Origin: Escherichia coli
GTDB lineage: Bacteria > Pseudomonadota > Gammaproteobacteria > Enterobacterales > Enterobacteriaceae
Reading direction: 5' to 3' (one strand)
NCBI RefSeq assembly: GCF_030013595.1
Contig: NZ_CP122768.1
Length of the DNA: 64,000 nt
Part shown: positions 1 to 64,000 of the stretch, piece after piece
Layout of the letters: the number at the start of each line of letters is the position of its first letter
How positions within the stretch are numbered: the first letter of the stretch is position 1
Position numbers and translations under genes: made by a program
The notes under the pieces: generated by a model
The model's input: the letters and a program-made list of their open reading frames with translations, nothing else
What the model was told of the DNA's origin: nothing
The model's database searches: none

Positions 1-42
1 GGTGCGCCGTGGTTTGTCTGGTTGCTTGTGAGAATGCGATAA

Positions 43-810
43 ATGACTTTACGAACTGAAAATCTGACGGTCAGTTACGGGACAGACAAGGTACTTAACG
101 ACGTTTCACTCTCACTGCCAACGGGGAAGATCACCGCCCTGATCGGTCCTAACGGTTGCGGGAAATCGACGCTGTTAAACTGTTTTTCGCGGCTTTTAAT
201 GCCGCAGTCTGGCACCGTATTTCTCGGCGATAATCCCATAAATATGCTCTCATCGCGCCAGTTGGCCCGCAGGCTTTCGCTGCTGCCTCAGCACCATTTA
301 ACGCCAGAGGGGATCACAGTCCAGGAGCTGGTTTCGTATGGTCGTAATCCCTGGCTGTCACTCTGGGGGCATCTCTCCGCTGAAGACAATGCACGAGTTA
401 ATGTCGCCATGAACCAGACCCGGATTAATCATCTTGCCGTTCGTCGGTTAACCGAGCTTTCCGGCGGTCAGCGCCAGCGCGCATTTCTGGCGATGGTCCT
501 GGCCCAGAATACGCCCGTTGTATTACTTGATGAACCAACCACCTATCTTGATATCAATCACCAGGTGGACCTGATGCGGTTGATGGGCGAACTCCGGACT
601 CAGGGGAAAACGGTGGTCGCTGTGCTGCACGACCTTAATCAGGCTAGCCGGTACTGCGATCAACTGGTGGTAATGGCAAACGGGCATGTTATGGCGCAAG
701 GCACACCAGAAGAGGTGATGACCCCAGGATTGCTGAGAACAGTATTCAGCGTGGAAGCGGAAATACACCCCGAGCCGGTATCTGGCAGGCCGATGTGCCT
801 AATGAGGTAG
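43..810 (+). CDS. fecE: Ferric citrate ABC transporter ATP-binding protein FecE (last gene of fecABCDE)
   Basis: 255-aa ORF with Walker A GPNGCGKST, ABC signature LSGGQRQR and Walker B VVLLDEP; full-length agreement with E. coli FecE as recalled. Confidence 0.92.
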   Translation: MTLRTENLTVSYGTDKVLNDVSLSLPTGKITALIGPNGCGKSTLLNCFSRLLMPQSGTVFLGDNPINMLSSRQLARRLSLLPQHHLTPEGITVQELVSYGRNPWLSLWGHLSAEDNARVNVAMNQTRINHLAVRRLTELSGGQRQRAFLAMVLAQNTPVVLLDEPTTYLDINHQVDLMRLMGELRTQGKTVVAVLHDLNQASRYCDQLVVMANGHVMAQGTPEEVMTPGLLRTVFSVEAEIHPEPVSGRPMCLMR

Positions 811-1347
811 ATTGCACAGGCCGTAAGAACCAAACCACGACTGAATGAAACTGGACTGGCGCCAGCAAGCCAGTTCAGACTGGGGCTGAACTTTTCCGGA
901 CTCTGAAAGATTACCAATACTCATCGTCCATCCGCTTGCTTTAGGCTGACAGGTTCATAATCAACGCAAACCAGAGCTGTACAGGCTTGGGCGCGGCTTT
1001 CAAACCAGTCGTGATCACGGCAATCAATTTTGAACTCTGCTTAACGGACATTTCTGTATAACCCTTACGGCAACGAAAAACGCGAAGTTAAAATTTTAGA
1101 AACCCAAAAACGTGACATGACTAAGTTTAGATTTCAGGGGGGAGATCAAAAAATTTCGCTCTGTGCCAGAGCGGACATTCATGGAGCTGGTTCATTACCA
1201 ATGAGGTTGGGCTTTTGAGGATAAATCAATGATCAGACGCCAACGTAAATCAAAAGCAACCCTGGAACGGAATTGCTAATCCAGTTTCTGACCATCGATT
1301 TTTCTAAAAAGTGTGCGTTTGCTACTACTTAGGTAGGTGCAGCTTTC

Positions 1348-1839
1348 TTAATCACCGGCAGCCACGCTGGTCTGTTTACTGTCGTACTTACTGGTGTCCT
1401 GCTGGCTGCTTATCAGCAGGTCGTGGCCCACATCGGCGATAATCCTGTTGCCGTTGACCTGAGCACCGTTCAGTACCGTATCCCGACCACTGTTGATGGT
1501 GACGGTTTTACCGCTGTCTGTTGTGGTTTCAGTCCACTCAGTACCGTTACCTTTCTCGCTGCCTTTTGCCGCATTAACGCTGGCAAAGACGCTGATACCG
1601 GCACCGTTACCACCGGCACCGATACTGACACCCACGCCACCGCCAGCCCCGGTTATCAATGGTGCTGAGGTAGTCACTCCATGAATACGTGTAATCCACC
1701 AGGGTATAGCCATACGGCAGACTGACACCGGCGGCAAAATTCCTCGCATCATGTGACACCGAAAAGTCACTGCTCCGTCCCCCGCTGACAAACCAGTTGT
1801 CAGCCAGCCCCAGAGGATTATTAAAGGAAAGGACACCAT
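1348..1839 (-). pseudogene. Hemagglutinin/CdiA-like repeat fragment (TpsA remnant) in a different frame from the TpsB fragment
   Basis: Gly-rich stretch followed by ...[39 protein letters not shown]..., resembling filamentous hemagglutinin/CdiA repeats; frame overlaps the end of the TpsB fragment, suggesting a deletion/frameshift fusion. Confidence 0.4.
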
Positions 1840-2662
1840 TTAACTGCCCCGTACCGGTATTCTTCTGCCCGCTGTTGTCGATGCCCACGCTCCCTGTGAC
1901 TGGCCATTCCGGCAATGCCGTCAGTGTCACCACCGACCATCCCTCACGGTCACCGGGCGATATTTCAATCTGTACCGGTTCCGTACGCAGACGATTAATC
2001 TGCTCCATCCCCTGCTCAATATCCCGCAGGTTCAGAACCTTCCCCTCCATTCCCGGGAAAACCATCTTCAGGGTGCGGGCAGGAAGGTCAGCGCCTTCCG
2101 CCCGGATTTGCTGCAGCCTGCCTTCCATGACCGTTATGTGCAGTACGCCCCCTGAAAGGTCCTGCTCTGTCAGAAAGGCCCGGCTGGTGATATATCCCCG
2201 GCGTATATAGCCGTCCGTCACGGCATCCGTGACCGCAGTCAGGCCGGTGATATTCAGACACTGATTCACCCACGGTGCCACCAGTCTGTCGGTTTCTGCA
2301 GACGTCAGTCGGGTGGCCCCACTGACAACAATGCGTGACACCGTAAAGCAGGGGCCTTCAGTACCGGCAGACGTTTCCGGAGACGGCGTGATAGTCAGCG
2401 GCGCACTGCGCTCCAGCGCATCACGCTGATGCTGGTTTTCATCCAGCAACTGCTGCTGTTGCTGCTGAATTGCACTGCGGTCACCCGGAGACAGCATGGC
2501 TGCCGGAGACGAAAATGCGGGGATAAAAAAACCAGAAAAAACGGAGAGGGAGAGATAGCATATCCACGGAGAGCCACGCCGGAACATATCACAACAGGGG
2601 ACAGACAACGCACGGGATAAAAGGGACGTTTTCGTCAGAATGTTGTTCTGCCGGCGCTGCAT
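1607..2662 (-). pseudogene. Two-partner secretion transporter (ShlB/FhaC/CdiB family, TpsB) N-terminal fragment, about 351 codons of an expected 550-590
   Basis: Signal-peptide-like N-terminus, glutamine-rich linker, POTRA-like segment and start of the beta-barrel, then premature stop; family assignment by motif recall. Confidence 0.55.
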
Positions 2663-3177
2663 GTTCTCCCCGTATTCTGGCCTGTGTGATGCCAGTGTAA
2701 ATTCATGTCAAAAAGTGTCAGCGAGAAAATTTACACCTGAAAAAGTCTGTCATGAAACAGTTTTATGACAAGACATCAAAAAAATGTCAAAAACGTGATC
2801 TTTCTTCAGCTTTTCAGAATATTGAGTACCAGGAAGTCAATATCAATTCTGGGACACATATGCATTTACCATTAAAACCGGGCACAACAAGCTGTTCAGT
2901 CTCAATCCATACCCCGTGTTTTATCAATATCAGAATAAGAATATCTGCGGATAAATAAAAAAGGAATGTCGAGGGAGCTTACCGCAGAGGGCTCTCCACC
3001 TCACAAACCATTTACAAAAATGATACCGGCATATCTTTGGTCCCTGTCACAACCAGACATTGACAATCCAATATAACCCCAAATATATTTCGGGTAAGAA
3101 GTCTGGGATTTATACAGATATACTGTCTGTTATTACTATTTAATTATATAATTGTATTGCATACATAAGAGGCACTA

Positions 3178-3567
3178 ATGAAACGTTATATAAAATGGTT
3201 TGCCATCACAATTTTTATCAGTATGTTGAGTGCCTGTGCCCGTACGGCCCCAGTGCAACAGATAAGCACCACTGTCAGTGTGGGTCATACTCAGGAGCAG
3301 GTTAAAAATGCCATTTTGAAAGCAGGTGCGCAGCGCAAGTGGATTATGACGCAAGTGTCCCCTGGAGTTATTAAAGCTCGCTATCAAACACGAAATCACG
3401 TTGCAGAGGTTCGTATTACATATACAGCTACCTACTATAACATCAAATATGACAGTAGCCTGAATCTGCAGGCTTCTGATGGAAAAATTCATAAAAACTA
3501 TAACCGCTGGGTGCGTAACCTAGATAAAGATATACAGGTTAACTTATCTACAGGAGCAACGTTATAG
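3178..3567 (+). CDS. Small predicted lipoprotein, first gene of the lipid-biosynthesis cluster region
   Basis: 129-aa ORF with signal peptide and lipobox (ISMLSAC); lies in visibly AT-rich DNA immediately upstream of the cluster methyltransferase. Confidence 0.6.
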   Translation: MKRYIKWFAITIFISMLSACARTAPVQQISTTVSVGHTQEQVKNAILKAGAQRKWIMTQVSPGVIKARYQTRNHVAEVRITYTATYYNIKYDSSLNLQASDGKIHKNYNRWVRNLDKDIQVNLSTGATL

Positions 3568-3631
3568 TGATGCTGATATCGGGCTGGAATGGCCCGATAG
3601 TATTTAACTTTCTCTATAAGAATGGTTATAT

Positions 3632-4690
3632 ATGTACGAACAGGACACGCTCAGCGCACTGGATGCCATCACCGAAGCACAGCGGATTGCCTTTGCTCCT
3701 ATGCTTTTCCAGGCAGCTTTGTGCCTGCGCAATGCAGGAATATTAGATTATTTGGATCAACAGGGTAAACAGGGAGCTCCCCTTAATGCGATTACTGAGC
3801 ACACAGTCCTGAATGAATATGCCGTGGGTGTGTTACTGGATATGGGCTTAAGCGGGCGAATTATTACCTGTAAAGAGGGAATTTATTACCTGGCGAAAAT
3901 CGGTCATTACCTCCTGCATGACACTATGACTCGCGTGAATATGGATTTCACCCAGGATGTCTGTTACCAGGGGCTCTTCTTCCTTGCCGATTCACTCAAT
4001 GAAGGAAAACCTTCCGGGTTAAAAGTATTTGGCGACTGGCCGACGATATATCCGGCACTTTCGCAATTACCAGACGCCGCACGTGATAGCTGGTTTGCGT
4101 TTGATCATTACTATTCAGATGGCGCATTTAACGCCGCACTGCCTTATGTATTCGCCAACAACCCCACAACCTTGTACGATGTGGGTGGCAATACGGGTAA
4201 GTGGGCTTTGCGCTGCTGCAAATTCAATGAAAACATCGCCGTTACGTTATTAGATCTGCCACAACAAATCGTACTGGCGAAAGAAAATATCGCGAATGCA
4301 GGTTTTTCTGATCGCATAGATTTCCATGCGGTGGATATGCTAAGCGATGCCCCATTACCAGGCGAGGCTGATATCTGGTGGATGAGCCAATTTTTAGACT
4401 GTTTTTCACCCGAACAAATAATTAGCATACTCAGCAAAATTGCCAGCGTAATGAAGCCTGGCGCAAAACTTTGCATCATGGAGTTGTTCTGGGATGCACA
4501 GCGGTTTGAAGCGACATCGTTTAGCCTGAATGCATCCTCACTTTATTTTACCTGCATGGCAAACGGTAACAGCCGTTTCTATAGTGCAGAGAAATTTTAC
4601 GACTATCTGAATAAAGCAGGATTCCAGGTAGCAGAGTGTCACGATAATTTAGGCGTTGGGCATACACTTTTGATATGCCAAAAGAAATAA
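3632..4690 (+). CDS. SAM-dependent methyltransferase (APE-cluster methyltransferase-like)
   Basis: 352-aa ORF with SAM-binding motif LYDVGGNTGKWA; position matches the methyltransferase of aryl-polyene clusters. Confidence 0.75.
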   Translation: MYEQDTLSALDAITEAQRIAFAPMLFQAALCLRNAGILDYLDQQGKQGAPLNAITEHTVLNEYAVGVLLDMGLSGRIITCKEGIYYLAKIGHYLLHDTMTRVNMDFTQDVCYQGLFFLADSLNEGKPSGLKVFGDWPTIYPALSQLPDAARDSWFAFDHYYSDGAFNAALPYVFANNPTTLYDVGGNTGKWALRCCKFNENIAVTLLDLPQQIVLAKENIANAGFSDRIDFHAVDMLSDAPLPGEADIWWMSQFLDCFSPEQIISILSKIASVMKPGAKLCIMELFWDAQRFEATSFSLNASSLYFTCMANGNSRFYSAEKFYDYLNKAGFQVAECHDNLGVGHTLLICQKK

Positions 4691-4730
4691 TCGTCACTTA
4701 ATAATTTTGGTTTACCGCGGGCGCGCGTTG

Positions 4731-5453
4731 ATGAAATTTGCATTAAATATTACCAACTGGCAGGCACTGGCGCCTGGACTTAGCGATGTGCAGCAATGGC
4801 AAGCATGGTCGCGCCAGCCGTGGGCGATTGACCCTGCCGCGCCGTTGGCAAAATTAAGTGAACTGCCAATGATGACCGCTCGTCGTCTCAGTTCAGGCAG
4901 CAAACTGGCTGTTGAATGCGGTCTGACAATGCTACGCCGCCATCAGCCAGACGCTGTTTTGTATACCAGTCGTCATGGCGAACTGGAGCGCAATTACCGC
5001 ATTGTTCATGCACTGGCAACCGAACAGGCGCTTTCTCCGACGGACTTCGCGCTTTCCGTACACAACTCTTCCGTGGGTAACCTGACCATTGTGGCCAAAC
5101 AGCCGATCGTTTCGTCATCGCTTTCGGCTGGTCGCGACAGTTTCCAGCAAGGTTTGTGTGAAGTGCTTAGCCTGCTACAAGCGGGATACCAGCGCGTGTT
5201 GATGGTCGATTTTGATGGCTTTCTACCTGAGTTTTATCACCCGCAACTGCCCGCAGAAATGCCTACCTGGCCGTACGCCGTCGCGCTGGTGATTGAAGCT
5301 GGCGATGACTGGCAATGTGAAACGCAGCCAGCCATTGCGGTAAATGAAACAACACTGCCGCAAAGCATCTTGTTTTTACAGCACTATTTACAAAATGCAG
5401 ATGCTTTTTCACTGCCTGGCGAGCGCGTGCAATGGCGCTGGAGCCGCAGATGA
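4731..5453 (+). CDS. Beta-ketoacyl-synthase-like protein (short KS-like, possible chain-length-factor partner)
   Basis: ORF track starts at TTG 4707; ATG at 4731 (MKFALNITNW) is more plausible. About 240 aa, shorter than a catalytic KS. Confidence 0.6.
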   Translation: MKFALNITNWQALAPGLSDVQQWQAWSRQPWAIDPAAPLAKLSELPMMTARRLSSGSKLAVECGLTMLRRHQPDAVLYTSRHGELERNYRIVHALATEQALSPTDFALSVHNSSVGNLTIVAKQPIVSSSLSAGRDSFQQGLCEVLSLLQAGYQRVLMVDFDGFLPEFYHPQLPAEMPTWPYAVALVIEAGDDWQCETQPAIAVNETTLPQSILFLQHYLQNADAFSLPGERVQWRWSRR

Positions 5454-6271
5454 GTAAGCTGATGTCGCGCCTGGGATGGGCATGGCGACTGGTCATGACC
5501 GGGTTATGTTTTGTCCTGTTTGGTCTCGGCGGCCTGCTGCTTTCAGTCGTGTGGTTTAACATATTGTTAGTTTTGGTGTGGGATACTTCCCGCCGCCGTC
5601 GTTTGGCACGTCGCAGCATTGCCGCCAGTTTTCGCCTGTTTTTAACTGTCGCGAAAGGGCTTGGCGTGCTGGATTATCGTATTGATGGCGCTGAAATTTT
5701 ACGTCAGGAACGCGGTTGCCTCGTCGTAGCCAATCATCCCACGCTGATCGATTACGTGCTGCTGGCATCAGTCATGCCAGAAACTGACTGCCTGGTGAAA
5801 AGCGCGCTGTTAAAAAATCCTTTTCTTGGCGGCGTCGTGCGAGCGGCAGATTATTTAATCAACAGCGAAGCAGAAACCCTGTTACCCCGCTGCCAACAGC
5901 GACTGGCACAGGGTGACACTATCCTGATTTTCCCCGAAGGCACACGAACGAAGCCCGGTGAAAAAATGACGTTACAGCGCGGTGCAGCGAATATTGCCGT
6001 GCGCTGCACCAGCGATTTACGCATCGTGACGATCGGCTGTAGCGAGCATCTGCTGGATAAACAAAGTAAGTGGTATGACGTCCCGCCTGCCAGGCCGTTT
6101 TTTACGGTTGAAGTCCGTGGGCGGGTAGAAATCAATAAATTTTACGATGCAACTTCACAAGAGCCGACGCTGGCTGCAAGACAGTTAAACCGGCATCTTT
6201 TGCTTCAATTACAGCAAGGTTGTTTACCTCTATCAGGAATAAATAATGCAAGCGCTTTATCTGGAAATTAA
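5450..6271 (+). CDS. Lysophospholipid/1-acyl-glycerol-3-phosphate acyltransferase family protein
   Basis: N-terminal membrane helix, acyltransferase motifs NHPTLIDYV (HX4D) and FPEGTR; ATG at 5450 overlaps the upstream stop (ATGA); the ORF track's alternative start is 5432. Confidence 0.8.
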   Translation: MSKLMSRLGWAWRLVMTGLCFVLFGLGGLLLSVVWFNILLVLVWDTSRRRRLARRSIAASFRLFLTVAKGLGVLDYRIDGAEILRQERGCLVVANHPTLIDYVLLASVMPETDCLVKSALLKNPFLGGVVRAADYLINSEAETLLPRCQQRLAQGDTILIFPEGTRTKPGEKMTLQRGAANIAVRCTSDLRIVTIGCSEHLLDKQSKWYDVPPARPFFTVEVRGRVEINKFYDATSQEPTLAARQLNRHLLLQLQQGCLPLSGINNASALSGN

Positions 6272-6503
6272 AAACCTCATCATCAGCACCCTCAATCTGG
6301 ACGACTTGACTCCTGATGATATTGATATCAATGCGCCACTGTTTGGCGACGGTTTAGGGCTGGACTCTATCGATGCACTGGAACTGGGACTGGCAGTAAA
6401 AAATGAGTACGGCATCGTGCTCTCTGCGGAAAGCGAAGAAATGCGTCAGCACTTTTTCTCCGTCGCCACTCTGGCCTCTTTCATTGCTGCGCAACGTGCC
6501 TGA
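6246..6503 (+). CDS. Acyl carrier protein (first of tandem pair)
   Basis: 85-aa acidic ORF with phosphopantetheine attachment motif GLDSID. Confidence 0.85.
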   Translation: MQALYLEIKNLIISTLNLDDLTPDDIDINAPLFGDGLGLDSIDALELGLAVKNEYGIVLSAESEEMRQHFFSVATLASFIAAQRA

Positions 6504-6514
6504 GGAAAACCATC

Positions 6515-6766
6515 ATGACAGACCAACAAACCATTTATCAGGAAGTCTCAGCCCTGCTGGTTAAGCTGTTTGAAATCGATCCGCAGGACATCAAACCTGA
6601 AGCGCGACTGTACGAAGATCTGGAACTGGACAGCATCGACGCCGTTGACATGATTGTGCACCTGCAAAAGAAAACCGGTAAGAAAATCAAGCCGGAAGAG
6701 TTTAAAGCAGTGCGTACAGTCCAGGATGTTGTCGAGGCTGTAGAACGCCTGCTACAAGAAGGCTAA
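6515..6766 (+). CDS. Acyl carrier protein (second of tandem pair)
   Basis: 83-aa acidic ORF with LELDSIDAV motif. Confidence 0.85.
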   Translation: MTDQQTIYQEVSALLVKLFEIDPQDIKPEARLYEDLELDSIDAVDMIVHLQKKTGKKIKPEEFKAVRTVQDVVEAVERLLQEG

Positions 6767-6767
6767 T

Positions 6768-7352
6768 TTGATGTCGGGCATTCGCTCGCTACCGATGATT
6801 AAGTTGCTGACCGGATTATTGCTGCTCGTCTGGCCTTTTTTAATCTGGCTAGGTTTGGTGCATAACAGCCTGCACTGGCTGTTGCCGCTGATGGCGCTGT
6901 TGCTTTTATTGCGCCTGCGCCAGCCCCGTCGCCAGACGGGGCCGCTCCAGGTCGTCACAAAAATCGTTGCTGTTGTGGGCATTGTATTGTGTGTCTCCAG
7001 TTTTCTGTTGAAAACGTACCAGTTACTGCTGTTTTACCCGGTAGTGGTTAACGCAGTCATGCTGGCGGTTTTTGGCGGTTCGCTGCGGTCGACAATGCCG
7101 ATAGTTGAGCGGCTGGCACGTTTGCAGGAGCCAGACCTCCCGGAAAAGGCCGTGCGATATACCCGCCGCGTAACGCAGGTCTGGTGCCTGTTTTTTATTT
7201 TCAATGGCAGTATTGCGTTATTTACCACCTTGTATGGCAACATGCCCTTGTGGACAGCCTGGAACGGTATCATTGCTTACCTTCTGATAGGTTTCCTGAC
7301 TGCAGGGGAATGGCTGATACGTCGTAAGATGATCAAACGGAAAACACCATGA
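6768..7352 (+). CDS. Small integral membrane protein of the cluster
   Basis: 194-aa ORF with several hydrophobic helices; no catalytic motif recognised. Confidence 0.6.
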   Translation: MMSGIRSLPMIKLLTGLLLLVWPFLIWLGLVHNSLHWLLPLMALLLLLRLRQPRRQTGPLQVVTKIVAVVGIVLCVSSFLLKTYQLLLFYPVVVNAVMLAVFGGSLRSTMPIVERLARLQEPDLPEKAVRYTRRVTQVWCLFFIFNGSIALFTTLYGNMPLWTAWNGIIAYLLIGFLTAGEWLIRRKMIKRKTP

Positions 7353-8707
7353 ATCAGACTCTCTCACTTTCACAGTGGTTGACAGCCTCTCGCCCTGTAA
7401 CAACTCCTGTTGCCTGGCTTGGGGAATATACCTGGACACTGGGGCATCTGCGGCATGATGTAGCGCTTTTGATCGACCATTTACGCGACCAGCCAGGCAA
7501 TCGCTGGGCACTTTGTTTTGAAAACAGCTATCTTTTTATTGTAGCGTTGTTGGCCACGCTACACTCAGGTAAAATCCCGGTAATCCCGGGCCATAATCGC
7601 GCCGCTTTGTTAAATGTACAACGCTCTTTGTTTGATTGCGTCCTGAGTGATAAAAGGCTGGGCTGGAACGGTCCACAGTTTGTTGTAAGCACATCTCACC
7701 AGATGACGACCAGCACGATAGCCTTTGATGATATTGCTTCTGACGCGTTTATTGAACTTTTCACATCGGGTTCAACCGGACAACCAAAACAAATTGCAAA
7801 ACCTGTTATCAGCCTTGATCAAGAAGCAAACATGCTGGCAACTCACTTTGCAGACCGACTACTGGGCTGTCGTTTTGTAGCATCCGTGATGCCTCAGCAC
7901 CTGTATGGGCTAACTTTCCGTATTTTTTTACCCATGGCACTTGGCCTGCCATTGCATGCCGCAATGCTCTGGTATTCTGAGCAACTTGCCGCATTAAGCC
8001 ATACCTACCGCTATGCCTTTGTCAGCAGCCCGGCGTTCCTTAAGCGACTCGACCTTCATCTGACGCCTCCCCCAGTGGAAATGATTCTCTCTGCCGGCGG
8101 TATGCTACCATGGCAGGATGTAGAGAAAACTTCCACCTGGCTGAATATATGGCCCGATGAAATCTATGGTAGTACCGAAACAGGTATTCTCGCATGGCGT
8201 TACCGTCAACAGGATAATATCCCCTGGTTTACTTTTTCTGATGTTCATCTTTCACAGGAAAGTGAGGGGGTTCGTGTCTTTTCGCCACTAATCCCTGCTG
8301 AAGGATTGGTGCTTGACGATATGTTGCAATTCAATGAAAACGGTCAGTTCCACCTGATCGGACGACGTGGTCGAGTGGTAAAAATAGAGGAGAAGCGGAT
8401 ATCACTGGTTGAAATCGAACAACGACTTCTGGCACTTGACGGTATTATGGATGTCGCTGCAATACCATTAATACGCAATGGCCGCCAGGCTATCGGTGTC
8501 GTGGTTGTACCAAATAAAGAGGCCCGTCAAATATGGCAATGCTCCGGAGGGAAAACTCTGGAGTTGTCCTGGCGCAAAGCACTATTACCATGGCTTGAAC
8601 CTGTTGCAGTACCTCGTTACTGGCGCATTATTGATGAAATACCAGTAAACAGTATGAACAAGCGTGTCTATGCGCAATTACAGGAGTTATTTCATGATAC
8701 GCCATGA
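7349..8707 (+). CDS. AMP-dependent synthetase/ligase (adenylating enzyme, probable starter-acid:ACP ligase)
   Basis: 452-aa ORF with AMP-binding motif TSGSTGQPKQ; ATGA overlap with upstream gene. Confidence 0.8.
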   Translation: MNQTLSLSQWLTASRPVTTPVAWLGEYTWTLGHLRHDVALLIDHLRDQPGNRWALCFENSYLFIVALLATLHSGKIPVIPGHNRAALLNVQRSLFDCVLSDKRLGWNGPQFVVSTSHQMTTSTIAFDDIASDAFIELFTSGSTGQPKQIAKPVISLDQEANMLATHFADRLLGCRFVASVMPQHLYGLTFRIFLPMALGLPLHAAMLWYSEQLAALSHTYRYAFVSSPAFLKRLDLHLTPPPVEMILSAGGMLPWQDVEKTSTWLNIWPDEIYGSTETGILAWRYRQQDNIPWFTFSDVHLSQESEGVRVFSPLIPAEGLVLDDMLQFNENGQFHLIGRRGRVVKIEEKRISLVEIEQRLLALDGIMDVAAIPLIRNGRQAIGVVVVPNKEARQIWQCSGGKTLELSWRKALLPWLEPVAVPRYWRIIDEIPVNSMNKRVYAQLQELFHDTP

Positions 8708-9047
8708 AATTGAGCGCCATCTGGTTCAACCGCAGGAGATGGAAATCGTTCTATACCTTGACCCGATGCTCTACTGGTTTAATGGTCATTTTGCCGTACA
8801 GCCTCTGTTACCAGGCGTGGCCCAGTTGGACTGGGTAATGCATTATGCTACCACGCTGCTTGCTCCGGGCTGGCGTTTTCGTAGTATCCAGAATGTTAAA
8901 TTTCTGGCGCCACTTATACCTGAGACGACTGTTACCCTGCAATTAACATGGCAGGAAACAAGTCAGGTACTCACTTTCTGCTATCAGCGTCACGACGGTG
9001 ACGCCCGCCACACCGCCAGTAGCGGGAAGATCCGTCTATGTCGGTAA
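8664..9047 (+). CDS. Hot-dog fold dehydratase/thioesterase-like protein
   Basis: About 120-aa ORF in the position of the small dehydratase of APE clusters; start may be the ATG at 8694. Confidence 0.55.
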   Translation: MSMRNYRSYFMIRHEIERHLVQPQEMEIVLYLDPMLYWFNGHFAVQPLLPGVAQLDWVMHYATTLLAPGWRFRSIQNVKFLAPLIPETTVTLQLTWQETSQVLTFCYQRHDGDARHTASSGKIRLCR

Positions 9048-10714
9048 ACTTTTCTCCCTGCGTGTTGATCCCCTGCTACAACCACGGCGCGATGATGCCG
9101 GGCGTGCTGGCGCGTCTTAAGCCATTTAATCTGCCCTGTATTGTGGTGGATGACGGCAGCGATGCCGCCACGCAACAGCAACTGGATAATCTGGTTAGCG
9201 AACAGCCTGGCGTGACCTTAATTCGCCTGGCAGAAAACGCAGGTAAAGGCGCAGCGGTGATGCGTGGCTTGCAGGCAGCGGCAGACGCAGGGTTCAGCCA
9301 TGCGGTGCAGGTGGATGCTGACGGTCAACATGCGATTGAAGATATCCCCAAACTGCTGGCACTCGCTGAACAACACCCTGTGGCGCTGATCTCCGGTCAG
9401 CCAATTTACGATGACTCCATTCCCCGCTCACGGCTGTACGGGCGCTGGGTCACCCACGTCTGGGTATGGATCGAAACGCTCTCCCTGCAACTGAAAGACA
9501 GCATGTGCGGTTTTCGCGTTTATCCGGTTGCGCCGACGCTGCAACTGGCAAAACGCGCCACCATCGGCAAGCGGATGGATTTCGACACCGAAGTGATGGT
9601 GCGCCTCTACTGGCAGGGAAATACCAGCTATTTCGTGCCGACCCGCGTCACCTATCCACTGGACGGGCTTTCGCATTTTGATGCCCTGAAAGATAACGTC
9701 CGCATCTCGCTCATGCACACGCGTCTGTTTTTCGGCATGTTGCCGCGTATTCCTTCACTGCTGATGTGCCACTCTTCCAGCCACTGGGCGCGGCAGAGTG
9801 AAGTTAAAGGGTTATGGGGAATGCGCCTGATGCTGCTGGTCTGGCGTCTGCTGGGAAGAACGGCGTTTACCGCGCTGCTTTACCCGGTGGTTGGCGTCTA
9901 CTGGCTCACCGCTGCTCGTGCGCGTAAAGCGTCGCAAGACTGGCTCGCCCGTGTGCGCCAACAACAACCACAGGCAGCAAAAATCAACAGCTATCAGCAC
10001 TTTCTACGTTTCGGCAACGCCATGCTCGACAAAATCGCCAGCTGGCGCGGCGAGCTGCAACTCGGGCGTGATGTGCTGTTTGCGCCAGGCGCAGAAGCGG
10101 CGCTTGACGTCCGCGATCCGCGCGGCAAATTGCTGCTGGCCTCACATCTTGGCGATGTGGAAGTGTGCCGGGCGCTGGCAAAAATTGAGGGCTACAAAAC
10201 CATTAACGCGCTGGTGTTTAGCGAAAACGCCCAACGCTTTAAACAGATAATGCAGGAGATGGCTCCCCAGGCAGGCATTAACCTGATGCCGGTAACAGAT
10301 ATCGGCCCGGAAACCGCCATCCTGCTGAAAGAGAAGCTGGATAACGGCGAATGGGTGGCGATTGTCGGTGACCGCATCGCCGTCACCCCGCAACGCGGCG
10401 GCGACTGGCGCGTCTGCTGGAGTCCGTTTATGGGCCAGCCTGCGCCCTTCCCACAGGGGCCGTTTATTCTCGCCTCTATTTTGCGCTGCCCGGTGAATCT
10501 GATTTTCGCCCTACGCCAGCACGGCAAGCTGCATATTCACTGCGAAACCTTTGCCGACCCGCTGCTGTTGCCGCGTGGCGAACGCCAACAGGCGCTGCAA
10601 AACGCTATCGACCACTACGCCGCGCGTCTGGAACATTACGCGCTCCAGTCGCCCCTCGACTGGTTTAATTTTTTCGATTTCTGGCAACTGCCGGAAATTC
10701 AGGACAAGGAGTAA
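9038..10714 (+). CDS. Fusion protein: family-2 glycosyltransferase N-terminal domain plus lipid-A-type (LpxL/HtrB-like) acyltransferase C-terminal domain
   Basis: N-terminus CVLIPCYNH...VVDDGSDAAT...VQVDADGQH (GT2 DxD-type motifs); C-terminal about 330 aa with membrane anchor and acyltransferase-like region. Confidence 0.7.
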   Translation: MSVNFSPCVLIPCYNHGAMMPGVLARLKPFNLPCIVVDDGSDAATQQQLDNLVSEQPGVTLIRLAENAGKGAAVMRGLQAAADAGFSHAVQVDADGQHAIEDIPKLLALAEQHPVALISGQPIYDDSIPRSRLYGRWVTHVWVWIETLSLQLKDSMCGFRVYPVAPTLQLAKRATIGKRMDFDTEVMVRLYWQGNTSYFVPTRVTYPLDGLSHFDALKDNVRISLMHTRLFFGMLPRIPSLLMCHSSSHWARQSEVKGLWGMRLMLLVWRLLGRTAFTALLYPVVGVYWLTAARARKASQDWLARVRQQQPQAAKINSYQHFLRFGNAMLDKIASWRGELQLGRDVLFAPGAEAALDVRDPRGKLLLASHLGDVEVCRALAKIEGYKTINALVFSENAQRFKQIMQEMAPQAGINLMPVTDIGPETAILLKEKLDNGEWVAIVGDRIAVTPQRGGDWRVCWSPFMGQPAPFPQGPFILASILRCPVNLIFALRQHGKLHIHCETFADPLLLPRGERQQALQNAIDHYAARLEHYALQSPLDWFNFFDFWQLPEIQDKE

Positions 10715-10717
10715 AGG

Positions 10718-11140
10718 GTGCTTAACGATCCCCGATTTACCGCTGAAGTCGAGCTGACCATTCCCTTTCACGACGTCGATATGATGGGCGTGGCCTGGCA
10801 CGGTAACTATTTTCGCTACTTTGAAGTGGCCCGCGAGGCGCTGCTCAACCAGTTCAATTACGGCTATCGGCAGATGAAAGAGTCCGGTTATTTGTGGCCA
10901 GTGGTCGATGCGCGGGTGAAATATCGCCACGCCCTCACCTTTGAGCAACGCATCCGCGTGCGTGCGCATATCGAAGAGTTCGAAAACCGTCTGCGGATTG
11001 GCTATCAGATTTTCGATGCCGAAACGGGCAAACGCGCCACCACCGGATACACCATTCAGGTCGCAGTCGACGAGCAAAGCCGCGAACTGTGCTTTGTCAG
11101 CCCCGATATTCTGTTTGAACGCATGGGAGTCAAACCATGA
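10718..11140 (+). CDS. 4HBT-type acyl-CoA/ACP thioesterase (hot-dog fold)
   Basis: 140-aa ORF with GTG start; resembles YbgC/4-hydroxybenzoyl-CoA thioesterase family. Confidence 0.7.
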   Translation: MLNDPRFTAEVELTIPFHDVDMMGVAWHGNYFRYFEVAREALLNQFNYGYRQMKESGYLWPVVDARVKYRHALTFEQRIRVRAHIEEFENRLRIGYQIFDAETGKRATTGYTIQVAVDEQSRELCFVSPDILFERMGVKP

Positions 11141-11742
11141 AATTTTTACCGCTGCTGGCGCTGCTGATTAGCCCGTTTGTGAGCGCCCTGACCCGGGACG
11201 ATCTTCAGCAACGCTTTACCGAACAACCGGTGATCCGCGCCCATTTCGATCAAACCCGGACGATTAAAGATCTGCCGCAGCCGCTGCGATCTCAGGGTCA
11301 GATGTTGATCGCCCGCGACCAGGGGTTATTGTGGGATCAAACCTCACCGTTCCCCATGCAACTATTACTGGACGATAAACGCATGGTGCAGGTGATCAAC
11401 GGTCAGCCGCCGCAAATCATCACGGCAGAAAACAACCCACAGATGTTCCAGTTTAACCACCTGCTGCGCGCGCTGTTCCAGGCCGATCGCAAAGTGCTGG
11501 AACAAAACTTCCGCGTCGAATTTGCCGACAAAGGCGAAGGCCGCTGGACGCTGCGCCTGACGCCGACCACCACGCCGCTGGACAAAATTTTCAACACCAT
11601 CGATCTCGCCGGGCAAACCTATCTGGAGAGCATTCAGCTTAATGATAAACAGGGCGATCGCACCGATATCGCTCTTACCCAACATCAACTGACACCAGCG
11701 CAACTGACCGATGACGAACGCCAACGCTTTGCCACCCAGTAA
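11137..11742 (+). CDS. LolA-like outer-membrane lipoprotein carrier protein
   Basis: 201-aa ORF with signal peptide; LolA-like by recall of family features and position beside the MMPL exporter. Confidence 0.65.
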   Translation: MKFLPLLALLISPFVSALTRDDLQQRFTEQPVIRAHFDQTRTIKDLPQPLRSQGQMLIARDQGLLWDQTSPFPMQLLLDDKRMVQVINGQPPQIITAENNPQMFQFNHLLRALFQADRKVLEQNFRVEFADKGEGRWTLRLTPTTTPLDKIFNTIDLAGQTYLESIQLNDKQGDRTDIALTQHQLTPAQLTDDERQRFATQ

Positions 11743-14029
11743 ACGCCCCGCGCTGTTATGGGGGCTAGTCTGCCTGGTCATGGCGGCGGCGTTGCTGATC
11801 CTGCTGCCACAATCACGACTGAACAGTAGCGTGCTGGCTATGTTACCCAAACAGGCGATGGGCGATATTCCTCCGGCGCTGAATGACGGCTTTATGCAGC
11901 GTCTGGACCGCCAACTGGTGTGGCTGGTCAGCCCCGGTAAAGAGGCTAATCCCAGGGTGGCTCAGGAGTGGCTGACGCTGCTGCAAAAATCCGCTGCGCT
12001 CGGCGACATTAAAGGGCCAATGGATGCCGCCAGCCAGCAGGCGTGGGGAGCGTTTTTCTGGCAGCACCGCAACGGCCTGATTGACCCCGACACCCGCGCC
12101 CGCCTGCAAAATGGCGGCGAAGCGCAGGCGAAGTGGATCCTCTCCCAGCTTTATTCTGCGTTCTCCGGGGTAAGCGGCAAGGAGCTGCAAAACGATCCGC
12201 TGATGTTAATGCGCGGCTCGCAGCTGGCGATGGCGAAAAATGGCCAGCGTTTACGACTAATGGACGGCTGGCTGGTGACGCAGGATCCCCAGGGCAATTA
12301 CTGGTATCTGCTGCACGGCGAACTGGCGGGATCGTCGTTTGATATGCAGCAAACCCACCAGCTCATCACGACCCTGAATACGCTGGAAAAGGCTCTGAAA
12401 ACGCGTTACCCGCAGGCGCAGTTGCTCTCACGCGGCACGGTGTTTTACAGCGATTACGCCAGCCAACAGGCGAAGCAGGATATCTCCACCCTGGGCGTGG
12501 CAACGCTGCTGGGGGTGATATTGCTGATTGTGGCGGTGTTCCGCTCTTTGCGCCCGTTGCTGCTTTGCGTGATTTCCATCGGCATCGGCGCGCTGGCGGG
12601 AACGGCCGCCACATTGTTGATTTTCGGTGAATTACACCTGATGACGCTGGTGATGAGCATGAGCGTTATCGGCATTTCCGCTGACTACACGCTCTATTAT
12701 CTCACCGAGCGGATGGTGCACGGCAACGACGTTTCGCCGTGGCAAAGCCTGGCGAAAGTACGCAATGCCCTGCTGCTGGCGCTGCTCACAACCGTGGCGG
12801 CATATCTGATTATGATGCTCGCCCCCTTCCCCGGCATTCGCCAGATGGCGATTTTTGCCGCCGTCGGGTTGAGCGCCTCTTGTCTGACCGTCCTGTTCTG
12901 GCATCCGTGGCTGTGCCGTGGTCTGCCGGTGCGCCCGGTTCCGGCGATGGCGCTGATGCTACGCTGGCTGGCAGCGTGGCGGCGCAATAAAAAACTGTCG
13001 CGGGGTCTGCCCGTTGCGCTGGCGCTGTTTTCGCTGGCGGGGATGTCAATGCTGCGCGTCGATGACGATATCTCGCAGTTACAGGCGCTGCCGCAGCACA
13101 TTCTGGCGCAGGAGAAAGCCATTACCGCCCTGACCGGACAAAGCGTCGATCAAAAATGGTTTGTAGTTTACGGCGACTCCCCACAGCAAACATTGCGGCG
13201 ACTGGAGAAATATACCGCCTCACTTGAGTATGCGAAAAAAGAGGGGCTTATCAGCAACTACCGCACTATTCCGCTGAACTCCCTGGCGCGGCAGGAGGAA
13301 GACTTAGACCTGCTGAAAACGGCTGCCCCGACGGTAACAAAAGCACTGCAAAATGCAGGGCTGACGGCGGTGAAACCAGATCTCAACGCCATGCCGGTGA
13401 AGGTCGATGAATGGCTGGCAAGCCCCGCCAGTGAAGGCTGGCGTCTGCTGTGGCTGACGCTGGAAAACGGCGAAAGCGGTGTACTGGTGCCGGTTGAAGG
13501 GGTTAAAAGTAGCGCATTGTTGCAGGAAATCGCCAGCTATTACCCTTGCGGCATTGCCTGGGTTGATCGCAAAAGCTCCTTTGATGAATTGTTCGCACTT
13601 TACCGCTACGTCTTAACCGGCTTGTTGCTGGTGGCGCTGGCAGTGATTGCCTGCGGCGCAGTGGCCCGTCTCGGCTGGCGCAAAGGGCTTATCAGCCTGG
13701 TGCCTTCGGTGCTTTCGCTGGGCTGTGGTCTGGCGGTGCTGGCGATGAGCGGGCAGGCGGTGAATCTCTTTTCGCTGCTGGCGCTGGTGCTGGTGCTTGG
13801 CATCGGTATCAACTACACGCTGTTTTTCAGTAATCCGCGCGGTACACCGTTAACTTCGCTACTGGCGATCGCGCTGGCAATGCTCACCACCTTGCTGACG
13901 CTGGGAATGCTGGTATTCAGCGCCACCCAGGCCATCAGCAGTTTTGGCATTGTGCTGGTGAGCGGTATTTTCACCGCCTTCCTGCTTTCGCCGCTGGCTA
14001 TGCCCGATAAAAAGAGAACAAAAAAATGA
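11711..14029 (+). CDS. MMPL/RND-superfamily membrane exporter
   Basis: About 770-aa ORF with two blocks of transmembrane helices separated by soluble domains; exact start codon uncertain. Confidence 0.8.
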   Translation: MTNANALPPSKRPALLWGLVCLVMAAALLILLPQSRLNSSVLAMLPKQAMGDIPPALNDGFMQRLDRQLVWLVSPGKEANPRVAQEWLTLLQKSAALGDIKGPMDAASQQAWGAFFWQHRNGLIDPDTRARLQNGGEAQAKWILSQLYSAFSGVSGKELQNDPLMLMRGSQLAMAKNGQRLRLMDGWLVTQDPQGNYWYLLHGELAGSSFDMQQTHQLITTLNTLEKALKTRYPQAQLLSRGTVFYSDYASQQAKQDISTLGVATLLGVILLIVAVFRSLRPLLLCVISIGIGALAGTAATLLIFGELHLMTLVMSMSVIGISADYTLYYLTERMVHGNDVSPWQSLAKVRNALLLALLTTVAAYLIMMLAPFPGIRQMAIFAAVGLSASCLTVLFWHPWLCRGLPVRPVPAMALMLRWLAAWRRNKKLSRGLPVALALFSLAGMSMLRVDDDISQLQALPQHILAQEKAITALTGQSVDQKWFVVYGDSPQQTLRRLEKYTASLEYAKKEGLISNYRTIPLNSLARQEEDLDLLKTAAPTVTKALQNAGLTAVKPDLNAMPVKVDEWLASPASEGWRLLWLTLENGESGVLVPVEGVKSSALLQEIASYYPCGIAWVDRKSSFDELFALYRYVLTGLLLVALAVIACGAVARLGWRKGLISLVPSVLSLGCGLAVLAMSGQAVNLFSLLALVLVLGIGINYTLFFSNPRGTPLTSLLAIALAMLTTLLTLGMLVFSATQAISSFGIVLVSGIFTAFLLSPLAMPDKKRTKK

Positions 14030-14610
14030 TCAAATCCACATTCTGGCGAGCGTTCGCCCTGACCGCTACGCTTATCCTCACCGGCTGTAGCCACTCGCAA
14101 CCAGAACAGGAAGGCCGCCCGCAGGCGTGGCTGCAACCTGGCACGCGCATCACGCTGCCGGCACCAGGGATTTCACCCGCAGTCAATTCGCAGCAACTGT
14201 TGACCGGCAGCTTCAACGGCAAAACCCAGTCGCTGTTAGTGATGCTTAACGCCGACGATCAGAAAATCACCCTTGCCGGGCTGTCGTCGGTCGGCATTCG
14301 CCTGTTTCTGGTGACCTACGATGCGCAAGGGCTACGCGCCGAGCAATCCATCGTCGTCCCACAGTTACCGCCCGCAAGTCAGGTACTGGCTGACGTGATG
14401 CTCAGCCACTGGCCGATTAGCGCCTGGGAGGCGCAACTTCCCGCAGGATGGACACTTCGCGACAACGGTGACAAACGCGAGCTGCGTAACGCCAGCGGCA
14501 AACTGGTCACGGAAATCACCTATCTGAATCGCCAGGGAAAACGCGTGCCAATCAGAATTGAGCAGCATGTCTTTAAATACCACATCACCATTCAATACTT
14601 AGGTGAATGA
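14026..14610 (+). CDS. Lipoprotein of unknown function
   Basis: 194-aa ORF with lipobox LTGC; ATGA overlap with upstream exporter gene. Confidence 0.65.
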   Translation: MIKSTFWRAFALTATLILTGCSHSQPEQEGRPQAWLQPGTRITLPAPGISPAVNSQQLLTGSFNGKTQSLLVMLNADDQKITLAGLSSVGIRLFLVTYDAQGLRAEQSIVVPQLPPASQVLADVMLSHWPISAWEAQLPAGWTLRDNGDKRELRNASGKLVTEITYLNRQGKRVPIRIEQHVFKYHITIQYLGE

Positions 14611-14611
14611 T

Positions 14612-15781
14612 ATGATTTATATTTCCGCCGTCGGCATGATCAACGCCCTGGGAAATAACCTTGACGAAATCGCAGCCAACCTGGCTCGCGGTGTCGCCCC
14701 CGGCATGCGCCCACGCGCAGGCTGGTTGCAGGGGCATCCGCAGGCGGTCCTGGCTGGCGTGGATGGCGAGCTTCCGCTTATCCCGGAAAAATTCGCTGCG
14801 CATCGCTCGCGCAACAATCAGATCCTGCTGGCGGCGCTGGCGCAGCTCCAGCCGCAGGTTGATGACGCTATCGCGAAATATGGCTGCGAGCGCATCGCGA
14901 TTGTGCTTGGCACCAGCACCTCCGGCCTGCATGAAGGCGACACGCACGTTAACCTGCACACCCACGGGCAGCCGAGCACCACGTGGCACTATGCACAACA
15001 AGAACTCGGCGATCCGTCGCGTTTTCTCAGCCACTGGCTGGCGCTCGACGGCCCGGCTTATACCCTTTCAACCGCCTGCTCCTCCAGTGCCAGAGCAATG
15101 ATCAGCGGGCGCAGGCTTATCGAAGCGGGGCTGGTCGATGCCGCCATTGTGGGTGGCGCAGACACCCTGAGCCGAATGCCGATTAACGGTTTTCACAGCC
15201 TCGAATCGCTCTCGCCAACCTTATGTCAGCCGTTTAGTCGTGACCGCGCAGGTATCACCATTGGTGAAGGGGCGGGGCTAATGCTGCTGACCCGGGAACC
15301 GCAGCCCATCGCGTTGCTGGGCGTTGGTGAATCGAGCGACGCTTACCATATTTCAGCCCCGCATCCGCAGGGCGAAGGAGCGATCCGCGCTATTAATCAG
15401 GCGCTGACCGATGCGCAGCTTACGCCGGATGACGTCGGCTATATCAACCTGCACGGCACCGCCACACAGCTCAACGACCAGATTGAATCAATGGTGGTTA
15501 ACGCCCTGTTTGGCGAACGCGTACCGTGCAGCTCCACCAAACATTTGACCGGACACACGCTCGGCGCGGCTGGCATTACCGAGGCGGCAATTAGTATGTT
15601 GATTTTACAGCGTGATTTACCGCTGCCCGCTCAGGACTTCAGCCTGTCGCCGCGCGATCCCACGCTGCCACCGTGTGGCATTATCGAAAAACCGCAGCCG
15701 CTGGCACGTCCGGTGATCCTGTCCAATTCCTTCGCCTTTGGCGGCAATAACGCCAGCATTCTGCTCGGGAGGGTTTCGTGA
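14612..15781 (+). CDS. Beta-ketoacyl-ACP synthase (FabF/FabB-like KS)
   Basis: About 390-aa ORF with KS catalytic-region motifs (active-site Cys context STACSS, HGTAT, GHTLGAAG); ATG at 14612 preceded by AGGTGA. Confidence 0.85.
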   Translation: MIYISAVGMINALGNNLDEIAANLARGVAPGMRPRAGWLQGHPQAVLAGVDGELPLIPEKFAAHRSRNNQILLAALAQLQPQVDDAIAKYGCERIAIVLGTSTSGLHEGDTHVNLHTHGQPSTTWHYAQQELGDPSRFLSHWLALDGPAYTLSTACSSSARAMISGRRLIEAGLVDAAIVGGADTLSRMPINGFHSLESLSPTLCQPFSRDRAGITIGEGAGLMLLTREPQPIALLGVGESSDAYHISAPHPQGEGAIRAINQALTDAQLTPDDVGYINLHGTATQLNDQIESMVVNALFGERVPCSSTKHLTGHTLGAAGITEAAISMLILQRDLPLPAQDFSLSPRDPTLPPCGIIEKPQPLARPVILSNSFAFGGNNASILLGRVS

Positions 15782-16242
15782 GCCACTATTTATCCCCCGG
15801 CGCTTATCTGCCCCACGACGCGCCCATGTTACTGCTGGAAGACGTGGTGAGCGTCAGCGATGACAGCGCGGTGTGCCGCGTGACGGTTTCGCCCAGTGGC
15901 GTACTGGCACCGTTTCTCGACCCGGACGGCAATCTCCCTGGCTGGTTTGCCCTTGAACTGATGGCGCAAACCGTCGGCGTCTGGTCTGGCTGGCATCGCC
16001 ACCAGCAGGGCAAAAACAGTATTGAGTTAGGGATGATACTGGGCGCGCGTGAATTGCTTTGCACCACTGGCATTCTGCCCGCAGGCCAGACGCTGACCAT
16101 TACCGTCAAACTGCTGATGCAGGACGATCGCTTCGGCAGCTTTGAGTGCAGCATCAACGACGGCGAGGCGACGGGCCGCATTAACACCTTCCAGCCGACC
16201 GCGGAAGAACTTACCACCCTGTTTCAACAAGGAGCGTCCTGA
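15778..16242 (+). CDS. FabA/FabZ-like 3-hydroxyacyl-ACP dehydratase (hot-dog fold)
   Basis: 154-aa ORF, GTG start overlapping upstream stop. Confidence 0.7.
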   Translation: MSHYLSPGAYLPHDAPMLLLEDVVSVSDDSAVCRVTVSPSGVLAPFLDPDGNLPGWFALELMAQTVGVWSGWHRHQQGKNSIELGMILGARELLCTTGILPAGQTLTITVKLLMQDDRFGSFECSINDGEATGRINTFQPTAEELTTLFQQGAS

Positions 16243-16973
16243 TGAGTCGTTCAGTTCTGGTTACTGGTGCCAGCAAAGGCATTGGTCGCGCCATCGCCTG
16301 CAAGCTTGCGGCAGACGGCTTTAACATTGGCGTTCACTATCACCGTGACGCCACAGGCGCTCAGGAAACGCTGAATGCCATTGTCGCCAACGGGGGTAAC
16401 GGGCGTTTGCTCAGTTTCGACGTCGCAAACCGCGAACAGTGTCGGGAAGTGCTGGAGCATGAGATCGCGCAACACGGTGCCTGGTACGGCGTGGTCAGTA
16501 ACGCCGGGATCGCCCGCGATGCCGCTTTTCCGGCTTTAAGCGATGACGACTGGGATGCGGTGATCCACACCAACCTCGACAGTTTCTACAACGTCATTCA
16601 GCCGTGCATTATGCCAATGATCGGCGCGCGCCAGGGTGGGCGCATCATCACGCTGTCCTCGGTTTCCGGCGTAATGGGCAATCGCGGCCAGGTGAATTAC
16701 AGCGCAGCCAAAGCCGGAATTATCGGCGCAACAAAAGCACTGGCTATCGAACTCGCAAAGCGCAAAATCACCGTCAATTGCATCGCGCCAGGGCTTATTG
16801 ATACCGGGATGATCGAAATGGAAGAAAGCGCTCTGAAAGAGGCAATGTCGATGATCCCCATGAAACGTATGGGCCAGGCGGAAGAAGTTGCCGGGCTTGC
16901 CAGTTATTTAATGTCTGATATTGCGGGTTACGTCACCCGCCAGGTTATTTCCATCAACGGAGGGATGTTATGA
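16242..16973 (+). CDS. 3-oxoacyl-ACP reductase (FabG-like short-chain dehydrogenase)
   Basis: 243-aa ORF with NAD(P)-binding TGASKGIGRA and SDR catalytic YSAAK motif. Confidence 0.9.
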   Translation: MSRSVLVTGASKGIGRAIACKLAADGFNIGVHYHRDATGAQETLNAIVANGGNGRLLSFDVANREQCREVLEHEIAQHGAWYGVVSNAGIARDAAFPALSDDDWDAVIHTNLDSFYNVIQPCIMPMIGARQGGRIITLSSVSGVMGNRGQVNYSAAKAGIIGATKALAIELAKRKITVNCIAPGLIDTGMIEMEESALKEAMSMIPMKRMGQAEEVAGLASYLMSDIAGYVTRQVISINGGML

Positions 16974-18199
16974 CACGTCGCGTAGTGATTACAGGAATGG
17001 GCGGCGTGACTGCCTTTGGTGAAAACTGGCAGGACGTTTCTGCACGCTTACTGGCGTATGAAAATGCGGTGCGCAAAATGCCGGAGTGGCAGGTCTACGA
17101 TGGGCTGCACACCCTGCTTGGCGCGCCTGTTGATGATTTCACGCTACCGGAGCACTACACCCGCAAGCGTATCCGTGCGATGGGCCGCGTGTCGCAAATG
17201 TCGACCCGTGCCAGCGAGCTGGCGTTAGAGCAGGCAGGGTTGATTGGCGATCCGATATTAACCAGCGGCGAAACGGGCATTGCGTACGGTTCATCGACCG
17301 GCAGTACCGGTCCGGTGAGCGAATTTGCCACCATGCTGACTGAAAAGCACACGAACAACATCACTGGCACCACCTATGTGCAGATGATGCCGCACACCAC
17401 CGCTGTTAATACTGGCCTCTTTTTCGGCCTGCGCGGGCGGGTGATCCCAACCTCCAGCGCCTGTACCTCCGGCAGCCAGGCGATCGGTTATGCGTGGGAA
17501 GCCATTCGCCACGGTTATCAAACGGTGATGGTTGCCGGTGGTGCCGAAGAGTTATGCCCTTCAGAAGCAGCAGTGTTTGATACCCTTTTTGCCACCAGCC
17601 AGCACAATGATGCGCCGAAAACCACACCTTCACCGTTCGATGAAAACCGCGACGGACTGGTGATTGGTGAAGGCGCAGGTACGCTCATTCTCGAAGAACT
17701 GGAGCATGCCAAAGCGCGCGGCGCGACCATTTACGGTGAAATCGTCGGCTTTGCGACGAACTGCGACGCGGCACATATTACCCAGCCGCAGCGCGAAACC
17801 ATGCAGTATTGTATGGAGCAATCGCTGAAAATCGCAGGGTTAAGCGCACAAGATATCGGCTATATTTCAGCGCATGGTACGGCGACCGATCGCGGTGATA
17901 TGGCAGAAAGTCTGGCGACAGCAACCATTTACGGTGATAATGTGCCGCTCTCCTCGCTGAAAAGTTATTTTGGTCATACGCTTGGTGCCTGTGGCGCGCT
18001 CGAAGCCTGGATGAGTCTGCAAATGATGCGCGAAGGTTGGTTTGCGCCTACGCTAAACCTGAATAAACCAGACCCGAATTGTGGCGCGCTGGATTACATC
18101 ATGCATGAAGCCCGCAGGGTTGATTGTGAGTTTTTGCAGAGTAACAACTTTGCCTTTGGCGGCATTAATACATCCATCATTATTAAGCGCTGGCCCTGA
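16970..18199 (+). CDS. Beta-ketoacyl-ACP synthase (FabB/FabF-like KS)
   Basis: 409-aa ORF with KS motifs (SSACTSG, HGTAT, GHTLGACG); ATGA overlap with reductase gene. Confidence 0.9.
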   Translation: MTRRVVITGMGGVTAFGENWQDVSARLLAYENAVRKMPEWQVYDGLHTLLGAPVDDFTLPEHYTRKRIRAMGRVSQMSTRASELALEQAGLIGDPILTSGETGIAYGSSTGSTGPVSEFATMLTEKHTNNITGTTYVQMMPHTTAVNTGLFFGLRGRVIPTSSACTSGSQAIGYAWEAIRHGYQTVMVAGGAEELCPSEAAVFDTLFATSQHNDAPKTTPSPFDENRDGLVIGEGAGTLILEELEHAKARGATIYGEIVGFATNCDAAHITQPQRETMQYCMEQSLKIAGLSAQDIGYISAHGTATDRGDMAESLATATIYGDNVPLSSLKSYFGHTLGACGALEAWMSLQMMREGWFAPTLNLNKPDPNCGALDYIMHEARRVDCEFLQSNNFAFGGINTSIIIKRWP

Positions 18200-18206
18200 G
18201 TTATAC

Positions 18207-18229
18207 AACCACATGGACATCCCATGTGG
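18207..18229 (+). terminator. Hairpin immediately after the last cluster gene (weak terminator candidate)
   Basis: accacatgg / ccatgtggt inverted repeat with 5-nt loop; no strong T-run, so low confidence. Confidence 0.3.
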
Positions 18230-19038
18230 TGATTCTTCAAAAAATCTGAATCAATGAATATGAACCTCAAATTCTCTTACGCATACTGAAGAGCATTCCG
18301 TATAACGATTCAGCAGACAAAACTTTATCAGTCCACACGAATCAACGGATGCACAGATGACACGCCCGGTTATCACCGGGCAATGGTTGCCATAACGGGT
18401 AACATAAGGGACTGAACAGTTGTCTTTAGCGCAACGAACTGATCTAACGTACCTGAACGGACAACCTGAAAACAGTCTTTCACCCTGCATTGTCCGCCAG
18501 TGCTTATTACCAACCACGTCTGTTGCAGTAAAGTAATCAGTTGCGAACATTATTTATCAATCGTGACGCTGGCTCGCGCATGGCAGAAAAGGTCCTGACT
18601 GAGCAACAACAGGCATCGTACTGTTGCTGCTCCATGTTGTTTATATGAACGCATCCCGTTTGCAAGGCTTCCGTGTTTTTGACGTTGACGGTAGATTGCT
18701 GCTCTATATCCTTATTGCAGCCGGTGCTGCGGGCCTCAATGAGATTCGCTGACTCTCGCCTTATTCACGCAACGAGCTTTAAGCTCAGAAAAACATCCAA
18801 GTTTGGTGAGTCACAGTCTTACCTGTCGTTGTCATCAATATAGGAATGGATAATCTGGAGAGCGATACTGCAGGCTGATATTGCGGTTTTGCGACAAGTT
18901 TTTAGCATCCGCTTCTACGCCAAATACCTGAAGTAGGAATGGATGCGTTAGCAGCATACATCCGGAACTGCGCGGGGAATAGCCGGAAACGGCTATCCCT
19001 ACCACAATAGCTAACTTTGTAATAGCGCTCTTTTAGGC

Positions 19039-20070
19039 TCATGTACTCTGACGTAATTCTATCTGGTAGTTGAATTGCACGATACGCGACTCTTCTGATT
19101 CATCATGATTATTATTCAATAGTCCAATCAGTAACTTACCTGTCTCTATCCCCATTTTTTTGTAGTCAATACGGATGGATGTCAAAGTTGGGTGTGTTTG
19201 ATCGCAATTGTCTGAACCGTCAAGACAAGCTACAGCGATATTTCCAGGGATTTTTAACAAACGCCGCTGGCACTCAAACATTATACCCAGCGCAATCTCT
19301 TCGTGGCTGCAAATCACAGCATCCAGCTCTGGTTGTCGCAGTAATATCTCGTTTAATGCGTAACGCCCCAATTGCAGACTTGCGGCATCCGGCATGGTGA
19401 TAACAAGATCAGTGTTCTGGTAATGGCTCAGCATTGCTTTATGCCAGCCGTTCAGTTGCTGACGTTGCAGGCGGTTGTCCATATGCGCACCGATAAATCC
19501 GATATTCTTATAACCCTGCTCCAGCAGATGTTCGGTCAGTTTATGTGATGCTTCAAAAAATGCTGTTTCGATGGTAATTTGAGCCGGACTGAAAGGGGAA
19601 CCGATAACGTTAATGGTAGGTATATTTGTTTTCTCGAGTATCTGGTGAGTTTTATCAGCCAACTGAGAACCAAAAATAACTAACGCCGCCGGGTTGCCTT
19701 GAAGAAGCGTCATCAGAATTTCAGCTTCTTTGAGCTGATTATACTCATGACACCCAAGCAGTAGCTGGAATTCATTTTTATTAAGCACCTGCTGTAATGA
19801 CTGCATAAAGCGGGAGCTGGCTTTATCTGTCAGGGAAGGAACCAGTACGGCGACTGTATGACTGTGACCAGATGCAAGGGCGCCAGCAGTTCTGTTGGGA
19901 ATATAACCCAACTCTTCTACGGCCTGTTCTATCTTTTCCCTCAGCTTGTCAGAAACCTGTTCCGGTGTTCTCAGCGCGCGGGAAACGGTCATAGTTCCGA
20001 CACCTGCAAAGTTAGCGACCTCCTGCAGCGTCACCCGTCCGGTACCACGGCGCTTACGTGTTTTTTCCAT
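19039..20070 (-). CDS. LacI/GalR-family transcriptional regulator
   Basis: 343-aa ORF with N-terminal HTH (VTLQEVANFAGVGTMTVSRAL) and periplasmic-binding-protein-like sugar-binding domain. Confidence 0.9.
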   Translation of the reverse strand: MEKTRKRRGTGRVTLQEVANFAGVGTMTVSRALRTPEQVSDKLREKIEQAVEELGYIPNRTAGALASGHSHTVAVLVPSLTDKASSRFMQSLQQVLNKNEFQLLLGCHEYNQLKEAEILMTLLQGNPAALVIFGSQLADKTHQILEKTNIPTINVIGSPFSPAQITIETAFFEASHKLTEHLLEQGYKNIGFIGAHMDNRLQRQQLNGWHKAMLSHYQNTDLVITMPDAASLQLGRYALNEILLRQPELDAVICSHEEIALGIMFECQRRLLKIPGNIAVACLDGSDNCDQTHPTLTSIRIDYKKMGIETGKLLIGLLNNNHDESEESRIVQFNYQIELRQST

Positions 20071-20215
20071 TTCGACTCCATGGATAATTACAACCAGCTG
20101 TTTTCATTACTTTTATTTCACCATTACTCTTTCCAGTTTTTGCCCACGGTAGCAAATATCCTGTTGCATTGTATATGCAGGAACCGAATATAGCCAAAGC
20201 ATGGCGGCAGAGAAA

Positions 20216-20263
20216 TGATAGCGCTATCACAAAGATTGGTAGCGTTATCAGATAGCGCTATCA
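20216..20263. promoter_or_regulatory. Two copies of a 14-bp palindrome (TGATAGCGCTATCA and AGATAGCGCTATCA), candidate LacI-family operators
   Basis: Perfect and near-perfect palindromes at 20216-20229 and 20250-20263, in the divergent intergenic region between the regulator and the PTS operon. Confidence 0.55.
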
Positions 20264-20340
20264 AATGCGACAATCATCACATTAATTAATGCGTAAAATA
20301 TCTACTCTCCTGTTAATTATCATCGGGAGTTATCAGTAGC

Positions 20341-20784
20341 ATGTTAAAAAATCTATTAAATACAGAGGTCGTTCAGGTCGTGGAACAGGTCAAAGACTGG
20401 CGGGAAGCCGTGGCGATTTCATGCCGACCGTTGATTGAAAACGGCTCTATCGAACCGCGTTATGTTGATGCGATCTATCACTCGCACGACACTATCGGTC
20501 CGTACTATGTGGTTGGCCCTGGTATTGCGATGCCTCATGCGCGCCCGGAAGAGGGGGCTAACAAGCTGTCATTAGCACTGACCCTGATCCCTTCAGGTGT
20601 GAATTTTGATGCCGATGAAAACGATCCAGTGAAATTACTGATTGTGCTGGCTGCAACCGACAGTACCAGCCACATTGAAGCGATTTCTCAACTCGCCAAG
20701 TTATTCGATAACGAAAAAGACATACAGGCCATTTTGACGGCCAAAACGACGCAGGACATTTTGTCTGTTATTGCGCGCTATTAA
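20341..20784 (+). CDS. PTS EIIA component (mannitol/fructose/ascorbate-type EIIA)
   Basis: 147-aa ORF with active-site His context (GIAMPHAR). Confidence 0.85.
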   Translation: MLKNLLNTEVVQVVEQVKDWREAVAISCRPLIENGSIEPRYVDAIYHSHDTIGPYYVVGPGIAMPHARPEEGANKLSLALTLIPSGVNFDADENDPVKLLIVLAATDSTSHIEAISQLAKLFDNEKDIQAILTAKTTQDILSVIARY

Positions 20785-20799
20785 TCCAGAGGAACATTT

Positions 20800-21087
20800 A
20801 TGAAAATTACAGTGGTTTGCGGTAACGGCTTAGGCACCAGCCTGATGATGGAAATGAGCATTAAAAGCATTTTGAAGGATTTGTCCGTCAGCGCTGATGT
20901 TGATCACGTCGACCTGGGCTCCGCGAAAGGGACGCCGAGTGATATCTATGTCGGCACCAAAGACATTGCCGAGCAGTTAGCCGCGCAGTCTGTCGCAGGC
21001 AAAATCGTCGCACTGGAAAATATGATTGATAAGAAAGCCATGAGAGAACGTTTGTCCGTGGTATTAACCGAATTAGGCGCACTGTAA
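20800..21087 (+). CDS. PTS EIIB component (ascorbate/galactitol-type)
   Basis: 95-aa ORF with N-terminal phospho-Cys motif VVCGNGLGTS. Confidence 0.85.
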   Translation: MKITVVCGNGLGTSLMMEMSIKSILKDLSVSADVDHVDLGSAKGTPSDIYVGTKDIAEQLAAQSVAGKIVALENMIDKKAMRERLSVVLTELGAL

Positions 21088-21099
21088 GCTGGGGGCGAT

Positions 21100-22356
21100 A
21101 TGGATTTCTTTCGTTTTTTGATGAGCGATGTACTTTCCGAACCCGCAGTGCTGGTCGGTTTAATCGCCCTGATTGGCCTGATTGCACAGAAAAAACCGGT
21201 AACCGAATGCATTAAAGGTACCGTCAAGACCATTATGGGGTTTGTGATTTTAGGCGCAGGGGCGGGTTTAGTTGTGTCGTCACTGGGTGACTTCGCAAAC
21301 ATTTTCCAGCATGCCTTTGGTATTCAGGGTGTAGTGCCGAACAATGAAGCCATTGTTTCCGTAGCGCAGAAAAGCTTCGGGAAAGAAATGGCGATGATTA
21401 TGTTCTTTGCGATGGTTATCAACATTATGATTGCCCGTTTCACACCGTGGAAATTTATCTTCCTGACCGGTCATCACACGTTGTTTATGTCGATGATGGT
21501 AGCGGTAATTCTGGCAACAGCAGGCATGACCGGCATTACGCTTATAGCCGTTGGCTCTTTGGTTGTTGGCGTGGCAATGGTCTTTTTCCCGGCTATTGCG
21601 CATCCGTACATGAAGAAAGTGACCGGTTCTGATGACGTTGCCATCGGCCACTTCTCAACATTATCTTATGTATTGGCCGGTTTCATCGGCAGCAAGTTTG
21701 GTAATAAAGAGCACTCGACTGAAGACATGAATGTGCCGAAAAGTCTGCTGTTCTTGCGCGACACGCCGGTTGCTATCTCTTTTACCATGAGCATAATTTT
21801 CCTGGTGACGTGCCTGTTTGCGGGTGCAGATGCGGTGAAAGAGCTTAGCGGTGGTAAAAACTGGTTCATGTTCTCTATCATGCAATCCATTACCTTCGCA
21901 GCTGGCGTGTACATCATTCTGCAGGGTGTGCGCATGGTGATTGCGGAGATTGTCCCGGCATTCAAAGGTATTTCAGACAAGCTGGTTCCGAATGCCAGAC
22001 CTGCTCTCGATTGCCCGGTCGTCTTCCCTTACGCACCTAACGCTGTACTGGTTGGTTTCCTGAGTAGCTTTGCTGCAGGTTTAATCGGTATGTTCACGTT
22101 GTATCTGCTGAACATGATCGTGATTATTCCTGGTGTGGTGCCGCACTTCTTCGTAGGTGCAGCTGCAGGGGTATTCGGTAATGCAACGGGTGGACGTCGT
22201 GGTGCGATTTTGGGTGCCTTCGCTCAGGGCTTGCTTATTACCTTCCTGCCAGTATTCTTATTGCCGGTGCTGGGTGATATTGGTTTTGCTAACACCACCT
22301 TCAGTGATGCTGACTTTGGCGCACTGGGTATTTTGTTAGGGATTATCGTTCGCTAA
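21100..22356 (+). CDS. PTS EIIC permease (UlaA/SgaT family)
   Basis: 418-aa polytopic membrane ORF following IIA and IIB. Confidence 0.85.
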   Translation: MDFFRFLMSDVLSEPAVLVGLIALIGLIAQKKPVTECIKGTVKTIMGFVILGAGAGLVVSSLGDFANIFQHAFGIQGVVPNNEAIVSVAQKSFGKEMAMIMFFAMVINIMIARFTPWKFIFLTGHHTLFMSMMVAVILATAGMTGITLIAVGSLVVGVAMVFFPAIAHPYMKKVTGSDDVAIGHFSTLSYVLAGFIGSKFGNKEHSTEDMNVPKSLLFLRDTPVAISFTMSIIFLVTCLFAGADAVKELSGGKNWFMFSIMQSITFAAGVYIILQGVRMVIAEIVPAFKGISDKLVPNARPALDCPVVFPYAPNAVLVGFLSSFAAGLIGMFTLYLLNMIVIIPGVVPHFFVGAAAGVFGNATGGRRGAILGAFAQGLLITFLPVFLLPVLGDIGFANTTFSDADFGALGILLGIIVR

Positions 22357-22369
22357 TATTTTGATGACA

Positions 22370-22425
22370 TTAATATCCTCCAGGATTTCAGGAACGTGGA
22401 GGATATTAATTCCTCTTATTTTCTC
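22370..22425 (+). terminator. Rho-independent terminator after the PTS EIIC gene
   Basis: Perfect 13-bp inverted repeat ttaatatcctcca / tggaggatattaa (22370-22382, 22397-22409) followed by T-rich tract. Confidence 0.6.
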
Positions 22426-22571
22426 CATTTTTCTTTCTTCCAGTCAGGACTGCATCCGATTAATCGTAAGCGCTCCGAGAAGTACGTAGCGTAAGGATTA
22501 TTTTACAGCTGAGAAGTTTCAGTGCAGCAGTTCATGCACACGGTTCGACGGCTAGTCATTGATCTTCATAA

Positions 22572-22856
22572 TTACCTCGCGTAAAAAACGGGGTAAGGCC
22601 GCTCATCCAGCGTCATCTCCACAGGTAATAATTCAACGCCAATGCCAGAAGAGTTCGTTACCGGAAGACGCCGTGATATACGCCCTTTGATCAGCGAGAG
22701 CCTGAGCCATTTGAACAGAAGATTATCATTGATATCATGCTCCCGGGCAATACGGGCAACAGAACCCCTTGGTTGTAAAGCCAGTTTAACCATTTGAAGT
22801 TTAAACTCATTTGAAAATGACCTGCGGGGTTCAACTGATAATGTTTTTTGTTCCAT
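22572..22856 (-). mobile_element. IS3-family transposase OrfA-like remnant (degraded)
   Basis: 94-aa ORF with the helix-turn-helix region typical of IS3-family OrfA (FSNEFKLQMVKLA...SVARIAREHDINDNLLFKWLR); no intact second transposase ORF or terminal repeats seen. Confidence 0.5.
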
Positions 22857-23277
22857 AACAGGTGTCCACTAGTTGAAAAGGTGGGTACCTATGTTACCAA
22901 TACTGGCTTAATGGCTACATACAGCAGTCGGTTTACGCATACACTTTTATAGTGCACTCCGGCCTCATGAATATAACGGTGGATTACCGCCGAACGAATC
23001 GGAAAATAGATACTGGAAAAAAACTGAAATTGTGACCAGTTTTTGTTGACCACTACAAATAAATAAAAGAGTTGCAGTGCTTGCTCGGTAAGAAAACAAT
23101 GGAGGTTAAGCTCCTCAAAGAAGCTGTGGAGTACACCACTCTACAGTAGTTGCGCAAATTTGGAGTGGACGATAATGTGATCGTCTATAAGGGCAACGCT
23201 ATCATAGTCTTGTCCTGGCGGGTAAAAAAACGCGCTTACCTTAACGATAAGCGCGCCGCTGTTCAGGCCTTGAGTGG

Positions 23278-24291
23278 TTATTCAATTCCTGTGGTGACTG
23301 TAAAAGTGCGCGTTTGCTGCGGTGCAACCTGAATCAGCGTGCCATTACGTTGCGCGGCAAGATACCCCTCAGGCCGACAGGTTGCAGGTAATGCAAAGGC
23401 GGCTACCTGTTGCTCTCCGTTATAAAGGATCCAGCGTGTCACATAATTTAGTTCAGCACTGTAGAAACGAGTAACAAACGTAGTGCCATCGGGAGAGATC
23501 ATGCGAAACTCTGGCTGATCTGTATAAGCGTCCAGTTTGTCTGCAAAGAAGACAATTTCTGGATCATAAAATTCCGGTTGACTCAGCGTCGACAGAGAGG
23601 CTTCTCCCTGCATAATCCGTTGATTAAACGCCAGCCACTGAGCGGTGGGATTAACATGCGAAGGCACTGATTCACGCAATCTTAATATTTCGTCCGGGAT
23701 ATTCTGGCTGAATGTAGCATTTGGTATATATGCATAATTCATGTGGCACATATATTGTAGTGGCATATCTACAGAAGCCAGATTGGTTACGGCCATCTTA
23801 ATATCGAACAGTGTAGAGGATTTGTGAAGGACCACTGTTGGCTGAGCCAGATAATGATGACCGAAACCCATTACATACTCGTAACGCCCGTTAAGGCGTA
23901 ACATATCTCCGTCTAATTCCAGCCATGCTTCATCCATCGCGGCACAGGCCATTTCACCGTGTAGCAGATGAGTATCTTCCACAGATGGGCAGCCATTAGC
24001 CAGCAAACCTGAATGAAAAGCAAAACAGCCATAGGTCTCTATCACCTCTGTCGCCGGTTTAGGCTGGCGAAACATATTGCACATGGTGAGGCCGTGTCCA
24101 TCAAATTGCGCATCCCAAATCATCTGCCCCATCCAGGGAAGAATAATCAAATGTCCACGACTGTTTGCAATTTTAAGCCCCTCGACACCGCTGTCATATC
24201 GAAAAGACGTGACAGTAAAATCACTATTTTCCAGCAAGATACGAGGTTTCTCGCCAAAAAGCGCCCGCCACAAATTAATACGCGTACTCAT
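23278..24291 (-). CDS. deoX: DeoX-like protein of the deoxyribose operon (function unknown, possibly mutarotase-like)
   Basis: 337-aa ORF downstream of the kinase and permease in the same orientation; assignment by operon synteny with Salmonella/pathogenic E. coli deoK-deoP-deoX as recalled. Confidence 0.55.
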   Translation of the reverse strand: MSTRINLWRALFGEKPRILLENSDFTVTSFRYDSGVEGLKIANSRGHLIILPWMGQMIWDAQFDGHGLTMCNMFRQPKPATEVIETYGCFAFHSGLLANGCPSVEDTHLLHGEMACAAMDEAWLELDGDMLRLNGRYEYVMGFGHHYLAQPTVVLHKSSTLFDIKMAVTNLASVDMPLQYMCHMNYAYIPNATFSQNIPDEILRLRESVPSHVNPTAQWLAFNQRIMQGEASLSTLSQPEFYDPEIVFFADKLDAYTDQPEFRMISPDGTTFVTRFYSAELNYVTRWILYNGEQQVAAFALPATCRPEGYLAAQRNGTLIQVAPQQTRTFTVTTGIE

Positions 24292-24302
24292 AACGATTCT
24301 CC

Positions 24303-25619
24303 TCAGGACGCTGTGACTTCAGCCAGTGCGGTACGTACTTTGCTTTCACGCCAGAAGTAGACTCCGACATAGACAAAGCAGAGCATAGAAACCAGGAATG
24401 AAAGCTGTAGTGAGTGGAACATATCTGCAATATATCCCTGAATTGCCGGAACCACCGCGGCACCGACAATAGCCATAACAATGACTGCTCCTGCCATTTC
24501 TGTATGTTCGTTATCAACTGTATCCAGTGTTCCTGCATAGATCGTCGCCCAGCAAGGGCCAAACAAAACACTTACCAGGACGGCGACATAGACCGCGCTG
24601 AAACTTGGAGCCAGTGCAACATATGCCAGGAACAGCGCCCCTATAACGGAATAGAGAATCAATACTTTTTCCGGATTAAAACGCGTCATAAGGATATTGG
24701 CTATAAACTTGCCAATAAAGAAGCAGGCAAAGCTATAGACCATGAAGTTTGAAGCATCACGTTCGTTGATATCGCCCAACTCCAGCGCCAGACGGATGGT
24801 AAATGACCATACTGCGACCTGCATACCCACATAAAGGAACTGCGCCACAATACCGCGACGAAAGCGCGGATTTCTAGCCAGATAGCGCAGCGTATCCATT
24901 GCTGACGGGCGTTTATGGTGACTTGTCTGTGCCACTTTACAGGTTGGGAAGCGGGTTAAAAGGAACAACACCATGACCACAACCAGAATCATAATCATAT
25001 ACTTATACGGTTCAAGGGTGTTCTCTAACATCAGCACCTTAAAGTTGTGAATTTGCTCGGCGTTCATTCCTGACATCTGCTTTTCAAGGCTTTCCCCCTC
25101 GGAGAAAACCAGATATTTGCCCAATAAAATACCAGACGCAGCACCAATCGGATAAAAGGTCTGGCTGATATTGAGCCGCAATGTGGCATAGGCTTTTGGA
25201 CCGATCATTGAACTGTATGTGTTCGCTGCAGTTTCAAGGAAACTCAGGCCAATCGCAATCGCAAAAATAGCTGCAAGGAACATAGTGTAGGTTGCCATAT
25301 GCGAGGCAGGGAAAAAAAGTGTACAACCACCAATATACAGCGTCAGGCCAATTAAAATTGCCACCTTATAACTGGTCTTTTTAATCACAAGGGATGCTGG
25401 TATTGCAATTAAAAAATAACCTCCATAAAATGCGCTCTGCACCAATGCTGAAGCAAAGTTACTTAGCGAAAATACACTTTTGAATTGAGTGATTAATATG
25501 TCATTTAATGCAGCTGCGCATCCCCATAGCGGGAATAAACACGATAACAAAATAAACTGGAACAAGGGAGTCTTATTCAGATACCCATCAGGCATCTGAA
25601 TGATGTTTTTATCGTTCAT
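24303..25619 (-). CDS. deoP: MFS sugar permease, FucP family (DeoP-like deoxyribose permease)
   Basis: 438-aa 12-helix MFS ORF; FucP-like N-terminus. Confidence 0.7.
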   Translation of the reverse strand: MNDKNIIQMPDGYLNKTPLFQFILLSCLFPLWGCAAALNDILITQFKSVFSLSNFASALVQSAFYGGYFLIAIPASLVIKKTSYKVAILIGLTLYIGGCTLFFPASHMATYTMFLAAIFAIAIGLSFLETAANTYSSMIGPKAYATLRLNISQTFYPIGAASGILLGKYLVFSEGESLEKQMSGMNAEQIHNFKVLMLENTLEPYKYMIMILVVVMVLFLLTRFPTCKVAQTSHHKRPSAMDTLRYLARNPRFRRGIVAQFLYVGMQVAVWSFTIRLALELGDINERDASNFMVYSFACFFIGKFIANILMTRFNPEKVLILYSVIGALFLAYVALAPSFSAVYVAVLVSVLFGPCWATIYAGTLDTVDNEHTEMAGAVIVMAIVGAAVVPAIQGYIADMFHSLQLSFLVSMLCFVYVGVYFWRESKVRTALAEVTAS

Positions 25620-25646
25620 AGTGCTACCTTTAACTGTGCAGGATGA

Positions 25647-26557
25647 TTATTCGTTTAAGGTTAAAAATTCATTAAATTGTTCAATACTCGGATAAGATGA
25701 TTGCGTACCTTTCCCTGTGACGCTGAAAGCGGCAAAGAGAGCGGCTTTTTTCAAAGCGGCTTCAACATCACCGCTTTGAACATAATAATGGGAAAAGCAA
25801 CCAATAAATGCGTCACCAGCGCCACTAGTATCAACAGCATTTACTTTGAATGCAGGAACATGGACTTCCTGATCGCGGGTCATCCATAATGCGCCTTTTT
25901 CGCTCATGGTAACAATAATATTGTTCAGCCCTTTATCAACTAACGAACGTGCGGCCAAACGAATATGATCATAAGTATCAACCGACATACCGGTTAATAT
26001 TTCCAGTTCTGTTTCATTCGGGATAAAGAAATCACATTTGCAGGCATAAGACATATCTAACTCACGCAATGCCGGAGCCGGATTTAATAACACTTCAATA
26101 CCATTTTTCTTACCAAACTCAATCGCGTGGTAAACTGTTTCCAGTTGAACTTCCAGTTGTAAAACGATCAATTTGCATTTTTTCAGATCTTCTGCAGCTC
26201 GATCGATATCTTCCGGGGAAAGAAATTTATTCGCTCCCTTAATTATTAATATACTATTGCTCGAGTTGGCATTAACAAAGATCGGTGCAACACCACTGCT
26301 GGTACAGGGGACTTTCTCAACATAAGTGGTATTAATTCCCCATGATTCGAGATTACGAATAGTATTATCCGCAAAAATATCATCACCTACTTTAGTCAGC
26401 ATCAGGACTTTTGAATTCAATTTAGCCGCCGCCACCGCTTGATTAGCACCTTTCCCACCACATCCGATTTTGAAGGCAGGTGCTTCCAGAGTTTCTCCTT
26501 CTTTAGGCATCTGATTAGTGTAAGTAATGAGATCCACCATATTGGAACCAATAACTG
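25647..26557 (-). pseudogene. deoK: Ribokinase-family sugar kinase (DeoK-like deoxyribokinase), 5' end removed by IS1
   Basis: PfkB/ribokinase motifs (GGKGANQAVAAA, DTSGAGDAF); reading frame runs upstream (VIGSNMVDL...) straight into the IS1 end at 26558 with no start codon or promoter. Confidence 0.7.
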
Positions 26558-26572
26558 GGTAATGACTCCAAC

Positions 26573-27076
26573 TTACTGATAGTGTTTTATGTTCAGATAA
26601 TGCCCGATGACCTTGTCATGCAGCTCCACCGATTTTGAGAACGACAGTGACTTCCGTCCCAGCCTTGCCAGATGTTGTCTCAGATTCAGGTTATGCCGCT
26701 CAATGCGCTGAGTATAACGCTTGCTGATAACGTGCAGCTTTCCCTTCAGGCGTGATTCATACAGCGGCCAGCCATCCGTCATCCATACCACGACCTCAAA
26801 GGCCGACAGCAGGCTCAGAAGACGCTCCAGTGTGGCCAGAGTGCGTTCACCGAAGACGTGCGCCACAACCGTCCTCCGCATCCTGTCATACGCGTAAAAC
26901 AGCCAGCGCTGACGTGATTTAGCACCGACGTAGCCCCACTGTTCGTCCATTTCAGCGCAGACAATCACATCACTGCCCGGTTGTATGCGCGAGGTTACCG
27001 ACTGCGGCCTGAGTTTTTTAAGTGGCGGAAAATCGTGTTGAGGCCAACGCCAATAATGCGTGCACTGGCGCGACAT
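26573..27076 (-). CDS. insB: IS1 transposase InsB reading frame
   Basis: 167-aa ORF matching IS1 InsB with a few substitutions relative to the K-12 copy as recalled. Confidence 0.9.
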
Positions 27077-27270
27077 CCGACGCCATTCATGGCCATATCA
27101 ATGATTTTCTGGTGCGTACCGGGCTGAGAGGCGGCGTAAGTGAACTGTAGTTGCCATGTTTTACGGCAGTGAGAGCAGAGATAGCGCTGATGTCCGGCGG
27201 TGCTTTTGCCGTTACGCACCACCCCGTCAGTAGCTGAACAGGAGGGACAGCTGATAGAAACAGAAGCCAC
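26995..27270 (-). CDS. insA: IS1 InsA
   Basis: 91-aa [19 protein letters not shown]...; start codon here is GTG. Confidence 0.9.
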
Positions 27271-27325
27271 TGGAGCACCTCAAAAACACCATCATACACT
27301 AAATCAGTAAGTTGGCAGCATCACC

Positions 27326-28027
27326 GACAATGCAGATGGTTCAACCATGCTGGATAAACGTTATGTCATCACTAACGGTAATCAGCTGGCGATTCAAAAT
27401 GATTTACTGGAGAGTTTATCAAAAGCGTTAAACCAACCGTGGCCACAACGAATGCAGGAGATGCTCCAGCAAATTTTGCCTCATCGTGGTGCGTTATTAA
27501 CTAATTTTTATCAGGCACATGATTATTTACTGCATGGCGATGATAAATCATTGAACCGTGCCAGTGAATTATTAGGTGAGATTGTTCAATCATCCCCAGA
27601 ATTTACCTACGCGAGAGCAGAAAAAGCATTAGTTGATATCGTGCGCCATTCTCAACATCCTTTAGATGAAAAACAATTAGCAGCACTGAACACAGACATA
27701 GATAACATTGTTACACTACCGGAATTGAATAACCTGTCCATTATATATCAAATAAAAGCGGTCAGTGCTCTGGTAAAAGGTAAAACAGATGAGTCTTACC
27801 AGGCGATAAATACTGGCATTGATCTTGAAATGTCCTGGCTAAATTATGTGTTGCTTGGCAAGGTTTATGAAATGAAGGGGATGAACCGGGAAGCAGCTGA
27901 TGCATATCTCACCGCCTTTAATTTACGCCCAGGGGCAAACACCCTTTACTGGATTGAAAATGGTATATTCCAGACTTCTGTTCCTTATGTTGTACCTTAT
28001 CTCGACAAATTTCTCGCTTCAGAATAA
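27326..28027 (+). pseudogene. cadC: cadC 3' fragment (C-terminal about 233 codons of the ToxR-like activator); 5' half replaced by IS1
   Basis: ORF ends about 365 bp upstream of cadB in the position and orientation of cadC; begins abruptly at the IS1 end. Confidence 0.8.
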
Positions 28028-28392
28028 GTAACTCCCGGGTTGATTTATGCTCGGCAAGATTTGTTGTTGAGTTTTTGTATGTTTCTGTTGGTATAATATG
28101 TTGCGGCAATTTATTTGCCGCATAATTTTTATTACATAAATTTAACCAGAAAATGTCCCACAATCCATTGTAAATATTGAATGTTTATCTTTTCATGATA
28201 TCAACTTGCGATCCTGATGTGTTAATAAAAAACCTCAAGTTCTCACTTACAGAAACTTTTGTGTTATTTCACCTAATCTTTAGGATTAATCCTTTTTTCG
28301 TGAGTATTCTTAGCGCCAGTTTGGTCTGGTCAGGAAATAGTTATACATCATGACCCGGACTCCAAATTCAAAAATGAAATTAGGAGAAGAGC
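28028..28392 (+). promoter_or_regulatory. cadBA promoter/regulatory region (Pcad)
   Basis: Conserved intergenic region between cadC and cadB; individual CadC sites not mapped. Confidence 0.5.
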
Positions 28393-29727
28393 ATGAGTTC
28401 TGCCAAGAAGATCGGGCTATTTGCCTGTACCGGTGTTGTTGCCGGTAATATGATGGGGAGCGGTATTGCATTATTACCTGCGAACCTAGCAAGTATCGGT
28501 GGTATTGCTATCTGGGGTTGGATTATCTCTATTATTGGTGCAATGTCGCTGGCGTATGTATATGCCCGACTGGCAACAAAAAACCCGCAACAAGGTGGCC
28601 CAATTGCTTATGCCGGAGAAATTTCCCCTGCATTTGGTTTTCAGACAGGTGTTCTTTATTACCATGCTAACTGGATTGGTAACCTGGCGATTGGTATTAC
28701 CGCTGTATCTTATCTTTCCACCTTCTTCCCAGTATTAAATGATCCTGTTCCGGCGGGTATCGCCTGTATTGCTATCGTCTGGGTATTTACCTTTGTAAAT
28801 ATGCTCGGCGGTACCTGGGTAAGCCGTTTAACCACTATTGGTCTGGTGCTGGTTCTTATTCCTGTGGTAATGACAGCTATTGTTGGCTGGCATTGGTTTG
28901 ATGCTGCGACTTATGCTGCTAACTGGAATACTGCGGATACCACCGATGGTCATGCGATCATTAAAAGTATTCTGCTCTGCCTGTGGGCCTTCGTGGGTGT
29001 TGAATCCGCAGCTGTAAGTACTGGTATGGTTAAAAACCCGAAACGTACCGTTCCGCTGGCAACCATGCTGGGTACTGGTTTAGCAGGTATTGTTTATATC
29101 GCTGCGACTCAGGTGCTTTCCGGTATGTATCCGTCTTCTGTAATGGCAGCTTCCGGTGCTCCGTTTGCAATCAGTGCTTCAACTATCCTCGGTAACTGGG
29201 CTGCGCCGCTGGTTTCTGCATTCACCGCCTTTGCGTGCCTGACCTCTCTGGGCTCCTGGATGATGTTGGTAGGCCAGGCAGGTGTACGTGCCGCTAACGA
29301 CGGTAACTTCCCGAAAGTTTATGGTGAAGTCGACAGCAACGGTATTCCGAAAAAAGGTCTGCTGCTGGCTGCAGTGAAAATGACTGCCCTGATGATCCTC
29401 ATCACTCTGATGAACTCTGCCGGTGGTAAAGCATCTGACCTGTTCGGTGAACTGACCGGTATCGCAGTACTGCTGACTATGCTGCCGTACTTCTACTCTT
29501 GCGTTGACCTGATTCGTTTTGAAGGCGTTAACATCCGCAACTTTGTCAGCCTGATCTGCTCTGTACTGGGTTGCGTGTTCTGCTTCATCGCGCTGATGGG
29601 CGCAAGCTCCTTCGAGCTGGCAGGTACCTTCATCGTCAGCCTGATTATCCTGATGTTCTACGCTCGCAAAATGCACGAGCGCCAGAGCCACTCAATGGAT
29701 AACCACACAGCGTCTAACGCACATTAA
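28393..29727 (+). CDS. cadB: Lysine:cadaverine antiporter
   Basis: 444-aa APC-family transporter upstream of cadA. Confidence 0.95.
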   Translation: MSSAKKIGLFACTGVVAGNMMGSGIALLPANLASIGGIAIWGWIISIIGAMSLAYVYARLATKNPQQGGPIAYAGEISPAFGFQTGVLYYHANWIGNLAIGITAVSYLSTFFPVLNDPVPAGIACIAIVWVFTFVNMLGGTWVSRLTTIGLVLVLIPVVMTAIVGWHWFDAATYAANWNTADTTDGHAIIKSILLCLWAFVGVESAAVSTGMVKNPKRTVPLATMLGTGLAGIVYIAATQVLSGMYPSSVMAASGAPFAISASTILGNWAAPLVSAFTAFACLTSLGSWMMLVGQAGVRAANDGNFPKVYGEVDSNGIPKKGLLLAAVKMTALMILITLMNSAGGKASDLFGELTGIAVLLTMLPYFYSCVDLIRFEGVNIRNFVSLICSVLGCVFCFIALMGASSFELAGTFIVSLIILMFYARKMHERQSHSMDNHTASNAH

Positions 29728-29806
29728 TTAAAAGTATTTTCCGAGGCTCCTCCTTTCATTTTGTCCCATGTGTTGGGAGGGGCCTTTTTTACCTGGAGAT
29801 ATGACT

Positions 29807-31954
29807 ATGAACGTTATTGCAATATTGAATCACATGGGGGTTTATTTTAAAGAAGAACCCATCCGTGAACTTCATCGCGCGCTTGAACGTCTGAACTTCC
29901 AGATTGTTTACCCGAACGACCGTGACGACTTATTAAAACTGATCGAAAACAATGCGCGTCTGTGCGGCGTTATTTTTGACTGGGATAAATATAATCTCGA
30001 GCTGTGCGAAGAAATTAGCAAAATGAACGAGAACCTGCCGTTGTACGCGTTCGCTAATACGTATTCCACTCTCGATGTAAGCCTGAATGACCTGCGTTTA
30101 CAGATTAGCTTCTTTGAATATGCGCTGGGTGCTGCTGAAGATATTGCTAACAAGATCAAGCAGACCACTGACGAATATATCAACACTATTCTGCCTCCGC
30201 TGACCAAAGCACTGTTTAAATATGTTCGTGAAGGTAAATATACTTTCTGTACTCCTGGTCACATGGGCGGTACTGCATTCCAGAAAAGCCCGGTAGGTAG
30301 CCTGTTCTATGATTTCTTTGGTCCGAACACCATGAAATCTGATATTTCCATTTCAGTATCTGAACTGGGTTCTCTGCTGGATCACAGTGGTCCACACAAA
30401 GAAGCAGAACAGTATATCGCTCGCGTCTTTAACGCAGACCGCAGCTACATGGTGACCAACGGTACTTCCACTGCGAACAAAATTGTTGGTATGTACTCTG
30501 CTCCAGCAGGCAGCACCATTCTGATTGACCGTAACTGCCACAAATCGCTGACCCACCTGATGATGATGAGCGATGTTACGCCAATCTATTTCCGCCCGAC
30601 CCGTAACGCTTACGGTATTCTTGGTGGTATCCCACAGAGTGAATTCCAGCACGCTACCATTGCTAAGCGCGTGAAAGAAACACCAAACGCAACCTGGCCG
30701 GTACATGCTGTAATTACTAACTCTACCTATGATGGTCTGCTGTACAACACCGACTTCATCAAGAAAACACTGGATGTGAAATCCATCCACTTTGACTCCG
30801 CGTGGGTGCCTTACACCAACTTCTCACCGATTTACGAAGGTAAATGCGGTATGAGCGGTGGCCGTGTAGAAGGGAAAGTGATTTACGAAACCCAGTCTAC
30901 TCACAAACTGCTGGCGGCGTTCTCTCAGGCTTCCATGATCCACGTTAAAGGTGACGTAAACGAAGAAACCTTTAACGAAGCCTACATGATGCACACCACC
31001 ACTTCTCCGCACTACGGTATCGTGGCGTCCACTGAAACCGCTGCGGCGATGATGAAAGGCAATGCAGGTAAGCGTCTGATCAACGGTTCCATTGAACGTG
31101 CGATCAAATTCCGTAAAGAGATCAAACGTCTGAGAACGGAATCTGATGGCTGGTTCTTTGATGTATGGCAGCCGGATCATATCGATACGACTGAATGCTG
31201 GCCGCTGCGTTCTGACAGCACCTGGCACGGCTTCAAAAACATCGATAACGAGCACATGTATCTTGACCCGATCAAAGTCACCCTGCTGACTCCGGGGATG
31301 GAAAAAGACGGCACCATGAGCGACTTTGGTATTCCGGCCAGCATCGTGGCGAAATACCTCGACGAACATGGCATCGTTGTTGAGAAAACCGGTCCGTATA
31401 ACCTGCTGTTCCTGTTCAGCATCGGTATCGATAAGACCAAAGCACTGAGCCTGCTGCGTGCTCTGACAGACTTCAAACGTGCGTTCGATCTGAACCTGCG
31501 TGTGAAAAACATGCTGCCGTCTCTGTATCGTGAAGATCCTGAATTCTATGAAAACATGCGTATTCAGGAACTGGCTCAGAATATCCACAAACTGATTGTT
31601 CACCACAATCTGCCGGATCTGATGTATCGCGCATTTGAAGTTCTGCCGACCATGGTAATGACTCCGTATGCTGCGTTCCAGAAAGAGCTGCACGGTATGA
31701 CCGAAGAAGTTTACCTCGACGAAATGGTAGGTCGTATTAACGCCAATATGATCCTTCCGTATCCGCCGGGAGTTCCTCTGGTAATGCCGGGTGAAATGAT
31801 CACCGAAGAAAGCCGTCCGGTTCTGGAGTTCCTGCAGATGCTGTGTGAAATCGGCGCTCACTATCCGGGCTTTGAAACCGATATTCACGGTGCATACCGT
31901 CAGGCTGATGGCCGCTATACCGTTAAGGTATTGAAAGAAGAAAGCAAAAAATAA
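29807..31954 (+). CDS. cadA: Inducible lysine decarboxylase
   Basis: 715 aa from MNVIAILNHMGVYF...; full-length agreement with E. coli CadA as recalled. ORF track start at 29768 is an upstream in-frame extension. Confidence 0.95.
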   Translation: MNVIAILNHMGVYFKEEPIRELHRALERLNFQIVYPNDRDDLLKLIENNARLCGVIFDWDKYNLELCEEISKMNENLPLYAFANTYSTLDVSLNDLRLQISFFEYALGAAEDIANKIKQTTDEYINTILPPLTKALFKYVREGKYTFCTPGHMGGTAFQKSPVGSLFYDFFGPNTMKSDISISVSELGSLLDHSGPHKEAEQYIARVFNADRSYMVTNGTSTANKIVGMYSAPAGSTILIDRNCHKSLTHLMMMSDVTPIYFRPTRNAYGILGGIPQSEFQHATIAKRVKETPNATWPVHAVITNSTYDGLLYNTDFIKKTLDVKSIHFDSAWVPYTNFSPIYEGKCGMSGGRVEGKVIYETQSTHKLLAAFSQASMIHVKGDVNEETFNEAYMMHTTTSPHYGIVASTETAAAMMKGNAGKRLINGSIERAIKFRKEIKRLRTESDGWFFDVWQPDHIDTTECWPLRSDSTWHGFKNIDNEHMYLDPIKVTLLTPGMEKDGTMSDFGIPASIVAKYLDEHGIVVEKTGPYNLLFLFSIGIDKTKALSLLRALTDFKRAFDLNLRVKNMLPSLYREDPEFYENMRIQELAQNIHKLIVHHNLPDLMYRAFEVLPTMVMTPYAAFQKELHGMTEEVYLDEMVGRINANMILPYPPGVPLVMPGEMITEESRPVLEFLQMLCEIGAHYPGFETDIHGAYRQADGRYTVKVLKEESKK

Positions 31955-31967
31955 TTAGCTCGTACAA

Positions 31968-31996
31968 GGGAAGTGGCTTGCCACTTCCCTTTTTTG
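31968..31996 (+). terminator. Rho-independent terminator after cadA
   Basis: gggaagtgg-cttg-ccacttccc hairpin followed by TTTTTTG. Confidence 0.8.
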
Positions 31997-32012
31997 CTCA
32001 TAAGGAGAACAC

Positions 32013-33470
32013 ATGAAAACACCCTCACAGCCGCGCGCGATATACTATATCGTGGCGATCCAAATCTGGGAGTACTTCAGTTTTTACGGCATGCGTGCCT
32101 TACTCATTCTCTATCTCACCCATCAGCTTGGTTTTGATGATAACCATGCCATCAGCCTGTTCAGCGCATATGCTTCTCTGGTTTACGTTACCCCTATTCT
32201 CGGCGGCTGGCTTGCCGACCGCCTGCTCGGCAACCGCACTGCAGTGATTGCCGGCGCGCTGTTAATGACCCTTGGCCATGTGGTGCTGGGCATTGATACA
32301 AATTCAACCTTTAGCCTGTATCTGGCGCTGGCAATCATTATTTGTGGCTACGGTTTATTCAAATCAAACATCAGCTGTTTGCTTGGCGAGCTCTACGACG
32401 AGAACGATCATCGACGTGATGGCGGTTTTTCGCTGCTGTATGCTGCAGGCAATATCGGTTCTATCGCCGCCCCCATCGCCTGCGGCCTGGCTGCTCAGTG
32501 GTATGGATGGCATGTTGGCTTTGCCCTTGCGGGTGGCGGCATGTTTATCGGTTTGTTGATTTTCTTAAGCGGTCATCGTCATTTCCAGTCCACGCGTAGT
32601 ATGGATAAGAAAGCGCTCACTAGCGTCAAATTTGCCTTACCAGTATGGAGCTGGTTAGTGGTGATGCTCTGTTTAGCCCCAGTATTTTTTACCCTGCTGC
32701 TGGAGAACGACTGGTCCGGATATTTGCTGGCGATCGTTTGCCTCATTGCAGCACAAATCATTGCCCGCATGATGATCAAATTCCCCGAACACCGCCGTGC
32801 TCTTTGGCAAATTGTATTGTTGATGTTTGTCGGGACGTTGTTCTGGGTACTGGCACAACAGGGCGGCAGTACCATCAGCTTGTTTATCGATCGCTTTGTG
32901 AATCGTCAGGCATTCAATATTGAAGTACCTACAGCACTATTCCAGTCGGTGAATGCCATTGCGGTGATGCTCGCTGGGGTTGTTCTGGCCTGGCTGGCGT
33001 CGCCAGAAAGCCGCGGCAATTCAGCATTGCGCGTCTGGCTGAAGTTTGCCTTTGGCTTACTGCTGATGGCTTGTGGCTTTATGTTGCTGGCATTTGATGC
33101 CCGACATGCAGCGGCTGGCGGTCAAGCGTCAATGGGCGTGATGGTATCCGGGCTGGCGCTAATGGGCTTTGCTGAACTCTTTATTGACCCGGTGGCGATT
33201 GCGCAAATCACGCGTCTGAAAATGTCTGGCGTATTAACCGGTATTTATATGCTGGCAACAGGCGCGGTCGCCAACTGGCTGGCAGGCGTCGTGGCACAGC
33301 AGACGACAGAGTCGCAAATTAGCGGTATGGCAATTGCCGCTTACCAGCGATTCTTTTCTCAGATGGGAGAGTGGACGTTGGCTTGTGTCGCGATCATCGT
33401 GGTATTGGCCTTTGCTACCCGTTTTCTGTTTAGCACGCCGACGAATATGATACAGGAGAGCAACGATTAA
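32013..33470 (+). CDS. dtpC: Dipeptide/tripeptide:H+ permease (POT family)
   Basis: 485-aa POT-family ORF in the conserved position between cadA and lysU. Confidence 0.9.
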
Positions 33471-33706
33471 CTGTCGTAAAAACAATTGGTTATGAATAAA
33501 TTAACTTTCAGTTTATCACACTAGCAAATCGAGATTAATAAGTCATTTAAACCATTTTTATGGTTATTTATTAGTGATATCAACTTGAGGTAAGCGTTAG
33601 TTTCGATAAGATAAACTGAGTTATTAATAGTCGAGGCAGATAATACAGTGTACCGATCTGTCTCTTTATCTACGCTAAATTGAAAGCTGGATTTAGAGGA
33701 ACCAAA

Positions 33707-35224
33707 ATGTCTGAACGAGAAACACGGGGAGCCAATGAGGCTATTGATTTTAACGATGAACTGAGAAATCGCCGCGAAAAACTGGCGGCACTACGTCAGC
33801 AAGGTGTGGCGTTTCCCAATGATTTTCGCCGCGACCATACCTCTGACCAGTTGCACGAAGAGTTTGATGCGAAGGATAACCAGGAACTGGAATCCTTAAA
33901 CATTGAAGTCTCGGTTGCTGGCCGAATGATGACCCGTCGTATCATGGGGAAAGCCTCCTTTGTAACGTTGCAGGATGTCGGTGGCCGTATTCAACTGTAC
34001 GTTGCAAGAGATAGCCTGCCAGAAGGTGTTTATAACGATCAGTTTAAAAAATGGGATCTGGGTGACATTATCGGTGCCCGCGGTACGCTGTTTAAGACGC
34101 AAACGGGTGAGCTTTCCATTCACTGTACTGAGCTGCGCCTGCTGACTAAAGCACTACGTCCTTTACCAGATAAATTCCATGGTCTGCAGGATCAGGAAGT
34201 CCGTTATCGTCAACGTTATCTGGACCTCATCGCTAACGATAAATCCCGTCAAACGTTTGTTGTCCGTTCAAAAATTCTGGCCGCTATCCGTCAGTTCATG
34301 GTCGCGCGCGGCTTTATGGAAGTAGAAACCCCGATGATGCAGGTAATTCCAGGTGGGGCATCTGCTCGCCCGTTTATTACCCATCATAACGCTCTGGATT
34401 TAGATATGTACCTGCGTATCGCGCCAGAGCTGTATCTGAAACGTCTGGTTGTAGGCGGTTTTGAACGGGTATTCGAAATCAACCGTAACTTCCGTAATGA
34501 AGGTATTTCTGTTCGCCATAATCCTGAGTTCACAATGATGGAACTCTACATGGCGTATGCGGATTACCACGATTTGATTGAACTGACAGAGTCACTGTTC
34601 CGCACCCTGGCACAAGAGGTTCTGGGTACCACTAAAGTCACTTATGGCGAGCATGTGTTTGATTTCGGCAAACCGTTTGAAAAACTCACCATGCGCGAAG
34701 CAATCAAAAAATATCGTCCAGAAACCGATATGGCCGACCTGGATAATTTTGATGCCGCTAAAGCATTAGCTGAATCTATTGGTATTACGGTAGAGAAAAG
34801 CTGGGGGCTGGGACGTATTGTCACGGAGATCTTTGATGAAGTGGCAGAAGCACATCTGATTCAGCCAACCTTTATTACGGAATATCCCGCAGAAGTGTCA
34901 CCGCTGGCGCGCCGTAATGATGTTAACCCGGAAATCACCGACCGATTTGAATTCTTCATCGGTGGTCGTGAAATCGGTAATGGTTTTAGCGAATTAAACG
35001 ACGCAGAAGATCAGGCTGAACGTTTCCAGGAACAGGTTAACGCTAAAGCTGCAGGTGACGACGAAGCCATGTTCTATGACGAAGATTACGTGACTGCGCT
35101 GGAATATGGTTTGCCACCAACCGCTGGTCTGGGTATTGGTATCGACCGAATGATTATGCTGTTTACAAACAGTCATACTATTCGCGACGTTATTCTCTTC
35201 CCGGCGATGCGCCCACAGAAATAA
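33707..35224 (+). CDS. lysU: Lysyl-tRNA synthetase, inducible isoform
   Basis: 505 aa from MSERETRG...; class II aaRS motifs; identification as lysU (not lysS) by genomic context. Confidence 0.92.
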
Positions 35225-35235
35225 TTTTCACTTTA

Positions 35236-35269
35236 ATGAACGAAGCAGTCAGGCGACTGCTTCGTTCAT
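35236..35269 (+). terminator. Hairpin after lysU
   Basis: atgaacgaagcagtc-aggc-gactgcttcgttcat inverted repeat. Confidence 0.55.
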
Positions 35270-35343
35270 CATTCCGCAAATCCAGTTTTGAGGAGAGACG
35301 CTTCGTTTCACGATAACCAGCGGGTCCACTCAACTACAGCTCC

Positions 35344-35516
35344 TAAAAGAGAGAAAAAAGTAATGCCACAGGCAGACTCATTGGCCAGGTTATTCCTACC
35401 AGGAATGCACTAAGTAAACGAATATGTGTTTTCTCATGTGAGATAAACCAGATAATGACAAAGGATATGTTCACACCAATCACATAAAAAATTAATATTT
35501 TAGAGAATAGTGCCAT
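35344..35516 (-). pseudogene. ghoT: ghoT (type V toxin) with apparent 1-bp deletion causing frameshift after codon 18
   Basis: ATG at 35516 gives MALFSKILIFYVIGVNIS then shifts; the +1 frame continues VIIWFISHEKTHIRLLSAFLVGITWPMSLPVALLFSLF-stop, which restores the recalled 57-aa GhoT. Deletion is in an A-run near 35459-35461. Confidence 0.6.
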
Positions 35517-35543
35517 TTTTTATGTTCTTCTTATCCTTCCTGG

Positions 35544-35840
35544 CTACTTGTAAAACTGACGGAAATAGTCATCAACGGTCATAATGTTGAGGTCAAAGTC
35601 AATATCCGGTAAGTCTAAGCATTTAAGCCTGATTAAATCTTCGATTTCACTTGCGGCTAACGATGTCGTTATTGCGAAGGAGTTTTCATTCAATTGTCGT
35701 GGTATCCCATATTCATCAGCCACGATAGAGGAGAAATTCATATCATACATCAATGATCTTAACCTTAAGAACACTGAGGAATAAGATGATGGATAATCAA
35801 AAGAAACAACATAAGTATTGAACTTGTTTTTACCTTCCAT
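35544..35840 (-). CDS. ghoS: GhoS antitoxin (endoribonuclease) of the GhoT/GhoS type V toxin-antitoxin system
   Basis: 98-aa ORF upstream of ghoT in the same orientation. Confidence 0.85.
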   Translation of the reverse strand: MEGKNKFNTYVVSFDYPSSYSSVFLRLRSLMYDMNFSSIVADEYGIPRQLNENSFAITTSLAASEIEDLIRLKCLDLPDIDFDLNIMTVDDYFRQFYK

Positions 35841-36066
35841 AATATGACTCCTATCAATATTGAACGCTCTGGGGACGCAAAACTTATTAACCCCGATTGA
35901 TGATTCTCATATAGGAGATATTCTTTTTTTTGCTCAGTAAAGGGGATGACTTGGGACAAAAAAACGCGCTCTCTGCCCATTCTTTGTGCATCCCCCTACC
36001 CTTCAGATGCTCACCTGCATCACACCGCGGAGAGCATGAAAAATATTGTGACTCTGTACTCTCCCA

Positions 36067-36339
36067 TCAACTGCGAATATCATCATACTCCCGCGTTTTA
36101 TCAAATTCGTGTTTCGCAAATGGGCATAGTGGGATAATTTTTCGTTTTTCCCGACGCATTTTTTCCACGACTTTCGCAACCAGCTGTTTACCAATCCCCT
36201 GCCCTTTCAGGCTTTCATCGACATCGGTATGTTCGATAATCGCTAAATTCTCTCCGGTCGGCACAAAGACAATTTCAGCGATTTGCTTGCCCTGTTCGTC
36301 ATTAATGTAAAATTTATTGTGGCCTTCGCGTATTTCCAT
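36067..36339 (-). CDS. yjdJ: GNAT-family acetyltransferase-like small protein
   Basis: 90-aa ORF in conserved position next to yjdI. Confidence 0.8.
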
Positions 36340-36350
36340 TTTACCCTCGC

Positions 36351-36581
36351 TTATTTATGACGGTATTTCAGCGCGCCGCTCGGGCACGTATCAATCACTT
36401 TAACCACAGTGGCAACGTCGACTTCATCCGGCATGATCCACGGCTTTCGTTTGAGATTAAATAACTTGCCGTTGCCACGTACGCAATTGCCAGAATGCTG
36501 ACATATCGCAGTATTGAAATAGACATCGATCTTTTCGCCGGTATAACAGCGATAACCCCCGTCCAGTAGCGCCCGATCCAT
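36351..36581 (-). CDS. yjdI: Small conserved protein YjdI
   Basis: 76-aa Cys-containing ORF in conserved position, divergent from dcuS. Confidence 0.75.
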
Positions 36582-36761
36582 GACCTTCCCTCTCTCATCA
36601 GTATGATTATCGCTATAAGCATAGCCCCGGAATCTTCATACAGCACTGGCAGTTTCCGTTGCCAGAATCTCTTCCCCTATATAGCCAATCATTCTTACTC
36701 CCTTTGAATTACCCGCCTCATCAGAGATAATGCTTAAGAAATTTGTCACACAAGGAAGCTG

Positions 36762-38393
36762 ATGAGACATTCATTGCCCTACCGTATGTTACGCAAACGT
36801 CCGATGAAATTGAGTACCACTGTGATCTTAATGGTCAGCGCGGTACTGTTCTCGGTGCTATTGGTGGTGCATCTGATTTACTTCTCGCAAATCAGTGATA
36901 TGACGCGAGACGGGCTAGCCAACAAGGCGCTGGCAGTGGCGCGTACCCTCGCCGACTCGCCGGAAATCCGTCAGGGCTTGCAGAAAAAACCTCAGGAGAG
37001 CGGCATCCAGGCCATCGCGGAAGCCGTGCGCAAACGCAACGATCTGCTATTTATTGTCGTTACCGATATGCAAAGTCTTCGCTACTCGCATCCTGAAGCC
37101 CAGCGTATTGGTCAGCCATTTAAAGGTGATGACATCCTTAAAGCGCTGAATGGCGAAGAAAATGTCGCTATCAATCGCGGTTTTCTGGCGCAGGCTTTAC
37201 GCGTATTTACCCCCATCTACGATGAAAATCATAAACAAATTGGCGTGGTGGCGATCGGCCTTGAGTTAAGTCGCGTGACCCAACAGATCAATGACAGTCG
37301 CTGGAGCATTATCTGGTCGGTATTATTTGGCATGCTGGTCGGACTGATCGGCACCTGCATTCTGGTTAACGTACTGAAAAAAATCCTTTTTGGCCTGGAA
37401 CCCTACGAAATCTCCACGCTGTTTGAGCAGCGCCAGGCCATGTTGCAGTCTATCAAAGAAGGCGTCGTTGCCGTGGACGATCGCGGTGAAGTCACGCTGA
37501 TCAACGATGCCGCACAAGAATTGCTGAATTACCGTAAGTCGCAGGACGATGAGAAACTGTCGACGCTAAGCCACTCGTGGTCACAGGTGGTAGATGTCTC
37601 GGAAGTGTTACGCGACGGTACCCCGCGGCGCGACGAAGAGATTACGATTAAAGACCGGCTATTACTGATCAACACCGTTCCGGTGCGCAGTAATGGCGTT
37701 ATCATCGGTGCCATTTCAACCTTCAGGGACAAAACTGAAGTACGTAAACTGATGCAGCGACTCGATGGTCTGGTCAACTATGCTGACGCACTTCGTGAAC
37801 GATCCCACGAATTTATGAATAAATTGCACGTGATTCTCGGATTATTGCATCTGAAGAGTTATAAGCAGTTGGAAGATTACATTCTCAAAACAGCCAATAA
37901 CTATCAGGAAGAGATTGGCTCTCTGCTGGGTAAGATCAAATCTCCGGTTATCGCTGGTTTTTTAATCAGCAAGATTAACCGCGCGACCGATTTAGGCCAT
38001 ACGCTGATTTTAAACAGTGAAAGCCAGCTGCCAGACAGCGGCAGTGAAGACCAGGTCGCGACGCTGATTACCACGTTGGGAAATCTGATAGAAAACGCGC
38101 TGGAAGCATTAGGGCCGGAACCCGGAGGCGAAATTAGCGTAACATTGCACTACCGTCACGGCTGGCTGCACTGTGAAGTTAATGATGATGGACCGGGGAT
38201 CGCACCCGATAAAATCGATCACATTTTTGACAAAGGTGTCTCGACAAAAGGAAGCGAGCGAGGCGTCGGTTTAGCACTTGTCAAACAACAGGTAGAAAAT
38301 CTCGGCGGCAGCATCGCCGTGGAATCGGAACCCGGGATTTTCACACAATTTTTTGTCCAGATACCCTGGGACGGGGAGAGGTCGAACAGATGA
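36762..38393 (+). CDS. dcuS: C4-dicarboxylate sensor histidine kinase
   Basis: 543-aa ORF with two TM helices, periplasmic sensing domain, PAS and HATPase domains. Confidence 0.95.
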   Translation: MRHSLPYRMLRKRPMKLSTTVILMVSAVLFSVLLVVHLIYFSQISDMTRDGLANKALAVARTLADSPEIRQGLQKKPQESGIQAIAEAVRKRNDLLFIVVTDMQSLRYSHPEAQRIGQPFKGDDILKALNGEENVAINRGFLAQALRVFTPIYDENHKQIGVVAIGLELSRVTQQINDSRWSIIWSVLFGMLVGLIGTCILVNVLKKILFGLEPYEISTLFEQRQAMLQSIKEGVVAVDDRGEVTLINDAAQELLNYRKSQDDEKLSTLSHSWSQVVDVSEVLRDGTPRRDEEITIKDRLLLINTVPVRSNGVIIGAISTFRDKTEVRKLMQRLDGLVNYADALRERSHEFMNKLHVILGLLHLKSYKQLEDYILKTANNYQEEIGSLLGKIKSPVIAGFLISKINRATDLGHTLILNSESQLPDSGSEDQVATLITTLGNLIENALEALGPEPGGEISVTLHYRHGWLHCEVNDDGPGIAPDKIDHIFDKGVSTKGSERGVGLALVKQQVENLGGSIAVESEPGIFTQFFVQIPWDGERSNR

Positions 38394-39109
38394 TCAATGT
38401 ATTAATTATCGATGACGACGCAATGGTCGCGGAGCTGAATCGCCGATACGTAGCACAAATCCCAAGCTTTCAATGCTGTGGAACAGCCTCGACGCTGGAG
38501 AAAGCCAAAGAGATTATCTTCAATAGCGATACGCCTATCGACCTGATATTGCTCGATATCTATATGCAAAAAGAGAACGGGCTCGATTTACTGCCTGTCC
38601 TGCATAACGCGCGTTGCAAAAGTGATGTGATTGTCATCTCCTCCGCAGCCGATGCGGCAACCATTAAAGATTCGCTGCATTACGGTGTCGTGGATTACCT
38701 GATCAAACCCTTCCAGGCTTCCCGCTTTGAAGAGGCGCTCACCGGCTGGCGGCAAAAGAAAATGGCGCTGGAAAAACATCAGTATTATGACCAGGCCGAG
38801 CTTGATCAGCTAATCCACGGCAGCAGCTCCAACGAGCAGGATCCTCGTCGCTTGCCAAAAGGCTTAACGCCGCAGACGTTACGCACGCTGTGCCAGTGGA
38901 TTGACGCGCATCAGGACTATGAGTTTTCAACCGACGAGCTGGCTAACGAGGTTAACATTTCGCGTGTTTCCTGCCGTAAATACCTCATCTGGCTGGTCAA
39001 CTGCCACATCTTGTTCACCAGTATCCATTATGGCGTCACGGGGCGTCCGGTTTACCGTTACCGTATTCAGGCAGAACACTACTCACTGCTGAAACAATAT
39101 TGCCAATAA
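38390..39109 (+). CDS. dcuR: C4-dicarboxylate response regulator
   Basis: 239-aa response regulator; ATGA overlap with dcuS. Confidence 0.95.
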   Translation: MINVLIIDDDAMVAELNRRYVAQIPSFQCCGTASTLEKAKEIIFNSDTPIDLILLDIYMQKENGLDLLPVLHNARCKSDVIVISSAADAATIKDSLHYGVVDYLIKPFQASRFEEALTGWRQKKMALEKHQYYDQAELDQLIHGSSSNEQDPRRLPKGLTPQTLRTLCQWIDAHQDYEFSTDELANEVNISRVSCRKYLIWLVNCHILFTSIHYGVTGRPVYRYRIQAEHYSLLKQYCQ

Positions 39110-39679
39110 CGGATCGCTGGTTATCTGTAAGTAATAATTATTACCGTAATGCAAAATATTCCTGGCACAAGTTACATTCTTCATCAGTAAAACTTGTGCC
39201 AGATCAAATATAATTATCCCTCCATCATCGTTAAAAATTAATATCTCTTCAGATGAACGGTGTTTTTAATTTCAAAACGCTAACAAAAGTTAATTAACTA
39301 TTATGTCACCCGCATTATGTGTATTTTTACCCACAAATGGGTAGATCAGATTAATCTATAAACCTAATGATATCTGCCCTGAGAACAAAAAATAGACCGA
39401 TAAATATCAATAAGATAACAGCAAACAAAACATTAACATCTGCGCAGTACAAACTATAAACCCATCGCCAGAGAGTCATTCTCTCTGAAAAAGCCGCTTA
39501 TCACAGTGCATAAATTTGCCGCTGCTTTAATCAGCCAATATTCACTGTGAGGTATTTGCTAAAGCCGGTAACGACCAAACGGATATTTAGTCAGGCTCTG
39601 AAAACAGTTCATACAAAACAGAACGTGACTGTGATCTATTCAGCAAAAATTTAAATAGGATTATCGCGAGGGTTCACAC
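39110..39679 (+). promoter_or_regulatory. Long AT-rich dcuB upstream control region
   Basis: 570-bp non-coding AT-rich interval ahead of dcuB; sites not individually mapped. Confidence 0.4.
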
Positions 39680-41020
39680 ATGTTATTTACTATCCAACTT
39701 ATCATAATACTGATATGTCTGTTTTATGGTGCCAGAAAGGGTGGTATCGCGCTGGGTTTATTAGGCGGTATCGGTCTGGTCATTCTGGTCTTCGTCTTCC
39801 ACCTTCAGCCAGGTAAACCACCGGTTGATGTCATGCTGGTTATCATTGCGGTGGTGGCGGCATCGGCGACCTTGCAAGCTTCGGGCGGTCTTGATGTCAT
39901 GCTGCAAATTGCCGAGAAGCTGCTGCGCCGCAACCCGAAATATGTCTCAATTGTCGCGCCGTTTGTGACCTGTACGCTGACCATTCTTTGCGGTACGGGT
40001 CATGTGGTTTACACCATTCTGCCGATCATCTACGACGTCGCTATTAAGAACAACATCCGTCCGGAACGCCCGATGGCGGCAAGTTCTATCGGTGCACAGA
40101 TGGGGATTATCGCCAGTCCGGTGTCGGTTGCAGTCGTGTCTCTGGTTGCGATGCTGGGTAATGTCACCTTTGATGGTCGCCATCTTGAGTTCCTCGACCT
40201 GCTAGCAATCACCATTCCATCGACGTTAATCGGTATCCTGGCGATCGGTATCTTCAGCTGGTTCCGCGGTAAAGATCTGGATAAAGACGAAGAGTTCCAG
40301 AAATTCATCTCCGTACCGGAAAACCGTGAGTATGTTTACGGTGATACCGCGACGCTGCTGGATAAAAAACTGCCGAAAAGCAACTGGCTTGCAATGTGGA
40401 TCTTCCTCGGGGCAATCGCTGTAGTCGCCCTTCTTGGTGCTGATTCGGACCTGCGTCCATCCTTCGGCGGCAAACCGCTGTCGATGGTACTGGTTATTCA
40501 GATGTTTATGCTGCTGACCGGGGCGCTGATTATTATCCTGACCAAAACCAATCCCGCGTCTATCTCAAAAAACGAAGTCTTCCGTTCCGGTATGATCGCC
40601 ATCGTGGCGGTGTACGGTATCGCATGGATGGCAGAAACCATGTTCGGTGCGCATATGTCTGAAATTCAGGGCGTACTGGGTGAAATGGTGAAAGAGTATC
40701 CGTGGGCCTATGCCATTGTTCTGCTGCTGGTTTCCAAGTTTGTAAACTCTCAGGCTGCGGCGCTGGCGGCGATTGTTCCGGTCGCGCTGGCGATCGGCGT
40801 TGATCCGGCATACATCGTGGCTTCAGCACCGGCTTGCTACGGTTATTACATCCTGCCGACTTATCCGAGCGATCTGGCAGCGATTCAGTTTGACCGTTCC
40901 GGCACCACCCACATCGGTCGCTTCGTCATCAACCACAGCTTTATTCTGCCGGGGTTGATTGGTGTGAGCGTATCGTGCGTCTTCGGCTGGATCTTCGCCG
41001 CGATGTACGGGTTCTTATAA
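39680..41020 (+). CDS. dcuB: Anaerobic C4-dicarboxylate antiporter
   Basis: 446-aa polytopic membrane ORF. Confidence 0.95.
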
Positions 41021-41029
41021 ATGCACTTT

Positions 41030-41065
41030 GCGTGCCGCCCGTGACTACGCGGCACGCCATTTTCG
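41030..41065 (+). terminator. Hairpin with T-tract after dcuB
   Basis: gcgtgccgc ... gcggcacgc followed by CATTTTCG. Confidence 0.55.
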
Positions 41066-41097
41066 AATAACAAATACAGAGTTACAGGCTGGAAGCT

Positions 41098-42744
41098 ATG
41101 TCAAACAAACCCTTTATCTACCAGGCACCTTTCCCGATGGGGAAAGACAATACCGAATACTATCTACTCACTTCCGATTACGTTAGCGTTGCCGACTTCG
41201 ACGGCGAAACCATTCTGAAAGTGGAACCAGAAGCCCTGACCCTGCTGGCGCAGCAAGCCTTTCACGACGCTTCTTTCATGCTCCGTCCGGCACACCAGAA
41301 ACAGGTTGCGGCTATTCTTCACGATCCAGAAGCCAGCGAAAACGACAAGTACGTGGCGCTGCAATTCTTAAGAAACTCCGAAATCGCCGCCAAAGGCGTG
41401 CTGCCGACCTGCCAGGATACCGGCACCGCAATCATCGTCGGTAAAAAAGGTCAGCGCGTGTGGACCGGCGGCGGTGATGAAGAAGCACTGTCGAAAGGCG
41501 TGTACAACACCTATATCGAAGATAACCTGCGCTACTCGCAAAACGCGGCGCTGGACATGTACAAAGAGGTCAACACCGGCACTAACCTGCCTGCGCAAAT
41601 CGACCTGTACGCGGTAGATGGCGATGAGTACAAATTCCTCTGTGTCGCTAAAGGCGGCGGCTCTGCCAACAAAACCTATCTCTACCAGGAAACCAAAGCC
41701 CTGCTGACTCCCGGCAAACTGAAAAACTTCCTCGTTGAGAAAATGCGTACCCTCGGTACTGCAGCCTGCCCGCCGTACCATATCGCGTTTGTGATTGGCG
41801 GTACGTCTGCGGAAACCAACCTGAAAACCGTCAAGTTAGCAAGCGCTCACTATTATGATGAACTGCCGACGGAAGGGAACGAACATGGTCAGGCGTTCCG
41901 CGATGTCCAACTGGAACAGGAACTGCTGGAAGAGGCCCAGAAACTCGGTCTTGGCGCGCAGTTTGGCGGTAAATACTTCGCGCACGACATTCGCGTTATC
42001 CGTCTGCCACGTCACGGCGCATCCTTCCCGGTAGGCATGGGAGTCTCCTGCTCCGCTGACCGTAACATTAAAGCGAAAATCAACCGCGAAGGTATCTGGA
42101 TCGAAAAACTGGAACACAATCCAGGCCAGTACATTCCACAAGAACTGCGTCAGGCCGGTGAAGGCGAAGCGGTGAAAGTCGACCTTAACCGCCCGATGAA
42201 AGAGATCCTCGCCCAGCTTTCGCAATATCCGGTTTCCACTCGTTTGTCGCTCACCGGCACCATTATTGTGGGTCGAGATATTGCACACGCCAAGCTGAAA
42301 GAGCTGATTGACTCCGGTAAAGAACTTCCGCAGTACATCAAAGATCACCCGATCTACTACGCGGGTCCGGCGAAAACGCCTGCCGGTTATCCATCAGGTT
42401 CACTTGGCCCAACCACCGCAGGTCGTATGGACTCCTACGTGGATCTGCTGCAATCCCACGGCGGCAGCATGATCATGCTGGCGAAAGGTAACCGCAGTCA
42501 GCAGGTTACCGACGCGTGTCATAAACATGGCGGCTTCTACCTCGGTAGTATCGGCGGTCCGGCGGCGGTACTGGCGCAGCAGAGCATCAAGCATCTGGAA
42601 TGCGTCGCTTATCCGGAGCTGGGTATGGAAGCTATCTGGAAAATCGAAGTAGAAGATTTCCCGGCGTTTATCCTGGTCGATGACAAAGGCAACGACTTCT
42701 TCCAGCAAATCGTCAACAAACAGTGCGCGAACTGCACTAAGTAA
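41098..42744 (+). CDS. fumB: Class I (Fe-S) fumarate hydratase, anaerobic isozyme
   Basis: 548-aa ORF downstream of dcuB. Confidence 0.93.
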
Positions 42745-42866
42745 CCTCTTCGGCCCAGCGCCTGGCAGCATGCTGCCAGGTGATCCCCCTGGGCCACCTC
42801 TTTTGCGATTGTAATTTCACGCTTGCTGGTGAATAGTCAGTATTTTCCCTGACTTGCGAACTCACC

Positions 42867-43496
42867 ATGACCCGCACACTCAAGCCGTTAATTCTTAACA
42901 CCGGCGCACTGGCGCTAACGTTAATCCTGATTTATACCGGCATTTCGGCCAATGACAAACTCACCTGGCTGATGGAAGTGACACCGGTGATTATTGTCGT
43001 GCCGCTACTGCTTGCCACCGCTAAACGTTATCCGTTAACGCCGCTGCTCTATACGCTCATTTTCTTTCACGCCATCATCCTGATGGTCGGCGGACAATAC
43101 ACCTACGCGAAAGTCCCCGTTGGTTTTGAGGTGCAGGAATGGCTGGGGTTGAGTCGTAATCCGTATGACAAACTGGGGCATTTTTTCCAAGGGCTGGTGC
43201 CTGCACTGGTGGCACGAGAGATCCTTGTGCGCGGGATGTACGTTCGCGGACATAAGATGGTGGCGTTTCTGGTCTGCTGCGTGGCGCTGGCGATAAGCGC
43301 GATGTATGAATTAATCGAGTGGTGGGCGGCGCTGGCAATGGGTCAGGGAGCGGATGATTTTCTCGGCACCCAGGGCGACCAGTGGGACACGCAATCCGAT
43401 ATGTTCTGCGCGCTGCTTGGCGCATTAACGACGGTGATATTCCTCGCTCGCTTTCATTGCCGCCAGCTACGGCGCTTTGGCTTGATAACCGGATAA
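42867..43496 (+). CDS. yjdF: Inner membrane protein YjdF
   Basis: 209-aa membrane ORF in conserved position. Confidence 0.85.
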   Translation: MTRTLKPLILNTGALALTLILIYTGISANDKLTWLMEVTPVIIVVPLLLATAKRYPLTPLLYTLIFFHAIILMVGGQYTYAKVPVGFEVQEWLGLSRNPYDKLGHFFQGLVPALVAREILVRGMYVRGHKMVAFLVCCVALAISAMYELIEWWAALAMGQGADDFLGTQGDQWDTQSDMFCALLGALTTVIFLARFHCRQLRRFGLITG

Positions 43497-43515
43497 CAAC
43501 GTGCGCTTTGTTGAC

Positions 43516-43549
43516 GCCGGATGCGGCGTGAATTCCTTATCCGGTCTAC
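43516..43549. repeat. REP (repetitive extragenic palindromic) element
   Basis: gccggatgcggcgtgaattccttatccggtctac, classic REP sequence. Confidence 0.8.
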
Positions 43550-44083
43550 AAAATTTGCAAATCCAAAGCATTACATTAAGACATGGCCTGATAAACATAT
43601 CGCATCAGGCCATTTTCGTTAGCTATTGTCCACGTCAGGCTTTCACATCACTCACTGCACCGACCGGAATATCAGCATGAACAGGCTCGGGCGGTACTTT
43701 GCGATATTTATCCAGCAGATGGATCTGGATCCTGCGCAGCGTGCACCATTGAGGCGATAGAAACGGAAGTAGAGAATCAGCGTTACCATGAAAAACAGAG
43801 TCGGTAGAGCAATCATAATAAACTGCATACCTAATAGGGCTTGCGTAGACTGTTCAACATTCGGTACATAGCCAATCATCCCTAACACAACCGCAATGAA
43901 AAAAGCCGCAAAGGCTGAACCGCCCTTCACCACCATAGTCTGCACGGAGTAAGCGATGCTTTCACAGCGTACGTGCAGTTTATATTCACCGTAATCAACG
44001 GTATCTGCCACCATGATGACCTGTAATACCCAGAAAAGCGCCGTTCCCACATTCAGCAAGATACCCGCAATCACAATGAGGAC

Positions 44084-44092
44084 GACGTTGTG
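44084..44092. repeat. Target-site duplication (gacgttgtg), left copy
   Basis: Identical 9 bp directly flank both ends of IS1 copy 2. Confidence 0.9.
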
Positions 44093-44107
44093 GGTAATGA
44101 CTCCAAC

Positions 44108-44611
44108 TTACTGATAGTGTTTTATGTTCAGATAATGCCCGATGACCTTGTCATGCAGCTCCACCGATTTTGAGAACGACAGTGACTTCCGTCCCAGCCT
44201 TGCCAGATGTTGTCTCAGATTCAGGTTATGCCGCTCAATGCGCTGAGTATAACGCTTGCTGATAACGTGCAGCTTTCCCTTCAGGCGTGATTCATACAGC
44301 GGCCAGCCATCCGTCATCCATACCACGACCTCAAAGGCCGACAGCAGGCTCAGAAGACGCTCCAGTGTGGCCAGAGTGCGTTCACCGAAGACGTGCGCCA
44401 CAACCGTCCTCCGCATCCTGTCATACGCGTAAAACAGCCAGCGCTGACGTGATTTAGCACCGACGTAGCCCCACTGTTCGTCCATTTCAGCGCAGACAAT
44501 CACATCACTGCCCGGTTGTATGCGCGAGGTTACCGACTGCGGCCTGAGTTTTTTAAGTGGCGGAAAATCGTGTTGAGGCCAACGCCAATAATGCGTGCAC
44601 TGGCGCGACAT
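44108..44611 (-). CDS. insB: IS1 transposase InsB reading frame
   Basis: Identical translation to copy 1. Confidence 0.9.
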
Positions 44612-44805
44612 CCGACGCCATTCATGGCCATATCAATGATTTTCTGGTGCGTACCGGGCTGAGAGGCGGCGTAAGTGAACTGTAGTTGCCATGTTTTACG
44701 GCAGTGAGAGCAGAGATAGCGCTGATGTCCGGCGGTGCTTTTGCCGTTACGCACCACCCCGTCAGTAGCTGAACAGGAGGGACAGCTGATAGAAACAGAA
44801 GCCAC
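44530..44805 (-). CDS. insA: IS1 InsA
   Basis: Identical translation to copy 1. Confidence 0.9.
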
Positions 44806-44860
44806 TGGAGCACCTCAAAAACACCATCATACACTAAATCAGTAAGTTGGCAGCATCACC

Positions 44861-44869
44861 GACGTTGTG
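44861..44869. repeat. Target-site duplication (gacgttgtg), right copy
   Basis: See left copy. Confidence 0.9.
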
Positions 44870-45934
44870 ATAGCTCATTAATGCCATTAACAGGAGAACA
44901 CCACAGCTTAACACCGGAAGAATAGATGCTCCGGCCCATAAAATGCGTCGGGATAATGATTTAACTAAGCGTGGGAAGAATACTAACGTCACCAGATTAG
45001 CAGCTCCCGCATACGACAGATAATAGGGGAACAAATCCGCATCACCGATAACATATGAGAAATAATAGATAGCAAAGCCGGTAATAATATTGCTGGCTAC
45101 ATTATAAGCAAGAGCCATACCCAAGAGGCATGAAAGCTGATCGTTTTTATAAATTAGCGCAACGATGGCTTTAAGTGTCAGATGGCTTCCTTCAGCAGAC
45201 GGTTGATTGTCTGACGAAAAGACTTCATGCACATTGCGCAGAGTGATGATGGTTGAAACAATAAAAAAGGCGATCAGTACCAGAGTGAACATCTGAAAGC
45301 CAAATCCCCGATCGCCACCGCCGACATAATTAACAAATGGTAGCGTCACACCTGCCGTAACAAAGCCTGCCAGACTGGCAAAAAAACGCGGATAAGGAAC
45401 CAGTTGTTCGCGCTCACGTTTATCGAGCGTTATGGTTGGAACCAGCGACCAGAAGGGAATATCCATAATGGTGTAAGTCATGCCCCAGAGGATGTAGGTC
45501 ACGCAAACAAAGACAATCTGAGTAGTACCTTCAAACAGATGCGCACTAAAGAGGAGAAATAAGATTACAGAGTTTGCCAACGTACCGATCAGGATCCAGG
45601 GTTTGAACTTACCCCATCGCGATCGCGTAGCATTTACAATCCATCCCATAATCGGATCGTTAATAGCATCCCAGATCCTCGCCACCAGAAACAAAGTACC
45701 GACCAAACCCACAGACAGCCCGACGACATCGGTGTAGTAATACATGAGGTACATATACACAATGCCGATCGCAAAATCCTTCCCGAACGCTCCAAATCCA
45801 TAACTGAGTTTTGTAGTCATTGAAATGCTCATAGGGTATCGGGTCGTTGTTACCAACGCCCGCCTTCTGTTATTGGTATCGTCAGAGGTGTGCGCCGGAA
45901 TAAATCCCCCGGCGCAGTAGCGTTTAGTCGCGTT

Positions 45935-47290
45935 TTAACGGTGCAACCAGCCTGGCAGCCAGTCGCCGTGGGCGGCAATCAGGTCGTCAACAAGAGCATA
46001 TATTTCGTCAATGCCCAGCACGGCGGCAGTATGCGGGTCCATCATCGCGGCGTGGTAAACACGGTCGCGGTTTTCCGTAAGAATGGCTTCGGTCAGCAGC
46101 GTCTGTACGTTGATGTTGGTTTGCATCAGAGCGGCCAGATGCGAAGGTAGCGTACCGACTTTGGTCGGCTGAATGCCATTAGCATCAACCAGACAGGCTA
46201 CTTCCACGCAACATCCTTGTGGCAGGTTATCAATCAAATCATCGTTACGGACGTTGCCGTAAATCACACTCGGCTCGCCAGTCCAGATAGCGTTCATGAT
46301 TGTGCTGGCATATTCCCGTGACGGTTTAATATCAATCCGGGAGGCGTTTTTATACTCCTCCAGCTCTTTATGCCAGTTCGCCAGCTGCTCGACGCAGCGT
46401 TTCGGGTACTCATCCAGCGGTACTTTATAACGCTCAATCAAATCCTCACGACCTGGCTTAATAAACCACGGTGTGTACTCAGCAAAATGTTCTGACGATT
46501 CCGTGACGAAGTAGCCCAGCTTTTTGAACATTTCGTAGCGCACAATATTCTGGCAGCGAGTATTGCCATGAATATTCGGCTTCGGTGCCTGCCCTGCTTC
46601 ATAAGCCGCCAGCAGTTCCGGGTAGAGATTCACGTAACTGCCGTCGGCGGTTTTGCGCTCCAGTTCCAGGTAAAACGCCATATGGTTGATACCTGCACAA
46701 CGGTAACGCAGCGTAGACGGGTCGATATTGAGGTCACGCGCCAGCTCTTCCGCCGTTCCCTGCACCGAATGGCACAGCCCTACCTGTTTGATATGCGGAT
46801 AGCGGGCATACATCGCCCAGGTATTCATCGCCATTGGGTTAACATAGTTGAGCATGGTGGCATCGGGGCAGACTTCCGTCATGTCCTCGCAAATTTGCCA
46901 CAGATGCGGAATGGTACGTAGCGCGCGCATAATACCGCCCGGCCCCAACGTATCGGCAATGGTTTGTTCCAGACCATGCCGCTTACAGACCTCGAAATCA
47001 GTCACCGTGCAAGGTTCATAACCGCCAATCTGAAATGCCACCACGACAAAATCAGCATCCTGTAAGGCTTCTTTCTGTTGGGTGTGGCAGGTGATTTTGC
47101 CGCTGGCCCCTGCTGAATCCATCAGCTTACGCACCACAATGTGCGACTCTTCCAGGCGGGTGGGATCAATGTCCATCAGGGCAATATGCGCCGTTTTCAG
47201 CGCCTCGCGATGGAACACATCACCAAGAATATTTTTAACGAAAATCGTCGAACCAGCGCCGATAAATGTAATTTTGGGTGCAGACATCAT
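45935..47290 (-). CDS. melA: Alpha-galactosidase (NAD/Mn-dependent, GH4)
   Basis: 451-aa ORF with N-terminal Rossmann motif; upstream of melB in the same orientation. Confidence 0.95.
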   Translation of the reverse strand: MMSAPKITFIGAGSTIFVKNILGDVFHREALKTAHIALMDIDPTRLEESHIVVRKLMDSAGASGKITCHTQQKEALQDADFVVVAFQIGGYEPCTVTDFEVCKRHGLEQTIADTLGPGGIMRALRTIPHLWQICEDMTEVCPDATMLNYVNPMAMNTWAMYARYPHIKQVGLCHSVQGTAEELARDLNIDPSTLRYRCAGINHMAFYLELERKTADGSYVNLYPELLAAYEAGQAPKPNIHGNTRCQNIVRYEMFKKLGYFVTESSEHFAEYTPWFIKPGREDLIERYKVPLDEYPKRCVEQLANWHKELEEYKNASRIDIKPSREYASTIMNAIWTGEPSVIYGNVRNDDLIDNLPQGCCVEVACLVDANGIQPTKVGTLPSHLAALMQTNINVQTLLTEAILTENRDRVYHAAMMDPHTAAVLGIDEIYALVDDLIAAHGDWLPGWLHR

Positions 47291-47572
47291 GCAGATCTCC
47301 TAGCTTGCTTGAATAACTTCATCATGGCAGGCGAATCTGCAGAAAACCTCCGGCTTCCAGGTTGAGCATTCCCATAAACTCAGATCCTACGTGAAGCAGC
47401 AGTAAATCTGAGTTTATGGGAATAAATTACCTGAAAAGCAGAGTTTTCGGCCTCAGAATGCTCGGACGGTCCCCTCGCCTCTCTGGGAAGAGAGTGAAAA
47501 CCGTGCTCCCACTCGCAGTCATCCTCCCTCACTCCTGCCATAATTCTGATATTCCAGGAAAGAGAGCCATCC
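47291..47572. promoter_or_regulatory. melR-melAB divergent control region
   Basis: Intergenic region between divergent melA and melR; sites not individually mapped. Confidence 0.5.
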
Positions 47573-48481
47573 ATGAATAAAGATACGTTTATGTGCAGTA
47601 GCGACGAAAAACAGACCCGCAGCCCGCTATCGCTGTATTCGGAATACCAGCGGATGGAGATTGAGTTTCGCGCACCGCATATCATGCCCACCAGCCACTG
47701 GCATGGTCAGGTCGAAGTGAATGTGCCTTTCGATGGCGATGTGGAATACCTGATCAACAATGAAAAAGTGAATATCAATCAGGGTCATATCACGCTGTTC
47801 TGGGCCTGTACACCGCACCAACTAACAGATACCGGAACCTGTCAGAGCATGGCGATTTTTAATCTGCCGATGCATCTGTTTCTCTCCTGGCCGCTGGATA
47901 AAGACCTGATTAACCACGTCACTCACGGTATGGTGATCAAATCACTGGCGACACAGCAACTTAGCCCGTTTGAAGTGCGCCGCTGGCAGCAGGAATTGAA
48001 CAGTCCGAACGAGCAAATTCGCCAGCTCGCCATTGATGAAATTGGCCTGATGCTCAAGCGATTTAGCCTCTCTGGCTGGGAACCGATTCTGGTCAATAAA
48101 ACCTCGCGCACACACAAAAACAGCGTCTCGCGCCATGCGCAATTTTATGTCAGCCAGATGCTGGGCTTTATTGCCGAAAACTATGATCAGGCGCTGACCA
48201 TCAACGATGTGGCTGAGCACGTCAAACTTAACGCCAACTATGCAATGGGGATATTCCAGCGGGTCATGCAATTGACGATGAAACAGTACATTACCGCGAT
48301 GCGCATCAACCACGTTCGCGCGTTACTGAGCGATACCGATAAAAGTATTCTCGATATTGCCCTGACGGCAGGCTTTCGTTCAAGTAGTCGTTTTTACAGC
48401 ACGTTCGGCAAATATGTCGGCATGTCGCCGCAACAATACCGCAAACTTAGCCAACAGCGCCGCCAGACGTTTCCCGGCTAA
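47573..48481 (+). CDS. melR: AraC-family melibiose operon activator
   Basis: 302-aa ORF with C-terminal AraC-type HTH. Confidence 0.93.
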   Translation: MNKDTFMCSSDEKQTRSPLSLYSEYQRMEIEFRAPHIMPTSHWHGQVEVNVPFDGDVEYLINNEKVNINQGHITLFWACTPHQLTDTGTCQSMAIFNLPMHLFLSWPLDKDLINHVTHGMVIKSLATQQLSPFEVRRWQQELNSPNEQIRQLAIDEIGLMLKRFSLSGWEPILVNKTSRTHKNSVSRHAQFYVSQMLGFIAENYDQALTINDVAEHVKLNANYAMGIFQRVMQLTMKQYITAMRINHVRALLSDTDKSILDIALTAGFRSSSRFYSTFGKYVGMSPQQYRKLSQQRRQTFPG

Positions 48482-48679
48482 AGACGATATCAGTATCAGC
48501 CAAAAAAATAGTTTAGCCGTCGATAATAAGCAGTGAAAATAATTTAAAATAATCACATAACATATTGTTTATAAAAACAAATATTTCAAAAATGTTTGTT
48601 TTTCACGCGCTTTACAGCCCGAAAAGGCCGGAAGATACTTGCCCGCACCGAAGATTCCTTCATAACCGGGTAAGCAATG

Positions 48680-50947
48680 ATGAAAGTATTAATTGTTGAA
48701 AGCGAGTTTCTCCATCAAGACACCTGGGTCGGTAACGCCGTTGAGCGTCTGGCAGATGCTTTAAGCCAGCAAAATGTTACCGTGATTAAATCCACCTCCT
48801 TTGATGATGGTTTTGCCATTCTCTCTTCAAACGAAGCCATTGACTGCCTGATGTTCAGCTATCAAATGGAACATCCGGACGAACATCAAAACGTCAGACA
48901 ATTGATCGGTAAGCTTCATGAGCGCCAACAAAACGTGCCGGTCTTCCTGTTGGGCGATCGGGAAAAAGCCCTCGCCGCAATGGATCGCGACCTGCTGGAG
49001 CTTGTCGATGAATTCGCCTGGATTCTGGAAGATACCGCCGACTTTATCGCCGGACGCGCCGTTGCCGCGATGACCCGCTACCGCCAGCAACTGTTGCCGC
49101 CACTGTTCAGCGCGCTGATGAAATATAGCGACATCCATGAATATTCCTGGGCAGCACCAGGCCACCAGGGTGGCGTTGGTTTTACCAAAACACCCGCCGG
49201 ACGTTTCTACCATGACTACTATGGTGAAAACCTGTTCCGCACCGACATGGGCATCGAACGAACTTCCCTCGGTTCTTTGCTTGACCATACTGGCGCATTT
49301 GGCGAAAGCGAAAAATATGCTGCACGCGTATTTGGTGCCGATCGCTCCTGGTCGGTAGTCGTCGGTACTTCCGGCTCTAACCGCACCATCATGCAGGCTT
49401 GCATGACCGATAACGATGTCGTGGTCGTTGACCGTAACTGCCATAAATCCATCGAACAAGGCTTGATGCTGACAGGCGCGAAACCGGTCTACATGGTGCC
49501 AAGCCGCAACCGCTACGGCATTATCGGGCCAATCTATCCGCAGGAAATGCAACCTGAAACCTTGCAGAAGAAAATCAGTGAAAGCCCGCTGAATAAAGAC
49601 AAAGCCGGGCAAAAACCGTCTTACTGCGTGGTGACCAACTGCACCTATGACGGCGTGTGTTATAACGCTAAAGAAGCGCAGGATCTGCTGGAAAAAACCT
49701 CCGATCGTCTGCACTTTGACGAAGCCTGGTACGGCTATGCACGTTTCAACCCGATCTATGCCGATCACTATGCCATGCGCGGCGAACCTGGCGATCACAA
49801 CGGTCCTACCGTTTTCGCCACCCACTCCACCCACAAACTGCTGAATGCGCTGTCACAGGCCTCTTATATTCATGTACGTGAAGGTCGTGGGGCGATTAAC
49901 TTCTCCCGCTTCAACCAGGCCTACATGATGCATGCCACCACCTCCCCGCTGTATGCCATCTGCGCATCCAACGACGTGGCGGTGTCGATGATGGACGGCA
50001 ACAGCGGCCTGTCACTGACCCAGGAAGTGATCGACGAAGCGGTTGATTTCCGTCAGGCGATGGCGCGGCTGTATAAAGAGTTCACCGCTGACGGTAGCTG
50101 GTTCTTCAAACCGTGGAACAAAGAAGTCGTCACCGACCCACAAACCGGCAAAACCTATGACTTTGCTGACGCACCAACCAAACTGCTGACCACCGTTCAG
50201 GACTGCTGGGTCATGCATCCGGGCGAAAGCTGGCACGGCTTCAAAGATATTCCGGATAACTGGAGTATGCTCGACCCGATTAAAGTCAGCATCCTTGCTC
50301 CGGGAATGGGTGAAGATGGTGAACTGGAAGAAACCGGTGTTCCGGCGGCGCTGGTCACTGCCTGGCTTGGTCGCCACGGCATTGTGCCTACCCGCACCAC
50401 TGACTTCCAAATTATGTTCCTGTTCTCTATGGGCGTAACCCGTGGGAAATGGGGGACTCTGGTTAACACCCTTTGCTCCTTCAAACGCCACTATGACGCC
50501 AACACACCGCTGGCGCAGGTGATGCCGGAACTTGTTGAACAATATCCTGACACTTACGCGAACATGGGGATTCACGATCTGGGTGACACCATGTTTGCCT
50601 GGCTGAAAGAAAACAACCCTGGCGCACGGTTGAACGAAGCCTATTCCGGCCTGCCGGTGGCGGAAATCACCCCGCGTGAAGCGTACAACGCGATTGTCGA
50701 CAACAATGTCGAACTGGTATCCATTGAAAATCTGCCAGGACGCATCGCGGCAAACTCAGTTATCCCGTATCCGCCAGGAATCCCGATGCTGCTGTCTGGT
50801 GAAAACTTCGGCGATAAAAACAGTCCGCAAGTAAGTTATTTACGCTCGCTGCAATCCTGGGACCATCATTTCCCTGGATTTGAACACGAAACAGAAGGGA
50901 CAGAAATTATTGACGGTATTTACCACGTTATGTGTGTGAAAGCGTAA
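48680..50947 (+). CDS. adiA: Biodegradative (acid-inducible) arginine decarboxylase
   Basis: 755-aa PLP-dependent decarboxylase paralogous to CadA; ORF track starts one Met codon earlier (48677). Confidence 0.95.
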   Translation: MKVLIVESEFLHQDTWVGNAVERLADALSQQNVTVIKSTSFDDGFAILSSNEAIDCLMFSYQMEHPDEHQNVRQLIGKLHERQQNVPVFLLGDREKALAAMDRDLLELVDEFAWILEDTADFIAGRAVAAMTRYRQQLLPPLFSALMKYSDIHEYSWAAPGHQGGVGFTKTPAGRFYHDYYGENLFRTDMGIERTSLGSLLDHTGAFGESEKYAARVFGADRSWSVVVGTSGSNRTIMQACMTDNDVVVVDRNCHKSIEQGLMLTGAKPVYMVPSRNRYGIIGPIYPQEMQPETLQKKISESPLNKDKAGQKPSYCVVTNCTYDGVCYNAKEAQDLLEKTSDRLHFDEAWYGYARFNPIYADHYAMRGEPGDHNGPTVFATHSTHKLLNALSQASYIHVREGRGAINFSRFNQAYMMHATTSPLYAICASNDVAVSMMDGNSGLSLTQEVIDEAVDFRQAMARLYKEFTADGSWFFKPWNKEVVTDPQTGKTYDFADAPTKLLTTVQDCWVMHPGESWHGFKDIPDNWSMLDPIKVSILAPGMGEDGELEETGVPAALVTAWLGRHGIVPTRTTDFQIMFLFSMGVTRGKWGTLVNTLCSFKRHYDANTPLAQVMPELVEQYPDTYANMGIHDLGDTMFAWLKENNPGARLNEAYSGLPVAEITPREAYNAIVDNNVELVSIENLPGRIAANSVIPYPPGIPMLLSGENFGDKNSPQVSYLRSLQSWDHHFPGFEHETEGTEIIDGIYHVMCVKA

Positions 50948-51064
50948 CCACTATTCCGCTGAAGGCGTAATTGTTAAATAACATTACGCCGCCTGGCTTG
51001 AGGCCTTTTAAGTATGGCAACGTTTTCATAAAAATTGCTGCAAACAAAAAATGTCATGCTTTTT

Positions 51065-51091
51065 GCGCGGTCCCACCCCGCGCTTTTTTTT
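51065..51091 (+). terminator. Rho-independent terminator after adiA
   Basis: gcgcgg-tcccacc-ccgcgc hairpin followed by T8. Confidence 0.8.
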
Positions 51092-51282
51092 GCCTGTTAT
51101 TTATCCTTTTTTTAGCCTGTAAAAAAATATGTACATGAGAAATTACTATAAAAATTTGTAATATTAGTAAAACTCGTTATTTTTATGCATGTTTATATTC
51201 ATCATACAATTATATAACCATTTCCCGGTATCGCTTTGCTTTAGCGAGAACTGGTCTTTTATTCGCACTCAGGAGTACATGT

Positions 51283-52044
51283 ATGAGGATTTGCAGCGAC
51301 CAACCTTGTATTGTTTTATTGACTGAAAAAGATGTCTGGATAAGGGTGAATGGGAAAGAACCTATTAGCCTTAAAGCTAACCATATGGCGTTATTAAATT
51401 GTGAAAATAATATTATCGACGTCTCCTCTCTTAATAACACTTTGGTTGCTCATATTAGTCACGACATCATCAAAGATTACCTCCGGTTTCTGAATAAAGA
51501 TCTCTCGCAAATACCAGTATGGCAACGTAGCGCTACGCCCATCCTCACTCTGCCATGCCTGACGCCAGACGTCTTTCGCGTTGCCGCGCAACACAGCATG
51601 ATGCCCGCTGAAACTGAGTCAGAAAAGGAACGAACACGTGCATTATTATTCACTGTGCTATCCCGTTTTCTCGACAGTAAAAAATTCCTTTCACTAATGA
51701 TGTATATGTTACGTAATTGTGTAAGTGACAGCGTTTATCAAATTATTGAAAGCGATATCCACAAAGACTGGAATCTTAGTATGGTAGCCAGTTGTTTATG
51801 TCTTAGCCCGAGTCTGTTAAAGAAAAAGCTGAAAAGCGAAAACACCAGTTATAGCCAAATAATCACCACCTGCCGCATGCGTTATGCCGTAAATGAATTA
51901 ATGATGGACGGTAAAAATATCTCTCAGGTATCACAGTCCTGCGGCTACAACAGTACGTCGTACTTTATTTCTGTCTTTAAAGACTTCTACGGTATGACGC
52001 CTCTGCATTATGTTAGTCAGCACAGAGAACGCACTGTCGCCTGA
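51283..52044 (+). CDS. adiY: AraC-family regulator of the adi system
   Basis: 253-aa ORF with C-terminal AraC HTH, between adiA and adiC. Confidence 0.9.
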   Translation: MRICSDQPCIVLLTEKDVWIRVNGKEPISLKANHMALLNCENNIIDVSSLNNTLVAHISHDIIKDYLRFLNKDLSQIPVWQRSATPILTLPCLTPDVFRVAAQHSMMPAETESEKERTRALLFTVLSRFLDSKKFLSLMMYMLRNCVSDSVYQIIESDIHKDWNLSMVASCLCLSPSLLKKKLKSENTSYSQIITTCRMRYAVNELMMDGKNISQVSQSCGYNSTSYFISVFKDFYGMTPLHYVSQHRERTVA

Positions 52045-52180
52045 TTTTTAACCTTAACGAAGAGCTATATTAATAACGGCATCAGCGATAACCTGGTCGA
52101 TAATAATTCAACTATCGAATGCAGGCGTATGATATGACGTAATTTATTGTCACGAAGCTCGCCTTCGCAGGAGTTTAATT

Positions 52181-53518
52181 ATGTCTTCGGATGCTGATGC
52201 TCACAAAGTGGGCTTAATCCCCGTCACCCTGATGGTGTCGGGGAATATTATGGGGTCAGGTGTTTTTCTGTTACCTGCAAACCTGGCCTCCACTGGCGGG
52301 ATTGCCATTTATGGATGGTTGGTGACGATTATCGGTGCGCTGGGGCTCTCGATGGTATACGCCAAAATGTCGTTCCTCGACCCAAGTCCTGGTGGTTCTT
52401 ACGCTTACGCCCGCCGCTGCTTTGGCCCGTTTCTCGGTTATCAAACCAACGTCCTCTATTGGCTGGCCTGCTGGATCGGCAATATCGCCATGGTGGTCAT
52501 TGGCGTAGGTTATTTAAGTTACTTCTTCCCGATTCTGAAAGATCCATTGGTATTAACCATCACCTGCGTCGTGGTGCTGTGGATCTTCGTCCTGCTGAAT
52601 ATTGTCGGTCCGAAAATGATCACCCGCGTGCAGGCCGTTGCCACCGTGCTGGCGCTGATCCCCATCGTCGGGATTGCCGTATTTGGCTGGTTCTGGTTCC
52701 GTGGTGAAACCTATATGGCGGCATGGAACGTCAGCGGCCTGGGCACCTTCGGCGCGATTCAAAGTACCCTTAACGTTACGCTGTGGTCGTTCATCGGTGT
52801 GGAAAGTGCCTCCGTTGCCGCAGGTGTGGTGAAAAACCCGAAACGCAACGTCCCTATCGCCACCATTGGTGGGGTATTGATTGCCGCCGTTTGCTATGTG
52901 CTCTCCACCACCGCGATTATGGGGATGATCCCTAATGCCGCACTGCGCGTTTCTGCCTCGCCATTCGGTGATGCCGCACGGATGGCGTTGGGTGACACCG
53001 CCGGGGCCATTGTTTCCTTCTGCGCAGCTGCGGGCTGCTTAGGTTCACTGGGCGGCTGGACATTGCTGGCGGGTCAAACGGCGAAAGCCGCTGCCGATGA
53101 CGGACTGTTCCCACCAATTTTTGCCCGTGTTAATAAAGCGGGTACACCAGTGGCGGGGCTGATTATCGTCGGTATTTTGATGACCATCTTCCAGCTCAGC
53201 AGCATTTCACCAAACGCGACCAAAGAGTTCGGTCTGGTTTCTTCCGTCTCGGTCATCTTTACACTGGTGCCATATCTTTACACCTGTGCGGCGTTACTGC
53301 TGCTCGGCCACGGTCACTTTGGTAAAGCACGCCCGGCATATCTGGCAGTTACTACCATTGCCTTCCTCTACTGCATCTGGGCCGTGGTGGGGTCCGGGGC
53401 GAAAGAGGTTATGTGGTCATTTGTCACCCTGATGGTCATCACCGCCATGTATGCGCTGAATTACAACCGGCTGCATAAAAACCCGTATCCCTTAGATGCA
53501 CCAATAAGCAAAGATTAA
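52181..53518 (+). CDS. adiC: Arginine:agmatine antiporter
   Basis: 445-aa APC-family transporter, paralogous to CadB. Confidence 0.95.
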
Positions 53519-53544
53519 TTCCCCTTAATCCAGCAAACATAAAA

Positions 53545-53580
53545 GCCAACCTTAAGAACTTAAGGTTGGCTTAATTTTGC
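53545..53580 (+). terminator. Rho-independent terminator after adiC
   Basis: gccaaccttaag ... cttaaggttggc hairpin followed by TTAATTTTGC. Confidence 0.7.
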
Positions 53581-53621
53581 TTTGCGAGCATATGCGCACT
53601 TTGTTCGATGGAAACACCGTG

Positions 53622-55265
53622 ATGTTGAAGCGCCTACTAAAAAGACCCTCTTTGAATTTACTCGCCTGGCTATTGTTGGCCGCTTTTTATATCTCTATCT
53701 GCCTGAATATTGCCTTTTTTAAACAGGTGTTACAGGCGCTGCCGCTGGACTCGCTGCATAACGTACTGGTTTTCTTGTCGATGCCGGTCGTCGCTTTCAG
53801 CGTGATTAATATTGTCCTGACACTAAGCTCTTTCTTATGGCTTAATCGACCGCTGGCCTGCCTGTTTATTCTGGTCGGCGCGGCTGCACAATATTTCATA
53901 ATGACTTACGGCATCGTCATCGACCGCTCGATGATTGCCAATATTATTGATACCACTCCGGCAGAAAGTTATGCGTTGATGACGCCACAAATGTTATTAA
54001 CGCTGGGATTCAGCGGCGTGCTTGCTGCGCTGATTGCCTGCTGGATTAAAATCAAACCTGCCGCCTCGCGCCTGCGCAGTGTTCTTTTCCGTGGAGCCAA
54101 TATTCTGGTTTCTGTACTGCTGATTTTGCTGGTCGCCGCACTGTTTTATAAAGACTACGCCTCATTGTTCCGCAACAACAAAGAGCTGGTGAAGTCCTTA
54201 AGCCCCTCTAATAGCATTGTTGCCAGCTGGTCATGGTACTCCCATCAGCGACTGGCAAATCTGCCGCTGGTGCGAATTGGAGAAGACGCGCACCGCAACC
54301 CATTAATGCAGAACGAGACACGTAAAAATTTGACCATCCTGATTGTCGGCGAAACCTCGCGGGCGGAGAACTTCTCCCTCAACGGCTACCCGCGTGAAAC
54401 TAACCCGCGGTTGGCGAAAGATAACGTGGTCTATTTCCCTAATACCGCATCTTGCGGCACGGCAACGGCAGTTTCAGTACCGTGCATGTTCTCGGATATG
54501 CCGCGTGAGCACTACAAAGAAGAGCTGGCACAGCACCAGGAAGGCGTGCTGGATATCATTCAGCGAGCGGGCATCAACGTGCTGTGGAATGACAACGATG
54601 GCGGCTGTAAAGGTGCCTGCGACCGCGTGCCTCACCAGAACGTCACCGCGCTGAATCTGCCTGGTCAGTGCATCAACGGCGAATGCTATGACGAAGTGCT
54701 GTTTCACGGGCTGGAAGAGTACATCAATAACCTGCAGGGTGATGGCGTGATTGTCTTACACACCATCGGCAGCCACGGTCCGACCTATTACAACCGCTAT
54801 CCGCCGCAGTTCAGGAAATTTACCCCTACCTGCGACACTAACGAGATCCAGACCTGTACCAAAGAGCAACTGGTGAACACTTACGACAACACGTTGGTTT
54901 ACGTCGACTATATTGTTGATAAAGCGATTAATCTGCTGAAAGAACATCAGGATAAATTCACCACCAGCCTGGTTTATCTTTCTGACCACGGTGAGTCGTT
55001 AGGTGAAAATGGCATCTATCTGCACGGTCTGCCTTATGCCATCGCCCCGGATAGCCAAAAACAGGTACCAATGCTGCTGTGGCTGTCGGAGGATTATCAA
55101 AAACGGTATCAGGTTGACCAGAACTGCCTGCAAAAACAGGCGCAAACGCAACACTATTCACAAGATAATTTATTCTCCACGCTATTGGGATTAACTGGCG
55201 TTGAGACGAAGTATTACCAGGCTGCGGATGATATTCTGCAAACTTGCAGGAGAGTGAGTGAATGA
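53622..55265 (+). CDS. eptA: Lipid A phosphoethanolamine transferase
   Basis: 547 aa from [10 protein letters not shown]...; N-terminal TM helices plus sulfatase-like domain; ORF track start 53577 is an upstream extension into the adiC terminator. Confidence 0.92.
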
Positions 55266-55930
55266 AAATTCTGATTGTTGAAGACGATACGCTGTTATTG
55301 CAGGGATTGATTCTGGCGGCGCAAACCGAAGGCTACGCGTGCGATGGCGTGACAACCGCGCGGATGGCGGAACAAAGCCTTGAGGCCGGTCATTACAGCC
55401 TGGTGGTACTGGATTTAGGGTTACCCGACGAAGATGGACTGCATTTTCTCGCCCGTATCCGGCAGAAAAAATACACCCTGCCGGTACTGATCCTCACCGC
55501 TCGCGATACGCTGACCGACAAAATCGCCGGGCTGGATGTCGGTGCCGATGACTATCTGGTGAAGCCTTTTGCGCTGGAAGAGTTACACGCCCGTATCCGC
55601 GCCCTGCTACGACGCCATAATAATCAGGGCGAAAGTGAGCTGATTGTTGGCAATCTGACGCTGAATATGGGTCGCCGTCAGGTATGGATGGGCGGTGAAG
55701 AGTTGATTCTGACGCCCAAAGAATATGCTCTGCTGTCACGGTTAATGCTCAAAGCAGGCAGTCCGGTGCATCGGGAAATTCTCTACAACGACATCTATAA
55801 CTGGGACAATGAACCCTCGACTAACACCCTGGAAGTGCATATCCACAATCTGCGCGACAAAGTGGGCAAAGCCCGTATCCGCACCGTGCGCGGATTTGGC
55901 TATATGCTGGTCGCGAATGAGGAAAACTAA
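55262..55930 (+). CDS. basR: Two-component response regulator BasR/PmrA
   Basis: 222-aa OmpR-family regulator; ATGA overlap with eptA. Confidence 0.95.
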
Positions 55931-55939
55931 TTGAATCTG

Positions 55940-57031
55940 ATGCGTTTTCTGCGCCGACCAATATCGCTGCGCCAACGGCTGATATTGACCATTGGGGCCA
56001 TTTTGTTGGTGTTTGAGCTGATCAGCGTCTTCTGGCTATGGCATGAAAGTACCGAGCAGATTCAGCTGTTTGAGCAGGCGCTACGCGACAATCGCAACAA
56101 CGATCGCCACATCATGCGTGAGATCCGCGAGGCGGTCGCCAGCCTGATCGTCCCCGGCGTCTTTATGGTCAGCCTGACGCTATTTATCTGCTATCAGGCG
56201 GTACGCCGCATCACCCGCCCGCTGGCGGAGCTGCAAAAAGAGCTGGAAGCGCGCACCGCCGACAACTTAACGCCCATTGCCATTCACAGCGCCACCCTCG
56301 AAATCGAAGCGGTGGTTTCGGCGTTAAACGATCTGGTCAGTCGCCTGACCAACACGCTGGATAACGAAAGGTTGTTTACCGCTGACGTCGCGCACGAACT
56401 GCGAACGCCACTGGCGGGGGGGCGTTTGCATCTGGAACTGCTGGCGAAAACGCATCACATTGATGTAGCACCGTTAGTGGCACGGCTTGATCAGATGATG
56501 GAGAGCGTCTCCCAGCTGCTGCAACTGGCGCGTGCCGGACAGTCATTTTCTTCCGGTAATTATCAACATGTAAAACTGCTGGAAGATGTCATTCTCCCCT
56601 CGTATGACGAACTCAGTACCATGCTCGACCAGCGACAGCAAACCCTGCTATTGCCAGAGAGCGCCGCCGACATCACCGTTCAGGGTGATGCAACCCTGCT
56701 GCGGATGTTATTGCGAAACCTGGTAGAAAACGCCCATCGTTACAGCCCGCAAGGCAGCAACATTATGATTAAGCTGCAAGAAGATGGCGGAGCGGTCATG
56801 GCTGTTGAAGATGAAGGACCGGGTATTGATGAGAGTAAATGCGGGGAGTTGAGTAAAGCATTTGTACGTATGGACAGCCGTTATGGCGGGATTGGTCTGG
56901 GGTTAAGTATTGTCAGCCGCATTACACAGTTGCATCACGGGCAGTTTTTCCTGCAAAACCAGCAAGAGACTTCCGGCACGCGGGCCTGGGTACGGCTGAA
57001 GAAAGATCAGTACGTGGCAAACCAGATATAA
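55940..57031 (+). CDS. basS: Sensor histidine kinase BasS/PmrB
   Basis: 363 aa from ATG at 55940 (MRFLRRPISL...); HAMP and H-box (ADVAHELRTPL) and HATPase domains. Confidence 0.93.
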   Translation: MRFLRRPISLRQRLILTIGAILLVFELISVFWLWHESTEQIQLFEQALRDNRNNDRHIMREIREAVASLIVPGVFMVSLTLFICYQAVRRITRPLAELQKELEARTADNLTPIAIHSATLEIEAVVSALNDLVSRLTNTLDNERLFTADVAHELRTPLAGGRLHLELLAKTHHIDVAPLVARLDQMMESVSQLLQLARAGQSFSSGNYQHVKLLEDVILPSYDELSTMLDQRQQTLLLPESAADITVQGDATLLRMLLRNLVENAHRYSPQGSNIMIKLQEDGGAVMAVEDEGPGIDESKCGELSKAFVRMDSRYGGIGLGLSIVSRITQLHHGQFFLQNQQETSGTRAWVRLKKDQYVANQI

Positions 57032-57096
57032 AGAAAGCTGCTGACCACCAGCACGCTGAACACGGTAGTTAAACTTTCATAAACACGGTTTTTCAT
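57007..57096 (-). CDS. pmrR: 29-aa membrane peptide PmrR, convergent with and overlapping the basS 3' end
   Basis: Translates to MKNRVYESLTTVFSVLVVSSFLYIWFATY; below the ORF-track size cutoff; overlaps basS by 25 nt. Confidence 0.8.
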   Translation of the reverse strand: MKNRVYESLTTVFSVLVVSSFLYIWFATY

Positions 57097-57165
57097 TGCA
57101 CTCTCCTCCGTTAACCTGGAGGAGAGTATGCGCGTCAGAGATTAAGTGAACCTTAAGACTTCAAT

Positions 57166-57194
57166 TGGCCTGATAAGACAGCGTCACATCAGGC
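57166..57194. repeat. REP-like palindromic element between pmrR and proP
   Basis: ggcctgataagacagcgtcacatcaggcc palindrome. Confidence 0.6.
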
Positions 57195-57207
57195 CATCCG
57201 TTTCAGC

Positions 57208-58710
57208 TTATTCATCAATTCGCGGATGTTGCTGCACCAGGCGGGTACGTTTCGCCTGCAAATCGGCAATCTCGTGGTCAATATCATCGATTTTCTGCTC
57301 GATATTATCGTAATGCTCGACGAGAATTTCCTTCGCTTCCTGTATATCTGACGCCGCCGGTGTCGCACCTTTCAACGGACGATTTGCCGTCTCTTTCATG
57401 GTTACGCCGGTGATTAAACCAACCACCGCCACTACCATCAGGTAATAGGCAGGCATCATCAGATTCTGCGAGCTTTCGACCAGCCAGGCCGCCAGTGTTG
57501 GCGTCAGACCGGCAACCAGCACCGAAATATTAAATGCCGCCGCCAGCGCGCTGTATCGGATATGCGTCGGGAACATCGCTGGCAAGGTAGAAGCCATAAC
57601 GCCCGTAAAGCAGTTAAGGATCACCGCCAGCATCAGTAACCCGGCAAAAATCAGGCCGATGACGTTACTGTTAATCAGAATAAACGCCGGGATCGCCAAC
57701 ACAAACAGTGCAACACTACCAAGAAGCACAAACGGACGACGGCCAAAACGGTCACTCAGCAAGCCCATCACCGGTTGAACAAACAGCATACCGATCATAA
57801 TAGCGATAATAATCAGCACCCCGTGGTCTTCGGAGTAATGCAGGTTATGCGACAAATAACTCGGCATATAGGTCAGCAACATGTAGTAAGTCACGTTGGT
57901 AGCAATTACCAGACCAATACATGTCAACAGGCTGCGCCAGTGTTTGGTGGCAATCTCTTTAAACGAGACTTTCGGGCCATCCTGCAAACCTTCGCGGTCG
58001 CCCTGTTCCAGTTTATCAACATGCTGCTGGAACGCCGGAGTCTCTTCCAGCGCATGGCGCAGGTAAAGCCCGATAATCCCTAACGGCAGAGCAATAAAGA
58101 ACGGAATACGCCAGCCCCAGTCGAGGAAGTTCGCTTCGCCGACAATGGTCGAAATTAACACCACCACGCCCGCACCCAGCACAAACCCGGCAATAGAACC
58201 GAAGTCCAGCCAGCTGCCCATAAATCCACGTTTACGGTCAGGGGAGTATTCCGCAACAAATATCGACGCCCCGGTATATTCACCGCCGACCGAGAAACCT
58301 TGTGCCATCTTACAGATCAACAGCAGAATCGGTGCCCAAATACCAATCGTGTCGTAGGACGGTATTAAGCCAATACAGAAGGTACTGATCGACATAATCA
58401 CAATAGTGATAGCGAGGATCTTCTGGCGACCATATTTATCGCCCAACATACCAAAGAAGAGTCCACCAAGCGGTCGAATCAGAAAGGGAACGGAGAAAGT
58501 GGCAAGTGCAGCAACCATCTGCACGCTGGGGTCAGCCCCCGGGAAAAAAACTTTACCTAATGCGTAAGCAACAAAACCATAAACACCAAAATCAAACCAT
58601 TCCATTGCATTACCCAGTGATGCTGCGGTAATGGCTTTACGCAGTTTACCGTCATCAATAATGGTGACATCACGAAGGGTAATTGGTTTTACTTTTTTCC
58701 TTTTCAGCAT
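57208..58710 (-). CDS. proP: Proline/glycine betaine:H+ symporter (osmosensing MFS transporter)
   Basis: 500 aa from MLKRKKVKPITL...; MFS with C-terminal coiled-coil tail; ORF track start 58743 is an upstream extension. Confidence 0.95.
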   Translation of the reverse strand: MLKRKKVKPITLRDVTIIDDGKLRKAITAASLGNAMEWFDFGVYGFVAYALGKVFFPGADPSVQMVAALATFSVPFLIRPLGGLFFGMLGDKYGRQKILAITIVIMSISTFCIGLIPSYDTIGIWAPILLLICKMAQGFSVGGEYTGASIFVAEYSPDRKRGFMGSWLDFGSIAGFVLGAGVVVLISTIVGEANFLDWGWRIPFFIALPLGIIGLYLRHALEETPAFQQHVDKLEQGDREGLQDGPKVSFKEIATKHWRSLLTCIGLVIATNVTYYMLLTYMPSYLSHNLHYSEDHGVLIIIAIMIGMLFVQPVMGLLSDRFGRRPFVLLGSVALFVLAIPAFILINSNVIGLIFAGLLMLAVILNCFTGVMASTLPAMFPTHIRYSALAAAFNISVLVAGLTPTLAAWLVESSQNLMMPAYYLMVVAVVGLITGVTMKETANRPLKGATPAASDIQEAKEILVEHYDNIEQKIDDIDHEIADLQAKRTRLVQQHPRIDE

Positions 58711-58973
58711 AGCTTTCCTCGCAGAGTTGGCCCATTTCCGCAAACGCCAGAAAAATCAGCGCGACGGCCGCAAAAGGGGAGCGGGAATTGCAGGATGCAA
58801 TCTCTGTAACAAGCGTAGCGGGTTTGCTTACACCCTCCGGTTAAGGAATGTACAATCAAACCAGTTGACGCCTGAATTGGGCAGTTAATGACCTTTTTAC
58901 CCTACCAGTGTTTAAATTTGTGATCAACTTCACACATGTATTTCGTTTAGGACTCATTGGTGTAACTGATTAT

Positions 58974-59852
58974 TTACACCAGATTTACAGAGAAGATTTC
59001 CTCGACCATTGCCCCCGCCAGACGCTGCGCTGAACAGAGTCGTGGCATCCCCAGTGCGACAGTTCGCCAGCGTTGGGTCACTGACCAGCAAACGGGTTGT
59101 TTATCTGCCGTGGTCCACTTTCCCAGCCAACTTAAAAAATCAGCATGATCCCCGCCCGTCGGAATGGTCGAAGAGGCAAACCACTGATGGTAATAGTGAC
59201 GCGTGGTCGGTGCCGCATTGATACTCTCTGCCAGATGTTGTGTCGCTTTCTCGCGCAAATCACCCAGCAACAACGCCACCGCTTGCGGGCTTCCCAGACG
59301 GCAGGCATCGCCAAATGCCCCCCAGCGCAACTCCTCCAGAACGATAAAACAGCGCCCAGGCAACGACCAGGCGTTATACGCCCCAGCACGCCAGCGGGTA
59401 AAAATTTGCTCGCTCTGTTCACCCGCCTGCACCAGTAGGCCTCGTTGCGTTAACGCCTTTTCCTTCCAGCGACAACGGGCTGAAAACCACTCATACAAGG
59501 CGGCAATTTGCTGGGGGAGCTCAGGGAAAGCAGAGTGCTGGCGGTGATCCATTTTTTGCAGCAGCGCCAGATGCTGCGCGATCTGCGTCAGCGCCAGATG
59601 ACCGGGATCCAGCATCGACGCCAGTTTTTCCACCAATGTCAGACGCAGGCTAAGCGGCGCATTTAACATCCCGCCGTTCGTCCATGCCTGAAGCTGCACA
59701 CGCGCAAGAAGTTCCTGCATCAGTCGTTCACGAAACTGCTGCTGATGGGCTTGTGGATGGCGGGCATCATCGCCCTGCGCCAGATCCACTAAAAAGCGCG
59801 GATGAACCGACTCCAGCACGCGACCGGGGCCGTCCAGTAACGTCTTGGTCAA
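58974..59852 (-). CDS. yjcZ: Conserved protein YjcZ
   Basis: 292-aa ORF immediately downstream of crfC in the same orientation. Confidence 0.8.
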   Translation of the reverse strand: MTKTLLDGPGRVLESVHPRFLVDLAQGDDARHPQAHQQQFRERLMQELLARVQLQAWTNGGMLNAPLSLRLTLVEKLASMLDPGHLALTQIAQHLALLQKMDHRQHSAFPELPQQIAALYEWFSARCRWKEKALTQRGLLVQAGEQSEQIFTRWRAGAYNAWSLPGRCFIVLEELRWGAFGDACRLGSPQAVALLLGDLREKATQHLAESINAAPTTRHYYHQWFASSTIPTGGDHADFLSWLGKWTTADKQPVCWSVTQRWRTVALGMPRLCSAQRLAGAMVEEIFSVNLV

Positions 59853-62077
59853 TATCGTTCTGCCGTGAAAAGTGTTTGAATATCATCGCGTAACAGCTGA
59901 GCGTCGGTGTAAATCCAGCTGTGAGTCATCACAGCCTGCTGCAATTGCTGCTGCATCAGCCTGACCACCGATTCATTTTGTTGACGCAGAGCCAGGCTTT
60001 CGCGTAAACGCGTCTGTAATTCCGTCAAACATGAAGCGAACTCAGCGAAAAAAGTATTCATGCCTGCCGTAACAGATTCATCGACCTGCTCTGCCAGAAC
60101 TTTAGCCATTTGTTGGCAATAAAGATCGACTTCTGCGCTTAATGCTCGTTGCAACACACTGTAATCAACCGTCTCTGTCGGGGATTTCTCATTTCCCCGT
60201 CCCCAGTCGGGCTGATTCAACCAGCGCGAAAAAGTCTCACGCACAACGCCTAAACGCGTGCTCTGCTCGTCCGTTGCTTCCTGGCGCGAAATGACTTCAC
60301 TGAACAGCTGGCGAGTGTTGAAGTGGGGAACTACGCCGTGAAAAACAGGAAAATGAAACCCAGGACGAAACCCTGACTCGCTCAATTCCATTTTGATTTG
60401 TTGCTCAATGGGGCGAATAACATCGGTTAACACCCGGCAAAGGGTGGATTCCAGCTCGGCAAAACGCAGCGTAAAGTCGCGACTGATGGTGTTCTGCGCC
60501 GTCTGTAACAGTGTCTCACAGCGGGTACGAATCTCGCTTAACGGCTCCGAATCATCCTGAAACAAGGCGGCAAACTGCGCATTCAGCGCATCTTGCTGTT
60601 GACGCAGAAAGTGGTTGGCGGAGGTCAGGGCCAGCTCGATTTCATGTTTAATCTCGCCGCTCACCTGCGCCTGATTGAGTTGCAATAGCTGCAAACTTTC
60701 TTCGACCTGATGGATATTTTGCCGCAATTGTTCACAAGCGACGTTTAACCCGTGCGCACGAAAATCCAGGTATTCCCGCGCCTGCTGCGCGTAATTCAAC
60801 AGTTTATGCGCGGCAGATCGCAGAGCATACAACGAGGCGTTAGCGTAAGCGGCATGAAGCAACGCCTGAATTGGCTGGGCGAACAGCGAATCTTCCCACA
60901 ACTGATCGGCAGCATGACGAATATGTTCGAGGTCCGCCAGATCGGCATGACGCCAGCGCCTGCCGAGCGCGGCATGGGCAAAATCTTCCACCCAGCGTTG
61001 TTGCTCTGGCGGTGGTAACTTACCGTTGTTGGCTAACTCATGGCGCGCCCGATTCGCCAGGTAGCCCCACATCGACGACACCGGAAATATCTGCTGTGGC
61101 GTAATACAGCCTTTCATCAGCGTCCCGGAAATCAGTGCCCGCACCTGGTCGGCGTCGTCACTGTTACGATCCTGTTGATCGAACTTATTGACCAGCACAT
61201 ACAGCGGCACCGATTGCCCCACCGCCAAAATCGCCTCACGGACCTCTTCATCGGAGATCGATTTCAGTTGCGTATAATCCAGCACCGCCAGTACCGCCGA
61301 GGCGCGAGCCAGCTGCTGGTTAAGCATTTTTTGCAGATGCGGTTGCCCGGCTTCATTTGGCCCGGGGGTATCCAGTAACGTCAACTGACCGGGATAACTC
61401 TCCAGCCCCGCCAGATGGACAAACTCCACTTCAATCACGGGAATATGCTCAATGGCGGCGTAAGCAGAAAAAGGAAAATCGACGTCCAGCGCCTTCGCCA
61501 GTCGCACCAAATCATTCAAACTTTTCAGACAATGAAAAATAGGCTGGGCACCCAGATAATATTTTTCGAAAGCGACGCCATTTTCGATCCGCTGCATAAG
61601 CGCACGCATATCTTTATCTATTTCCAGCACATCGGTCAGATGCTTAATATCGCAATCACGCAGGCGCTGTTGTAATTTTTGAATTAAACAATCGATTGGC
61701 GCGACATGTGAAAAATGCAGTACCGGTTCCTTTTGCCCGGGCGTATGGCGAATAAGCGTCGGCAGCGCAGTCATTGGGCGATTACGATTAGGCAGAACCT
61801 CCGTACCAACAATGGCATTAATGGTGGTTGATTTCCCTGCTTTCATGGTACCGACAATCGCCAGCACCATTTCCAGTCGGGAAATTTTACGCAACTCATT
61901 ATTCAGCATCGCGTGACGTTCGGCGATATTAGGCTGACTCCAGGGTAAAGCCAGTTGTGGCGCATCGTCTCCGGGGACAGAGAGAGGCATTTTTTCCAGT
62001 AACTGCAACTGTTGGCGAGAAAGCTGTAACAGGCGTTCAGCCTCCTGACTTAACTCATACAGGGTCTGTGTGTACAT
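59849..62077 (-). CDS. crfC: Dynamin-like GTPase CrfC (YjdA)
   Basis: 742-aa ORF with N-terminal GTPase P-loop (GTMKAGKST) and long coiled-coil regions. Confidence 0.88.
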   Translation of the reverse strand: MYTQTLYELSQEAERLLQLSRQQLQLLEKMPLSVPGDDAPQLALPWSQPNIAERHAMLNNELRKISRLEMVLAIVGTMKAGKSTTINAIVGTEVLPNRNRPMTALPTLIRHTPGQKEPVLHFSHVAPIDCLIQKLQQRLRDCDIKHLTDVLEIDKDMRALMQRIENGVAFEKYYLGAQPIFHCLKSLNDLVRLAKALDVDFPFSAYAAIEHIPVIEVEFVHLAGLESYPGQLTLLDTPGPNEAGQPHLQKMLNQQLARASAVLAVLDYTQLKSISDEEVREAILAVGQSVPLYVLVNKFDQQDRNSDDADQVRALISGTLMKGCITPQQIFPVSSMWGYLANRARHELANNGKLPPPEQQRWVEDFAHAALGRRWRHADLADLEHIRHAADQLWEDSLFAQPIQALLHAAYANASLYALRSAAHKLLNYAQQAREYLDFRAHGLNVACEQLRQNIHQVEESLQLLQLNQAQVSGEIKHEIELALTSANHFLRQQQDALNAQFAALFQDDSEPLSEIRTRCETLLQTAQNTISRDFTLRFAELESTLCRVLTDVIRPIEQQIKMELSESGFRPGFHFPVFHGVVPHFNTRQLFSEVISRQEATDEQSTRLGVVRETFSRWLNQPDWGRGNEKSPTETVDYSVLQRALSAEVDLYCQQMAKVLAEQVDESVTAGMNTFFAEFASCLTELQTRLRESLALRQQNESVVRLMQQQLQQAVMTHSWIYTDAQLLRDDIQTLFTAERY

Positions 62078-62478
62078 AGAAAATTCTTCCTTAAAGCAAA
62101 TTTTGTTACTTTTATTTAGCCAGATTGTTTTTGAGTTCTGTTTTCGGCTTTTATAATTACTGCAAGAAATAATTTTATATTTAGAGTGTTGTTTTTTATT
62201 AGAATAAATAACGTCTTCCGATACGTTTAAAACGTCAGAAAGATAAAAATATCATTTGAATTAAAAAAAGAACAAGTAGAGCATTAACCTTATCTTAAAT
62301 AATAAATGGAGGCAAAAAGATTATTTTCTTTTTGCGTTTCCTTTCAAATGAAAACGATCGTCGTCTAAAATCAGCAGTACCCCCGACAAACTCAGGGATT
62401 TTGTGTATAATTGCGGCCTTTTTCGGCAATCTGCCGTTTTTTGGCGCTTTTGCCCTGCTGACTTTTGAGGAAATCCAC

Positions 62479-62814
62479 ATGTCATTACCACACTGCCCAA
62501 AATGCAACTCCGAATACACCTACGAAGATAACGGCATGTACATCTGCCCGGAATGTGCCTACGAATGGAACGACGCAGAACCTGCACAGGAAAGCGACGA
62601 GCTGATCGTTAAAGATGCTAACGGCAATCTGCTGGCTGACGGCGACAGCGTTACCATCATTAAAGATCTGAAGGTGAAAGGTAGCTCTTCGATGCTGAAA
62701 ATTGGCACCAAAGTGAAAAACATCCGCCTGGTTGAAGGCGACCATAACATCGATTGCAAAATCGACGGTTTTGGTCCGATGAAACTGAAATCTGAGTTTG
62801 TGAAAAAGAACTGA
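62479..62814 (+). CDS. phnA: Zinc-ribbon protein PhnA/YjdM
   Basis: 111 aa from [30 protein letters not shown] (two CxxC pairs); ORF track start 62332 is an upstream extension. Confidence 0.9.
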
Positions 62815-62828
62815 TTGTATTGTGATCG

Positions 62829-62908
62829 GTAAGCCGGATAAGGCGCTCGCGCCGCATCCGGCAACGATGCCGACAGCCTGATGCGACGCTGACCGCGTCT
62901 TATCAGGC
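62829..62908. repeat. Two adjacent REP elements
   Basis: gtaagccggataaggcgctcgcgccgcatccggca and gcctgatgcgacgctgaccgcgtcttatcaggc. Confidence 0.8.
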
Positions 62909-62973
62909 TTCCCTCTCATCTGTATAAATTTCGAACTACACTTAACTGGCTTCTCTTAACTGAGGTCACCATC

Positions 62974-63417
62974 ATGCCGTTAAGTCCCTACCTCTCTTTT
63001 GCCGGTAACTGTGCCGACGCAATTGCTTATTATCAACGTACGTTGGGCGCTGAACTGCTCTATAAAATCAGCTTCGGCGAAATGCCAAAATCAGCGCAGG
63101 ACAGCGCCGAGAACTGCCCTTCCGGAATGCAATTTCCCGATACCGCCATCGCCCACGCCAATGTGCGCATTGCCGGAAGCGATATCATGATGAGCGATGC
63201 TATACCGTCAGGAAAAGCCAGCTACTCCGGCTTTACGCTGGTGCTCGATTCGCAACAGGTCGAAGAAGGAAAACGCTGGTTTGACAACCTTGCCGCTAAC
63301 GGAAAAATCGAAATGGCCTGGCAGGAAACTTTCTGGGCGCATGGCTTCGGCAAAGTCACCGATAAATTTGGCGTACCGTGGATGATTAATGTCGTCAAAC
63401 AACAACCAACGCACTAA
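62974..63417 (+). CDS. yjdN: Glyoxalase/VOC-family protein YjdN (PhnB)
   Basis: 147-aa ORF in conserved position between phnA and phnC. Confidence 0.85.
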   Translation: MPLSPYLSFAGNCADAIAYYQRTLGAELLYKISFGEMPKSAQDSAENCPSGMQFPDTAIAHANVRIAGSDIMMSDAIPSGKASYSGFTLVLDSQQVEEGKRWFDNLAANGKIEMAWQETFWAHGFGKVTDKFGVPWMINVVKQQPTH

Positions 63418-63548
63418 CCCGCCGGGAGGGCCGCCCTCCCGCACTGTCATCGAAATCTCGTTAACTCTTCATCCGTTAGTCACTTTTAGTTAACAAAATC
63501 GTCACAATAATCCGCCACGATGGAGCCACTTTTTTAGGGAGGCTGCAT

Positions 63549-64000
63549 CATGCAAACGATTATCCGTGTCGAGAAGCTCGCCAAAACCTTCAATCAGCAT
63601 CAGGCGCTGCACGCGGTTGATCTGAACATTCATCACGGTGAAATGGTGGCTCTGCTTGGGCCGTCGGGTTCCGGCAAATCCACCCTTTTACGTCACTTAA
63701 GCGGTTTGATTACCGGCGATAAATCTGCCGGTAGCCATATCGAGCTGCTGGGTCGCACAGTCCAGCGCGAAGGCCGCCTGGCCCGCGATATCCGCAAAAG
63801 CCGCGCCAACACCGGCTACATCTTCCAACAATTCAACCTGGTGAATCGCCTGAGCGTACTGGAGAACGTGCTGATTGGCGCGCTCGGCAGCACGCCATTC
63901 TGGCGCACCTGTTTTAGCTACTTCACCCGCGAGCAGAAACAGCGCGCGTTACAGGCGCTGACCCGCGTTGGCATGGTGCACTTTGCCCATCAGCGCGTTT
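63549..64000 (+). CDS. phnC: Phosphonate ABC transporter ATP-binding protein, 5' portion (runs off the window)
   Basis: MQTIIRVEKLAKTF... with Walker A GPSGSGKST; no ORF-track entry because the ORF is open at the window edge. Confidence 0.88.

Follow-up and report, generated by a model that had tools for sequence, protein, structure and literature searches.

What did an IS1 element do to a sugar-utilisation operon in this Escherichia coli chromosome? In the 64,000-nt stretch of DNA analysed here (the window), the open reading frame of a PfkB-family kinase runs up to the end of an IS1 copy, and genes for a permease and a DUF4432 protein follow it on the same strand. The first-pass annotation recognised a deoxyribose-utilisation operon "beheaded by IS1". 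The truncation at IS1 stands, but not as a simple insertion, since IS1 appears to mark a deletion of about 21–23 kb that extends into cadC. Taken as a whole, the sequence comparisons make it very probable that an IS1-associated deletion inactivated both the deoK operon and cadC, with the functional losses predicted below. The features of the locus are listed in Table 1.

Table 1. Features of the deoK–IS1–cadC region and the second IS1 copy in the window.
Feature	Position	Strand	Description
terminator-like hairpin	23229-23257	minus	12-bp stem and T run, just 3' of deoX; likely the operon terminator
deoX	23278-24291	minus	337 aa, DUF4432 / aldose-1-epimerase family; intact; own GAGGAG ribosome-binding site
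deoP	24303-25619	minus	438 aa, FucP-family MFS permease; intact; own AAGG ribosome-binding site
'deoK	25647-26557	minus	PfkB kinase frame, 5'-truncated; adjoins IS1
IS1	26558-27325	minus	complete, 768 bp; IRR end adjoins 'deoK, IRL end adjoins 'cadC
insB'	26573-27076	minus	intact; co-directional with deoKPX
insA	26995-27270	minus	intact; co-directional with deoKPX
'cadC	27326-28027	plus	codons 280-512 only; part of periplasmic sensor domain
cadB	28393-29727	plus	intact
cadA	29807-31954	plus	intact
second IS1	44093-44860		in melB; 768/768 identical to the first, 17 kb away

Identity of the operon

The order kinase, FucP-like permease and DUF4432/mutarotase-like gene on one strand, likened in the first-pass annotation to the deoK operon of Salmonella and pathogenic E. 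coli, is present in the window and agrees with Salmonella in both protein identity and gene arrangement. Over the part that is kept, the window kinase is the same as the intact E. coli DeoK. This intact protein has 96% identity over 306 aa with a Salmonella enterica kinase whose UniRef name is deoxyribokinase, and 97% with a second Salmonella entry. DeoP shares 96% identity with a Salmonella permease of 438 aa, and DeoX shares 83% with the protein in the equivalent operon slot. Both Salmonella loci compared show this kinase-permease-DUF4432 order, with product lengths of 306, 438 and 337 aa. In Salmonella, a DeoR-family gene is divergent from this set, which lies between ilvBN and uhpABC. The kinase activity of S. 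Typhimurium DeoK (STM3793) on deoxyribose and ribose has been characterised (PMC13432705).

The kinase scores 251 bits against the true RbsK model NF008353, below its cut-off of 341, and DeoP lies above the TIGR00885 fucP-family cut-off and below that of the true FucP model. The Pfam match of the DeoX frame is DUF4432, and identical RefSeq proteins are labelled as aldose-1-epimerase family. No DeoX model and no DeoK-specific model was found in NCBIfam, and no sequence-related solved structure was found for DeoX. Because of the Salmonella identities (96, 96 and 83%), the shared gene order and the scores below the true RbsK and FucP cut-offs, the three genes are assigned by homology to the deoK (deoQKPX) deoxyribose-utilisation operon, to the exclusion of other sugar operons. 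The alternative raised beforehand, that they belong to a different sugar-kinase operon, finds no support in the Salmonella alignment, where the order of deoQ divergent from deoK-deoP-deoX is shared.

The truncated kinase gene

The kinase frame has no stop codon before the IS1 end and continues into the element, and its first in-frame residues past IS1 are VIGSNMVDL, exactly the peptide reported in the first-pass annotation. Many complete E. coli genomes have intact operons that are 100% identical to window positions 23100-26557, with 26557 as the last matching base. The genome of E. coli 2015C-3163 is likewise 100% identical to window 22000-26557, ending at the same base. In that strain, the intact kinase gene has 921 nt and encodes 306 aa with the N-terminus MDIAVIGSNMVDL. 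Thus, exactly the first 10 nt are missing from 'deoK, ATGGACATTG, corresponding to Met1, Asp2, Ile3 and the first base of Ala4. The GAGG ribosome-binding site and about 300 bp of intergenic promoter/control region upstream are also gone. The divergent DeoR-family gene deoQ (260 aa), present in the reference strains and Salmonella, is absent from the whole window. Alignment to intact operons therefore upholds the earlier statement that the first codons, the promoter and deoQ are missing, and the kinase is not full length as found.

A complete kinase frame with a start codon and a ribosome-binding site does not occur in the window. The first in-frame start of 'deoK is Met10 (26540-26538); between the last IS1 stop codon and Met10, no ATG, GTG or TTG was found in the kinase frame, and no Shine-Dalgarno sequence was found before Met10. 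Aligned to solved ribokinases, the DeoK N-terminus falls on their first strand (IAVIGSNMVDL versus VVVVGSCMTDL). A product started at Met10 would lack this first beta-strand of the PfkB fold, as well as the Gly-Ser that belongs to the conserved sugar-site motif at the N-terminus. Since there is no start upstream of Met10, no Shine-Dalgarno sequence before it, and the lost residues form the first beta-strand and the Gly-Ser, 'deoK is most likely dead, with no functional kinase made. Gene callers annotate a 297-aa product starting at Met10.

A probable deletion from deoK into cadC

The element itself is complete, with both terminal repeats (about 23 bp) matched with 0 mismatches. A simple IS1 insertion is expected to show an 8-9 bp direct target duplication on both sides. 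Around IS1 26558-27325, no target-site duplication was found, the flanks being CAATAACTG versus GACAATGCA. The far flank, a point absent from the first-pass annotation, is cadC from codon 280 to its stop. Given this flank and the missing target-site duplication, IS1 is interpreted as the scar of a 21.2-23.3 kb deletion that begins at deoK codon 4, takes out the remainder of the pheU island and ends within cadC. Its size is estimated by comparison with two reference strains. In 2015C-3163, the match resumes at 27326 inside cadC, 23,315 bp beyond the deoK breakpoint, and in P13-6 the distance from the deoK start to cadC codon 280 is 21,161 bp. The order and orientation of deoK and cadC in both strains are those in the window. 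The interval in the references contains deoQ, an ilvN fragment, zinc-ribbon and YfjI-family genes, Ag43, CP4-like antitoxin and toxin genes, an integrase remnant and the 5' 837 nt of cadC. Nothing of it was found elsewhere in the 64,000-nt window.

The second IS1 copy, in melB, has a clean 9-bp duplication, GACGTTGTG. The two copies in the window have 2 and 3 further flanking bases in common, which is judged to be chance.

The proposed sequence of events is as follows. An IS1-associated deletion would have inactivated the deoQKPX module of a pheU/pheV genomic island and left one IS1 copy linking deoK nucleotide 11 to cadC codon 280. The DNA lost would comprise the deoK start and promoter, deoQ, the ilvN fragment, about 20 kb of island genes (among them Ag43 and CP4-like toxin-antitoxin genes), the integrase remnant and the first 279 cadC codons. 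As a consequence, 'deoK would not be translatable into a complete kinase and 2-deoxy-D-ribose would not be catabolised; deoP and deoX would be promoterless save for weak IS1 read-through; and CadC, without its DNA-binding and membrane segments, would leave an intact cadBA that is no longer inducible.

The deletion could have formed either by intramolecular transposition of IS1 (adjacent deletion) or by recombination between directly repeated IS1 copies. The two mechanisms leave indistinguishable end products. Relatives carrying possible intermediates would tell them apart: an IS1 in cadC flanked by GACAATGCA would point to an adjacent deletion leftwards, an IS1 in deoK flanked by CAGTTATTG to a deletion rightwards, and the existence of both to IS1-IS1 recombination.

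Island context and distribution of the junctions

Left of the breakpoint, the window carries, in order, fecE, an OI#138-like biosynthetic cluster, a LacI-regulated vpe-like PTS operon, an IS3-family remnant and deoXPK. The P13-6 pheU island is 100.0% identical to window 1-23300 and has the same order and orientation, pheU-int-fec...vpe-deoXPK-deoQ...cadC. HCP5S3_I2, the closest core-genome relative in the cad region (100.0% identity over 16.8 kb), has no island at pheU, so that a pheU site for the ancestral island is put forward on grounds of parsimony. In some strains, the deoK island is located at pheV (PMC7545054, PMC6455142). The E. coli module keeps remnants of two genes, about 240 bp from the 3' end of ilvN and about 60 bp from uhpA, which fit with its published transfer from Salmonella (PMC5382810).

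Copies of the intact four-gene cluster are common, with a match in 1,635 of 5,426 complete E. coli RefSeq genomes and at least 80% of the cluster in one place in 1,594 of them. The joined deoK'-IS1-'cadC configuration is found in none of these 5,426 genomes, and scanning a single genome for each GTDB species gave 0 matches to the exact IS1/deoK junction. Seven apparent genome matches of at least 80% were rejected as artefacts, produced by adding to the match IS1 copies that lie downstream of deoX.

Each junction on its own does recur. The IS1/deoK junction is present base for base in GCA_036246605.1, and the IS1/cadC junction in GCA_008326365.1 and several SRA runs, one contig being common to 18 samples. 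The public assemblies and read sets with either junction include GCA_036246605.1, GCA_008326365.1, SRR30668404, SRR30668523, ERR14362488 and SRR19716120. As each junction recurs base for base in draft and read-set assemblies, the evidence points to a real, clonally inherited allele. The IS1/cadC contigs run unbroken for 34.8 kb past cadC and hence are without the melB IS1, which suggests that the melB copy is later or lineage-specific.

Independent insertions occur close to both breakpoints. In GCA_036456605.1, an IS629-like element lies at deoK nt 8-10 with a TTG duplication, within 3 bp of the breakpoint. EH2252 was considered as a carrier of the same IS1/cadC junction and rejected, because alignment revealed an independent insertion: its IS1 lies 12 bp from the cadC breakpoint and has its own 9-bp duplication, GGTTCAACC. 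Three porcine strains have another IS1 further 3' in cadC. These nearby hits may reflect local target preference or repeated selection.

Expression of the remaining operon

The first-pass annotation made expression of the operon depend on an outward IS1 promoter, if any. The native promoter region is indeed gone; however, the promoter scan found no consensus-like outward promoter at the IS1/deoK junction. The only IS1 site in the scan is the element's own promoter-like site in IRL (27318-27291), which faces inward. Promoter-like sites in the region are in total no more numerous than in shuffled sequence, and the same holds for two internal deoK sites (25997-25968 and 25939-25912). With no junction promoter in the scan, any deoP and deoX expression would have to come from IS1 read-through, although the internal deoK sites as well as read-through could give some transcript. 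The IS1 promoter is weak and repressed by InsA, and the element is strongly polar. Low expression is expected for these reasons, with deoP and deoX silent or weakly read through. In any case, loss of the kinase would block the deoxyribose pathway, whatever the expression of deoP and deoX.

Alternative explanations

A simple insertion of IS1 at the deoK start, in which only the kinase is hit and the upstream operon sequence, with deoQ, continues directly past the element, is the simplest reading of the coordinates in the first-pass annotation taken alone. Such insertions are known at the same spot, as the IS629-like element in deoK demonstrates. However, the sequence past IS1 is neither deoK nor deoQ, the duplication that such an event leaves is missing, and deoQ is absent with the rest of the segment from the whole window. 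The cadC flank, the missing duplication and the missing deoQ refute this explanation, which has next to no chance of being right. It is also extremely improbable that the locus is an assembly artefact in which two IS1 copies were collapsed, or a larger rearrangement that brought the island from, for example, pheV by IS1-IS1 recombination. The absence of the joined configuration from the complete genomes searched, the pheV location of the island in some strains and the empty pheU site of the nearest cad-region relative would suit such a history. Yet gene order and orientation fit a plain pheU-island deletion relative to P13-6 and 2015C-3163, and the second identical IS1, resolved 17 kb away with its proper duplication, argues against repeat collapse. 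No record was found of the CadC(1-282)-IS1 fusion protein that a simple cadC insertion should produce, a weak negative given that contigs built from short reads end within IS1.

Very improbable, too, is an operon that still works, with transcription driven by IS1, a kinase started at Met10 and deoxyribose use made constitutive by the loss of DeoQ. The IS1 transposase genes face deoK, which makes read-through topologically possible; the Met10 product is annotated by gene callers; deoP and deoX retain their ribosome-binding sites; and IS1 ends were reportedly found to form hybrid promoters in some contexts by Prentki et al. in 1986. Set against these points are the lack of a promoter-like site at the junction, the poor prospects of a Met10 start that has no Shine-Dalgarno sequence and removes the first beta-strand and the Gly-Ser, and the polarity and InsA-repressed weak promoter of IS1. 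Two further proposals accept the deletion and concern its cause. It may have been a selected, single-step pathoadaptive event, in which CadC loss (no cadaverine) was the target and deoxyribose loss hitchhiked, or the two breakpoints may be recurrent IS targets; jointly, these are unlikely, with perhaps a modest chance between them. If the breakpoints are recurrent targets, the first deoK codons and the middle of cadC would be places of repeated selection against the functions or local insertion hot spots. The pathoadaptive proposal places the deletion in a diarrhoeagenic E. coli lineage.

Consequences for annotation and phenotype

The part of cadC deleted includes the DNA-binding domain, the transmembrane helix, the promoter and part of the sensor domain. 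With the DNA-binding and membrane segments of CadC gone, cadBA, although intact, is predicted to be uninducible, leaving the strain without inducible lysine decarboxylase. Precedents come from enteroinvasive E. coli (EIEC). In EIEC strains with intact cadBA, loss of functional CadC alone abolishes cadaverine, and a cadC plasmid restores it (PMC4156367). In EIEC HN280, 4608 and 53638, an insertion-sequence event has destroyed cadC and left cadBA intact, and EIEC 6.81 has an IS1 in cadC (PMC4156367).

The operon, the IS1 element and the deletion mechanism are all already known, and the case is one of ordinary gene decay that raises no new biological question. Its significance lies chiefly in annotation and phenotype prediction. 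Automatic pipelines label the 297-aa product 'ribokinase', yet the strain should be without deoxyribose use, a capacity tied to gut colonisation by pathogenic E. coli (PMC6455142, citing Martinez-Jehanne 2009). Inducible lysine decarboxylase should be absent despite intact cadBA, and this enzyme is a diagnostic trait that separates Shigella/EIEC from other E. coli. The locus also illustrates that one IS1 event can take out two unrelated regulons together.

Comparison with known systems

The deoK operon of Salmonella enterica matches the window in its three structural genes and their order, with proteins 96, 96 and 83% identical to those considered here. Many E. coli copies of the operon are 100% identical to the window at the DNA level. 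The E. coli deoK islands (the PAI of AL862, the LAC PAI and NCTC 86 ROD 40) resemble the window in gene set, order and island context, sharing the OI#138-like cluster, the vpe PTS operon, the deoK operon and Ag43 (PMC6455142, PMC5382810, PMC7545054). Unlike these known operons, the window copy is without the first 10 nt of deoK, the promoter and deoQ, and is best described as a pseudo-operon.

The cad side of the deletion resembles the pathoadaptive cad silencing of EIEC and Shigella, in which cadC is lost through an IS event and cadB and cadA are kept. The difference is that the cadC lesion in the window forms one side of a deletion that reaches into the pheU island. The likeness is one of genotype alone (cadC truncated, cadBA intact), and the window gives no sign of an invasive pathotype.

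The joint itself has the form of a classical IS1 adjacent deletion or IS1-IS1 recombination, reportedly described by Reif and Saedler in 1975. A single intact IS1 sits at the joint with no target-site duplication, and in relatives the loci represented by its two flanks are separated by 21-23 kb; no difference from the classical case was seen.

Origin and context of the deo module

At its edges the E. coli deo module carries pieces of two other genes: part of the 3' end of ilvN and some 60 bp from the 5' end of uhpA. In Salmonella, the neighbors of deoQKPX are ilvN and uhpA, the same genes as those in the edge fragments. The two fragments are a footprint of where the module came from. The LacI-family regulator and the PTS genes correspond to the vpe carbohydrate permease locus, the companion of deoK in published islands. 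The orfA remnant that separates them from deoX was found in every reference strain examined and is therefore ancestral to the island. E. coli HCP5S3_I2 is the nearest complete genome over the cad-to-yjdF region (100.0% across 16.8 kb), and its pheU site is empty; thus, the content of the pheU island varies even among close relatives.

Features of the window and of comparison loci
Feature	Location	Detail
LacI-family regulator and ascorbate-type PTS IIA, IIB, and IIC genes	window 19039-22356	regulator intact
94-aa remnant of an IS3-family orfA, with degenerate sequence	window 22572-22856 and 22860-23150	between PTS operon and deoX
ilvN/uhpA boundary fragments	L001 (E. coli deo module) 12555-12781; window 23144-23277	
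Salmonella counterparts	L024 3651-3889 and 8368-8430	
Second IS1	window 44093-44860	orientation as first IS1; all 768 positions match it
IS1 in cadC, E. coli EH2252	L005 3001-3768	12 bp from window's cadC breakpoint; duplication GGTTCAACC
IS1 in cadC, EC556	L006	further 3' than EH2252 insertion
IS629-like IS3-family element, GCA_036456605.1	L007 2671-3978	deoK nt 8-10; TTG duplication
Empty pheU site, E. coli HCP5S3_I2	L020 33027-33459	order tRNA, integrase remnant, cadC

Insertions at deoK, cadC, and melB

Both genes joined by the first IS1 are interrupted in other genomes. The IS629-like insertion in GCA_036456605.1 lies at most 3 bp from the IS1 breakpoint in deoK and is a separate disruption hitting the same few codons. 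The cadC insertions of IS1 in EH2252 and EC556 are independent events, and cadC appears to be a recurrent target of this element. The second IS1 breaks melB, where it is flanked by a 9-bp target duplication (GACGTTGTG); it is missing from the public contigs that carry the same IS1/cadC junction.

The cad genotype

The first IS1 leaves only codons 280-512 of cadC, while cadB and cadA are whole (27326-31954). Such a genotype is predicted to be silent for lysine decarboxylase and resembles one known from some EIEC strains.

Follow-up and report, generated by a model that had tools for sequence, protein, structure and literature searches.

An IS1 element without target-site duplication at the junction of a pheU genomic island and cadC in Escherichia coli

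IS1 is a classic agent of adjacent deletions, which it reportedly promotes by intramolecular replicative transposition. The cad region of Shigella is said to have been removed by deletions known as 'black holes'. The loss of lysine decarboxylase in Shigella through an IS-associated rearrangement of the cad locus is summarised in PMC3739510. The same source describes STEC O117:K1:H7 as lysine-decarboxylase-negative, with cadC interrupted by a large aerobactin-bearing insert, and with a 5' deletion of 90 bp (PMC3739510). In enteroinvasive E. coli (EIEC), cadBA is described as intact and silenced through the loss of CadC (Casalino et al. 2003, as cited in PMC4156367 and PMC5723341). EIEC 6.81 has a documented IS1 insertion in cadC, and cadC supplied in trans restores cadaverine production in EIEC with intact cadBA (PMC4156367). 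A deoxyribose (deoK) operon located on a tRNA-Phe island is known from PAI II AL862, which lies at pheV (PMC7545054).

Here we describe an E. coli locus in which an IS1 copy joins an island integrated at pheU to an internal position of cadC. The stretch analysed, called the window below, comprises 64 kb of contig NZ_CP122768.1. An earlier note on this DNA had read the IS1 copy as the scar of a deletion that fused the island to cadC. The references for the comparison were two complete E. coli genomes with the same pheU island, 2015C-3163 (NZ_CP027219.1) and the porcine O141:H4 isolate P13-6 (NZ_CP080223.1).

Two IS1 copies and their flanks

Positions 26558-27325 of the window are occupied by a complete IS1 of 768 bp, designated copy A, which is intact and carries its transposase genes on the minus strand. 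Both canonical IS1 ends are matched with 0 mismatches, and the boundaries fall exactly at 26558 and 27325. The terminal inverted repeat of right-end type, GGTAATGACTCCAACTTACTGAT (GGTAATGACTCC...; 26558-26580, plus strand), adjoins the truncated deoK gene (deoK'), and that of left-end type, GGTGATGCTGCCAACTTACTGAT (GGTGATGCTGCC...; 27303-27325, minus strand), adjoins the truncated cadC gene (cadC'). In the window each end pattern is matched exactly twice, whereas 100 shuffles gave no match. The minus-strand frames insA (26995-27270; 91 codons with a GTG start) and insB' (26573-27076; 167 codons) are open and match positions 1-81 and 76-199, respectively, of the 199-position NCBIfam IS1 transposase profile (NF033558), which they jointly span. 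The A6C frameshift motif is located at 27013-27019 and reads AAAAAAC on the minus strand and GTTTTTT on the plus strand. The sole promoter-like match in or beside copy A lies in the left-end repeat, on the minus strand, and is directed into insA; no promoter-like site directed at cadC' was found in or beside the element.

The 9-bp sequences on either side of copy A are caataactg on the left (26549-26557) and gacaatgca on the right (27326-27334; cadC nt 838-846). In the references, the left sequence continues into caatgtccat..., the start of deoK on the minus strand. Compared by eye, the two flanks are identical at 2 of 9 positions and thus differ, as the earlier note had stated, and no k-mer of at least 6 bases is common to the two 30-bp flanks. 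That note had also named a flanking 8-9-bp repeat as the observation that would speak against its reading. None was seen on careful comparison, and a hidden or shifted duplication was rejected, as no 8-10-bp repeat arises when the ends are moved by up to 4 bp. The absent duplication bears on the context of copy A, which is not that of a simple insertion, and not on its membership of IS1.

The second IS1 of the window, copy B (44093-44860, minus strand), has the same orientation as copy A and interrupts melB (43652-45856). It is a simple insertion, and the perfect duplication ascribed to it earlier is indeed present, with the 9-bp sequence gacgttgtg on both sides (44084-44092 and 44861-44869). 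Copies A and B are 100% identical over 768 bp. As direct repeats, they bracket 16.8 kb with the gene order cadC'-cadB-cadA-dtpC-lysU-ghoST-dcuSR-dcuB-fumB-yjdF-melB'. An exchange between copy A and copy B was considered as well and ruled out: the duplication of copy B is intact and the segment between the two copies is present.

IS density in the window is otherwise low, and no tRNA gene was found within the 64 kb. Two Rfam matches above the gathering score, STnc630 (57000-57165, minus strand) and naRNA4 (62832-62909, plus strand), are ordinary core features. IS1 insertions close to the sites of copies A and B occur in other strains. In EH2252, an IS1 lies 13 bp downstream of the cadC site of copy A and has its own duplication, ggttcaacc, as an independent insertion. 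In SLK172, an IS1 of a different variant lies 11 bp from the melB site and is flanked by the duplication agctcatta. These near-site insertions are located at positions 3001-3768 and about 906-1673 of the extracted loci L005 and L023. Eleven further complete genomes gave a single-piece alignment like that of SLK172, which alone was inspected. Such neighbouring insertions suggest local IS1 target hot spots near the cadC and melB sites.

The missing interval and the origin of the two sides

On the left of copy A, the window (1-26557, plus strand) holds the retained proximal part of the pheU-integrated genomic island, as recognised from its identity to P13-6 and 2015C-3163. The retained genes are fecE, a ShlB-family remnant, an aryl-polyene-type cluster, LacI/PTS genes, an IS3-family orfA, deoX, deoP and deoK'. 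Positions 2400-26557 differ from E. coli O141:H4 P13-6 by 1 mismatch in 24,158 bp (99.996% identity), and positions 1-2750 and 2744-26557 are 99.9% identical to 2015C-3163. A 3.9-kb insertion of IS3 and IS66 interrupts 2015C-3163 at the point corresponding to window 2744-2750 and is found neither in the window nor in P13-6.

The island part ends in deoK' (25647-26557, minus strand), a deoxyribokinase gene annotated in RefSeq as rbsK/ribokinase, which belongs to the deoX-deoP-deoK / deoQ deoxyribose module. In the references the gene measures 921 bp when intact; in the window its first 10 nt (ATGGACATTG) are gone, along with all that precedes them. The truncated kinase of the earlier note is therefore found where that note placed it, but the truncation is minimal: deoK' retains an ORF of 297 codons that starts at an internal ATG (26540), and its product matches positions 8-297 of the 298-position NCBIfam ribokinase profile. 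The start codon, the promoter region and the regulator gene are lost.

A deoXPK segment is carried by 1,350 complete E. coli genomes (at least 80% coverage), two of which were examined in detail. In GCA_036456605.1, an IS3-family element (extracted locus L006, 6226-7496), whose end sequence resembles that of IS629, is positioned 3 bp from the deoK breakpoint, after nt 7 of deoK, with deoQ retained beyond it. In several other lineages, with 99.0-99.9% identity, draft contigs all stop no more than 2 nt from the internal deoK ATG (window 26540-26542); these ends lie 15-17 bp from the IS1/deoK' junction and carry no IS sequence.

On the right of copy A, cadC' (27326-28027, plus strand; 702 nt) starts at nt 838 of the 1539 nt of cadC and comprises codons 280-512 and the stop codon, which places the junction in the middle of the gene, as had been claimed. 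Set against full-length CadC, its translation covers only a portion of the periplasmic sensor domain; neither the transmembrane segment (around residues 158-183) nor the winged-helix DNA-binding domain remains. The product matches positions 285-515 of the 516-position NCBIfam CadC profile, and its Pfam match is to CadC_C1 only. The DNA between cadC and cadB, including the cadBA promoter, is retained, and cadB (28393-29727, plus strand; 444 aa) and cadA (29807-31954, plus strand; 715 aa) are intact.

The uninterrupted arrangement can be read in 2015C-3163, where the locus begins with pheU, an integrase gene, IS1, the fec operon, the ShlB-family remnant, the aryl-polyene-type cluster and the LacI/PTS genes. 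It continues with deoX, deoP, deoK, deoQ, zinc-ribbon genes, Hha, YfjI, a GTPase gene and Ag43, and ends with DUF932, an antirestriction gene, a JAB-domain gene, YeeU/CbtA, DUF4942, an integrase remnant, cadC and cadBA. Window 2744-26557 aligns with 2015C-3163 up to position 4686018 at 99.92% identity, and window 27326-44092 aligns with it from 4709334 at 98.70% identity. The interval lost relative to this genome is 4686019-4709333, or 23,315 bp, which a comparison with the empty pheU site partitions into 21,862 bp of island, a 616-bp ancestral pheU-cadC spacer and 837 bp of cadC. Relative to P13-6, whose core on the right of the interval is 98.67% identical to the window, the loss is 4459717-4480877, or 21,161 bp. 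The sizing against genomes with intact cadC, which the earlier note had proposed, is provided by these two values.

Both references diverge from the window at the first base beyond each end of IS1. What is missing comprises the first 10 nt of deoK with the promoter, deoQ, about 20-22 kb of the distal island with Ag43, YeeU/CbtA and their neighbours, the spacer between pheU and cadC, and cadC nt 1-837 (54% of the gene). The earlier note had listed deoQ, the island edge, intervening core DNA and the 5' half of cadC as lost, and the comparison bears out this list. Nothing from the missing interval occurs elsewhere within the 64-kb window. The flanks, 26.5 kb to the left and 36.7 kb to the right, are collinear with both references, their order and orientation being kept, and a single inversion is ruled out by this collinearity with two genomes. 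In the references the two flanks keep that arrangement but are separated by 21.2-23.3 kb. By this comparison, copy A appears to mark the IS1-associated deletion junction that had been proposed, with a loss of about 21-23 kb; neither a one-step inversion nor a simple insertion would account for it.

The two sides of copy A have different closest relatives. From the first base after IS1, the right flank (window 27326-44092) is 100.0% identical over 16,767 bp to the pig faecal isolates HCP5S3_I2 and LCP30S3_I5, which have an intact cadC and no island at pheU; the next best genomes reach 99.5%. The island is nearly identical to that of P13-6 while the adjoining core differs by 1.3%, and the changeover from island-type to host-type sequence falls at copy A. 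With the closest core relatives island-free and the island practically identical to one found next to a core that diverges by 1.3%, the comparison indicates that the roughly 60-kb pheU island, which contains fec, the aryl-polyene-type cluster, PTS genes, deoK and Ag43, has spread horizontally and entered this background recently.

Neither junction was found in any of 5,426 complete E. coli genomes, and a scan of species-representative genomes gave 0 hits for the left one. Draft assemblies contain both. A contig of GCA_036246605.1 reads out of IS1 through the left junction and matches the window at 100% identity over 11,141 bp. For the right junction, contigs of SRR30668404, ERR5386557, ERR14362488, SRR19716120 and GCA_008326365.1 (the last common to seven samples) start inside IS1 and show 0-1 mismatch. 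No independent contig joins both junctions, because every such draft contig breaks inside IS1. By their recurrence in independent draft assemblies, the junctions are judged to be real and inherited. The contig of SRR30668404 (34.8 kb) crosses the melB site unbroken, so that this isolate has no copy B. As it carries the cadC junction without the second IS1, the junction in cadC probably predates the insertion in melB.

The junctions expected of possible ancestors are GGTAGACAATGCA+GGTAATGACTCC for the left junction of a cadC::IS1 insertion and GCAGCATCACC+CAATAACTGCAATGTCC for the junction of IS1 with the 5' end of deoK. Neither of these hypothetical ancestors, cadC::IS1 at the same site or IS1 at the deoK 5' end, is present in the 5,426 complete E. 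coli genomes. Read-through products predicted for CadC(1-282)::IS1 were also looked up as a check for a hidden second IS1. They measure 308, 292 and 300 aa for the three contig overhang lengths seen in assemblies of this lineage, and exact look-ups found none of them on record in the assembly collection. The presence of the cadC 5' sequence elsewhere, the other observation named as contrary to a deletion, thus finds no sign in complete genomes or product look-ups, where no 5' half of cadC lies beside IS1. Independent IS1 insertions in cadC are found in 12 complete genomes. Shared ancestry of copy A with the insertion in EH2252, 13 bp away, was ruled out, the site being different and the duplication its own. 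It was likewise ruled out for EC556, EC571 and EC581, in which IS1 lies at cadC nt 1233 and the island is smaller and without deoK.

Possible histories of the junction

Adjacent deletion and recombination between two IS1 copies had been put forward as candidate mechanisms, and this appears to be the right pair, as both yield the observed structure. The account that we place first, with chances that we regard as about balanced, is that a single IS1 made an adjacent deletion between cadC and deoK in a chromosome carrying the roughly 60-kb island. We infer that IS1 would first have inserted simply in cadC, duplicating gacaatgca (nt 838-846), with its right-end-type repeat directed at the 5' end of the gene. 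By intramolecular replicative transposition, the IS1 transposase would then have attacked a target that lies 10 nt inside deoK. The DNA between that IS1 end and the target would have left as a non-replicating circle, together with the upstream copy of the duplication, and a single IS1 with unrelated flanks would have been left behind. The mirror order, with IS1 first in deoK and a deletion proceeding rightwards into cadC, is equally compatible with the structure. For a deletion by one IS1, cadC is weakly favoured as the first site because 12 complete genomes have cadC::IS1 and none has IS1 at the deoK 5' end. The intact element, its unrelated flanks and the breakpoints located exactly at the IS1 ends argue for this account. 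Copy A also looks active, insA and insB' being intact and the identical copy B having inserted cleanly in melB, and two events suffice where recombination needs three. However, the end structure is identical to that left by recombination between two directly repeated IS1 copies, and no hybrid-IS signature is readable because copies A and B are identical. In addition, no intermediate of either route is found in the 5,426 complete genomes, in the scan of species-representative genomes or by the exact product look-ups, and the closest core relatives, HCP5S3_I2 and LCP30S3_I5, are island-free.

Recombination would start from two separate, co-oriented IS1 copies. One would have entered deoK 10 nt into the gene, with caataactg duplicated, and the other cadC, with gacaatgca duplicated; RecA-dependent exchange would then delete the interval and one IS1 in situ. 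Such an exchange would yield the exact structure observed, the left and right flanks of copy A stemming from different insertions. The genome does contain several identical, directly oriented IS1 copies, and cadC is a recurrent IS1 target. Three events are needed instead of two, however, neither single-insertion intermediate is seen among the 5,426 complete genomes, and the expected CadC(1-282)::IS1 read-through products are absent from the assembly collection, so that we consider this history possible but rather unlikely. The identity pattern raises another possibility, in which an island-free recipient with cadC::IS1 took up a donor island with deoK::IS1, through crossovers in the core upstream of pheU and within IS1. 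The island would then have arrived already truncated, and no deletion would have taken place in situ. The 99.996% identity of the island to its counterpart in P13-6, whose core differs by 1.3%, points to recent horizontal spread, and the sequence turns recipient-type exactly at IS1, being 100.0% identical to the island-free HCP5S3_I2. The same pattern would, however, result from integrase-mediated insertion at pheU followed by a deletion. Arrival of a truncated island further presupposes that IS1 inserted independently in each of two strains and that a transfer followed, and cadC::IS1 at the same site is found in none of the 5,426 complete genomes; we regard it as improbable.

Two other explanations would deny the loss itself, and both appear very unlikely to us. 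The true genome might contain a 21-kb segment between two IS1 copies that was lost by mis-joining during assembly. IS1, at 768 bp, exceeds the length of short reads, and the draft contigs of this lineage all break inside it. Against such an artefact, the collection contains none of the reciprocal junction products expected for the three overhang lengths, and the window reads cleanly through two IS1 copies, which suggests a long-read or finished assembly. Alternatively, the segment might have moved, by excision with IS1 and reinsertion or by successive inversions, so that an intact or 5' cadC persists elsewhere. The comparison is confined to the 64-kb window of the source genome, which leaves room for such a move; a single inversion is nevertheless excluded by the collinear flanks, nothing from the interval occurs elsewhere in the window, and no junction of the cadC 5' part with IS1 is on record in the complete genomes or the product look-ups. 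A more far-reaching interpretation, which we hold to be improbable, gives the junction a role of its own, either in capturing the island by recombination between IS1 copies during transfer, or as a selected pathoadaptive step toward a Shigella-like cad 'black hole'. For the former, IS1 may have served as portable homology during horizontal transfer, in place of a deletion in situ; for the latter, the clone, which has been sampled on several continents, may be midway to the 'black hole'.

Predicted consequences and comparison with known systems

As the remaining CadC is without its DNA-binding and membrane parts, cadBA would be uninducible, and the strain is predicted to be lysine-decarboxylase and cadaverine negative. 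With cadBA and its promoter intact, cadC supplied in trans would be expected to restore the activity. The use of deoxyribose is predicted to be lost or deregulated. Alternatively, read-through out of IS1, whose genes share the orientation of deoK', might be all that drives deoK'. The splitting of melB by copy B predicts a defect in melibiose transport. A lysine-decarboxylase-negative and probably deoxyribose- and melibiose-negative E. coli could be biochemically misidentified as Shigella-like. The two unique junction sequences may be used as clone-specific PCR or k-mer markers. One homologous recombination between copies A and B would remove cadBA entirely and thus produce a Shigella-like 'black hole'.

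The locus adds one more independent loss of cadC with cadBA kept, the pattern described for enteroinvasive E. coli. As in EIEC, cadBA is intact and cadC was inactivated via IS1. Unlike in EIEC or in a simple cadC::IS1 insertion, the event in the window also removed about 20 kb of the adjacent pheU island. With CadC reduced to residues 280-512, the window shows a genetic inactivation of cadC, as belongs to the cad-locus silencing of Shigella and EIEC, which affects cadC or cadA; no invasion plasmid or other Shigella-like marker was seen within it. In Shigella, cadA itself is usually deleted or inactivated, whereas the window keeps cadA and cadB, and only the activator gene is truncated. A Shigella source of the window appears unlikely, given the intact cadBA, the low IS density and the 100% identity to the core of a pig commensal E. 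coli. The situation in STEC O117:K1:H7 is similar in that cadC is disrupted beside a horizontally acquired segment, and differs, by its description, from the IS1-bounded loss of the 5' 837 nt of cadC found here, for which reason this serotype was rejected as the source of the window. The deoX-deoP-deoK / deoQ module lies on an island associated with a Phe tRNA gene, as in PAI II AL862, but the island of the window is located at pheU and its module is without deoQ, the promoter and the deoK start codon.

With the IS1-promoted adjacent deletions, finally, the locus shares an IS kept at the junction, a deletion that starts from the IS end, the lack of a duplication and collinear flanks; unlike for those, the event at copy A is deduced from comparative genomics only. 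It brings no new mechanism or element type and is a fresh instance of the textbook IS1-mediated deletion.

What the first reader, a model, noticed from the sequence alone, without database searches (positions are those of the whole stretch)
26558..44860. Two identical, directly oriented IS1 copies bracket a 17.5-kb core block
Copy 1 (26558-27325) and copy 2 (44093-44860) have the same orientation and, by eye, identical sequence. They flank cadC', cadBA, dtpC, lysU, ghoST, yjdJI, dcuSR, dcuB, fumB, yjdF and the 3' part of melB. Homologous recombination between them would delete the whole block in one step, or it could move as a composite element.
Basis: seen in the sequence. Interest (0 to 1): 0.45.

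Follow-up and report, generated by a model that had tools for sequence, protein, structure and literature searches.

The report
IS1 pair flanking cad–mel genes
Two identical IS1 insertion sequences do bracket 16.8 kb of ordinary E. coli chromosome, but one is the scar of an earlier ~20-kb deletion that broke the cadC regulator and the other is a very recent hit in a recurrent IS1 target in melB, so this is ordinary IS-driven genome erosion, not a transposon that has moved.

Summary
IS1 copy 1 (26558-27325) and copy 2 (44093-44860) are each 768 bp, 100% identical, intact and in the same orientation. They bracket 13 intact genes (cadBA to yjdF) plus fragments of cadC and melB.

The two copies have different histories. 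Copy 2 is a simple insertion in melB with a perfect 9-bp target duplication (GACGTTGTG). It is absent from genomes 99.9-99.99% identical to the window. Copy 1 has no duplication. It joins nt 11 of deoK, in a pheU island, to nt 838 of cadC. Comparators have about 20-21 kb there instead (deoQ, an Ag43/CbtA island, the 5' part of cadC).

Public genomes of one lineage show the series: no island; island with intact cadC; deoK'|IS1|cadC' with melB apparently intact; and the window. The outer flanks do not match and the block keeps its native gene order, so it did not arrive as a composite transposon. The predicted 17.5-kb IS1 x IS1 deletion was not found. cadBA is intact but lacks its activator, a pattern known from EIEC.

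Side finding: IS1 has hit the same melB site in at least four lineages. This is a known kind of structure and of modest interest.

The parts
19039..22356 (.). vpe-like locus of the pheU island: LacI-family regulator (19039-20070, minus strand) and PTS IIA, IIB and IIC (20341-22356, plus strand). This is context to the left of copy 1.
   Evidence: NCBIfam hits. Same genes annotated in P13-6 and FWSEC0007. vpe and deoK operons are described together in STEC islands (PMC6455142).
23278..25619 (-). deoX-like gene (aldose-1-epimerase family, 23278-24291) and deoP-like gene (FucP-type permease, 24303-25619) of the deoxyribose operon.
   Evidence: fucP family hit. Annotation in comparators.
25647..26557 (-). 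deoK' : ribokinase-family (deoxyribokinase-like) gene that has lost its first 10 nt, its promoter and the divergent regulator deoQ. This is the left flank of copy 1.
   Evidence: The match to P13-6 ends at locus position 18058, whereas the annotated gene runs to 18068. NCBIfam ribokinase hit.
26558..27325 (-). IS1 copy 1, complete, with no target-site duplication (left flank CAATAACTG, right flank GACAATGCA). It marks a deletion junction.
   Evidence: 21,161 bp of P13-6 are missing here.
27326..28027 (+). cadC' : codons 280-512 only (periplasmic sensor domain). The DNA-binding domain, the transmembrane segment and the cadC promoter are deleted.
   Evidence: Breakpoint at cadC nt 838. NCBIfam aligns the ORF to positions 292-515 of 516. 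Only the Pfam CadC_C1 domain remains, whereas full-length CadC has Trans_reg_C plus CadC_C1.
28393..31954 (+). cadB (28393-29727) and cadA (29807-31954). Both are intact, and their proteins are 100% identical to the common E. coli CadB and CadA.
32013..43496 (.). dtpC, lysU, ghoT, ghoS, yjdJ, yjdI, dcuS, dcuR, dcuB, fumB and yjdF. All are full length.
43635..44092 (-). 3' fragment of melB (from about codon 325 to the end). It also carries a 1-nt deletion at 43744 that shifts the frame near the C-terminus.
   Evidence: The coordinate of the original stop codon is inferred from the P13-6 alignment.
44084..44092 (.). Left copy of the 9-bp target-site duplication GACGTTGTG.
   Evidence: Present as a single copy in P13-6 and HCP5S3_I2.
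44093..44860 (-). IS1 copy 2, complete. A simple insertion in melB.
   Evidence: The site is empty in the same-lineage genomes L023-L026 and HCP5S3_I2.
44861..44869 (.). Right copy of the 9-bp target-site duplication GACGTTGTG.
44861..45832 (-). 5' fragment of melB (codons 1 to about 324). The frame reads on into IS1 for 8 codons and stops at 44834.

Best explanation
The feature is two separate IS1 events on the chromosome of one E. coli lineage, probably porcine. It is not one mobile unit.

Step 1 (shown by comparison). The lineage carried, at the tRNA gene pheU, an island with fec, aryl-polyene, vpe and deoXPK-deoQ genes and an Ag43/CbtA prophage-like right arm. This island ended just upstream of an intact cadC.

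Step 2 (junction shown, mechanism inferred). An IS1-associated deletion removed about 20-21 kb, running from nt 11 of deoK to nt 837 of cadC. It left one IS1 (copy 1) without a target duplication. The mechanism was either recombination between two direct IS1 copies or intramolecular IS1 transposition.

Consequence (inferred from established CadC biology). cadBA and their promoter are intact but the activator has lost its DNA-binding and membrane segments, so lysine decarboxylase should be silent. deoK has lost its start codon, its promoter and its regulator.

Step 3 (shown). Later, an identical IS1 inserted into melB at GACGTTGTG, making a 9-bp duplication (copy 2). The site is a recurrent IS1 target, which explains the location better than proximity to copy 1 does.

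Step 4 (prediction only). The two identical direct copies can now recombine and delete 17,535 bp, namely one IS1 plus cadC'-cadBA-dtpC-lysU-ghoST-yjdJI-dcuSR-dcuB-fumB-yjdF-melB'. This would extend the erosion of the cad region.
For: The copies are identical, direct and intact.

Copy 2:
- Perfect 9/9 duplication.
- The target is present once in P13-6 and HCP5S3_I2.
- The site is empty in L023-L026 (99.89-99.99% identical to the window) and in HCP5S3_I2 (99.95%).

Copy 1:
- No duplication.
- Both flanks are colinear and co-oriented with P13-6, with 21,161 bp missing between them.
- FWSEC0007 has the same gene order without P13-6's extra IS2.

Same-lineage series:
- HCP5S3_I2 has pheU, an integrase remnant and an intact cadC, with no island.
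- L067-L069 have the island's right arm next to an intact cadC, and are 99.985-100% identical to the window over 6.7 kb. L069's island part differs from P13-6 by about 2 mismatches in 5.4 kb.
- L006-L010 and L012 have exactly the window's two copy-1 junctions at 99.99-100% identity.
- The L006 parent contig starts at IS1|cadC' and is 34.8 kb long, whereas copy 2 lies 16.8 kb away. That strain therefore has copy 1 but not copy 2 (inferred from contig geometry).

Function: only the CadC_C1 domain is left. CadB and CadA are unchanged. In EIEC strains with an intact cadBA, silencing depends only on loss of CadC and is reversed by supplying cadC (PMC4156367).

Hot spot: IS1 lies at the identical melB position in L019, 24AR0357 and EC291. 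These carry different IS1 isoforms (93.7% and 96.6% identical to the window's) and flanks diverged by 1.3-1.5%.
Against: - The mechanism of step 2 is not resolved. No genome was found with a simple IS1 insertion at deoK nt 10 or at cadC nt 838.
- The exact size of the deletion in this lineage is taken from a different strain (P13-6). The full island was not seen in a same-lineage genome. Only its last 6 kb was seen (L067-L069).
- The order 'copy 1 before copy 2' rests on contig length, not on a sequence I read across melB in a copy-1 strain.
- The lysine-decarboxylase-negative phenotype is inferred, not tested.
- The donor of copy 2 is unknown. In mutation-accumulation lines the excess of nearby IS1 insertions is confined to distances under 10 kb (23 observed versus 5.1 expected). 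Between 10 and 50 kb there is no excess (14 versus about 20 by subtraction). Local hopping from copy 1 is therefore not supported.
- The source organism is not identified directly.
Confidence: 0.85

Rival explanations
1. The 17.5-kb unit is an IS1 composite transposon (Tn9-like or r-determinant-like) that transposed as a unit into this position.
For: Two complete, identical, directly repeated IS1 copies with intact ends and intact transposase frames bracket a gene block. IS1 composites with direct repeats are known (own knowledge: Tn9, the r-determinant of R100/NR1).
Against: - The outer flanks CAATAACTG and GACGTTGTG share no duplication.
- Copy 2 has its own private 9-bp duplication, so it inserted alone.
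- The block and everything to its right are in native E. coli gene order, and are 99.9% identical to the island-free relative HCP5S3_I2.
- Same-lineage genomes have the block without copy 2, or without either copy.
Confidence: 0.02
2. The copy-1 junction was not made by an in-situ deletion. Instead, foreign island DNA was imported by homologous recombination, with the right-hand crossover inside an IS1 already resident in the recipient's cadC. A donor IS1 lay in deoK.
For: Identity to P13-6 changes abruptly at copy 1: 2 mismatches in 26.6 kb to the left, 1.3% divergence to the right. The closest complete core relative has no island at pheU. pheU occupancy varies within the lineage, with three different states.
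Against: - Same-lineage genomes exist with the island's right arm next to an intact cadC. One of them is nearly identical to P13-6's island. That is the intermediate expected for an in-situ deletion.
- The identity step is expected anyway at an island/core boundary that the deletion removed.
- No genome with a simple IS1 insertion at cadC nt 838 was found. The nearest, in EH2252, is 12 bp away and has its own duplication.
Confidence: 0.1
3. The two copies are identical because of assembly or polishing artefacts (a collapsed IS consensus), or copy 2 is a misassembly.
For: Identical multi-copy IS elements are a classic source of assembly error.
Against: - Independent public assemblies reproduce the IS1|cadC' and deoK'|IS1 junctions base for base.
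- Copy 2 has a clean 9-bp duplication around a site that other genomes show empty.
- A same-lineage contig (L027) stops within 5 nt of the copy-2 junction.
- The same isoform occurs at 100% identity in other genomes and plasmids.
Confidence: 0.02

Closest known systems
Deletions by recombination between direct IS1 or IS5 copies in E. coli mutation-accumulation lines (Lee et al. 2016, PMC5009759)
   Same: A single IS is left at a deletion junction with no target duplication, as at copy 1. Two direct IS1 copies are a substrate for the next deletion. New IS1 insertions carry an 8-9-bp duplication, as at copy 2.
   Different: In those lines most recombination was between copies 1-3 kb apart. Here the copies are 16.8 kb apart, and the earlier deletion was about 20 kb. 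The present pair has not been seen to recombine.
Silencing of the cad locus through cadC in enteroinvasive E. coli and loss of cad in Shigella (Casalino et al. as summarised in PMC4156367; Shigella overview in PMC7373316)
   Same: cadBA is intact while cadC is destroyed. IS1 is involved (EIEC 6.81 has an IS1 insertion in cadC). The expected phenotype is lysine-decarboxylase-negative.
   Different: Nothing shows that the source is invasive. The closest relatives and the IS1 isoform point to porcine E. coli. Here cadC lost its 5' 837 nt through a deletion of about 20 kb reaching into a pheU island, not through a simple insertion. No selective benefit was tested.
STEC O117:K1:H7 cadC rearrangement (PMC3739510)
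   Same: A non-Shigella E. coli lost lysine decarboxylase activity through rearrangement at cadC, next to island DNA at this locus.
   Different: There, a large aerobactin-carrying fragment was inserted into cadC, with a 90-bp 5' deletion. Here there is an IS1-bounded deletion and different island content.
IS1-flanked composite elements (Tn9; the r-determinant of R100/NR1; the IS1-flanked argF segment of E. coli K-12). Recalled from own knowledge, not tested here.
   Same: Two IS1 copies in direct orientation bracket a segment of several to more than 20 kb. That segment can be deleted, excised as a circle or amplified by recombination between the IS1 copies.
   Different: Those elements are found at non-native sites or on plasmids and have been shown to move or amplify. 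The present block lies in its native chromosomal position and shows no sign of having moved.
pheU/pheV islands with vpe and deoK operons and an Ag43/Cah-like gene in LEE-negative STEC (Montero et al. 2019, PMC6455142; deoK in PAI I-AL862, PMC7545054)
   Same: The DNA to the left of copy 1 (LacI, PTS IIA/B/C, deoX, deoP, deoK) and the deleted part (deoQ, Ag43-type autotransporter, CbtA/CbeA) match that kind of island.
   Different: This concerns the context only. In the window the island is truncated by the IS1-associated deletion.

Membership tests
IS1 family insertion sequence | Length about 768 bp with imperfect terminal inverted repeats of about 23 bp | tested here: met
   Both copies are 768 bp. 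The ends GGTAATGACTCCAACTTACTGAT and GGTGATGCTGCCAACTTACTGAT match at 18 of the first 23 positions.
IS1 family insertion sequence | insA and insB' frames joined by an A6C -1 frameshift site, with an IS1-family transposase | tested here: met
   NCBIfam NF033558 transpos_IS1 hits both ORFs. InsA is 91 aa, the InsB' frame is open, and AAAAAAC lies at nt 307.
IS1 family insertion sequence | 8-9-bp target-site duplication on simple insertion | tested here: met
   Copy 2 has GACGTTGTG on both sides, and this sequence is single in empty sites. Copy 1 has none, which marks it as rearranged rather than as not being an IS1.
Composite (compound) transposon that has transposed | Two IS copies with functional outer ends bracketing a passenger segment | tested here: met
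Composite (compound) transposon that has transposed | Target-site duplication flanking the whole unit (outer flanks identical) | tested here: not met
   The outer flanks are CAATAACTG (left of copy 1) and GACGTTGTG (right of copy 2).
Composite (compound) transposon that has transposed | The passenger is found away from its native locus, or at several loci or replicons | tested here: not met
   The block is colinear with cadC...melB-melA-melR-adiA in P13-6, HCP5S3_I2 and thousands of E. coli genomes.
IS-mediated deletion junction | A single IS lacking a target duplication, whose two flanks are colinear and co-oriented in relatives but separated there by extra DNA | tested here: met
   Copy 1. 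Precursor states exist in the same lineage.
IS-mediated deletion junction | Mechanism assigned (recombination between two IS copies, or intramolecular transposition) | not testable with these tools
   Both mechanisms give the same product. No single-insertion precursor was found at either endpoint.
Pathoadaptive cad silencing ('black hole' type) of Shigella/EIEC | Loss of function of the cad system by mutation of cadC or cadBA | tested here: met
   cadC has lost codons 1-279 and its promoter. That this causes loss of function is inferred from PMC4156367.
Pathoadaptive cad silencing ('black hole' type) of Shigella/EIEC | The host is an invasive (pINV-carrying) Shigella or EIEC lineage | tested here: inconclusive
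   The window holds no invasion genes and the source is unidentified. The nearest relatives and the IS1 isoform are from pigs. Only two IS copies occur in 64 kb.
Pathoadaptive cad silencing ('black hole' type) of Shigella/EIEC | Loss of cadaverine increases virulence or fitness | not testable with these tools
   This needs phenotype and infection assays.

The most novel reading that the evidence does not exclude
A porcine E. coli lineage is undergoing stepwise, IS1-driven dismantling of its cad region, parallel to the 'black hole' formation of Shigella and EIEC. cadC has already been destroyed. The second IS1 now primes the rest of the locus (cadBA and 11 neighbouring genes) for one-step loss. 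Selection would act against cadaverine production (and melibiose uptake) in this niche. In addition, the melB site would be a true sequence- or structure-specific IS1 target, not explained by AT-richness.
Probability: 0.12. Interest if true: 0.45.

Novelty: new member of a known kind. Interest (0 to 1): 0.25.

Why it matters
The case is a well-resolved natural example of how IS1 reshapes a chromosome in steps. Public genomes of one lineage capture all four states: an empty pheU site; an island next to an intact cadC; an IS1-bounded deletion of about 20 kb that silences the cad activator; and a second IS1 that arms a further 17.5-kb deletion.

It shows that cadC inactivation with an intact cadBA, best known from enteroinvasive E. 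coli, also arises in what look like porcine commensal or pathogenic E. coli.

It also flags one exact position in melB that IS1 has hit independently in at least four lineages. That is useful for anyone studying IS1 target choice or using melibiose fermentation as a typing trait.

None of this changes current understanding. It is an instance of known mechanisms.

Tried and rejected
- **Finding the source genome.** No complete RefSeq E. coli genome has the arrangement. A scan of species-representative genomes for the deoK'|IS1 junction found nothing. A full-text search for the assembly and run accessions gave only false hits. Protein cluster records gave no name for CadC'.
- **Protein anchors for same-lineage contigs.** DtpC, DcuS and the restored MelB allele are too widespread to pick out the lineage. 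MelA and the lineage's full CadC worked.
- **Reconstructed proteins.** The IS-less but frameshifted MelB (467 aa) is not on record, so the 1-nt deletion is private to the window. A chimeric CadC (commonest N-terminus plus the window's tail) matched only an unrelated 2.6-kb contig, 99.45% identical.
- **E21 and NCCP12480** looked like similar IS1 arrangements but have IS1 upstream of cadC and in yjdJ respectively. They are unrelated.
- **Shigella as the source** was considered at first and set aside. Exact copies of the IS1 isoform, the island and the nearest core relatives are all from pig-associated E. coli.
- **Local hopping from copy 1 as the origin of copy 2** was rejected as unsupported. 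The published proximity bias does not reach 17 kb.
- **AT-richness as the explanation of the melB hot spot** was rejected. The site lies at the 64th percentile of 40-nt windows in melB.


Full report
**1. Observation**

The two elements are real. Window 26558-27325 and 44093-44860 are each 768 bp and identical at all positions. They are in the same orientation, 17,535 bp apart start to start, and are the only repeat of at least 100 nt in the window.

Each is a complete IS1:
- imperfect terminal inverted repeats;
- IS1-family transposase hits on both reading frames;
- a 91-aa InsA, an open InsB' frame and the AAAAAAC frameshift site.

The transposase is on the minus strand in both.

All 13 complete genes are full length. 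CadB and CadA are 100% identical to the common E. coli proteins.

**2. The two copies are not equivalent**

Copy 2 is flanked by a perfect 9-bp direct repeat, GACGTTGTG. That sequence occurs once at the corresponding place in intact melB genes. Copy 2 is therefore a simple insertion at about codon 322 of melB.

Copy 1 has no duplication. Its left flank is CAATAACTG and its right flank GACAATGCA.

- Left of copy 1 is a ribokinase-family gene missing its first 10 nt. Next come a FucP-type permease and an aldose-epimerase-family gene (deoK', deoP, deoX), then a LacI/PTS locus and an aryl-polyene cluster.
- Right of copy 1 is cadC, starting at nt 838.

**3. What is missing at copy 1**

In E. coli O141:H4 P13-6 the order is: pheU, integrase, fec, aryl-polyene cluster, LacI-PTS, deoX-deoP-deoK, deoQ, an ilvN fragment, a prophage-like arm (Ag43-type autotransporter, antirestriction, RadC, CbeA/CbtA, DUF4942), an integrase remnant, then cadC-cadB-cadA through to melB.

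- Window 1-26557 matches this genome with 2 mismatches in 26,557 nt.
- The match then resumes at cadC nt 838, at 98.7% identity.
- 21,161 bp of P13-6 are absent between those points.
- O103:H2 FWSEC0007 has the same order without P13-6's extra IS2, so the loss is about 20-21 kb.

Both flanks keep the order and orientation they have in the comparators. Deletion is therefore the simplest reading.

The island content (vpe-like PTS locus, deoK operon, Ag43/Cah-like gene) matches islands described at phe-tRNA genes in LEE-negative STEC and other pathotypes (PMC6455142; PMC7545054).

**4. The lineage and the order of events**

No complete RefSeq E. coli genome (5,426) has the window's arrangement or the deoK'|IS1 junction. 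The core lineage is nevertheless well represented.

| State | Genomes or contigs | Features |
|---|---|---|
| 0 | HCP5S3_I2 (pig faeces, UK) | 99.95% identical over 27326-44092, 99.91% over 44860-64000; no island at pheU; intact cadC whose C-terminal 233 residues equal the window's fragment; both IS1 target sites empty |
| 1 | L067-L069 | The island's right arm directly upstream of an intact cadC; L069's island part differs from P13-6 by about 2 mismatches in 5.4 kb |
| (variant) | L066, L070 | A different island next to an intact cadC |
| (variant) | L073 (run SRR30668402) | Intact cadC |
| 2 | L006-L010 | Start 28-57 nt inside IS1 and continue into cadC nt 838, at 99.99-100% identity to the window |
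| 2 | L012 | Carries deoK'|IS1 at 100% identity |
| 3 | The window | Copy 1 junctions plus IS1 in melB and a 1-nt deletion at 43744 |

That lineage's exact CadC protein occurs in 146 collection blocks. All eight contexts examined (L066-L073) are 99.985-100% identical to the window over 6.7 kb.

The parent contig of L006 is 34.8 kb long starting from that junction, whereas copy 2 lies only 16.8 kb away. That strain therefore has copy 1 but not copy 2.

Four other same-lineage loci (L023-L026) show the melB site empty. One contig (L027) ends within 5 nt of the copy-2 junction, which suggests that at least one other isolate shares copy 2.

The series is therefore: no island; island with intact cadC; deoK'|IS1|cadC'; then the window with a second IS1 in melB.

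**5. Mechanism**

Shown:
- the junction sequences;
- the absence (copy 1) and presence (copy 2) of a target duplication;
- the missing DNA;
- the intermediate states.

Inferred:
- Copy 1 arose either by recombination between two direct IS1 copies (one in deoK, one in cadC) or by intramolecular IS1 transposition from one of these sites to the other. Both leave one IS1 without a duplication. I found no genome with a simple insertion at either endpoint, so I cannot choose between them. The nearest case is EH2252, with an independent IS1 12 bp further into cadC and its own duplication GGTTCAACC.
- An alternative is import of island DNA by recombination with a crossover inside IS1. This is less likely, because the island-plus-intact-cadC state exists in the lineage.
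- Copy 2 is identical to copy 1 because it is young, not because it must derive from copy 1. The isoform is a minority one (99% identity or more in 150 of 9,595 matching records). It is present at 100% identity in several porcine E. coli chromosomes and plasmids. The published proximity bias of IS1 is confined to distances under 10 kb (PMC5009759).

**6. Consequences**

CadC' keeps only the periplasmic CadC_C1 domain. The winged-helix DNA-binding domain, the membrane segment and the promoter are gone. cadBA and the cadC-cadB intergenic region are intact.

By analogy with EIEC strains, the cad system should be silent. In those strains an intact cadBA is silent solely for lack of CadC and is reactivated by a cadC plasmid (PMC4156367).

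deoK has lost its start, its promoter and its regulator. melB is split, and in the window it also carries a private 1-nt deletion at 43744.

**7.

Deletion by IS1 x IS1 recombination is mechanistically expected. IS-IS recombination deletions run at about 4.5e-5 per genome per generation, with IS1 among the main contributors (PMC5009759). The product was not found: no complete genome has the deoK'|IS1 junction.

- Copy 1 itself marks a deletion of about 20 kb.
- EC291 has IS1 at the identical right-hand melB junction with 462 bp missing on the left.
- 24AR0357 has IS1 at the identical left-hand junction with about 190 bp missing on the right.

Movement as a composite element is not supported as history: there is no outer duplication, copy 2 has a private one, and gene order is native. 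It remains only a formal possibility.

**8. Comparison with known systems, and verdict**

The structure works like other IS1-bounded segments and IS-mediated deletions. The functional outcome matches the known cadC-targeted silencing of lysine decarboxylase. It fails the tests for a transposed composite transposon. Membership in the Shigella/EIEC pathoadaptive class cannot be claimed, because the host appears to be a pig-associated E. coli and no fitness effect is known.

It is a new instance of known mechanisms. Interest is modest (0.25). It is raised slightly by the unusually complete series of intermediate states and by the exact-site recurrence of IS1 in melB.

Noticed in passing
window 44084-44092 / 44861-44869 (melB codon ~322); also L004, L019, L063: IS1 has inserted at exactly this melB position in at least four lineages: the window; GCA_004103985.1 (flanks 1.5% diverged); 24AR0357 (IS1 isoform 93.7% identical); and EC291 (isoform 96.6% identical). 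About 48 of 5,426 complete genomes carry IS1 within about 300 nt of it, at six or more different offsets. One group of 12 genomes has it 11 nt away. The site is not unusually AT-rich (64th percentile of 40-nt windows in melB), so the reason for the hot spot is unexplained.
   Followed up: partly
window 43744: A 1-nt deletion in the 3' part of melB relative to the same-lineage genome L024 (SRR30668402) shifts the frame, so the last ~35 residues are replaced. L023, L025, L026 and HCP5S3_I2 each show a single gap in their alignments over this stretch, consistent with the same difference. It looks like decay of an already broken gene.
   Followed up: partly
window 1-26557 versus 27326-64000: Identity to E. 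coli O141:H4 P13-6 is 99.992% left of copy 1 (island DNA) and 98.6-98.7% right of it (core). The same island segment is 100% identical over 4 kb in many unrelated serotypes (O103:H2, O78:H4, ETEC). This indicates recent horizontal spread of the island.
   Followed up: partly
pheU locus in same-lineage genomes (L065, L066-L070): Within one core lineage (99.95% identity or more), the pheU site is empty in HCP5S3_I2, occupied by the Ag43/CbtA-type island in L067-L069, and occupied by a different island (DnaB- and ParA-like genes) in L066 and L070. That is rapid turnover at a single tRNA site.
   Followed up: partly
window 26540-26557 and 25647-26540 (minus strand): IS1 copy 1 is transcribed toward deoK'. 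An in-frame ATG 17 nt beyond the IS1 end opens a 297-aa ORF, which is DeoK lacking 9 residues. Read-through from IS1 could in principle express deoK'PX without its normal promoter and regulator. The 297-aa form is also called as a gene in genomes with an intact deoK, so it is not diagnostic of the junction.
   Followed up: no
cadC in other genomes: IS1 recurs in or next to cadC in several unrelated complete genomes. EH2252 has it 12 bp from the window's breakpoint, with LEE at pheU. WCHEC050613, CD09, O121 201805972 and S1-INA-02-B have it within about 0.7 kb. E21 has it upstream of cadC. WCHEC050613 has IS1 near both cadC and melB, as the window does, but at different positions.
   Followed up: partly
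adiA: window 48677-50947; L023 and L064: adiA (arginine decarboxylase) is intact in the window. It is split or frameshifted in two same-lineage genomes (GCA_900479155.1 and HCP5S3_I2).
   Followed up: no
loci L038-L042, L044, L046, L047: Several E. coli genomes that share the window's DcuS protein lack melB altogether. yjdF is extended to 216 aa and abuts melA. Loss of melB by other routes is therefore common.
   Followed up: no
window 22572-22856 (minus strand): A 94-aa IS3-family transposase orfA remnant lies between the PTS locus and deoX. It is conserved at the same place in all island copies examined (P13-6, FWSEC0007, L011-L017).
   Followed up: no
window 62826-62908: The alignments to P13-6 overlap by 83 nt here, and identity drops to 96.3% beyond this point (the crfC-yjdM intergenic region). 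HCP5S3_I2 is colinear through it. 24AR0357 has another IS1 and a deletion in crfC at this place.
   Followed up: no

What the first reader, a model, noticed from the sequence alone, without database searches (positions are those of the whole stretch)
26995..27270. IS1 isoform with GTG-initiated insA and substitutions relative to the K-12 copy
Both copies encode InsA starting at GTG (plus-strand gccac rather than gccat) and their InsA/InsB translations differ from the K-12 IS1 sequences I recall at several residues. Both copies share this isoform, consistent with recent expansion of one IS1 lineage in this genome.
Basis: partly seen in the sequence, partly recalled or inferred. Interest (0 to 1): 0.2.

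Follow-up and report, generated by a model that had tools for sequence, protein, structure and literature searches.

The report
Ordinary IS1 copy; GTG start is normal
The interval is the insA gene of a complete, already catalogued variant of the common jumping gene IS1; its GTG start codon is the normal state in E. coli K-12 too, so only the sequence differences are real, and the more notable facts are that this copy replaced 21 kb and cut off the front of cadC.

Summary
Window 26995-27270 (-) is insA of a complete 768-bp IS1 (26558-27325, -). A second copy (44093-44860, -) is 100% identical. insA does start with GTG. But all six IS1 copies of K-12 MG1655 (IS1A-F) also start insA with GTG, and the first 177 nt of the window element match IS1A exactly. 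The claimed contrast with K-12 is therefore wrong.

The substitutions are real: 51-52 nt differences from IS1A-E and 31 from IS1F. InsA differs from IS1A by T46A, T69S, M73I and L81F; InsAB' differs at 13 residues. The differences form a mosaic: nt 1-157 are IS1A-like (18/18 informative sites) and nt 178-768 are mostly IS1F-like (permutation p<=1e-5).

The A6C frameshift site, both inverted repeats and the 232-aa InsAB' frame are intact. The exact 768-nt sequence occurs in many public E. coli chromosomes and plasmids, among the listed exact matches mostly pig isolates, so it is not new.

Copy 2 is a simple insertion in melB with a 9-bp target duplication. Copy 1 has no duplication. It joins a 5'-truncated deoK-like ribokinase gene to cadC at nt 838, replacing 21,161 bp present in strain P13-6. 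This is most likely an IS1-mediated deletion that removes the N-terminal part of the cadBA activator. Interest is low.

The parts
26558..27325 (-). IS1 copy 1: complete 768-bp element with no target-site duplication
   Evidence: Both inverted repeats found. Length and flanks: CAATAACTG on the left, GACAATGCA on the right.
27303..27325 (-). Left inverted repeat (IRL), GGTGATGCTGCCAACTTACTGAT
   Evidence: 0 mismatches to the pattern; 0 matches expected by chance.
26558..26580 (+). Right inverted repeat (IRR), GGTAATGACTCCAACTTACTGAT, 20/23 matching IRL
27291..27318 (-). Promoter-like site (CTGCCA-16-TATGAT) overlapping IRL, where the known IS1 insA promoter lies
   Evidence: This is a consensus match only. 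The link to the IS1 promoter rests on established knowledge of IS1.
26995..27270 (-). insA (the finding): 91 aa, GTG start at 27268-27270, zinc ribbon plus helix-turn-helix
27013..27019 (-). A6C (AAAAAAC) programmed -1 frameshift motif, element nt 307-313
   Evidence: for the motif position in the element; one search shows the plus strand reading GTTTTTT here.
26573..27076 (-). insB frame. With insA it gives an open 232-aa InsAB' transposase after a -1 shift.
   Evidence: NF033558, 242.8 bits against a cut-off of 100. DDE_Tnp_IS1, 248.5 bits.
25647..26557 (-). deoK-like ribokinase gene (rbsK), missing its first 10 nt and its promoter, abutting IRR
27326..28027 (+). 3' part of cadC (from nt 838; model positions 285-515 of 516), abutting IRL. 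The first 837 nt are absent.
   Evidence: NF007540 matches only positions 285-515..
44093..44860 (-). IS1 copy 2: 768 bp, identical to copy 1, inserted in melB
44084..44092 (.). 9-bp target-site duplication GACGTTGTG, left copy
44861..44869 (.). 9-bp target-site duplication GACGTTGTG, right copy
44861..45832 (-). melB 5' fragment (residues 1-324)
43634..44092 (-). melB 3' fragment. It also carries a 1-nt deletion near 43744 that shifts the frame.

Best explanation
The interval is insA of a complete, apparently functional IS1 element. The element is a known isoform with a mosaic sequence: an IS1A-type left end (nt 1-157, at most to nt 177) and a mostly IS1F-type remainder.

How it works, from established knowledge of IS1: a weak promoter partly inside IRL drives insA. 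insA starts with GTG in all IS1 copies examined here. InsA (zinc ribbon plus helix-turn-helix) binds the inverted repeats and represses transcription and transposition. A rare -1 ribosomal frameshift at AAAAAAC fuses insA to the insB frame and yields the InsAB' DDE transposase.

What the sequence shows: copy 2 transposed into melB by a simple insertion, leaving a 9-bp duplication. Copy 1 sits at a junction with no duplication, between a 5'-truncated deoK-like gene and cadC nt 838, where 21,161 bp found in a reference strain are missing.

What is inferred: an IS1 copy first inserted at one of the two breakpoints, then deleted the adjacent DNA by intramolecular transposition. This removed the deoK promoter and deoQ, the rest of the genomic island, and the N-terminal part of cadC. 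It probably silenced the cadBA lysine decarboxylase operon.
For: Anatomy of the element: searches show 768 bp, IRL and IRR, a GTG start, A6C at nt 307 and an open 232-aa fusion frame.

Family models: one search gives 242.8 bits for the IS1 transposase model, and one search matches all three IS1 Pfam domains.

GTG in K-12: the annotated insA coordinates and the extracted codons show GTG in all six copies.

Divergence and mosaic. All 18 informative sites in nt 1-157 are IS1A-like, against 46 IS1F-like and 8 IS1A-like sites in nt 178-768. Max chi-square is 42.5, with permutation p<=1e-5. An IS1X2-family copy in strain ET5 has the same pattern with a different crossover.

Selection: 36 of the 51 differences from IS1A fall in synonymous codons of InsAB'.

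Already public: 100% matches in at least 30 listed E. coli records, 150 E. coli records at >=99% and 52 plasmids at >=99%. The exact InsA, InsB and InsAB' proteins are all in the protein collection.

Activity: copy 2 has a 9-bp duplication. The same isoform lies in cadC of EC556 at a different site with the duplication CCGGTAGTG.

Deletion: the window is colinear with P13-6 except that record positions 4459717-4480877 are replaced by IS1. IS1-associated deletions ending at an IS1 end are documented (PMC10569738). IS1 inactivation of cadC is documented in enteroinvasive E. coli (PMC4156367).
Against: Only two copies could be examined, because the complete source genome is not available.

The missing 21 kb could lie elsewhere in the genome, through inversion or translocation rather than deletion. 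It is only shown to be absent from these 64 kb.

InsA carries L81F. One paper suggests this change may limit activity in K-12 IS1B/C/D (PMC12428005). The fresh insertions argue against that here, but activity was not measured.

Loss of lysine decarboxylase expression is inferred, not tested. cadB and cadA ORFs of about full length remain.
Confidence: 0.9

Rival explanations
1. The junction at copy 1 arose by homologous recombination between two directly oriented IS1 copies, one inserted in deoK and one in cadC. This would delete the 21 kb between them, instead of a one-ended intramolecular transposition by a single copy.
For: The product would look identical: one IS1 and no target duplication. 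cadC is repeatedly hit by simple IS1 insertions: EC556/571/581, EH2252 near the same site and EIEC 6.81. Genomes listed as carrying this exact sequence have between 5 and 21 IS1 places per chromosome, not all necessarily this isoform.
Against: No complete E. coli genome was found with an IS1 at cadC nt 838 carrying its own duplication. The deoK nt 10 junction was not searched on its own, but no complete genome covered 80% or more of a 10-kb query spanning both junctions. So no precursor is documented. The sequence itself cannot separate the two routes.
Confidence: 0.35
2. The two copies are identical because of gene conversion between IS1 copies, or because of independent arrival from plasmids carrying the same isoform, and not because of recent transposition within this genome.
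For: The same 768-nt sequence is 100% identical on many plasmids and chromosomes of different strains. EC291 carries a different isoform (26 differences) at the very same melB junction. That fits either a hot spot or conversion of a shared insertion.
Against: Copy 2 has a clean 9-bp duplication and the element encodes an intact transposase. Transposition from a resident copy is the simplest source. Arrival from a plasmid would still count as spread of one IS1 lineage.
Confidence: 0.12
3. One reading: the GTG start is a derived substitution (ATG to GTG) that marks this isoform and may lower InsA translation relative to K-12.
Against: All six K-12 MG1655 insA genes start with GTG at the annotated coordinate. 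Element nt 1-177 are identical to IS1A.
Confidence: 0.01

Closest known systems
IS1A / IS1E of E. coli K-12 (the 'consensus' IS1, same type as IS1R)
   Same: 768 bp, the same IRL, nt 1-177 identical, GTG start of insA, A6C at nt 307, and the same insA/insB' layout.
   Different: 51 substitutions, all between nt 178 and 750. InsA differs by T46A, T69S, M73I and L81F. InsAB' differs at 13 residues.
IS1F of E. coli K-12
   Same: Closest K-12 copy overall, with 31 differences. The body from nt 178 to 768 is mostly IS1F-like, following IS1F at 46 of 54 informative sites. GTG start.
   Different: The left 157 nt are not IS1F-like: 18 differences, all matching IS1A. IS1F has a stop codon in the transposase frame (annotated as a pseudogene), whereas the window element has Trp there and an open frame.
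IS1X2-family elements (as labelled by NCBI annotation; copy in E. coli ET5 upstream of cadC)
   Same: Also a mosaic of IS1A-like left part and IS1F-like right part. 23 differences from the window element, about 97% identity.
   Different: Its crossover lies further right, at about nt 301-345 against 157-178. The ET5 copy lacks one A of the A6C run. NCBI annotation does not give the window isoform the IS1X2 name. The ISfinder reference itself could not be consulted.
IS-mediated cadC/cadA inactivation in Shigella and enteroinvasive E. coli
   Same: cadC is disrupted by IS1 while cadB and cadA remain, as reported for EIEC 6.81 and other strains (PMC4156367; PMC3739510).
   Different: Here the event is a 21-kb replacement reaching into a neighbouring island. 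The closest relatives by sequence are pig-associated E. coli, not invasive strains. No phenotype was measured.

Membership tests
IS1 family insertion sequence | Length of about 768 bp bounded by imperfect inverted repeats of about 23 bp | tested here: met
   768 bp; IRL and IRR match at 20/23; 0 pattern matches expected by chance.
IS1 family insertion sequence | insA and insB' frames overlapping in -1 phase, with an A6C slippery motif that gives InsAB' | tested here: met
   AAAAAAC at nt 307; the fused frame is open for 232 aa.
IS1 family insertion sequence | Protein matches the curated IS1 transposase models above their cut-offs | tested here: met
   NF033558, 242.8 bits (cut-off 100). PF03811, PF12759 and PF03400 all above gathering score.
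IS1 family insertion sequence | Target-site duplication, usually 9 bp | tested here: met
   Copy 2 has GACGTTGTG on both sides. Copy 1 has none, which is explained by the 21-kb replacement.
Standard K-12 IS1 (IS1A/E, B/C, D): exact identity | Same 768-nt sequence as a K-12 copy | tested here: not met
   51, 51 and 52 differences, and 31 from IS1F.
   GTG in IS1A, B, C, D, E and F.
IS1X2 (ISfinder name) | At least about 95% nucleotide identity to the ISfinder IS1X2 reference | tested here: inconclusive
   97% identity to an NCBI-labelled IS1X2-family copy. The ISfinder reference is not available here, and NCBI labels the exact isoform only 'IS1 family transposase'.

The most novel reading that the evidence does not exclude
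This IS1A-left/IS1F-body recombinant may be an unusually active IS1 lineage in pig-associated E. coli. Among its targets it repeatedly destroys cadC: here by a 21-kb deletion, and in EC556/571/581 by simple insertion at another site. That would amount to convergent, possibly adaptive loss of lysine decarboxylase outside Shigella and enteroinvasive E. coli. It would also show that the InsA L81F change does not abolish transposition.
Probability: 0.25. Interest if true: 0.3.

Novelty: already known. Interest (0 to 1): 0.07.

Why it matters
It matters little as a discovery. The element is a catalogued IS1 variant, and the supposedly unusual start codon is the norm.

The useful outcomes are practical:
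- A correction: insA of IS1 starts with GTG in K-12 as well.
- A clear example that IS1 isoforms are recombinant mosaics.
- Annotation of two IS1-caused gene losses in this window: melB, and cadC together with 21 kb of an island that includes the deoxyribose-use regulator. These predict a melibiose-negative phenotype and probably a lysine-decarboxylase-negative one.

Tried and rejected
- I looked for a published statement of the insA start codon in two recent IS1 papers. None was found, so the claim rests on RefSeq coordinates plus sequence.
- I tried to find the source genome among complete E. coli genomes with a 10-kb query and a 120-nt junction query. No true match to the IS1-cadC junction appeared. 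The two records that covered the 120-nt junction query by 80% or more were a two-piece artefact (CD09) and a different nearby insertion (EH2252).
- The same junction does exist in draft assemblies (GCA_008326365.1 and Logan runs), but those records carry no organism details here.
- EC291 at first looked like the same melB insertion. Its IS1 differs at 26 positions and the 3' melB fragment is gone, so it is not the same genome.
- An ungapped comparison with the ET5 IS1X2-like copy gave a meaningless 379 differences because of a 1-nt deletion. I redid it with MAFFT and got 23.
- The Rfam scan found nothing in or near the IS1 copies.
- I did not scan GTDB genome contigs or metagenomes. Shigella and E. 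coli probably collapse to one representative there, so the cost was not justified.

Full report
**What is at the coordinates**

Window 26995-27270 on the minus strand is a 91-aa ORF that starts with GTG; the plus strand reads gccac at 27266-27270. It lies inside a 768-bp element at 26558-27325 (-). The element is bounded by the IS1 inverted repeats GGTGATGCTGCCAACTTACTGAT and GGTAATGACTCCAACTTACTGAT, where no match is expected by chance. A second copy at 44093-44860 (-) is identical at all 768 positions.

The ORF matches the IS1 transposase and IS1/IS1595 zinc-binding models. The slippery motif AAAAAAC lies at element nt 307. A -1 shift there gives an open 232-aa InsAB'. That product scores 242.8 bits on NCBIfam NF033558 (cut-off 100) and matches Pfam Zn_ribbon_InsA, HTH_Tnp_IS1 and DDE_Tnp_IS1. 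A promoter-like site overlaps IRL, where the IS1 promoter is known to lie. Both copies are therefore complete and apparently functional IS1 elements.

**The GTG claim**

I fetched all six IS1 copies of E. coli K-12 MG1655 (NC_000913.3) with their RefSeq annotation and extracted the insA start of each. IS1A, B, C, D, E and F all start with GTG. Element nt 1-177, covering IRL, the ribosome-binding region, the start codon and the first 40 codons, are identical between the window element and IS1A. GTG is therefore the normal IS1 state and not a mark of this isoform. The part of the finding that contrasts it with K-12 is wrong.

**The substitution claim**

This part is correct. The element differs from the K-12 copies as follows:

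| K-12 copy | nt differences | identity |
|---|---|---|
| IS1A/E | 51 | 93.4% |
| IS1B/C | 51 | – |
| IS1D | 52 | – |
| IS1F | 31 | 96.0% |

My counts among the K-12 copies themselves (9 for IS1B/C/D and 73 for IS1F against IS1A) agree with a published comparison (PMC12428005).

InsA differs from IS1A by T46A, T69S, M73I and L81F. InsAB' differs at 13 residues. The stand-alone InsB ORF differs at 17. Of the 51 differences, 36 fall in synonymous codons of InsAB', as expected for a gene under purifying selection.

**Mosaic structure**

The differences are not spread evenly. At the 72 usable sites where IS1A and IS1F differ, the window element follows IS1A at all 18 sites in nt 1-157. In nt 178-768 it follows IS1F at 46 of 54 sites. 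Max chi-square is 42.5 and the permutation p is <=1e-5. An element that NCBI labels 'IS1X2 family' in strain ET5 shows the same two-parent pattern with a crossover further right, and differs from the window element at 23 positions. So this is one of several recombinant IS1 isoforms.

**Is it new?**

No. The exact 768-nt sequence is found at 100% identity in at least 30 listed E. coli records. In total 150 E. coli records and 52 plasmids, including one Shigella flexneri plasmid, match at >=99%. Most of the listed exact matches come from pig isolates. The exact InsA, InsB and InsAB' proteins are already in public collections.

**Context of copy 2**

Copy 2 is flanked by a 9-bp direct duplication, GACGTTGTG. 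It splits melB into a 5' fragment (residues 1-324) and a 3' fragment. This is a simple transposition.

**Context of copy 1**

Copy 1 has no duplication.

- On the IRR side it abuts a deoK-like ribokinase gene that lacks its first 10 nt.
- On the IRL side it abuts cadC from nt 838 on; only model positions 285-515 of 516 remain.
- Aligned with the pig strain P13-6 (NZ_CP080223.1), the window is colinear except that record positions 4459717-4480877, 21,161 bp, are replaced by the IS1.
- The missing DNA holds the deoK start and promoter, the DeoR-family regulator gene, Ag43 and toxin-antitoxin genes of the island, and the first 837 nt of cadC.
- None of it is found elsewhere in the window.

The most likely history is an IS1 insertion at one breakpoint followed by an IS1-mediated adjacent deletion. 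This behaviour is documented for IS1 (PMC10569738). Recombination between two direct IS1 copies would give the same product and cannot be excluded.

cadB and cadA ORFs of about full length remain, but what is left of their activator gene lacks its first 837 nt. Loss of lysine decarboxylase expression is therefore predicted but was not tested. IS1 disruption of cadC is already described in enteroinvasive E. coli (PMC4156367). The same isoform sits in cadC of EC556 at another site with its own duplication.

**On 'recent expansion'**

Several points fit recent activity: two identical copies, one with a clean duplication, an intact transposase frame, and fresh insertions of the same isoform in related strains. 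But two copies are a small sample, and the same sequence is identical across many strains and plasmids. A census of the whole source genome is needed.

The same IS1-cadC junction is present in draft assemblies (GCA_008326365.1 and Logan runs). No complete RefSeq E. coli genome has it.

**Verdict**

This is an ordinary, already known IS1 isoform. The contrast with K-12 in the start codon is mistaken. Interest is low. The IS1-linked loss of cadC, melB and 21 kb of island is the most useful annotation to carry forward.

Noticed in passing
window 10500-26557 versus 27326-44092: The island to the left of IS1 copy 1 is 99.994% identical to E. coli O141:H4 P13-6 (1 mismatch in 16,058 nt). The core genes to the right (cadC to melB) are only 98.67% identical (221 mismatches). 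Island and core therefore seem to have different histories.
   Followed up: partly
window ~43744 (melB 3' fragment): A 1-nt deletion relative to P13-6 shifts the frame of the melB 3' fragment. This is either a second lesion in the already disrupted gene or a sequencing error.
   Followed up: partly
window 44861-44880 (melB): This looks like a local IS1 hot spot. EC291 has a different IS1 isoform (26 differences) at exactly the same melB junction. EC-107 has an IS1A-type copy with duplication TAATGAGCT only 11 nt away; 42 genomes in all covered at least 80% of the junction query, though only EC291 and EC-107 were inspected.
   Followed up: partly
window 27326 (cadC breakpoint): E. coli EH2252 has an IS1 in cadC about 12 nt from the window breakpoint. 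EC556/571/581 have the same isoform further downstream in cadC. cadC seems to be a recurrent IS1 target.
   Followed up: partly
InsA residue 81 (window ~27028-27030): InsA carries Phe81, as in K-12 IS1B/C/D. A recent paper proposes that L81F may limit activity (PMC12428005). Yet this isoform shows fresh insertions with target duplications.
   Followed up: no
window ~22570-22860: By homology to the P13-6 annotation, a short 'transposase' remnant lies between the PTS IIC gene and the aldose-epimerase-like gene of the deoxyribose cluster.
   Followed up: no
window 57000-57165 (-) and 62832-62909 (+): Rfam matches above gathering score: sRNA STnc630 (181 bits) and naRNA4 (85.5 bits). These were the only two matches above gathering score in the window. 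The tRNA-Phe gene that lies upstream of cadC in EC291 was not detected anywhere in the window.
   Followed up: no

Follow-up and report, generated by a model that had tools for sequence, protein, structure and literature searches.

Analysis of a 64-kb chromosomal window of Escherichia coli (the whole stretch of DNA that was examined) revealed a cadC gene cut down to its 3′ part, next to complete cadB and cadA genes and a nearly intact Pcad. In all likelihood, ~23 kb including the first 279 codons of cadC were lost through a deletion driven by the insertion sequence IS1. The cadBA operon is probably silent despite its intact genes, and a lysine-decarboxylase-negative (LDC-negative) phenotype is the expected outcome of the cadC loss, to judge by strains of this genotype in the literature.

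The lesion contains a complete IS1 element of 768 bp (26558-27325, minus strand) with terminal inverted repeats and both reading frames, insA (26995-27270, 91 aa) and insB (26573-27076, 167 aa), likewise on the minus strand. Its ends (GGTAATGACTCC... and ...GGCAGCATCACC) are typical of IS1. The element occupies the place of ~23.3 kb: relative to E. coli O103:H2 FWSEC0007 both flanks are collinear, the intervening 23,315 bp (L004, 458-23772) are missing and one IS1 copy stands at the join. On the left, IS1 abuts a ribokinase-family gene of the pheU island (25647-26557, minus strand), deoK-like and annotated rbsK, which lacks its promoter and its first 10 nt (ATGGACATTG); the cut is visible in the sequence ...ATGGACATTG|CAGTTATTGG. 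Up to 26557 this gene is identical to rbsK of FWSEC0007 over 457/457 nt; it matches the NCBIfam ribokinase model TIGR02152 with 356 bits, and the members of its cluster are named deoxyribokinase. On the right, the cadC remnant begins at 27326, the base immediately after IS1. In FWSEC0007 the missing stretch holds the 5′ end of rbsK, a DeoR regulator, a CP4-like remnant with Ag43 and CbtA/YeeU, an integrase fragment and cadC codons 1-279, so that loss of the 5′ part of cadC was accompanied by that of about 22 kb of unrelated DNA from the island. No trace of the deleted segment was found anywhere in the 64-kb window.

A simple insertion of IS1 into cadC was ruled out. The bases flanking the element, CAATAACTG and GACAATGCA, form no 8-9-bp target-site duplication, and the 5′ half of cadC is absent. 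We interpret the lesion as a deletion. IS1 would have generated it either by an IS1-mediated adjacent deletion or by recombination between two IS1 copies, with one endpoint shortly after the start of the deoK-like ribokinase gene and the other at cadC codon 279. The initial annotation of this locus mentioned neither the element nor the ~23-kb deletion as the cause of the lesion.

The join could instead reflect an assembly artefact, in which two IS1 copies, one at the start of deoK and the other at cadC codon 280, were merged into one and the intervening 23 kb were dropped. Such a collapse likewise would produce no target duplication. Independent public assemblies contain both junctions, rbsK-IS1 being present in L013 and L015 and IS1-cadC280 in L005-L009, which represent at least 29 samples, but the public short-read contigs end inside IS1 and therefore confirm each junction separately rather than as the two sides of one IS1 copy. 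We nevertheless regard an artefact as very improbable. The window holds a second IS1 (44093-44860, minus strand) within melB, with the same sequence and orientation as the first, and here the assembly crosses the element with a proper 9-bp duplication (GACGTTGTG) of the kind left by a simple insertion, which argues that IS1 was resolved elsewhere. Moreover, the complementary junction product, cadC(1-282)-IS1, has no exact-match record, a weak argument since the index depends on contig ends. Even if two copies had been collapsed, cadC would be interrupted at the identical base.

Of CadC, a C-terminal portion of the periplasmic sensor domain is all that survives. The remnant (27326-28027, plus strand) comprises 702 nt, that is 233 codons and a stop, and corresponds to codons 280-512; the initial annotation, which put it at about 233 C-terminal codons, was exact to the base. 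Its translation aligned as had been proposed with CadC residues 280-512, showing 2 substitutions relative to FWSEC0007, and its DNA is 100% identical to that of the pig strain HCP5S3_I2. The further claim that the DNA-binding domain and transmembrane helix had been lost also agrees with domain searches: starting at residue 280, the remnant lacks the Trans_reg_C winged-helix domain (Pfam, residues 24-100), the linker and the membrane helix. Pfam detected the tail of CadC_C1 alone (model positions 90-134); this first periplasmic subdomain normally spans residues 191-324, and two thirds of it are lost. The remnant corresponds to residues 140-372 of the 372-residue chain in PDB 3LY7, with the first 92 residues of the sensor domain (188-512) gone, and it scores 325 bits against the NCBIfam CadC profile (positions 285-515 of 516), where the cut-off is 400. 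Neither of two features of a functional CadC is thus retained, namely the winged-helix domain and a single membrane helix with a complete sensor. The first in-frame ATG lies at 27347, and a TAA at 27308, inside the IS1 end, closes the frame upstream, ruling out an IS1-CadC fusion protein. No cadC 5′ sequence was found elsewhere in the 64-kb window. Together with these coding regions the deletion would have taken away the cadC promoter, and the remaining piece would neither insert into the membrane nor bind the Cad1/Cad2 sites.

The genes downstream are undamaged. As first described, cadB (28393-29727, plus strand), encoding the lysine/cadaverine antiporter of 444 aa, and cadA (29807-31954, plus strand), encoding the inducible lysine decarboxylase of 715 aa, are full length and free of stops. 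Their translations match WP_000092909.1 and WP_001295383.1, respectively, at every residue and score far above their NCBIfam cut-offs (cadB, NF007754, 920 versus 585 bits; cadA, NF011929, 1628 versus 1056 bits); at the amino-acid level both proteins are common E. coli alleles. The neighbouring dtpC and lysU are also intact. Pcad, which the initial annotation called preserved, is so with one qualification. The cadC-cadB spacer (28028-28392, plus strand) has the same length, 365 bp, as in strains with an intact cadC, and from 28176 to the cadB ATG it is identical to them (alignment with K-12, FWSEC0007, HCP5S3_I2 and EH2252), but a lineage-private C>T at 28175, the sole spacer difference from the closest relative, falls inside the CadC-binding core of Cad1 (41-mer at 28168-28208; sequence from PMC5430869). 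Read-through from IS1 into cadBA is disfavoured, as insAB point away from cadC, no promoter-like site on the plus strand was detected in a scan between IS1 and cadB, and two terminator-like hairpins (28049-28072 and 28102-28122) follow the cadC stop upstream of Pcad.

Pcad requires CadC for activation at low pH with lysine, and the intact cadBA operon should consequently remain silent; the strain would then test LDC-negative and excrete no cadaverine. We base this prediction on published strains of the same genotype, which make no cadaverine. The enteroinvasive E. coli (EIEC) strains HN280, 4608 and 53638, with cadBA intact and cadC defective, produce none and are LDC-negative, and cadC supplied in trans reverses this; a K-12 ΔcadC mutant likewise makes no cadaverine until cadC is given in trans (PMC4156367; reviewed in PMC5723341). 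Conversely, a second cadC, a cad locus on a plasmid or transcription that does not depend on CadC might keep cadBA expressed and the strain LDC-positive, a scenario we consider highly unlikely. It would be compatible with the absence of decay in cadB and cadA, and a few genomes do carry two copies of the cad locus or plasmid copies (three plasmid copies among 5426 genomes). However, cadBA does not differ at all from that of the closest relative, which points to a recent event rather than to maintained function, and second cadC copies occur in about 10 of the 5252 complete cadC-carrying E. coli genomes (~0.2%). The lack of a promoter-like site and the two hairpins described above also speak against it, as does the K-12 ΔcadC mutant, which makes no cadaverine although ldcC is present (PMC4156367). 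A silent operon has practical consequences, since tools that score the presence of cadA alone would label the strain LDC-positive, and in biochemical schemes an LDC-negative E. coli could pass for Shigella, as with Shiga-toxin-producing E. coli (STEC) O117:K1:H7.

Of 5426 complete E. coli genomes searched, 5252 carry the cadC 5′ half, 5235 the 3′ half and 5210 cadA, counts that give no sign that a genotype lacking the cadC 5′ part is common. Among these genomes, 43 have IS1 beside the cadC 3′ half and 27 have it in melB; the former arrangement is sporadic, its sources being pigs, ducks, wildlife, sediment and humans. The deoK-IS1 junction was found in no complete RefSeq E. coli genome searched. 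On the cad side, the closest relatives are pig faecal isolates (13 SNPs in 30.7 kb), and on the island side pig O141:H4 and enterotoxigenic (ETEC) strains match the locus; judged by its flanks, the locus is nearest to pig commensal and pig pathogenic or ETEC-like E. coli. The two junctions of IS1, with cadC codon 280 and with deoK, together provide a genotypic marker of an E. coli clone that is probably LDC-negative.

We also considered selection as the origin of the lesion. The initial annotation raised the possibility of a pathoadaptive change, in which losing cadaverine would have favoured fixation of the lesion, as in Shigella and EIEC, where cadaverine counteracts virulence. A dead cadC with intact cadBA is exactly the LDC-negative route preferred by EIEC, STEC O117:K1:H7 is a further LDC-negative diarrhoeagenic lineage with a cadC lesion, and the presence of the lesion in no fewer than 29 sequenced samples indicates that the clone has spread or was repeatedly sampled. 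Against this, the 64-kb window contains no invasion or Shigella marker, the nearest relatives come from pigs, and IS1 beside the cadC 3′ half is scattered over many hosts and environments and about as frequent as IS1 in melB. The same event also took away ~22 kb of unrelated DNA and destroyed the deoK operon, for which a contribution to competitiveness is reported. Nothing in the window supports selection of the lesion for virulence, and we judge that origin unlikely. Of the interpretation originally placed on the locus, the proposed mechanism appears sound, given the domain loss, the closed frame and the EIEC and K-12 ΔcadC precedents (PMC4156367), while the Shigella/EIEC-type selection is not supported.

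Selection unrelated to virulence deserves somewhat more weight, though it too is doubtful. Loss of CadC may avoid the cost of CadA or alkalinisation when cells grow in rich medium or under mildly acidic conditions, or remove CadC interference with arginine decarboxylase, whose system is intact in the window (adiA, adiY and adiC, 48677-53518). Evolution at low pH and TraDIS experiments selected for cadC inactivation, insertion sequences being among the causes, and a ΔcadA strain was fitter; growth in acid or rich medium alone can select for cadC loss (PMC12956098). This reading, however, extrapolates from K-12 laboratory experiments, and by the crude counts IS1 is not clearly more frequent at cadC than at melB. 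The evidence here favours neither a selected lesion nor a by-product of IS1 activity.

A more speculative proposal, to which we assign a low probability, is that the lesion marks an expanding non-EIEC clone with positively selected loss of CadC, in which erosion of the cad locus has only begun. If so, cadBA would be seen while still perfect and already placed between two identical, directly repeated IS1 copies, which bracket the segment from cadC′-cadBA-dtpC-lysU to melB′. A single recombination between them would remove the whole 17.5-kb cadC′-cadBA-...-melB′ segment and create a Shigella-like 'black hole'.

Among known systems, the locus most resembles the LDC-negative EIEC type represented by HN280, 4608 and 53638, as far as that type is described in the accounts of Casalino et al. 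(2003) given in PMC4156367 and PMC5723341. In both, the regulator gene alone is destroyed, cadB, cadA and Pcad are kept collinear with E. coli K-12, here with both structural frames intact and the private C>T in Cad1, and an insertion sequence acted as mutagen, IS1 in cadC being reported for EIEC 6.81. The lesion here is not a simple insertion but a ~23-kb IS1 deletion joining cadC codon 280 to the pheU-island ribokinase gene. The EIEC hosts are enteroinvasive; the 64-kb chromosomal window analysed here shows no invasion marker, and its nearest relatives are pig commensal and ETEC-like E. coli. Simple cadC insertions in EC556 (pig) and EH2252 (human) involve the same element in the same orientation, that of EC556 being 100% identical in sequence and that of EH2252 lying 12 bp from the breakpoint described here; those insertions keep both cadC halves and 9-bp duplications, whereas the present locus has lost the 5′ half together with adjoining island DNA.

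The Shigella 'black hole' and cad-locus erosion comprise deletions in S. flexneri and S. boydii, an IS insertion in S. sonnei and a cadA frameshift in S. dysenteriae (PMC3739510). They share with this locus IS-driven rearrangement by the pheU/cad region and, as predicted here, cadaverine loss. In contrast to Shigella, where cadA is deleted or inactivated, both cadA and cadB are intact, the deletion extends away from cadBA into the island, and dtpC and lysU are spared. STEC O117:K1:H7 is similarly a non-EIEC lineage with cadA present and cadC damaged, and it is LDC-negative; its lesion consists of a large aerobactin-bearing fragment in cadC with 90 bp of the cadC 5′ end deleted (PMC3739510), rather than of an IS1-mediated deletion. 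The allele described here is new, and the kind of lesion is familiar in E. coli and Shigella; it opens no new question and adds one more independent case in which cadC, not cadBA, is the gene struck.

Immediately to the right of a complete IS1 element, a plus-strand open frame (27326-28027; 233 codons and a stop in a six-frame ORF list of the raw sequence) is what remains of cadC. Aligned with the gene annotation of E. coli O103:H2 strain FWSEC0007, its translation corresponds to CadC residues 280-512 with two substitutions, and the truncation to about 233 C-terminal codons proposed in the initial annotation was thus correct in both coordinates and counts. In full-length CadC, Pfam assigns residues 24-100 to Trans_reg_C and 191-324 to CadC_C1; the remnant retains only CadC_C1 model positions 90-134. 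It scores 325 bits against an NCBIfam cut-off of 400 for CadC (profile positions 285-515 of 516), and its solved-structure match spans residues 140-372 of the 372-residue 3LY7 chain, a periplasmic domain construct. The DNA-binding domain and membrane helix, as first proposed, along with the linker and the first 92 sensor residues, have therefore all been lost.

The IS1 (26558-27325; 768 bp, ends GGTAATGACTCC... and ...GGCAGCATCACC) carries insA and insB on the minus strand. Its left flank is not cadC but a ribokinase-family gene. Simple insertion into cadC was rejected because the 9-bp flanks, CAATAACTG and GACAATGCA, show no target duplication and because the cadC 5' half, like every other part of the missing segment, is absent elsewhere in the 64-kb window. 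By BLAST, 26101-26557 matches positions 1-457 of the FWSEC0007 reference segment and 27326-44092 matches positions 23773-40540, so that 23,315 bp of reference DNA have been replaced by IS1, among them cadC codons 1-279 and the ribokinase gene's first 10 nt (ATGGACATTG/CAGTT...). The allele is a deletion of ~23 kb joining the ribokinase gene of the pheU island to cadC codon 280, and it bears the signature of IS1 activity, either an adjacent deletion mediated by the element or recombination between two copies of it. We did not find this allele described in the literature searched; it is present in public assemblies.

While the ribokinase-IS1 junction occurs in none of the complete RefSeq E. coli genomes, both junctions were found in independent public assemblies. 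In two contigs (GCA_036246605.1 and GCA_049544575.1) the ribokinase gene enters IS1 at exactly the same base as in the window, and in others (L005-L009, which include GCA_008326365.1 and many Logan runs) IS1 is followed by cadC from codon 280 onwards, with 100% identity in each; L005-L009 together represent at least 29 samples. Short-read contigs end within IS1, such that each junction is supported separately and not as one IS1 joining both flanks. It is nevertheless very improbable that a collapsed repeat in the assembly created the join, and even in that case cadC is interrupted at the same base.

The deoK-type ribokinase gene at the left breakpoint (25647-26557, minus strand) is followed by a fucP-like permease gene and an aldose-epimerase-family gene, a trio that sits in a tRNA-Phe (pheU) genomic island in many E. 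coli. The island runs pheU, integrase, fec genes, aryl-polyene (ape) cluster, LacI and PTS genes, ribokinase operon, DeoR regulator, a CP4-like remnant with Ag43 and CbtA/YeeU, an integrase fragment and cadC. Its remainder is kept at 1-22356, with fecE (43-810), remnants of a hemagglutinin and ShlB-family two-partner secretion pair (1348-2662), the ape lipid cluster (3178-18199), a LacI-family regulator (19039-20070) and an ascorbate-type PTS (20341-22356). No tRNA gene lies in the window, pheU being beyond its left end. Between the PTS and epimerase genes is a 94-aa IS3-family transposase orfA remnant (22572-22856, minus strand), which is old since reference islands carry it at the same spot. 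The ~23-kb deletion also took the start codon, the promoter and the adjacent DeoR regulator of the deoK-type operon (deoxyribose use; 23278-26557, minus strand); the remaining kinase ORF begins at M10, without the N-terminal GS-N motif region. Transcription of insAB points towards this operon, which could thus be expressed, if at all, only by read-through.

In agreement with the initial annotation, the structural genes are full length. cadB (28393-29727, plus strand; 444 aa, lysine/cadaverine antiporter) and cadA (29807-31954, plus strand; 715 aa) encode proteins with no amino-acid difference from WP_000092909.1 and WP_001295383.1, respectively, well over the curated NCBIfam cut-offs, and their 16 and 13 nucleotide differences from FWSEC0007 are all synonymous. 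An upstream ATG (29768) is taken as the cadA start in the ORF list; the protein itself has 715 aa. An IS1-cadC fusion protein was rejected, as a TAA at 27308 in the IS1 end closes the remnant frame upstream, and no ribosome-binding site is evident before its first in-frame ATG (27347). Transcription of insAB runs away from cadC, and a consensus scan of the stretch between IS1 and cadB gave no promoter-like site on the plus strand and two terminator-like hairpins directly after the cadC stop.

The cadBA promoter, described initially as preserved, is nearly so. The 365-bp spacer is full length and identical to that of intact-cadC strains from 28176 to the cadB ATG, but position 28175, inside the quasi-palindromic core of the CadC-binding site Cad1, carries a C>T change relative to the pig faecal isolate HCP5S3_I2, the closest relative on the cad side (Cad1 41-mer: TTGTAAACATTAAATG... 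in K-12, TTGTAAATATTGAATG... in the window). Private to this lineage, the change is of no consequence while CadC is absent; it may have arisen by chance or because constraint was relaxed once CadC was lost.

Published strains with defective cadC and an intact cadBA operon (K-12 ΔcadC ULS655 and the enteroinvasive E. coli (EIEC) strains HN280, 4608 and 53638) make no cadaverine and are negative for lysine decarboxylase (LDC), and a cadC plasmid brings cadaverine back to 15-22 nmol per 10^8 cells in such strains (PMC4156367; review PMC5723341). Because these strains share its genotype, the strain studied here is very likely LDC-negative with cadBA silent; precedent supports this proposed mechanism. 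The main uncertainty is the genome outside the window, and two cadC copies occur in only ~10 of 5252 complete E. coli genomes. Three plasmid records among complete E. coli genomes carry cadC and cadA, and the cad locus is thus occasionally mobilised.

Downstream of cadA lie, in standard E. coli order, dtpC, lysU, ghoST, dcuSR, dcuB, fumB, yjdF and melB, followed by melA, melR, adiA, adiY, adiC, eptA, basRS and proP. A second IS1 (44093-44860), identical to the first at all 768 positions and in the same orientation, splits melB (about 43635-45856, minus strand) with a clean 9-bp duplication, GACGTTGTG. The melB 3' fragment is also one base short of the closest relative (at 43744), and melibiose transport is therefore probably defective. 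Some public contigs with the cadC lesion pass the melB site uninterrupted and extend 34.8 kb past it, making the melB insertion the younger event. The directly repeated copies bracket a 16.8-kb segment (cadC', cadBA, dtpC, lysU, ghoST, dcuSR, dcuB, fumB, yjdF, melB') that in principle resembles a composite IS1 transposon; a single homologous crossover between them would delete the entire cad operon. adiA (48677-50947) is intact here and frameshifted in HCP5S3_I2 by an 8-bp deletion (49155-49162 in the window), so that of two very close relatives one is impaired in the lysine and the other in the arginine decarboxylase system of acid resistance.

The suggestion that the lesion was selected as a pathoadaptation of the Shigella/EIEC type found no support in the window, and this adaptive interpretation is unsupported. 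On the cad side, 13 SNPs (28175 C>T among them) and 2 indels in 30.7 kb separate the window from HCP5S3_I2, a strain in which cadC is intact and pheU carries no island; pig O141:H4, ETEC and O103:H2 strains share 99.9-100% identity with the island side. IS1 adjoins the cadC 3' half sporadically, in 43 of 5426 complete E. coli genomes from pigs, ducks, chickens, wildebeest, echidna, gull, sediment, sewage and humans among other sources, against 27 in a similar melB query, a crude control that reveals no striking excess at cadC. Furthermore, the same deletion removes Ag43 and destroys the deoK-type operon, and deoK operons borne on pathogenicity islands are reported to improve competitiveness (PMC7545054). 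We thus regard pathoadaptation as improbable, and assign about an even chance to persistence as a neutral by-product, with part of the weight left unassigned. Selection unrelated to virulence is an unlikely but somewhat better candidate than pathoadaptation: low-pH laboratory evolution selects cadC inactivation, insertion sequences included, and ΔcadA is fitter under those conditions (PMC12956098), so that selection, if any, need not concern virulence. cadB and cadA do not differ at all from their counterparts in the closest relative, which makes the lesion so recent that gene decay carries no information. Whole-locus loss is not rare (of the 5426 genomes, 216 lack cadA, 191 the cadC 3' half and 174 the cadC 5' half) and the window's genotype is not enriched; the cad locus is missing altogether from about 3-4% of complete E. 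coli genomes.

Among known cases, the lesion would work like the EIEC route to LDC negativity, which disables the regulator and leaves the structural genes untouched, and it has its mutagen, IS1, in common with EIEC 6.81 and many sporadic cadC::IS1 alleles. In the human strain EH2252 (NZ_AP027176.1), an independent IS1 (4001-4768 of the segment compared) lies in cadC only 12 bp downstream of the window's cadC breakpoint; it is oriented alike and flanked by a separate duplication, GGTTCAACC. Such proximity may point to a local preference of IS1 for targets in this AT-rich part of cadC. In STEC O117:K1:H7, cadC is split by an aerobactin-bearing fragment (PMC3739510) rather than by an IS1 deletion, and in the Shigella 'black holes' cadA itself, intact here, is deleted or broken.
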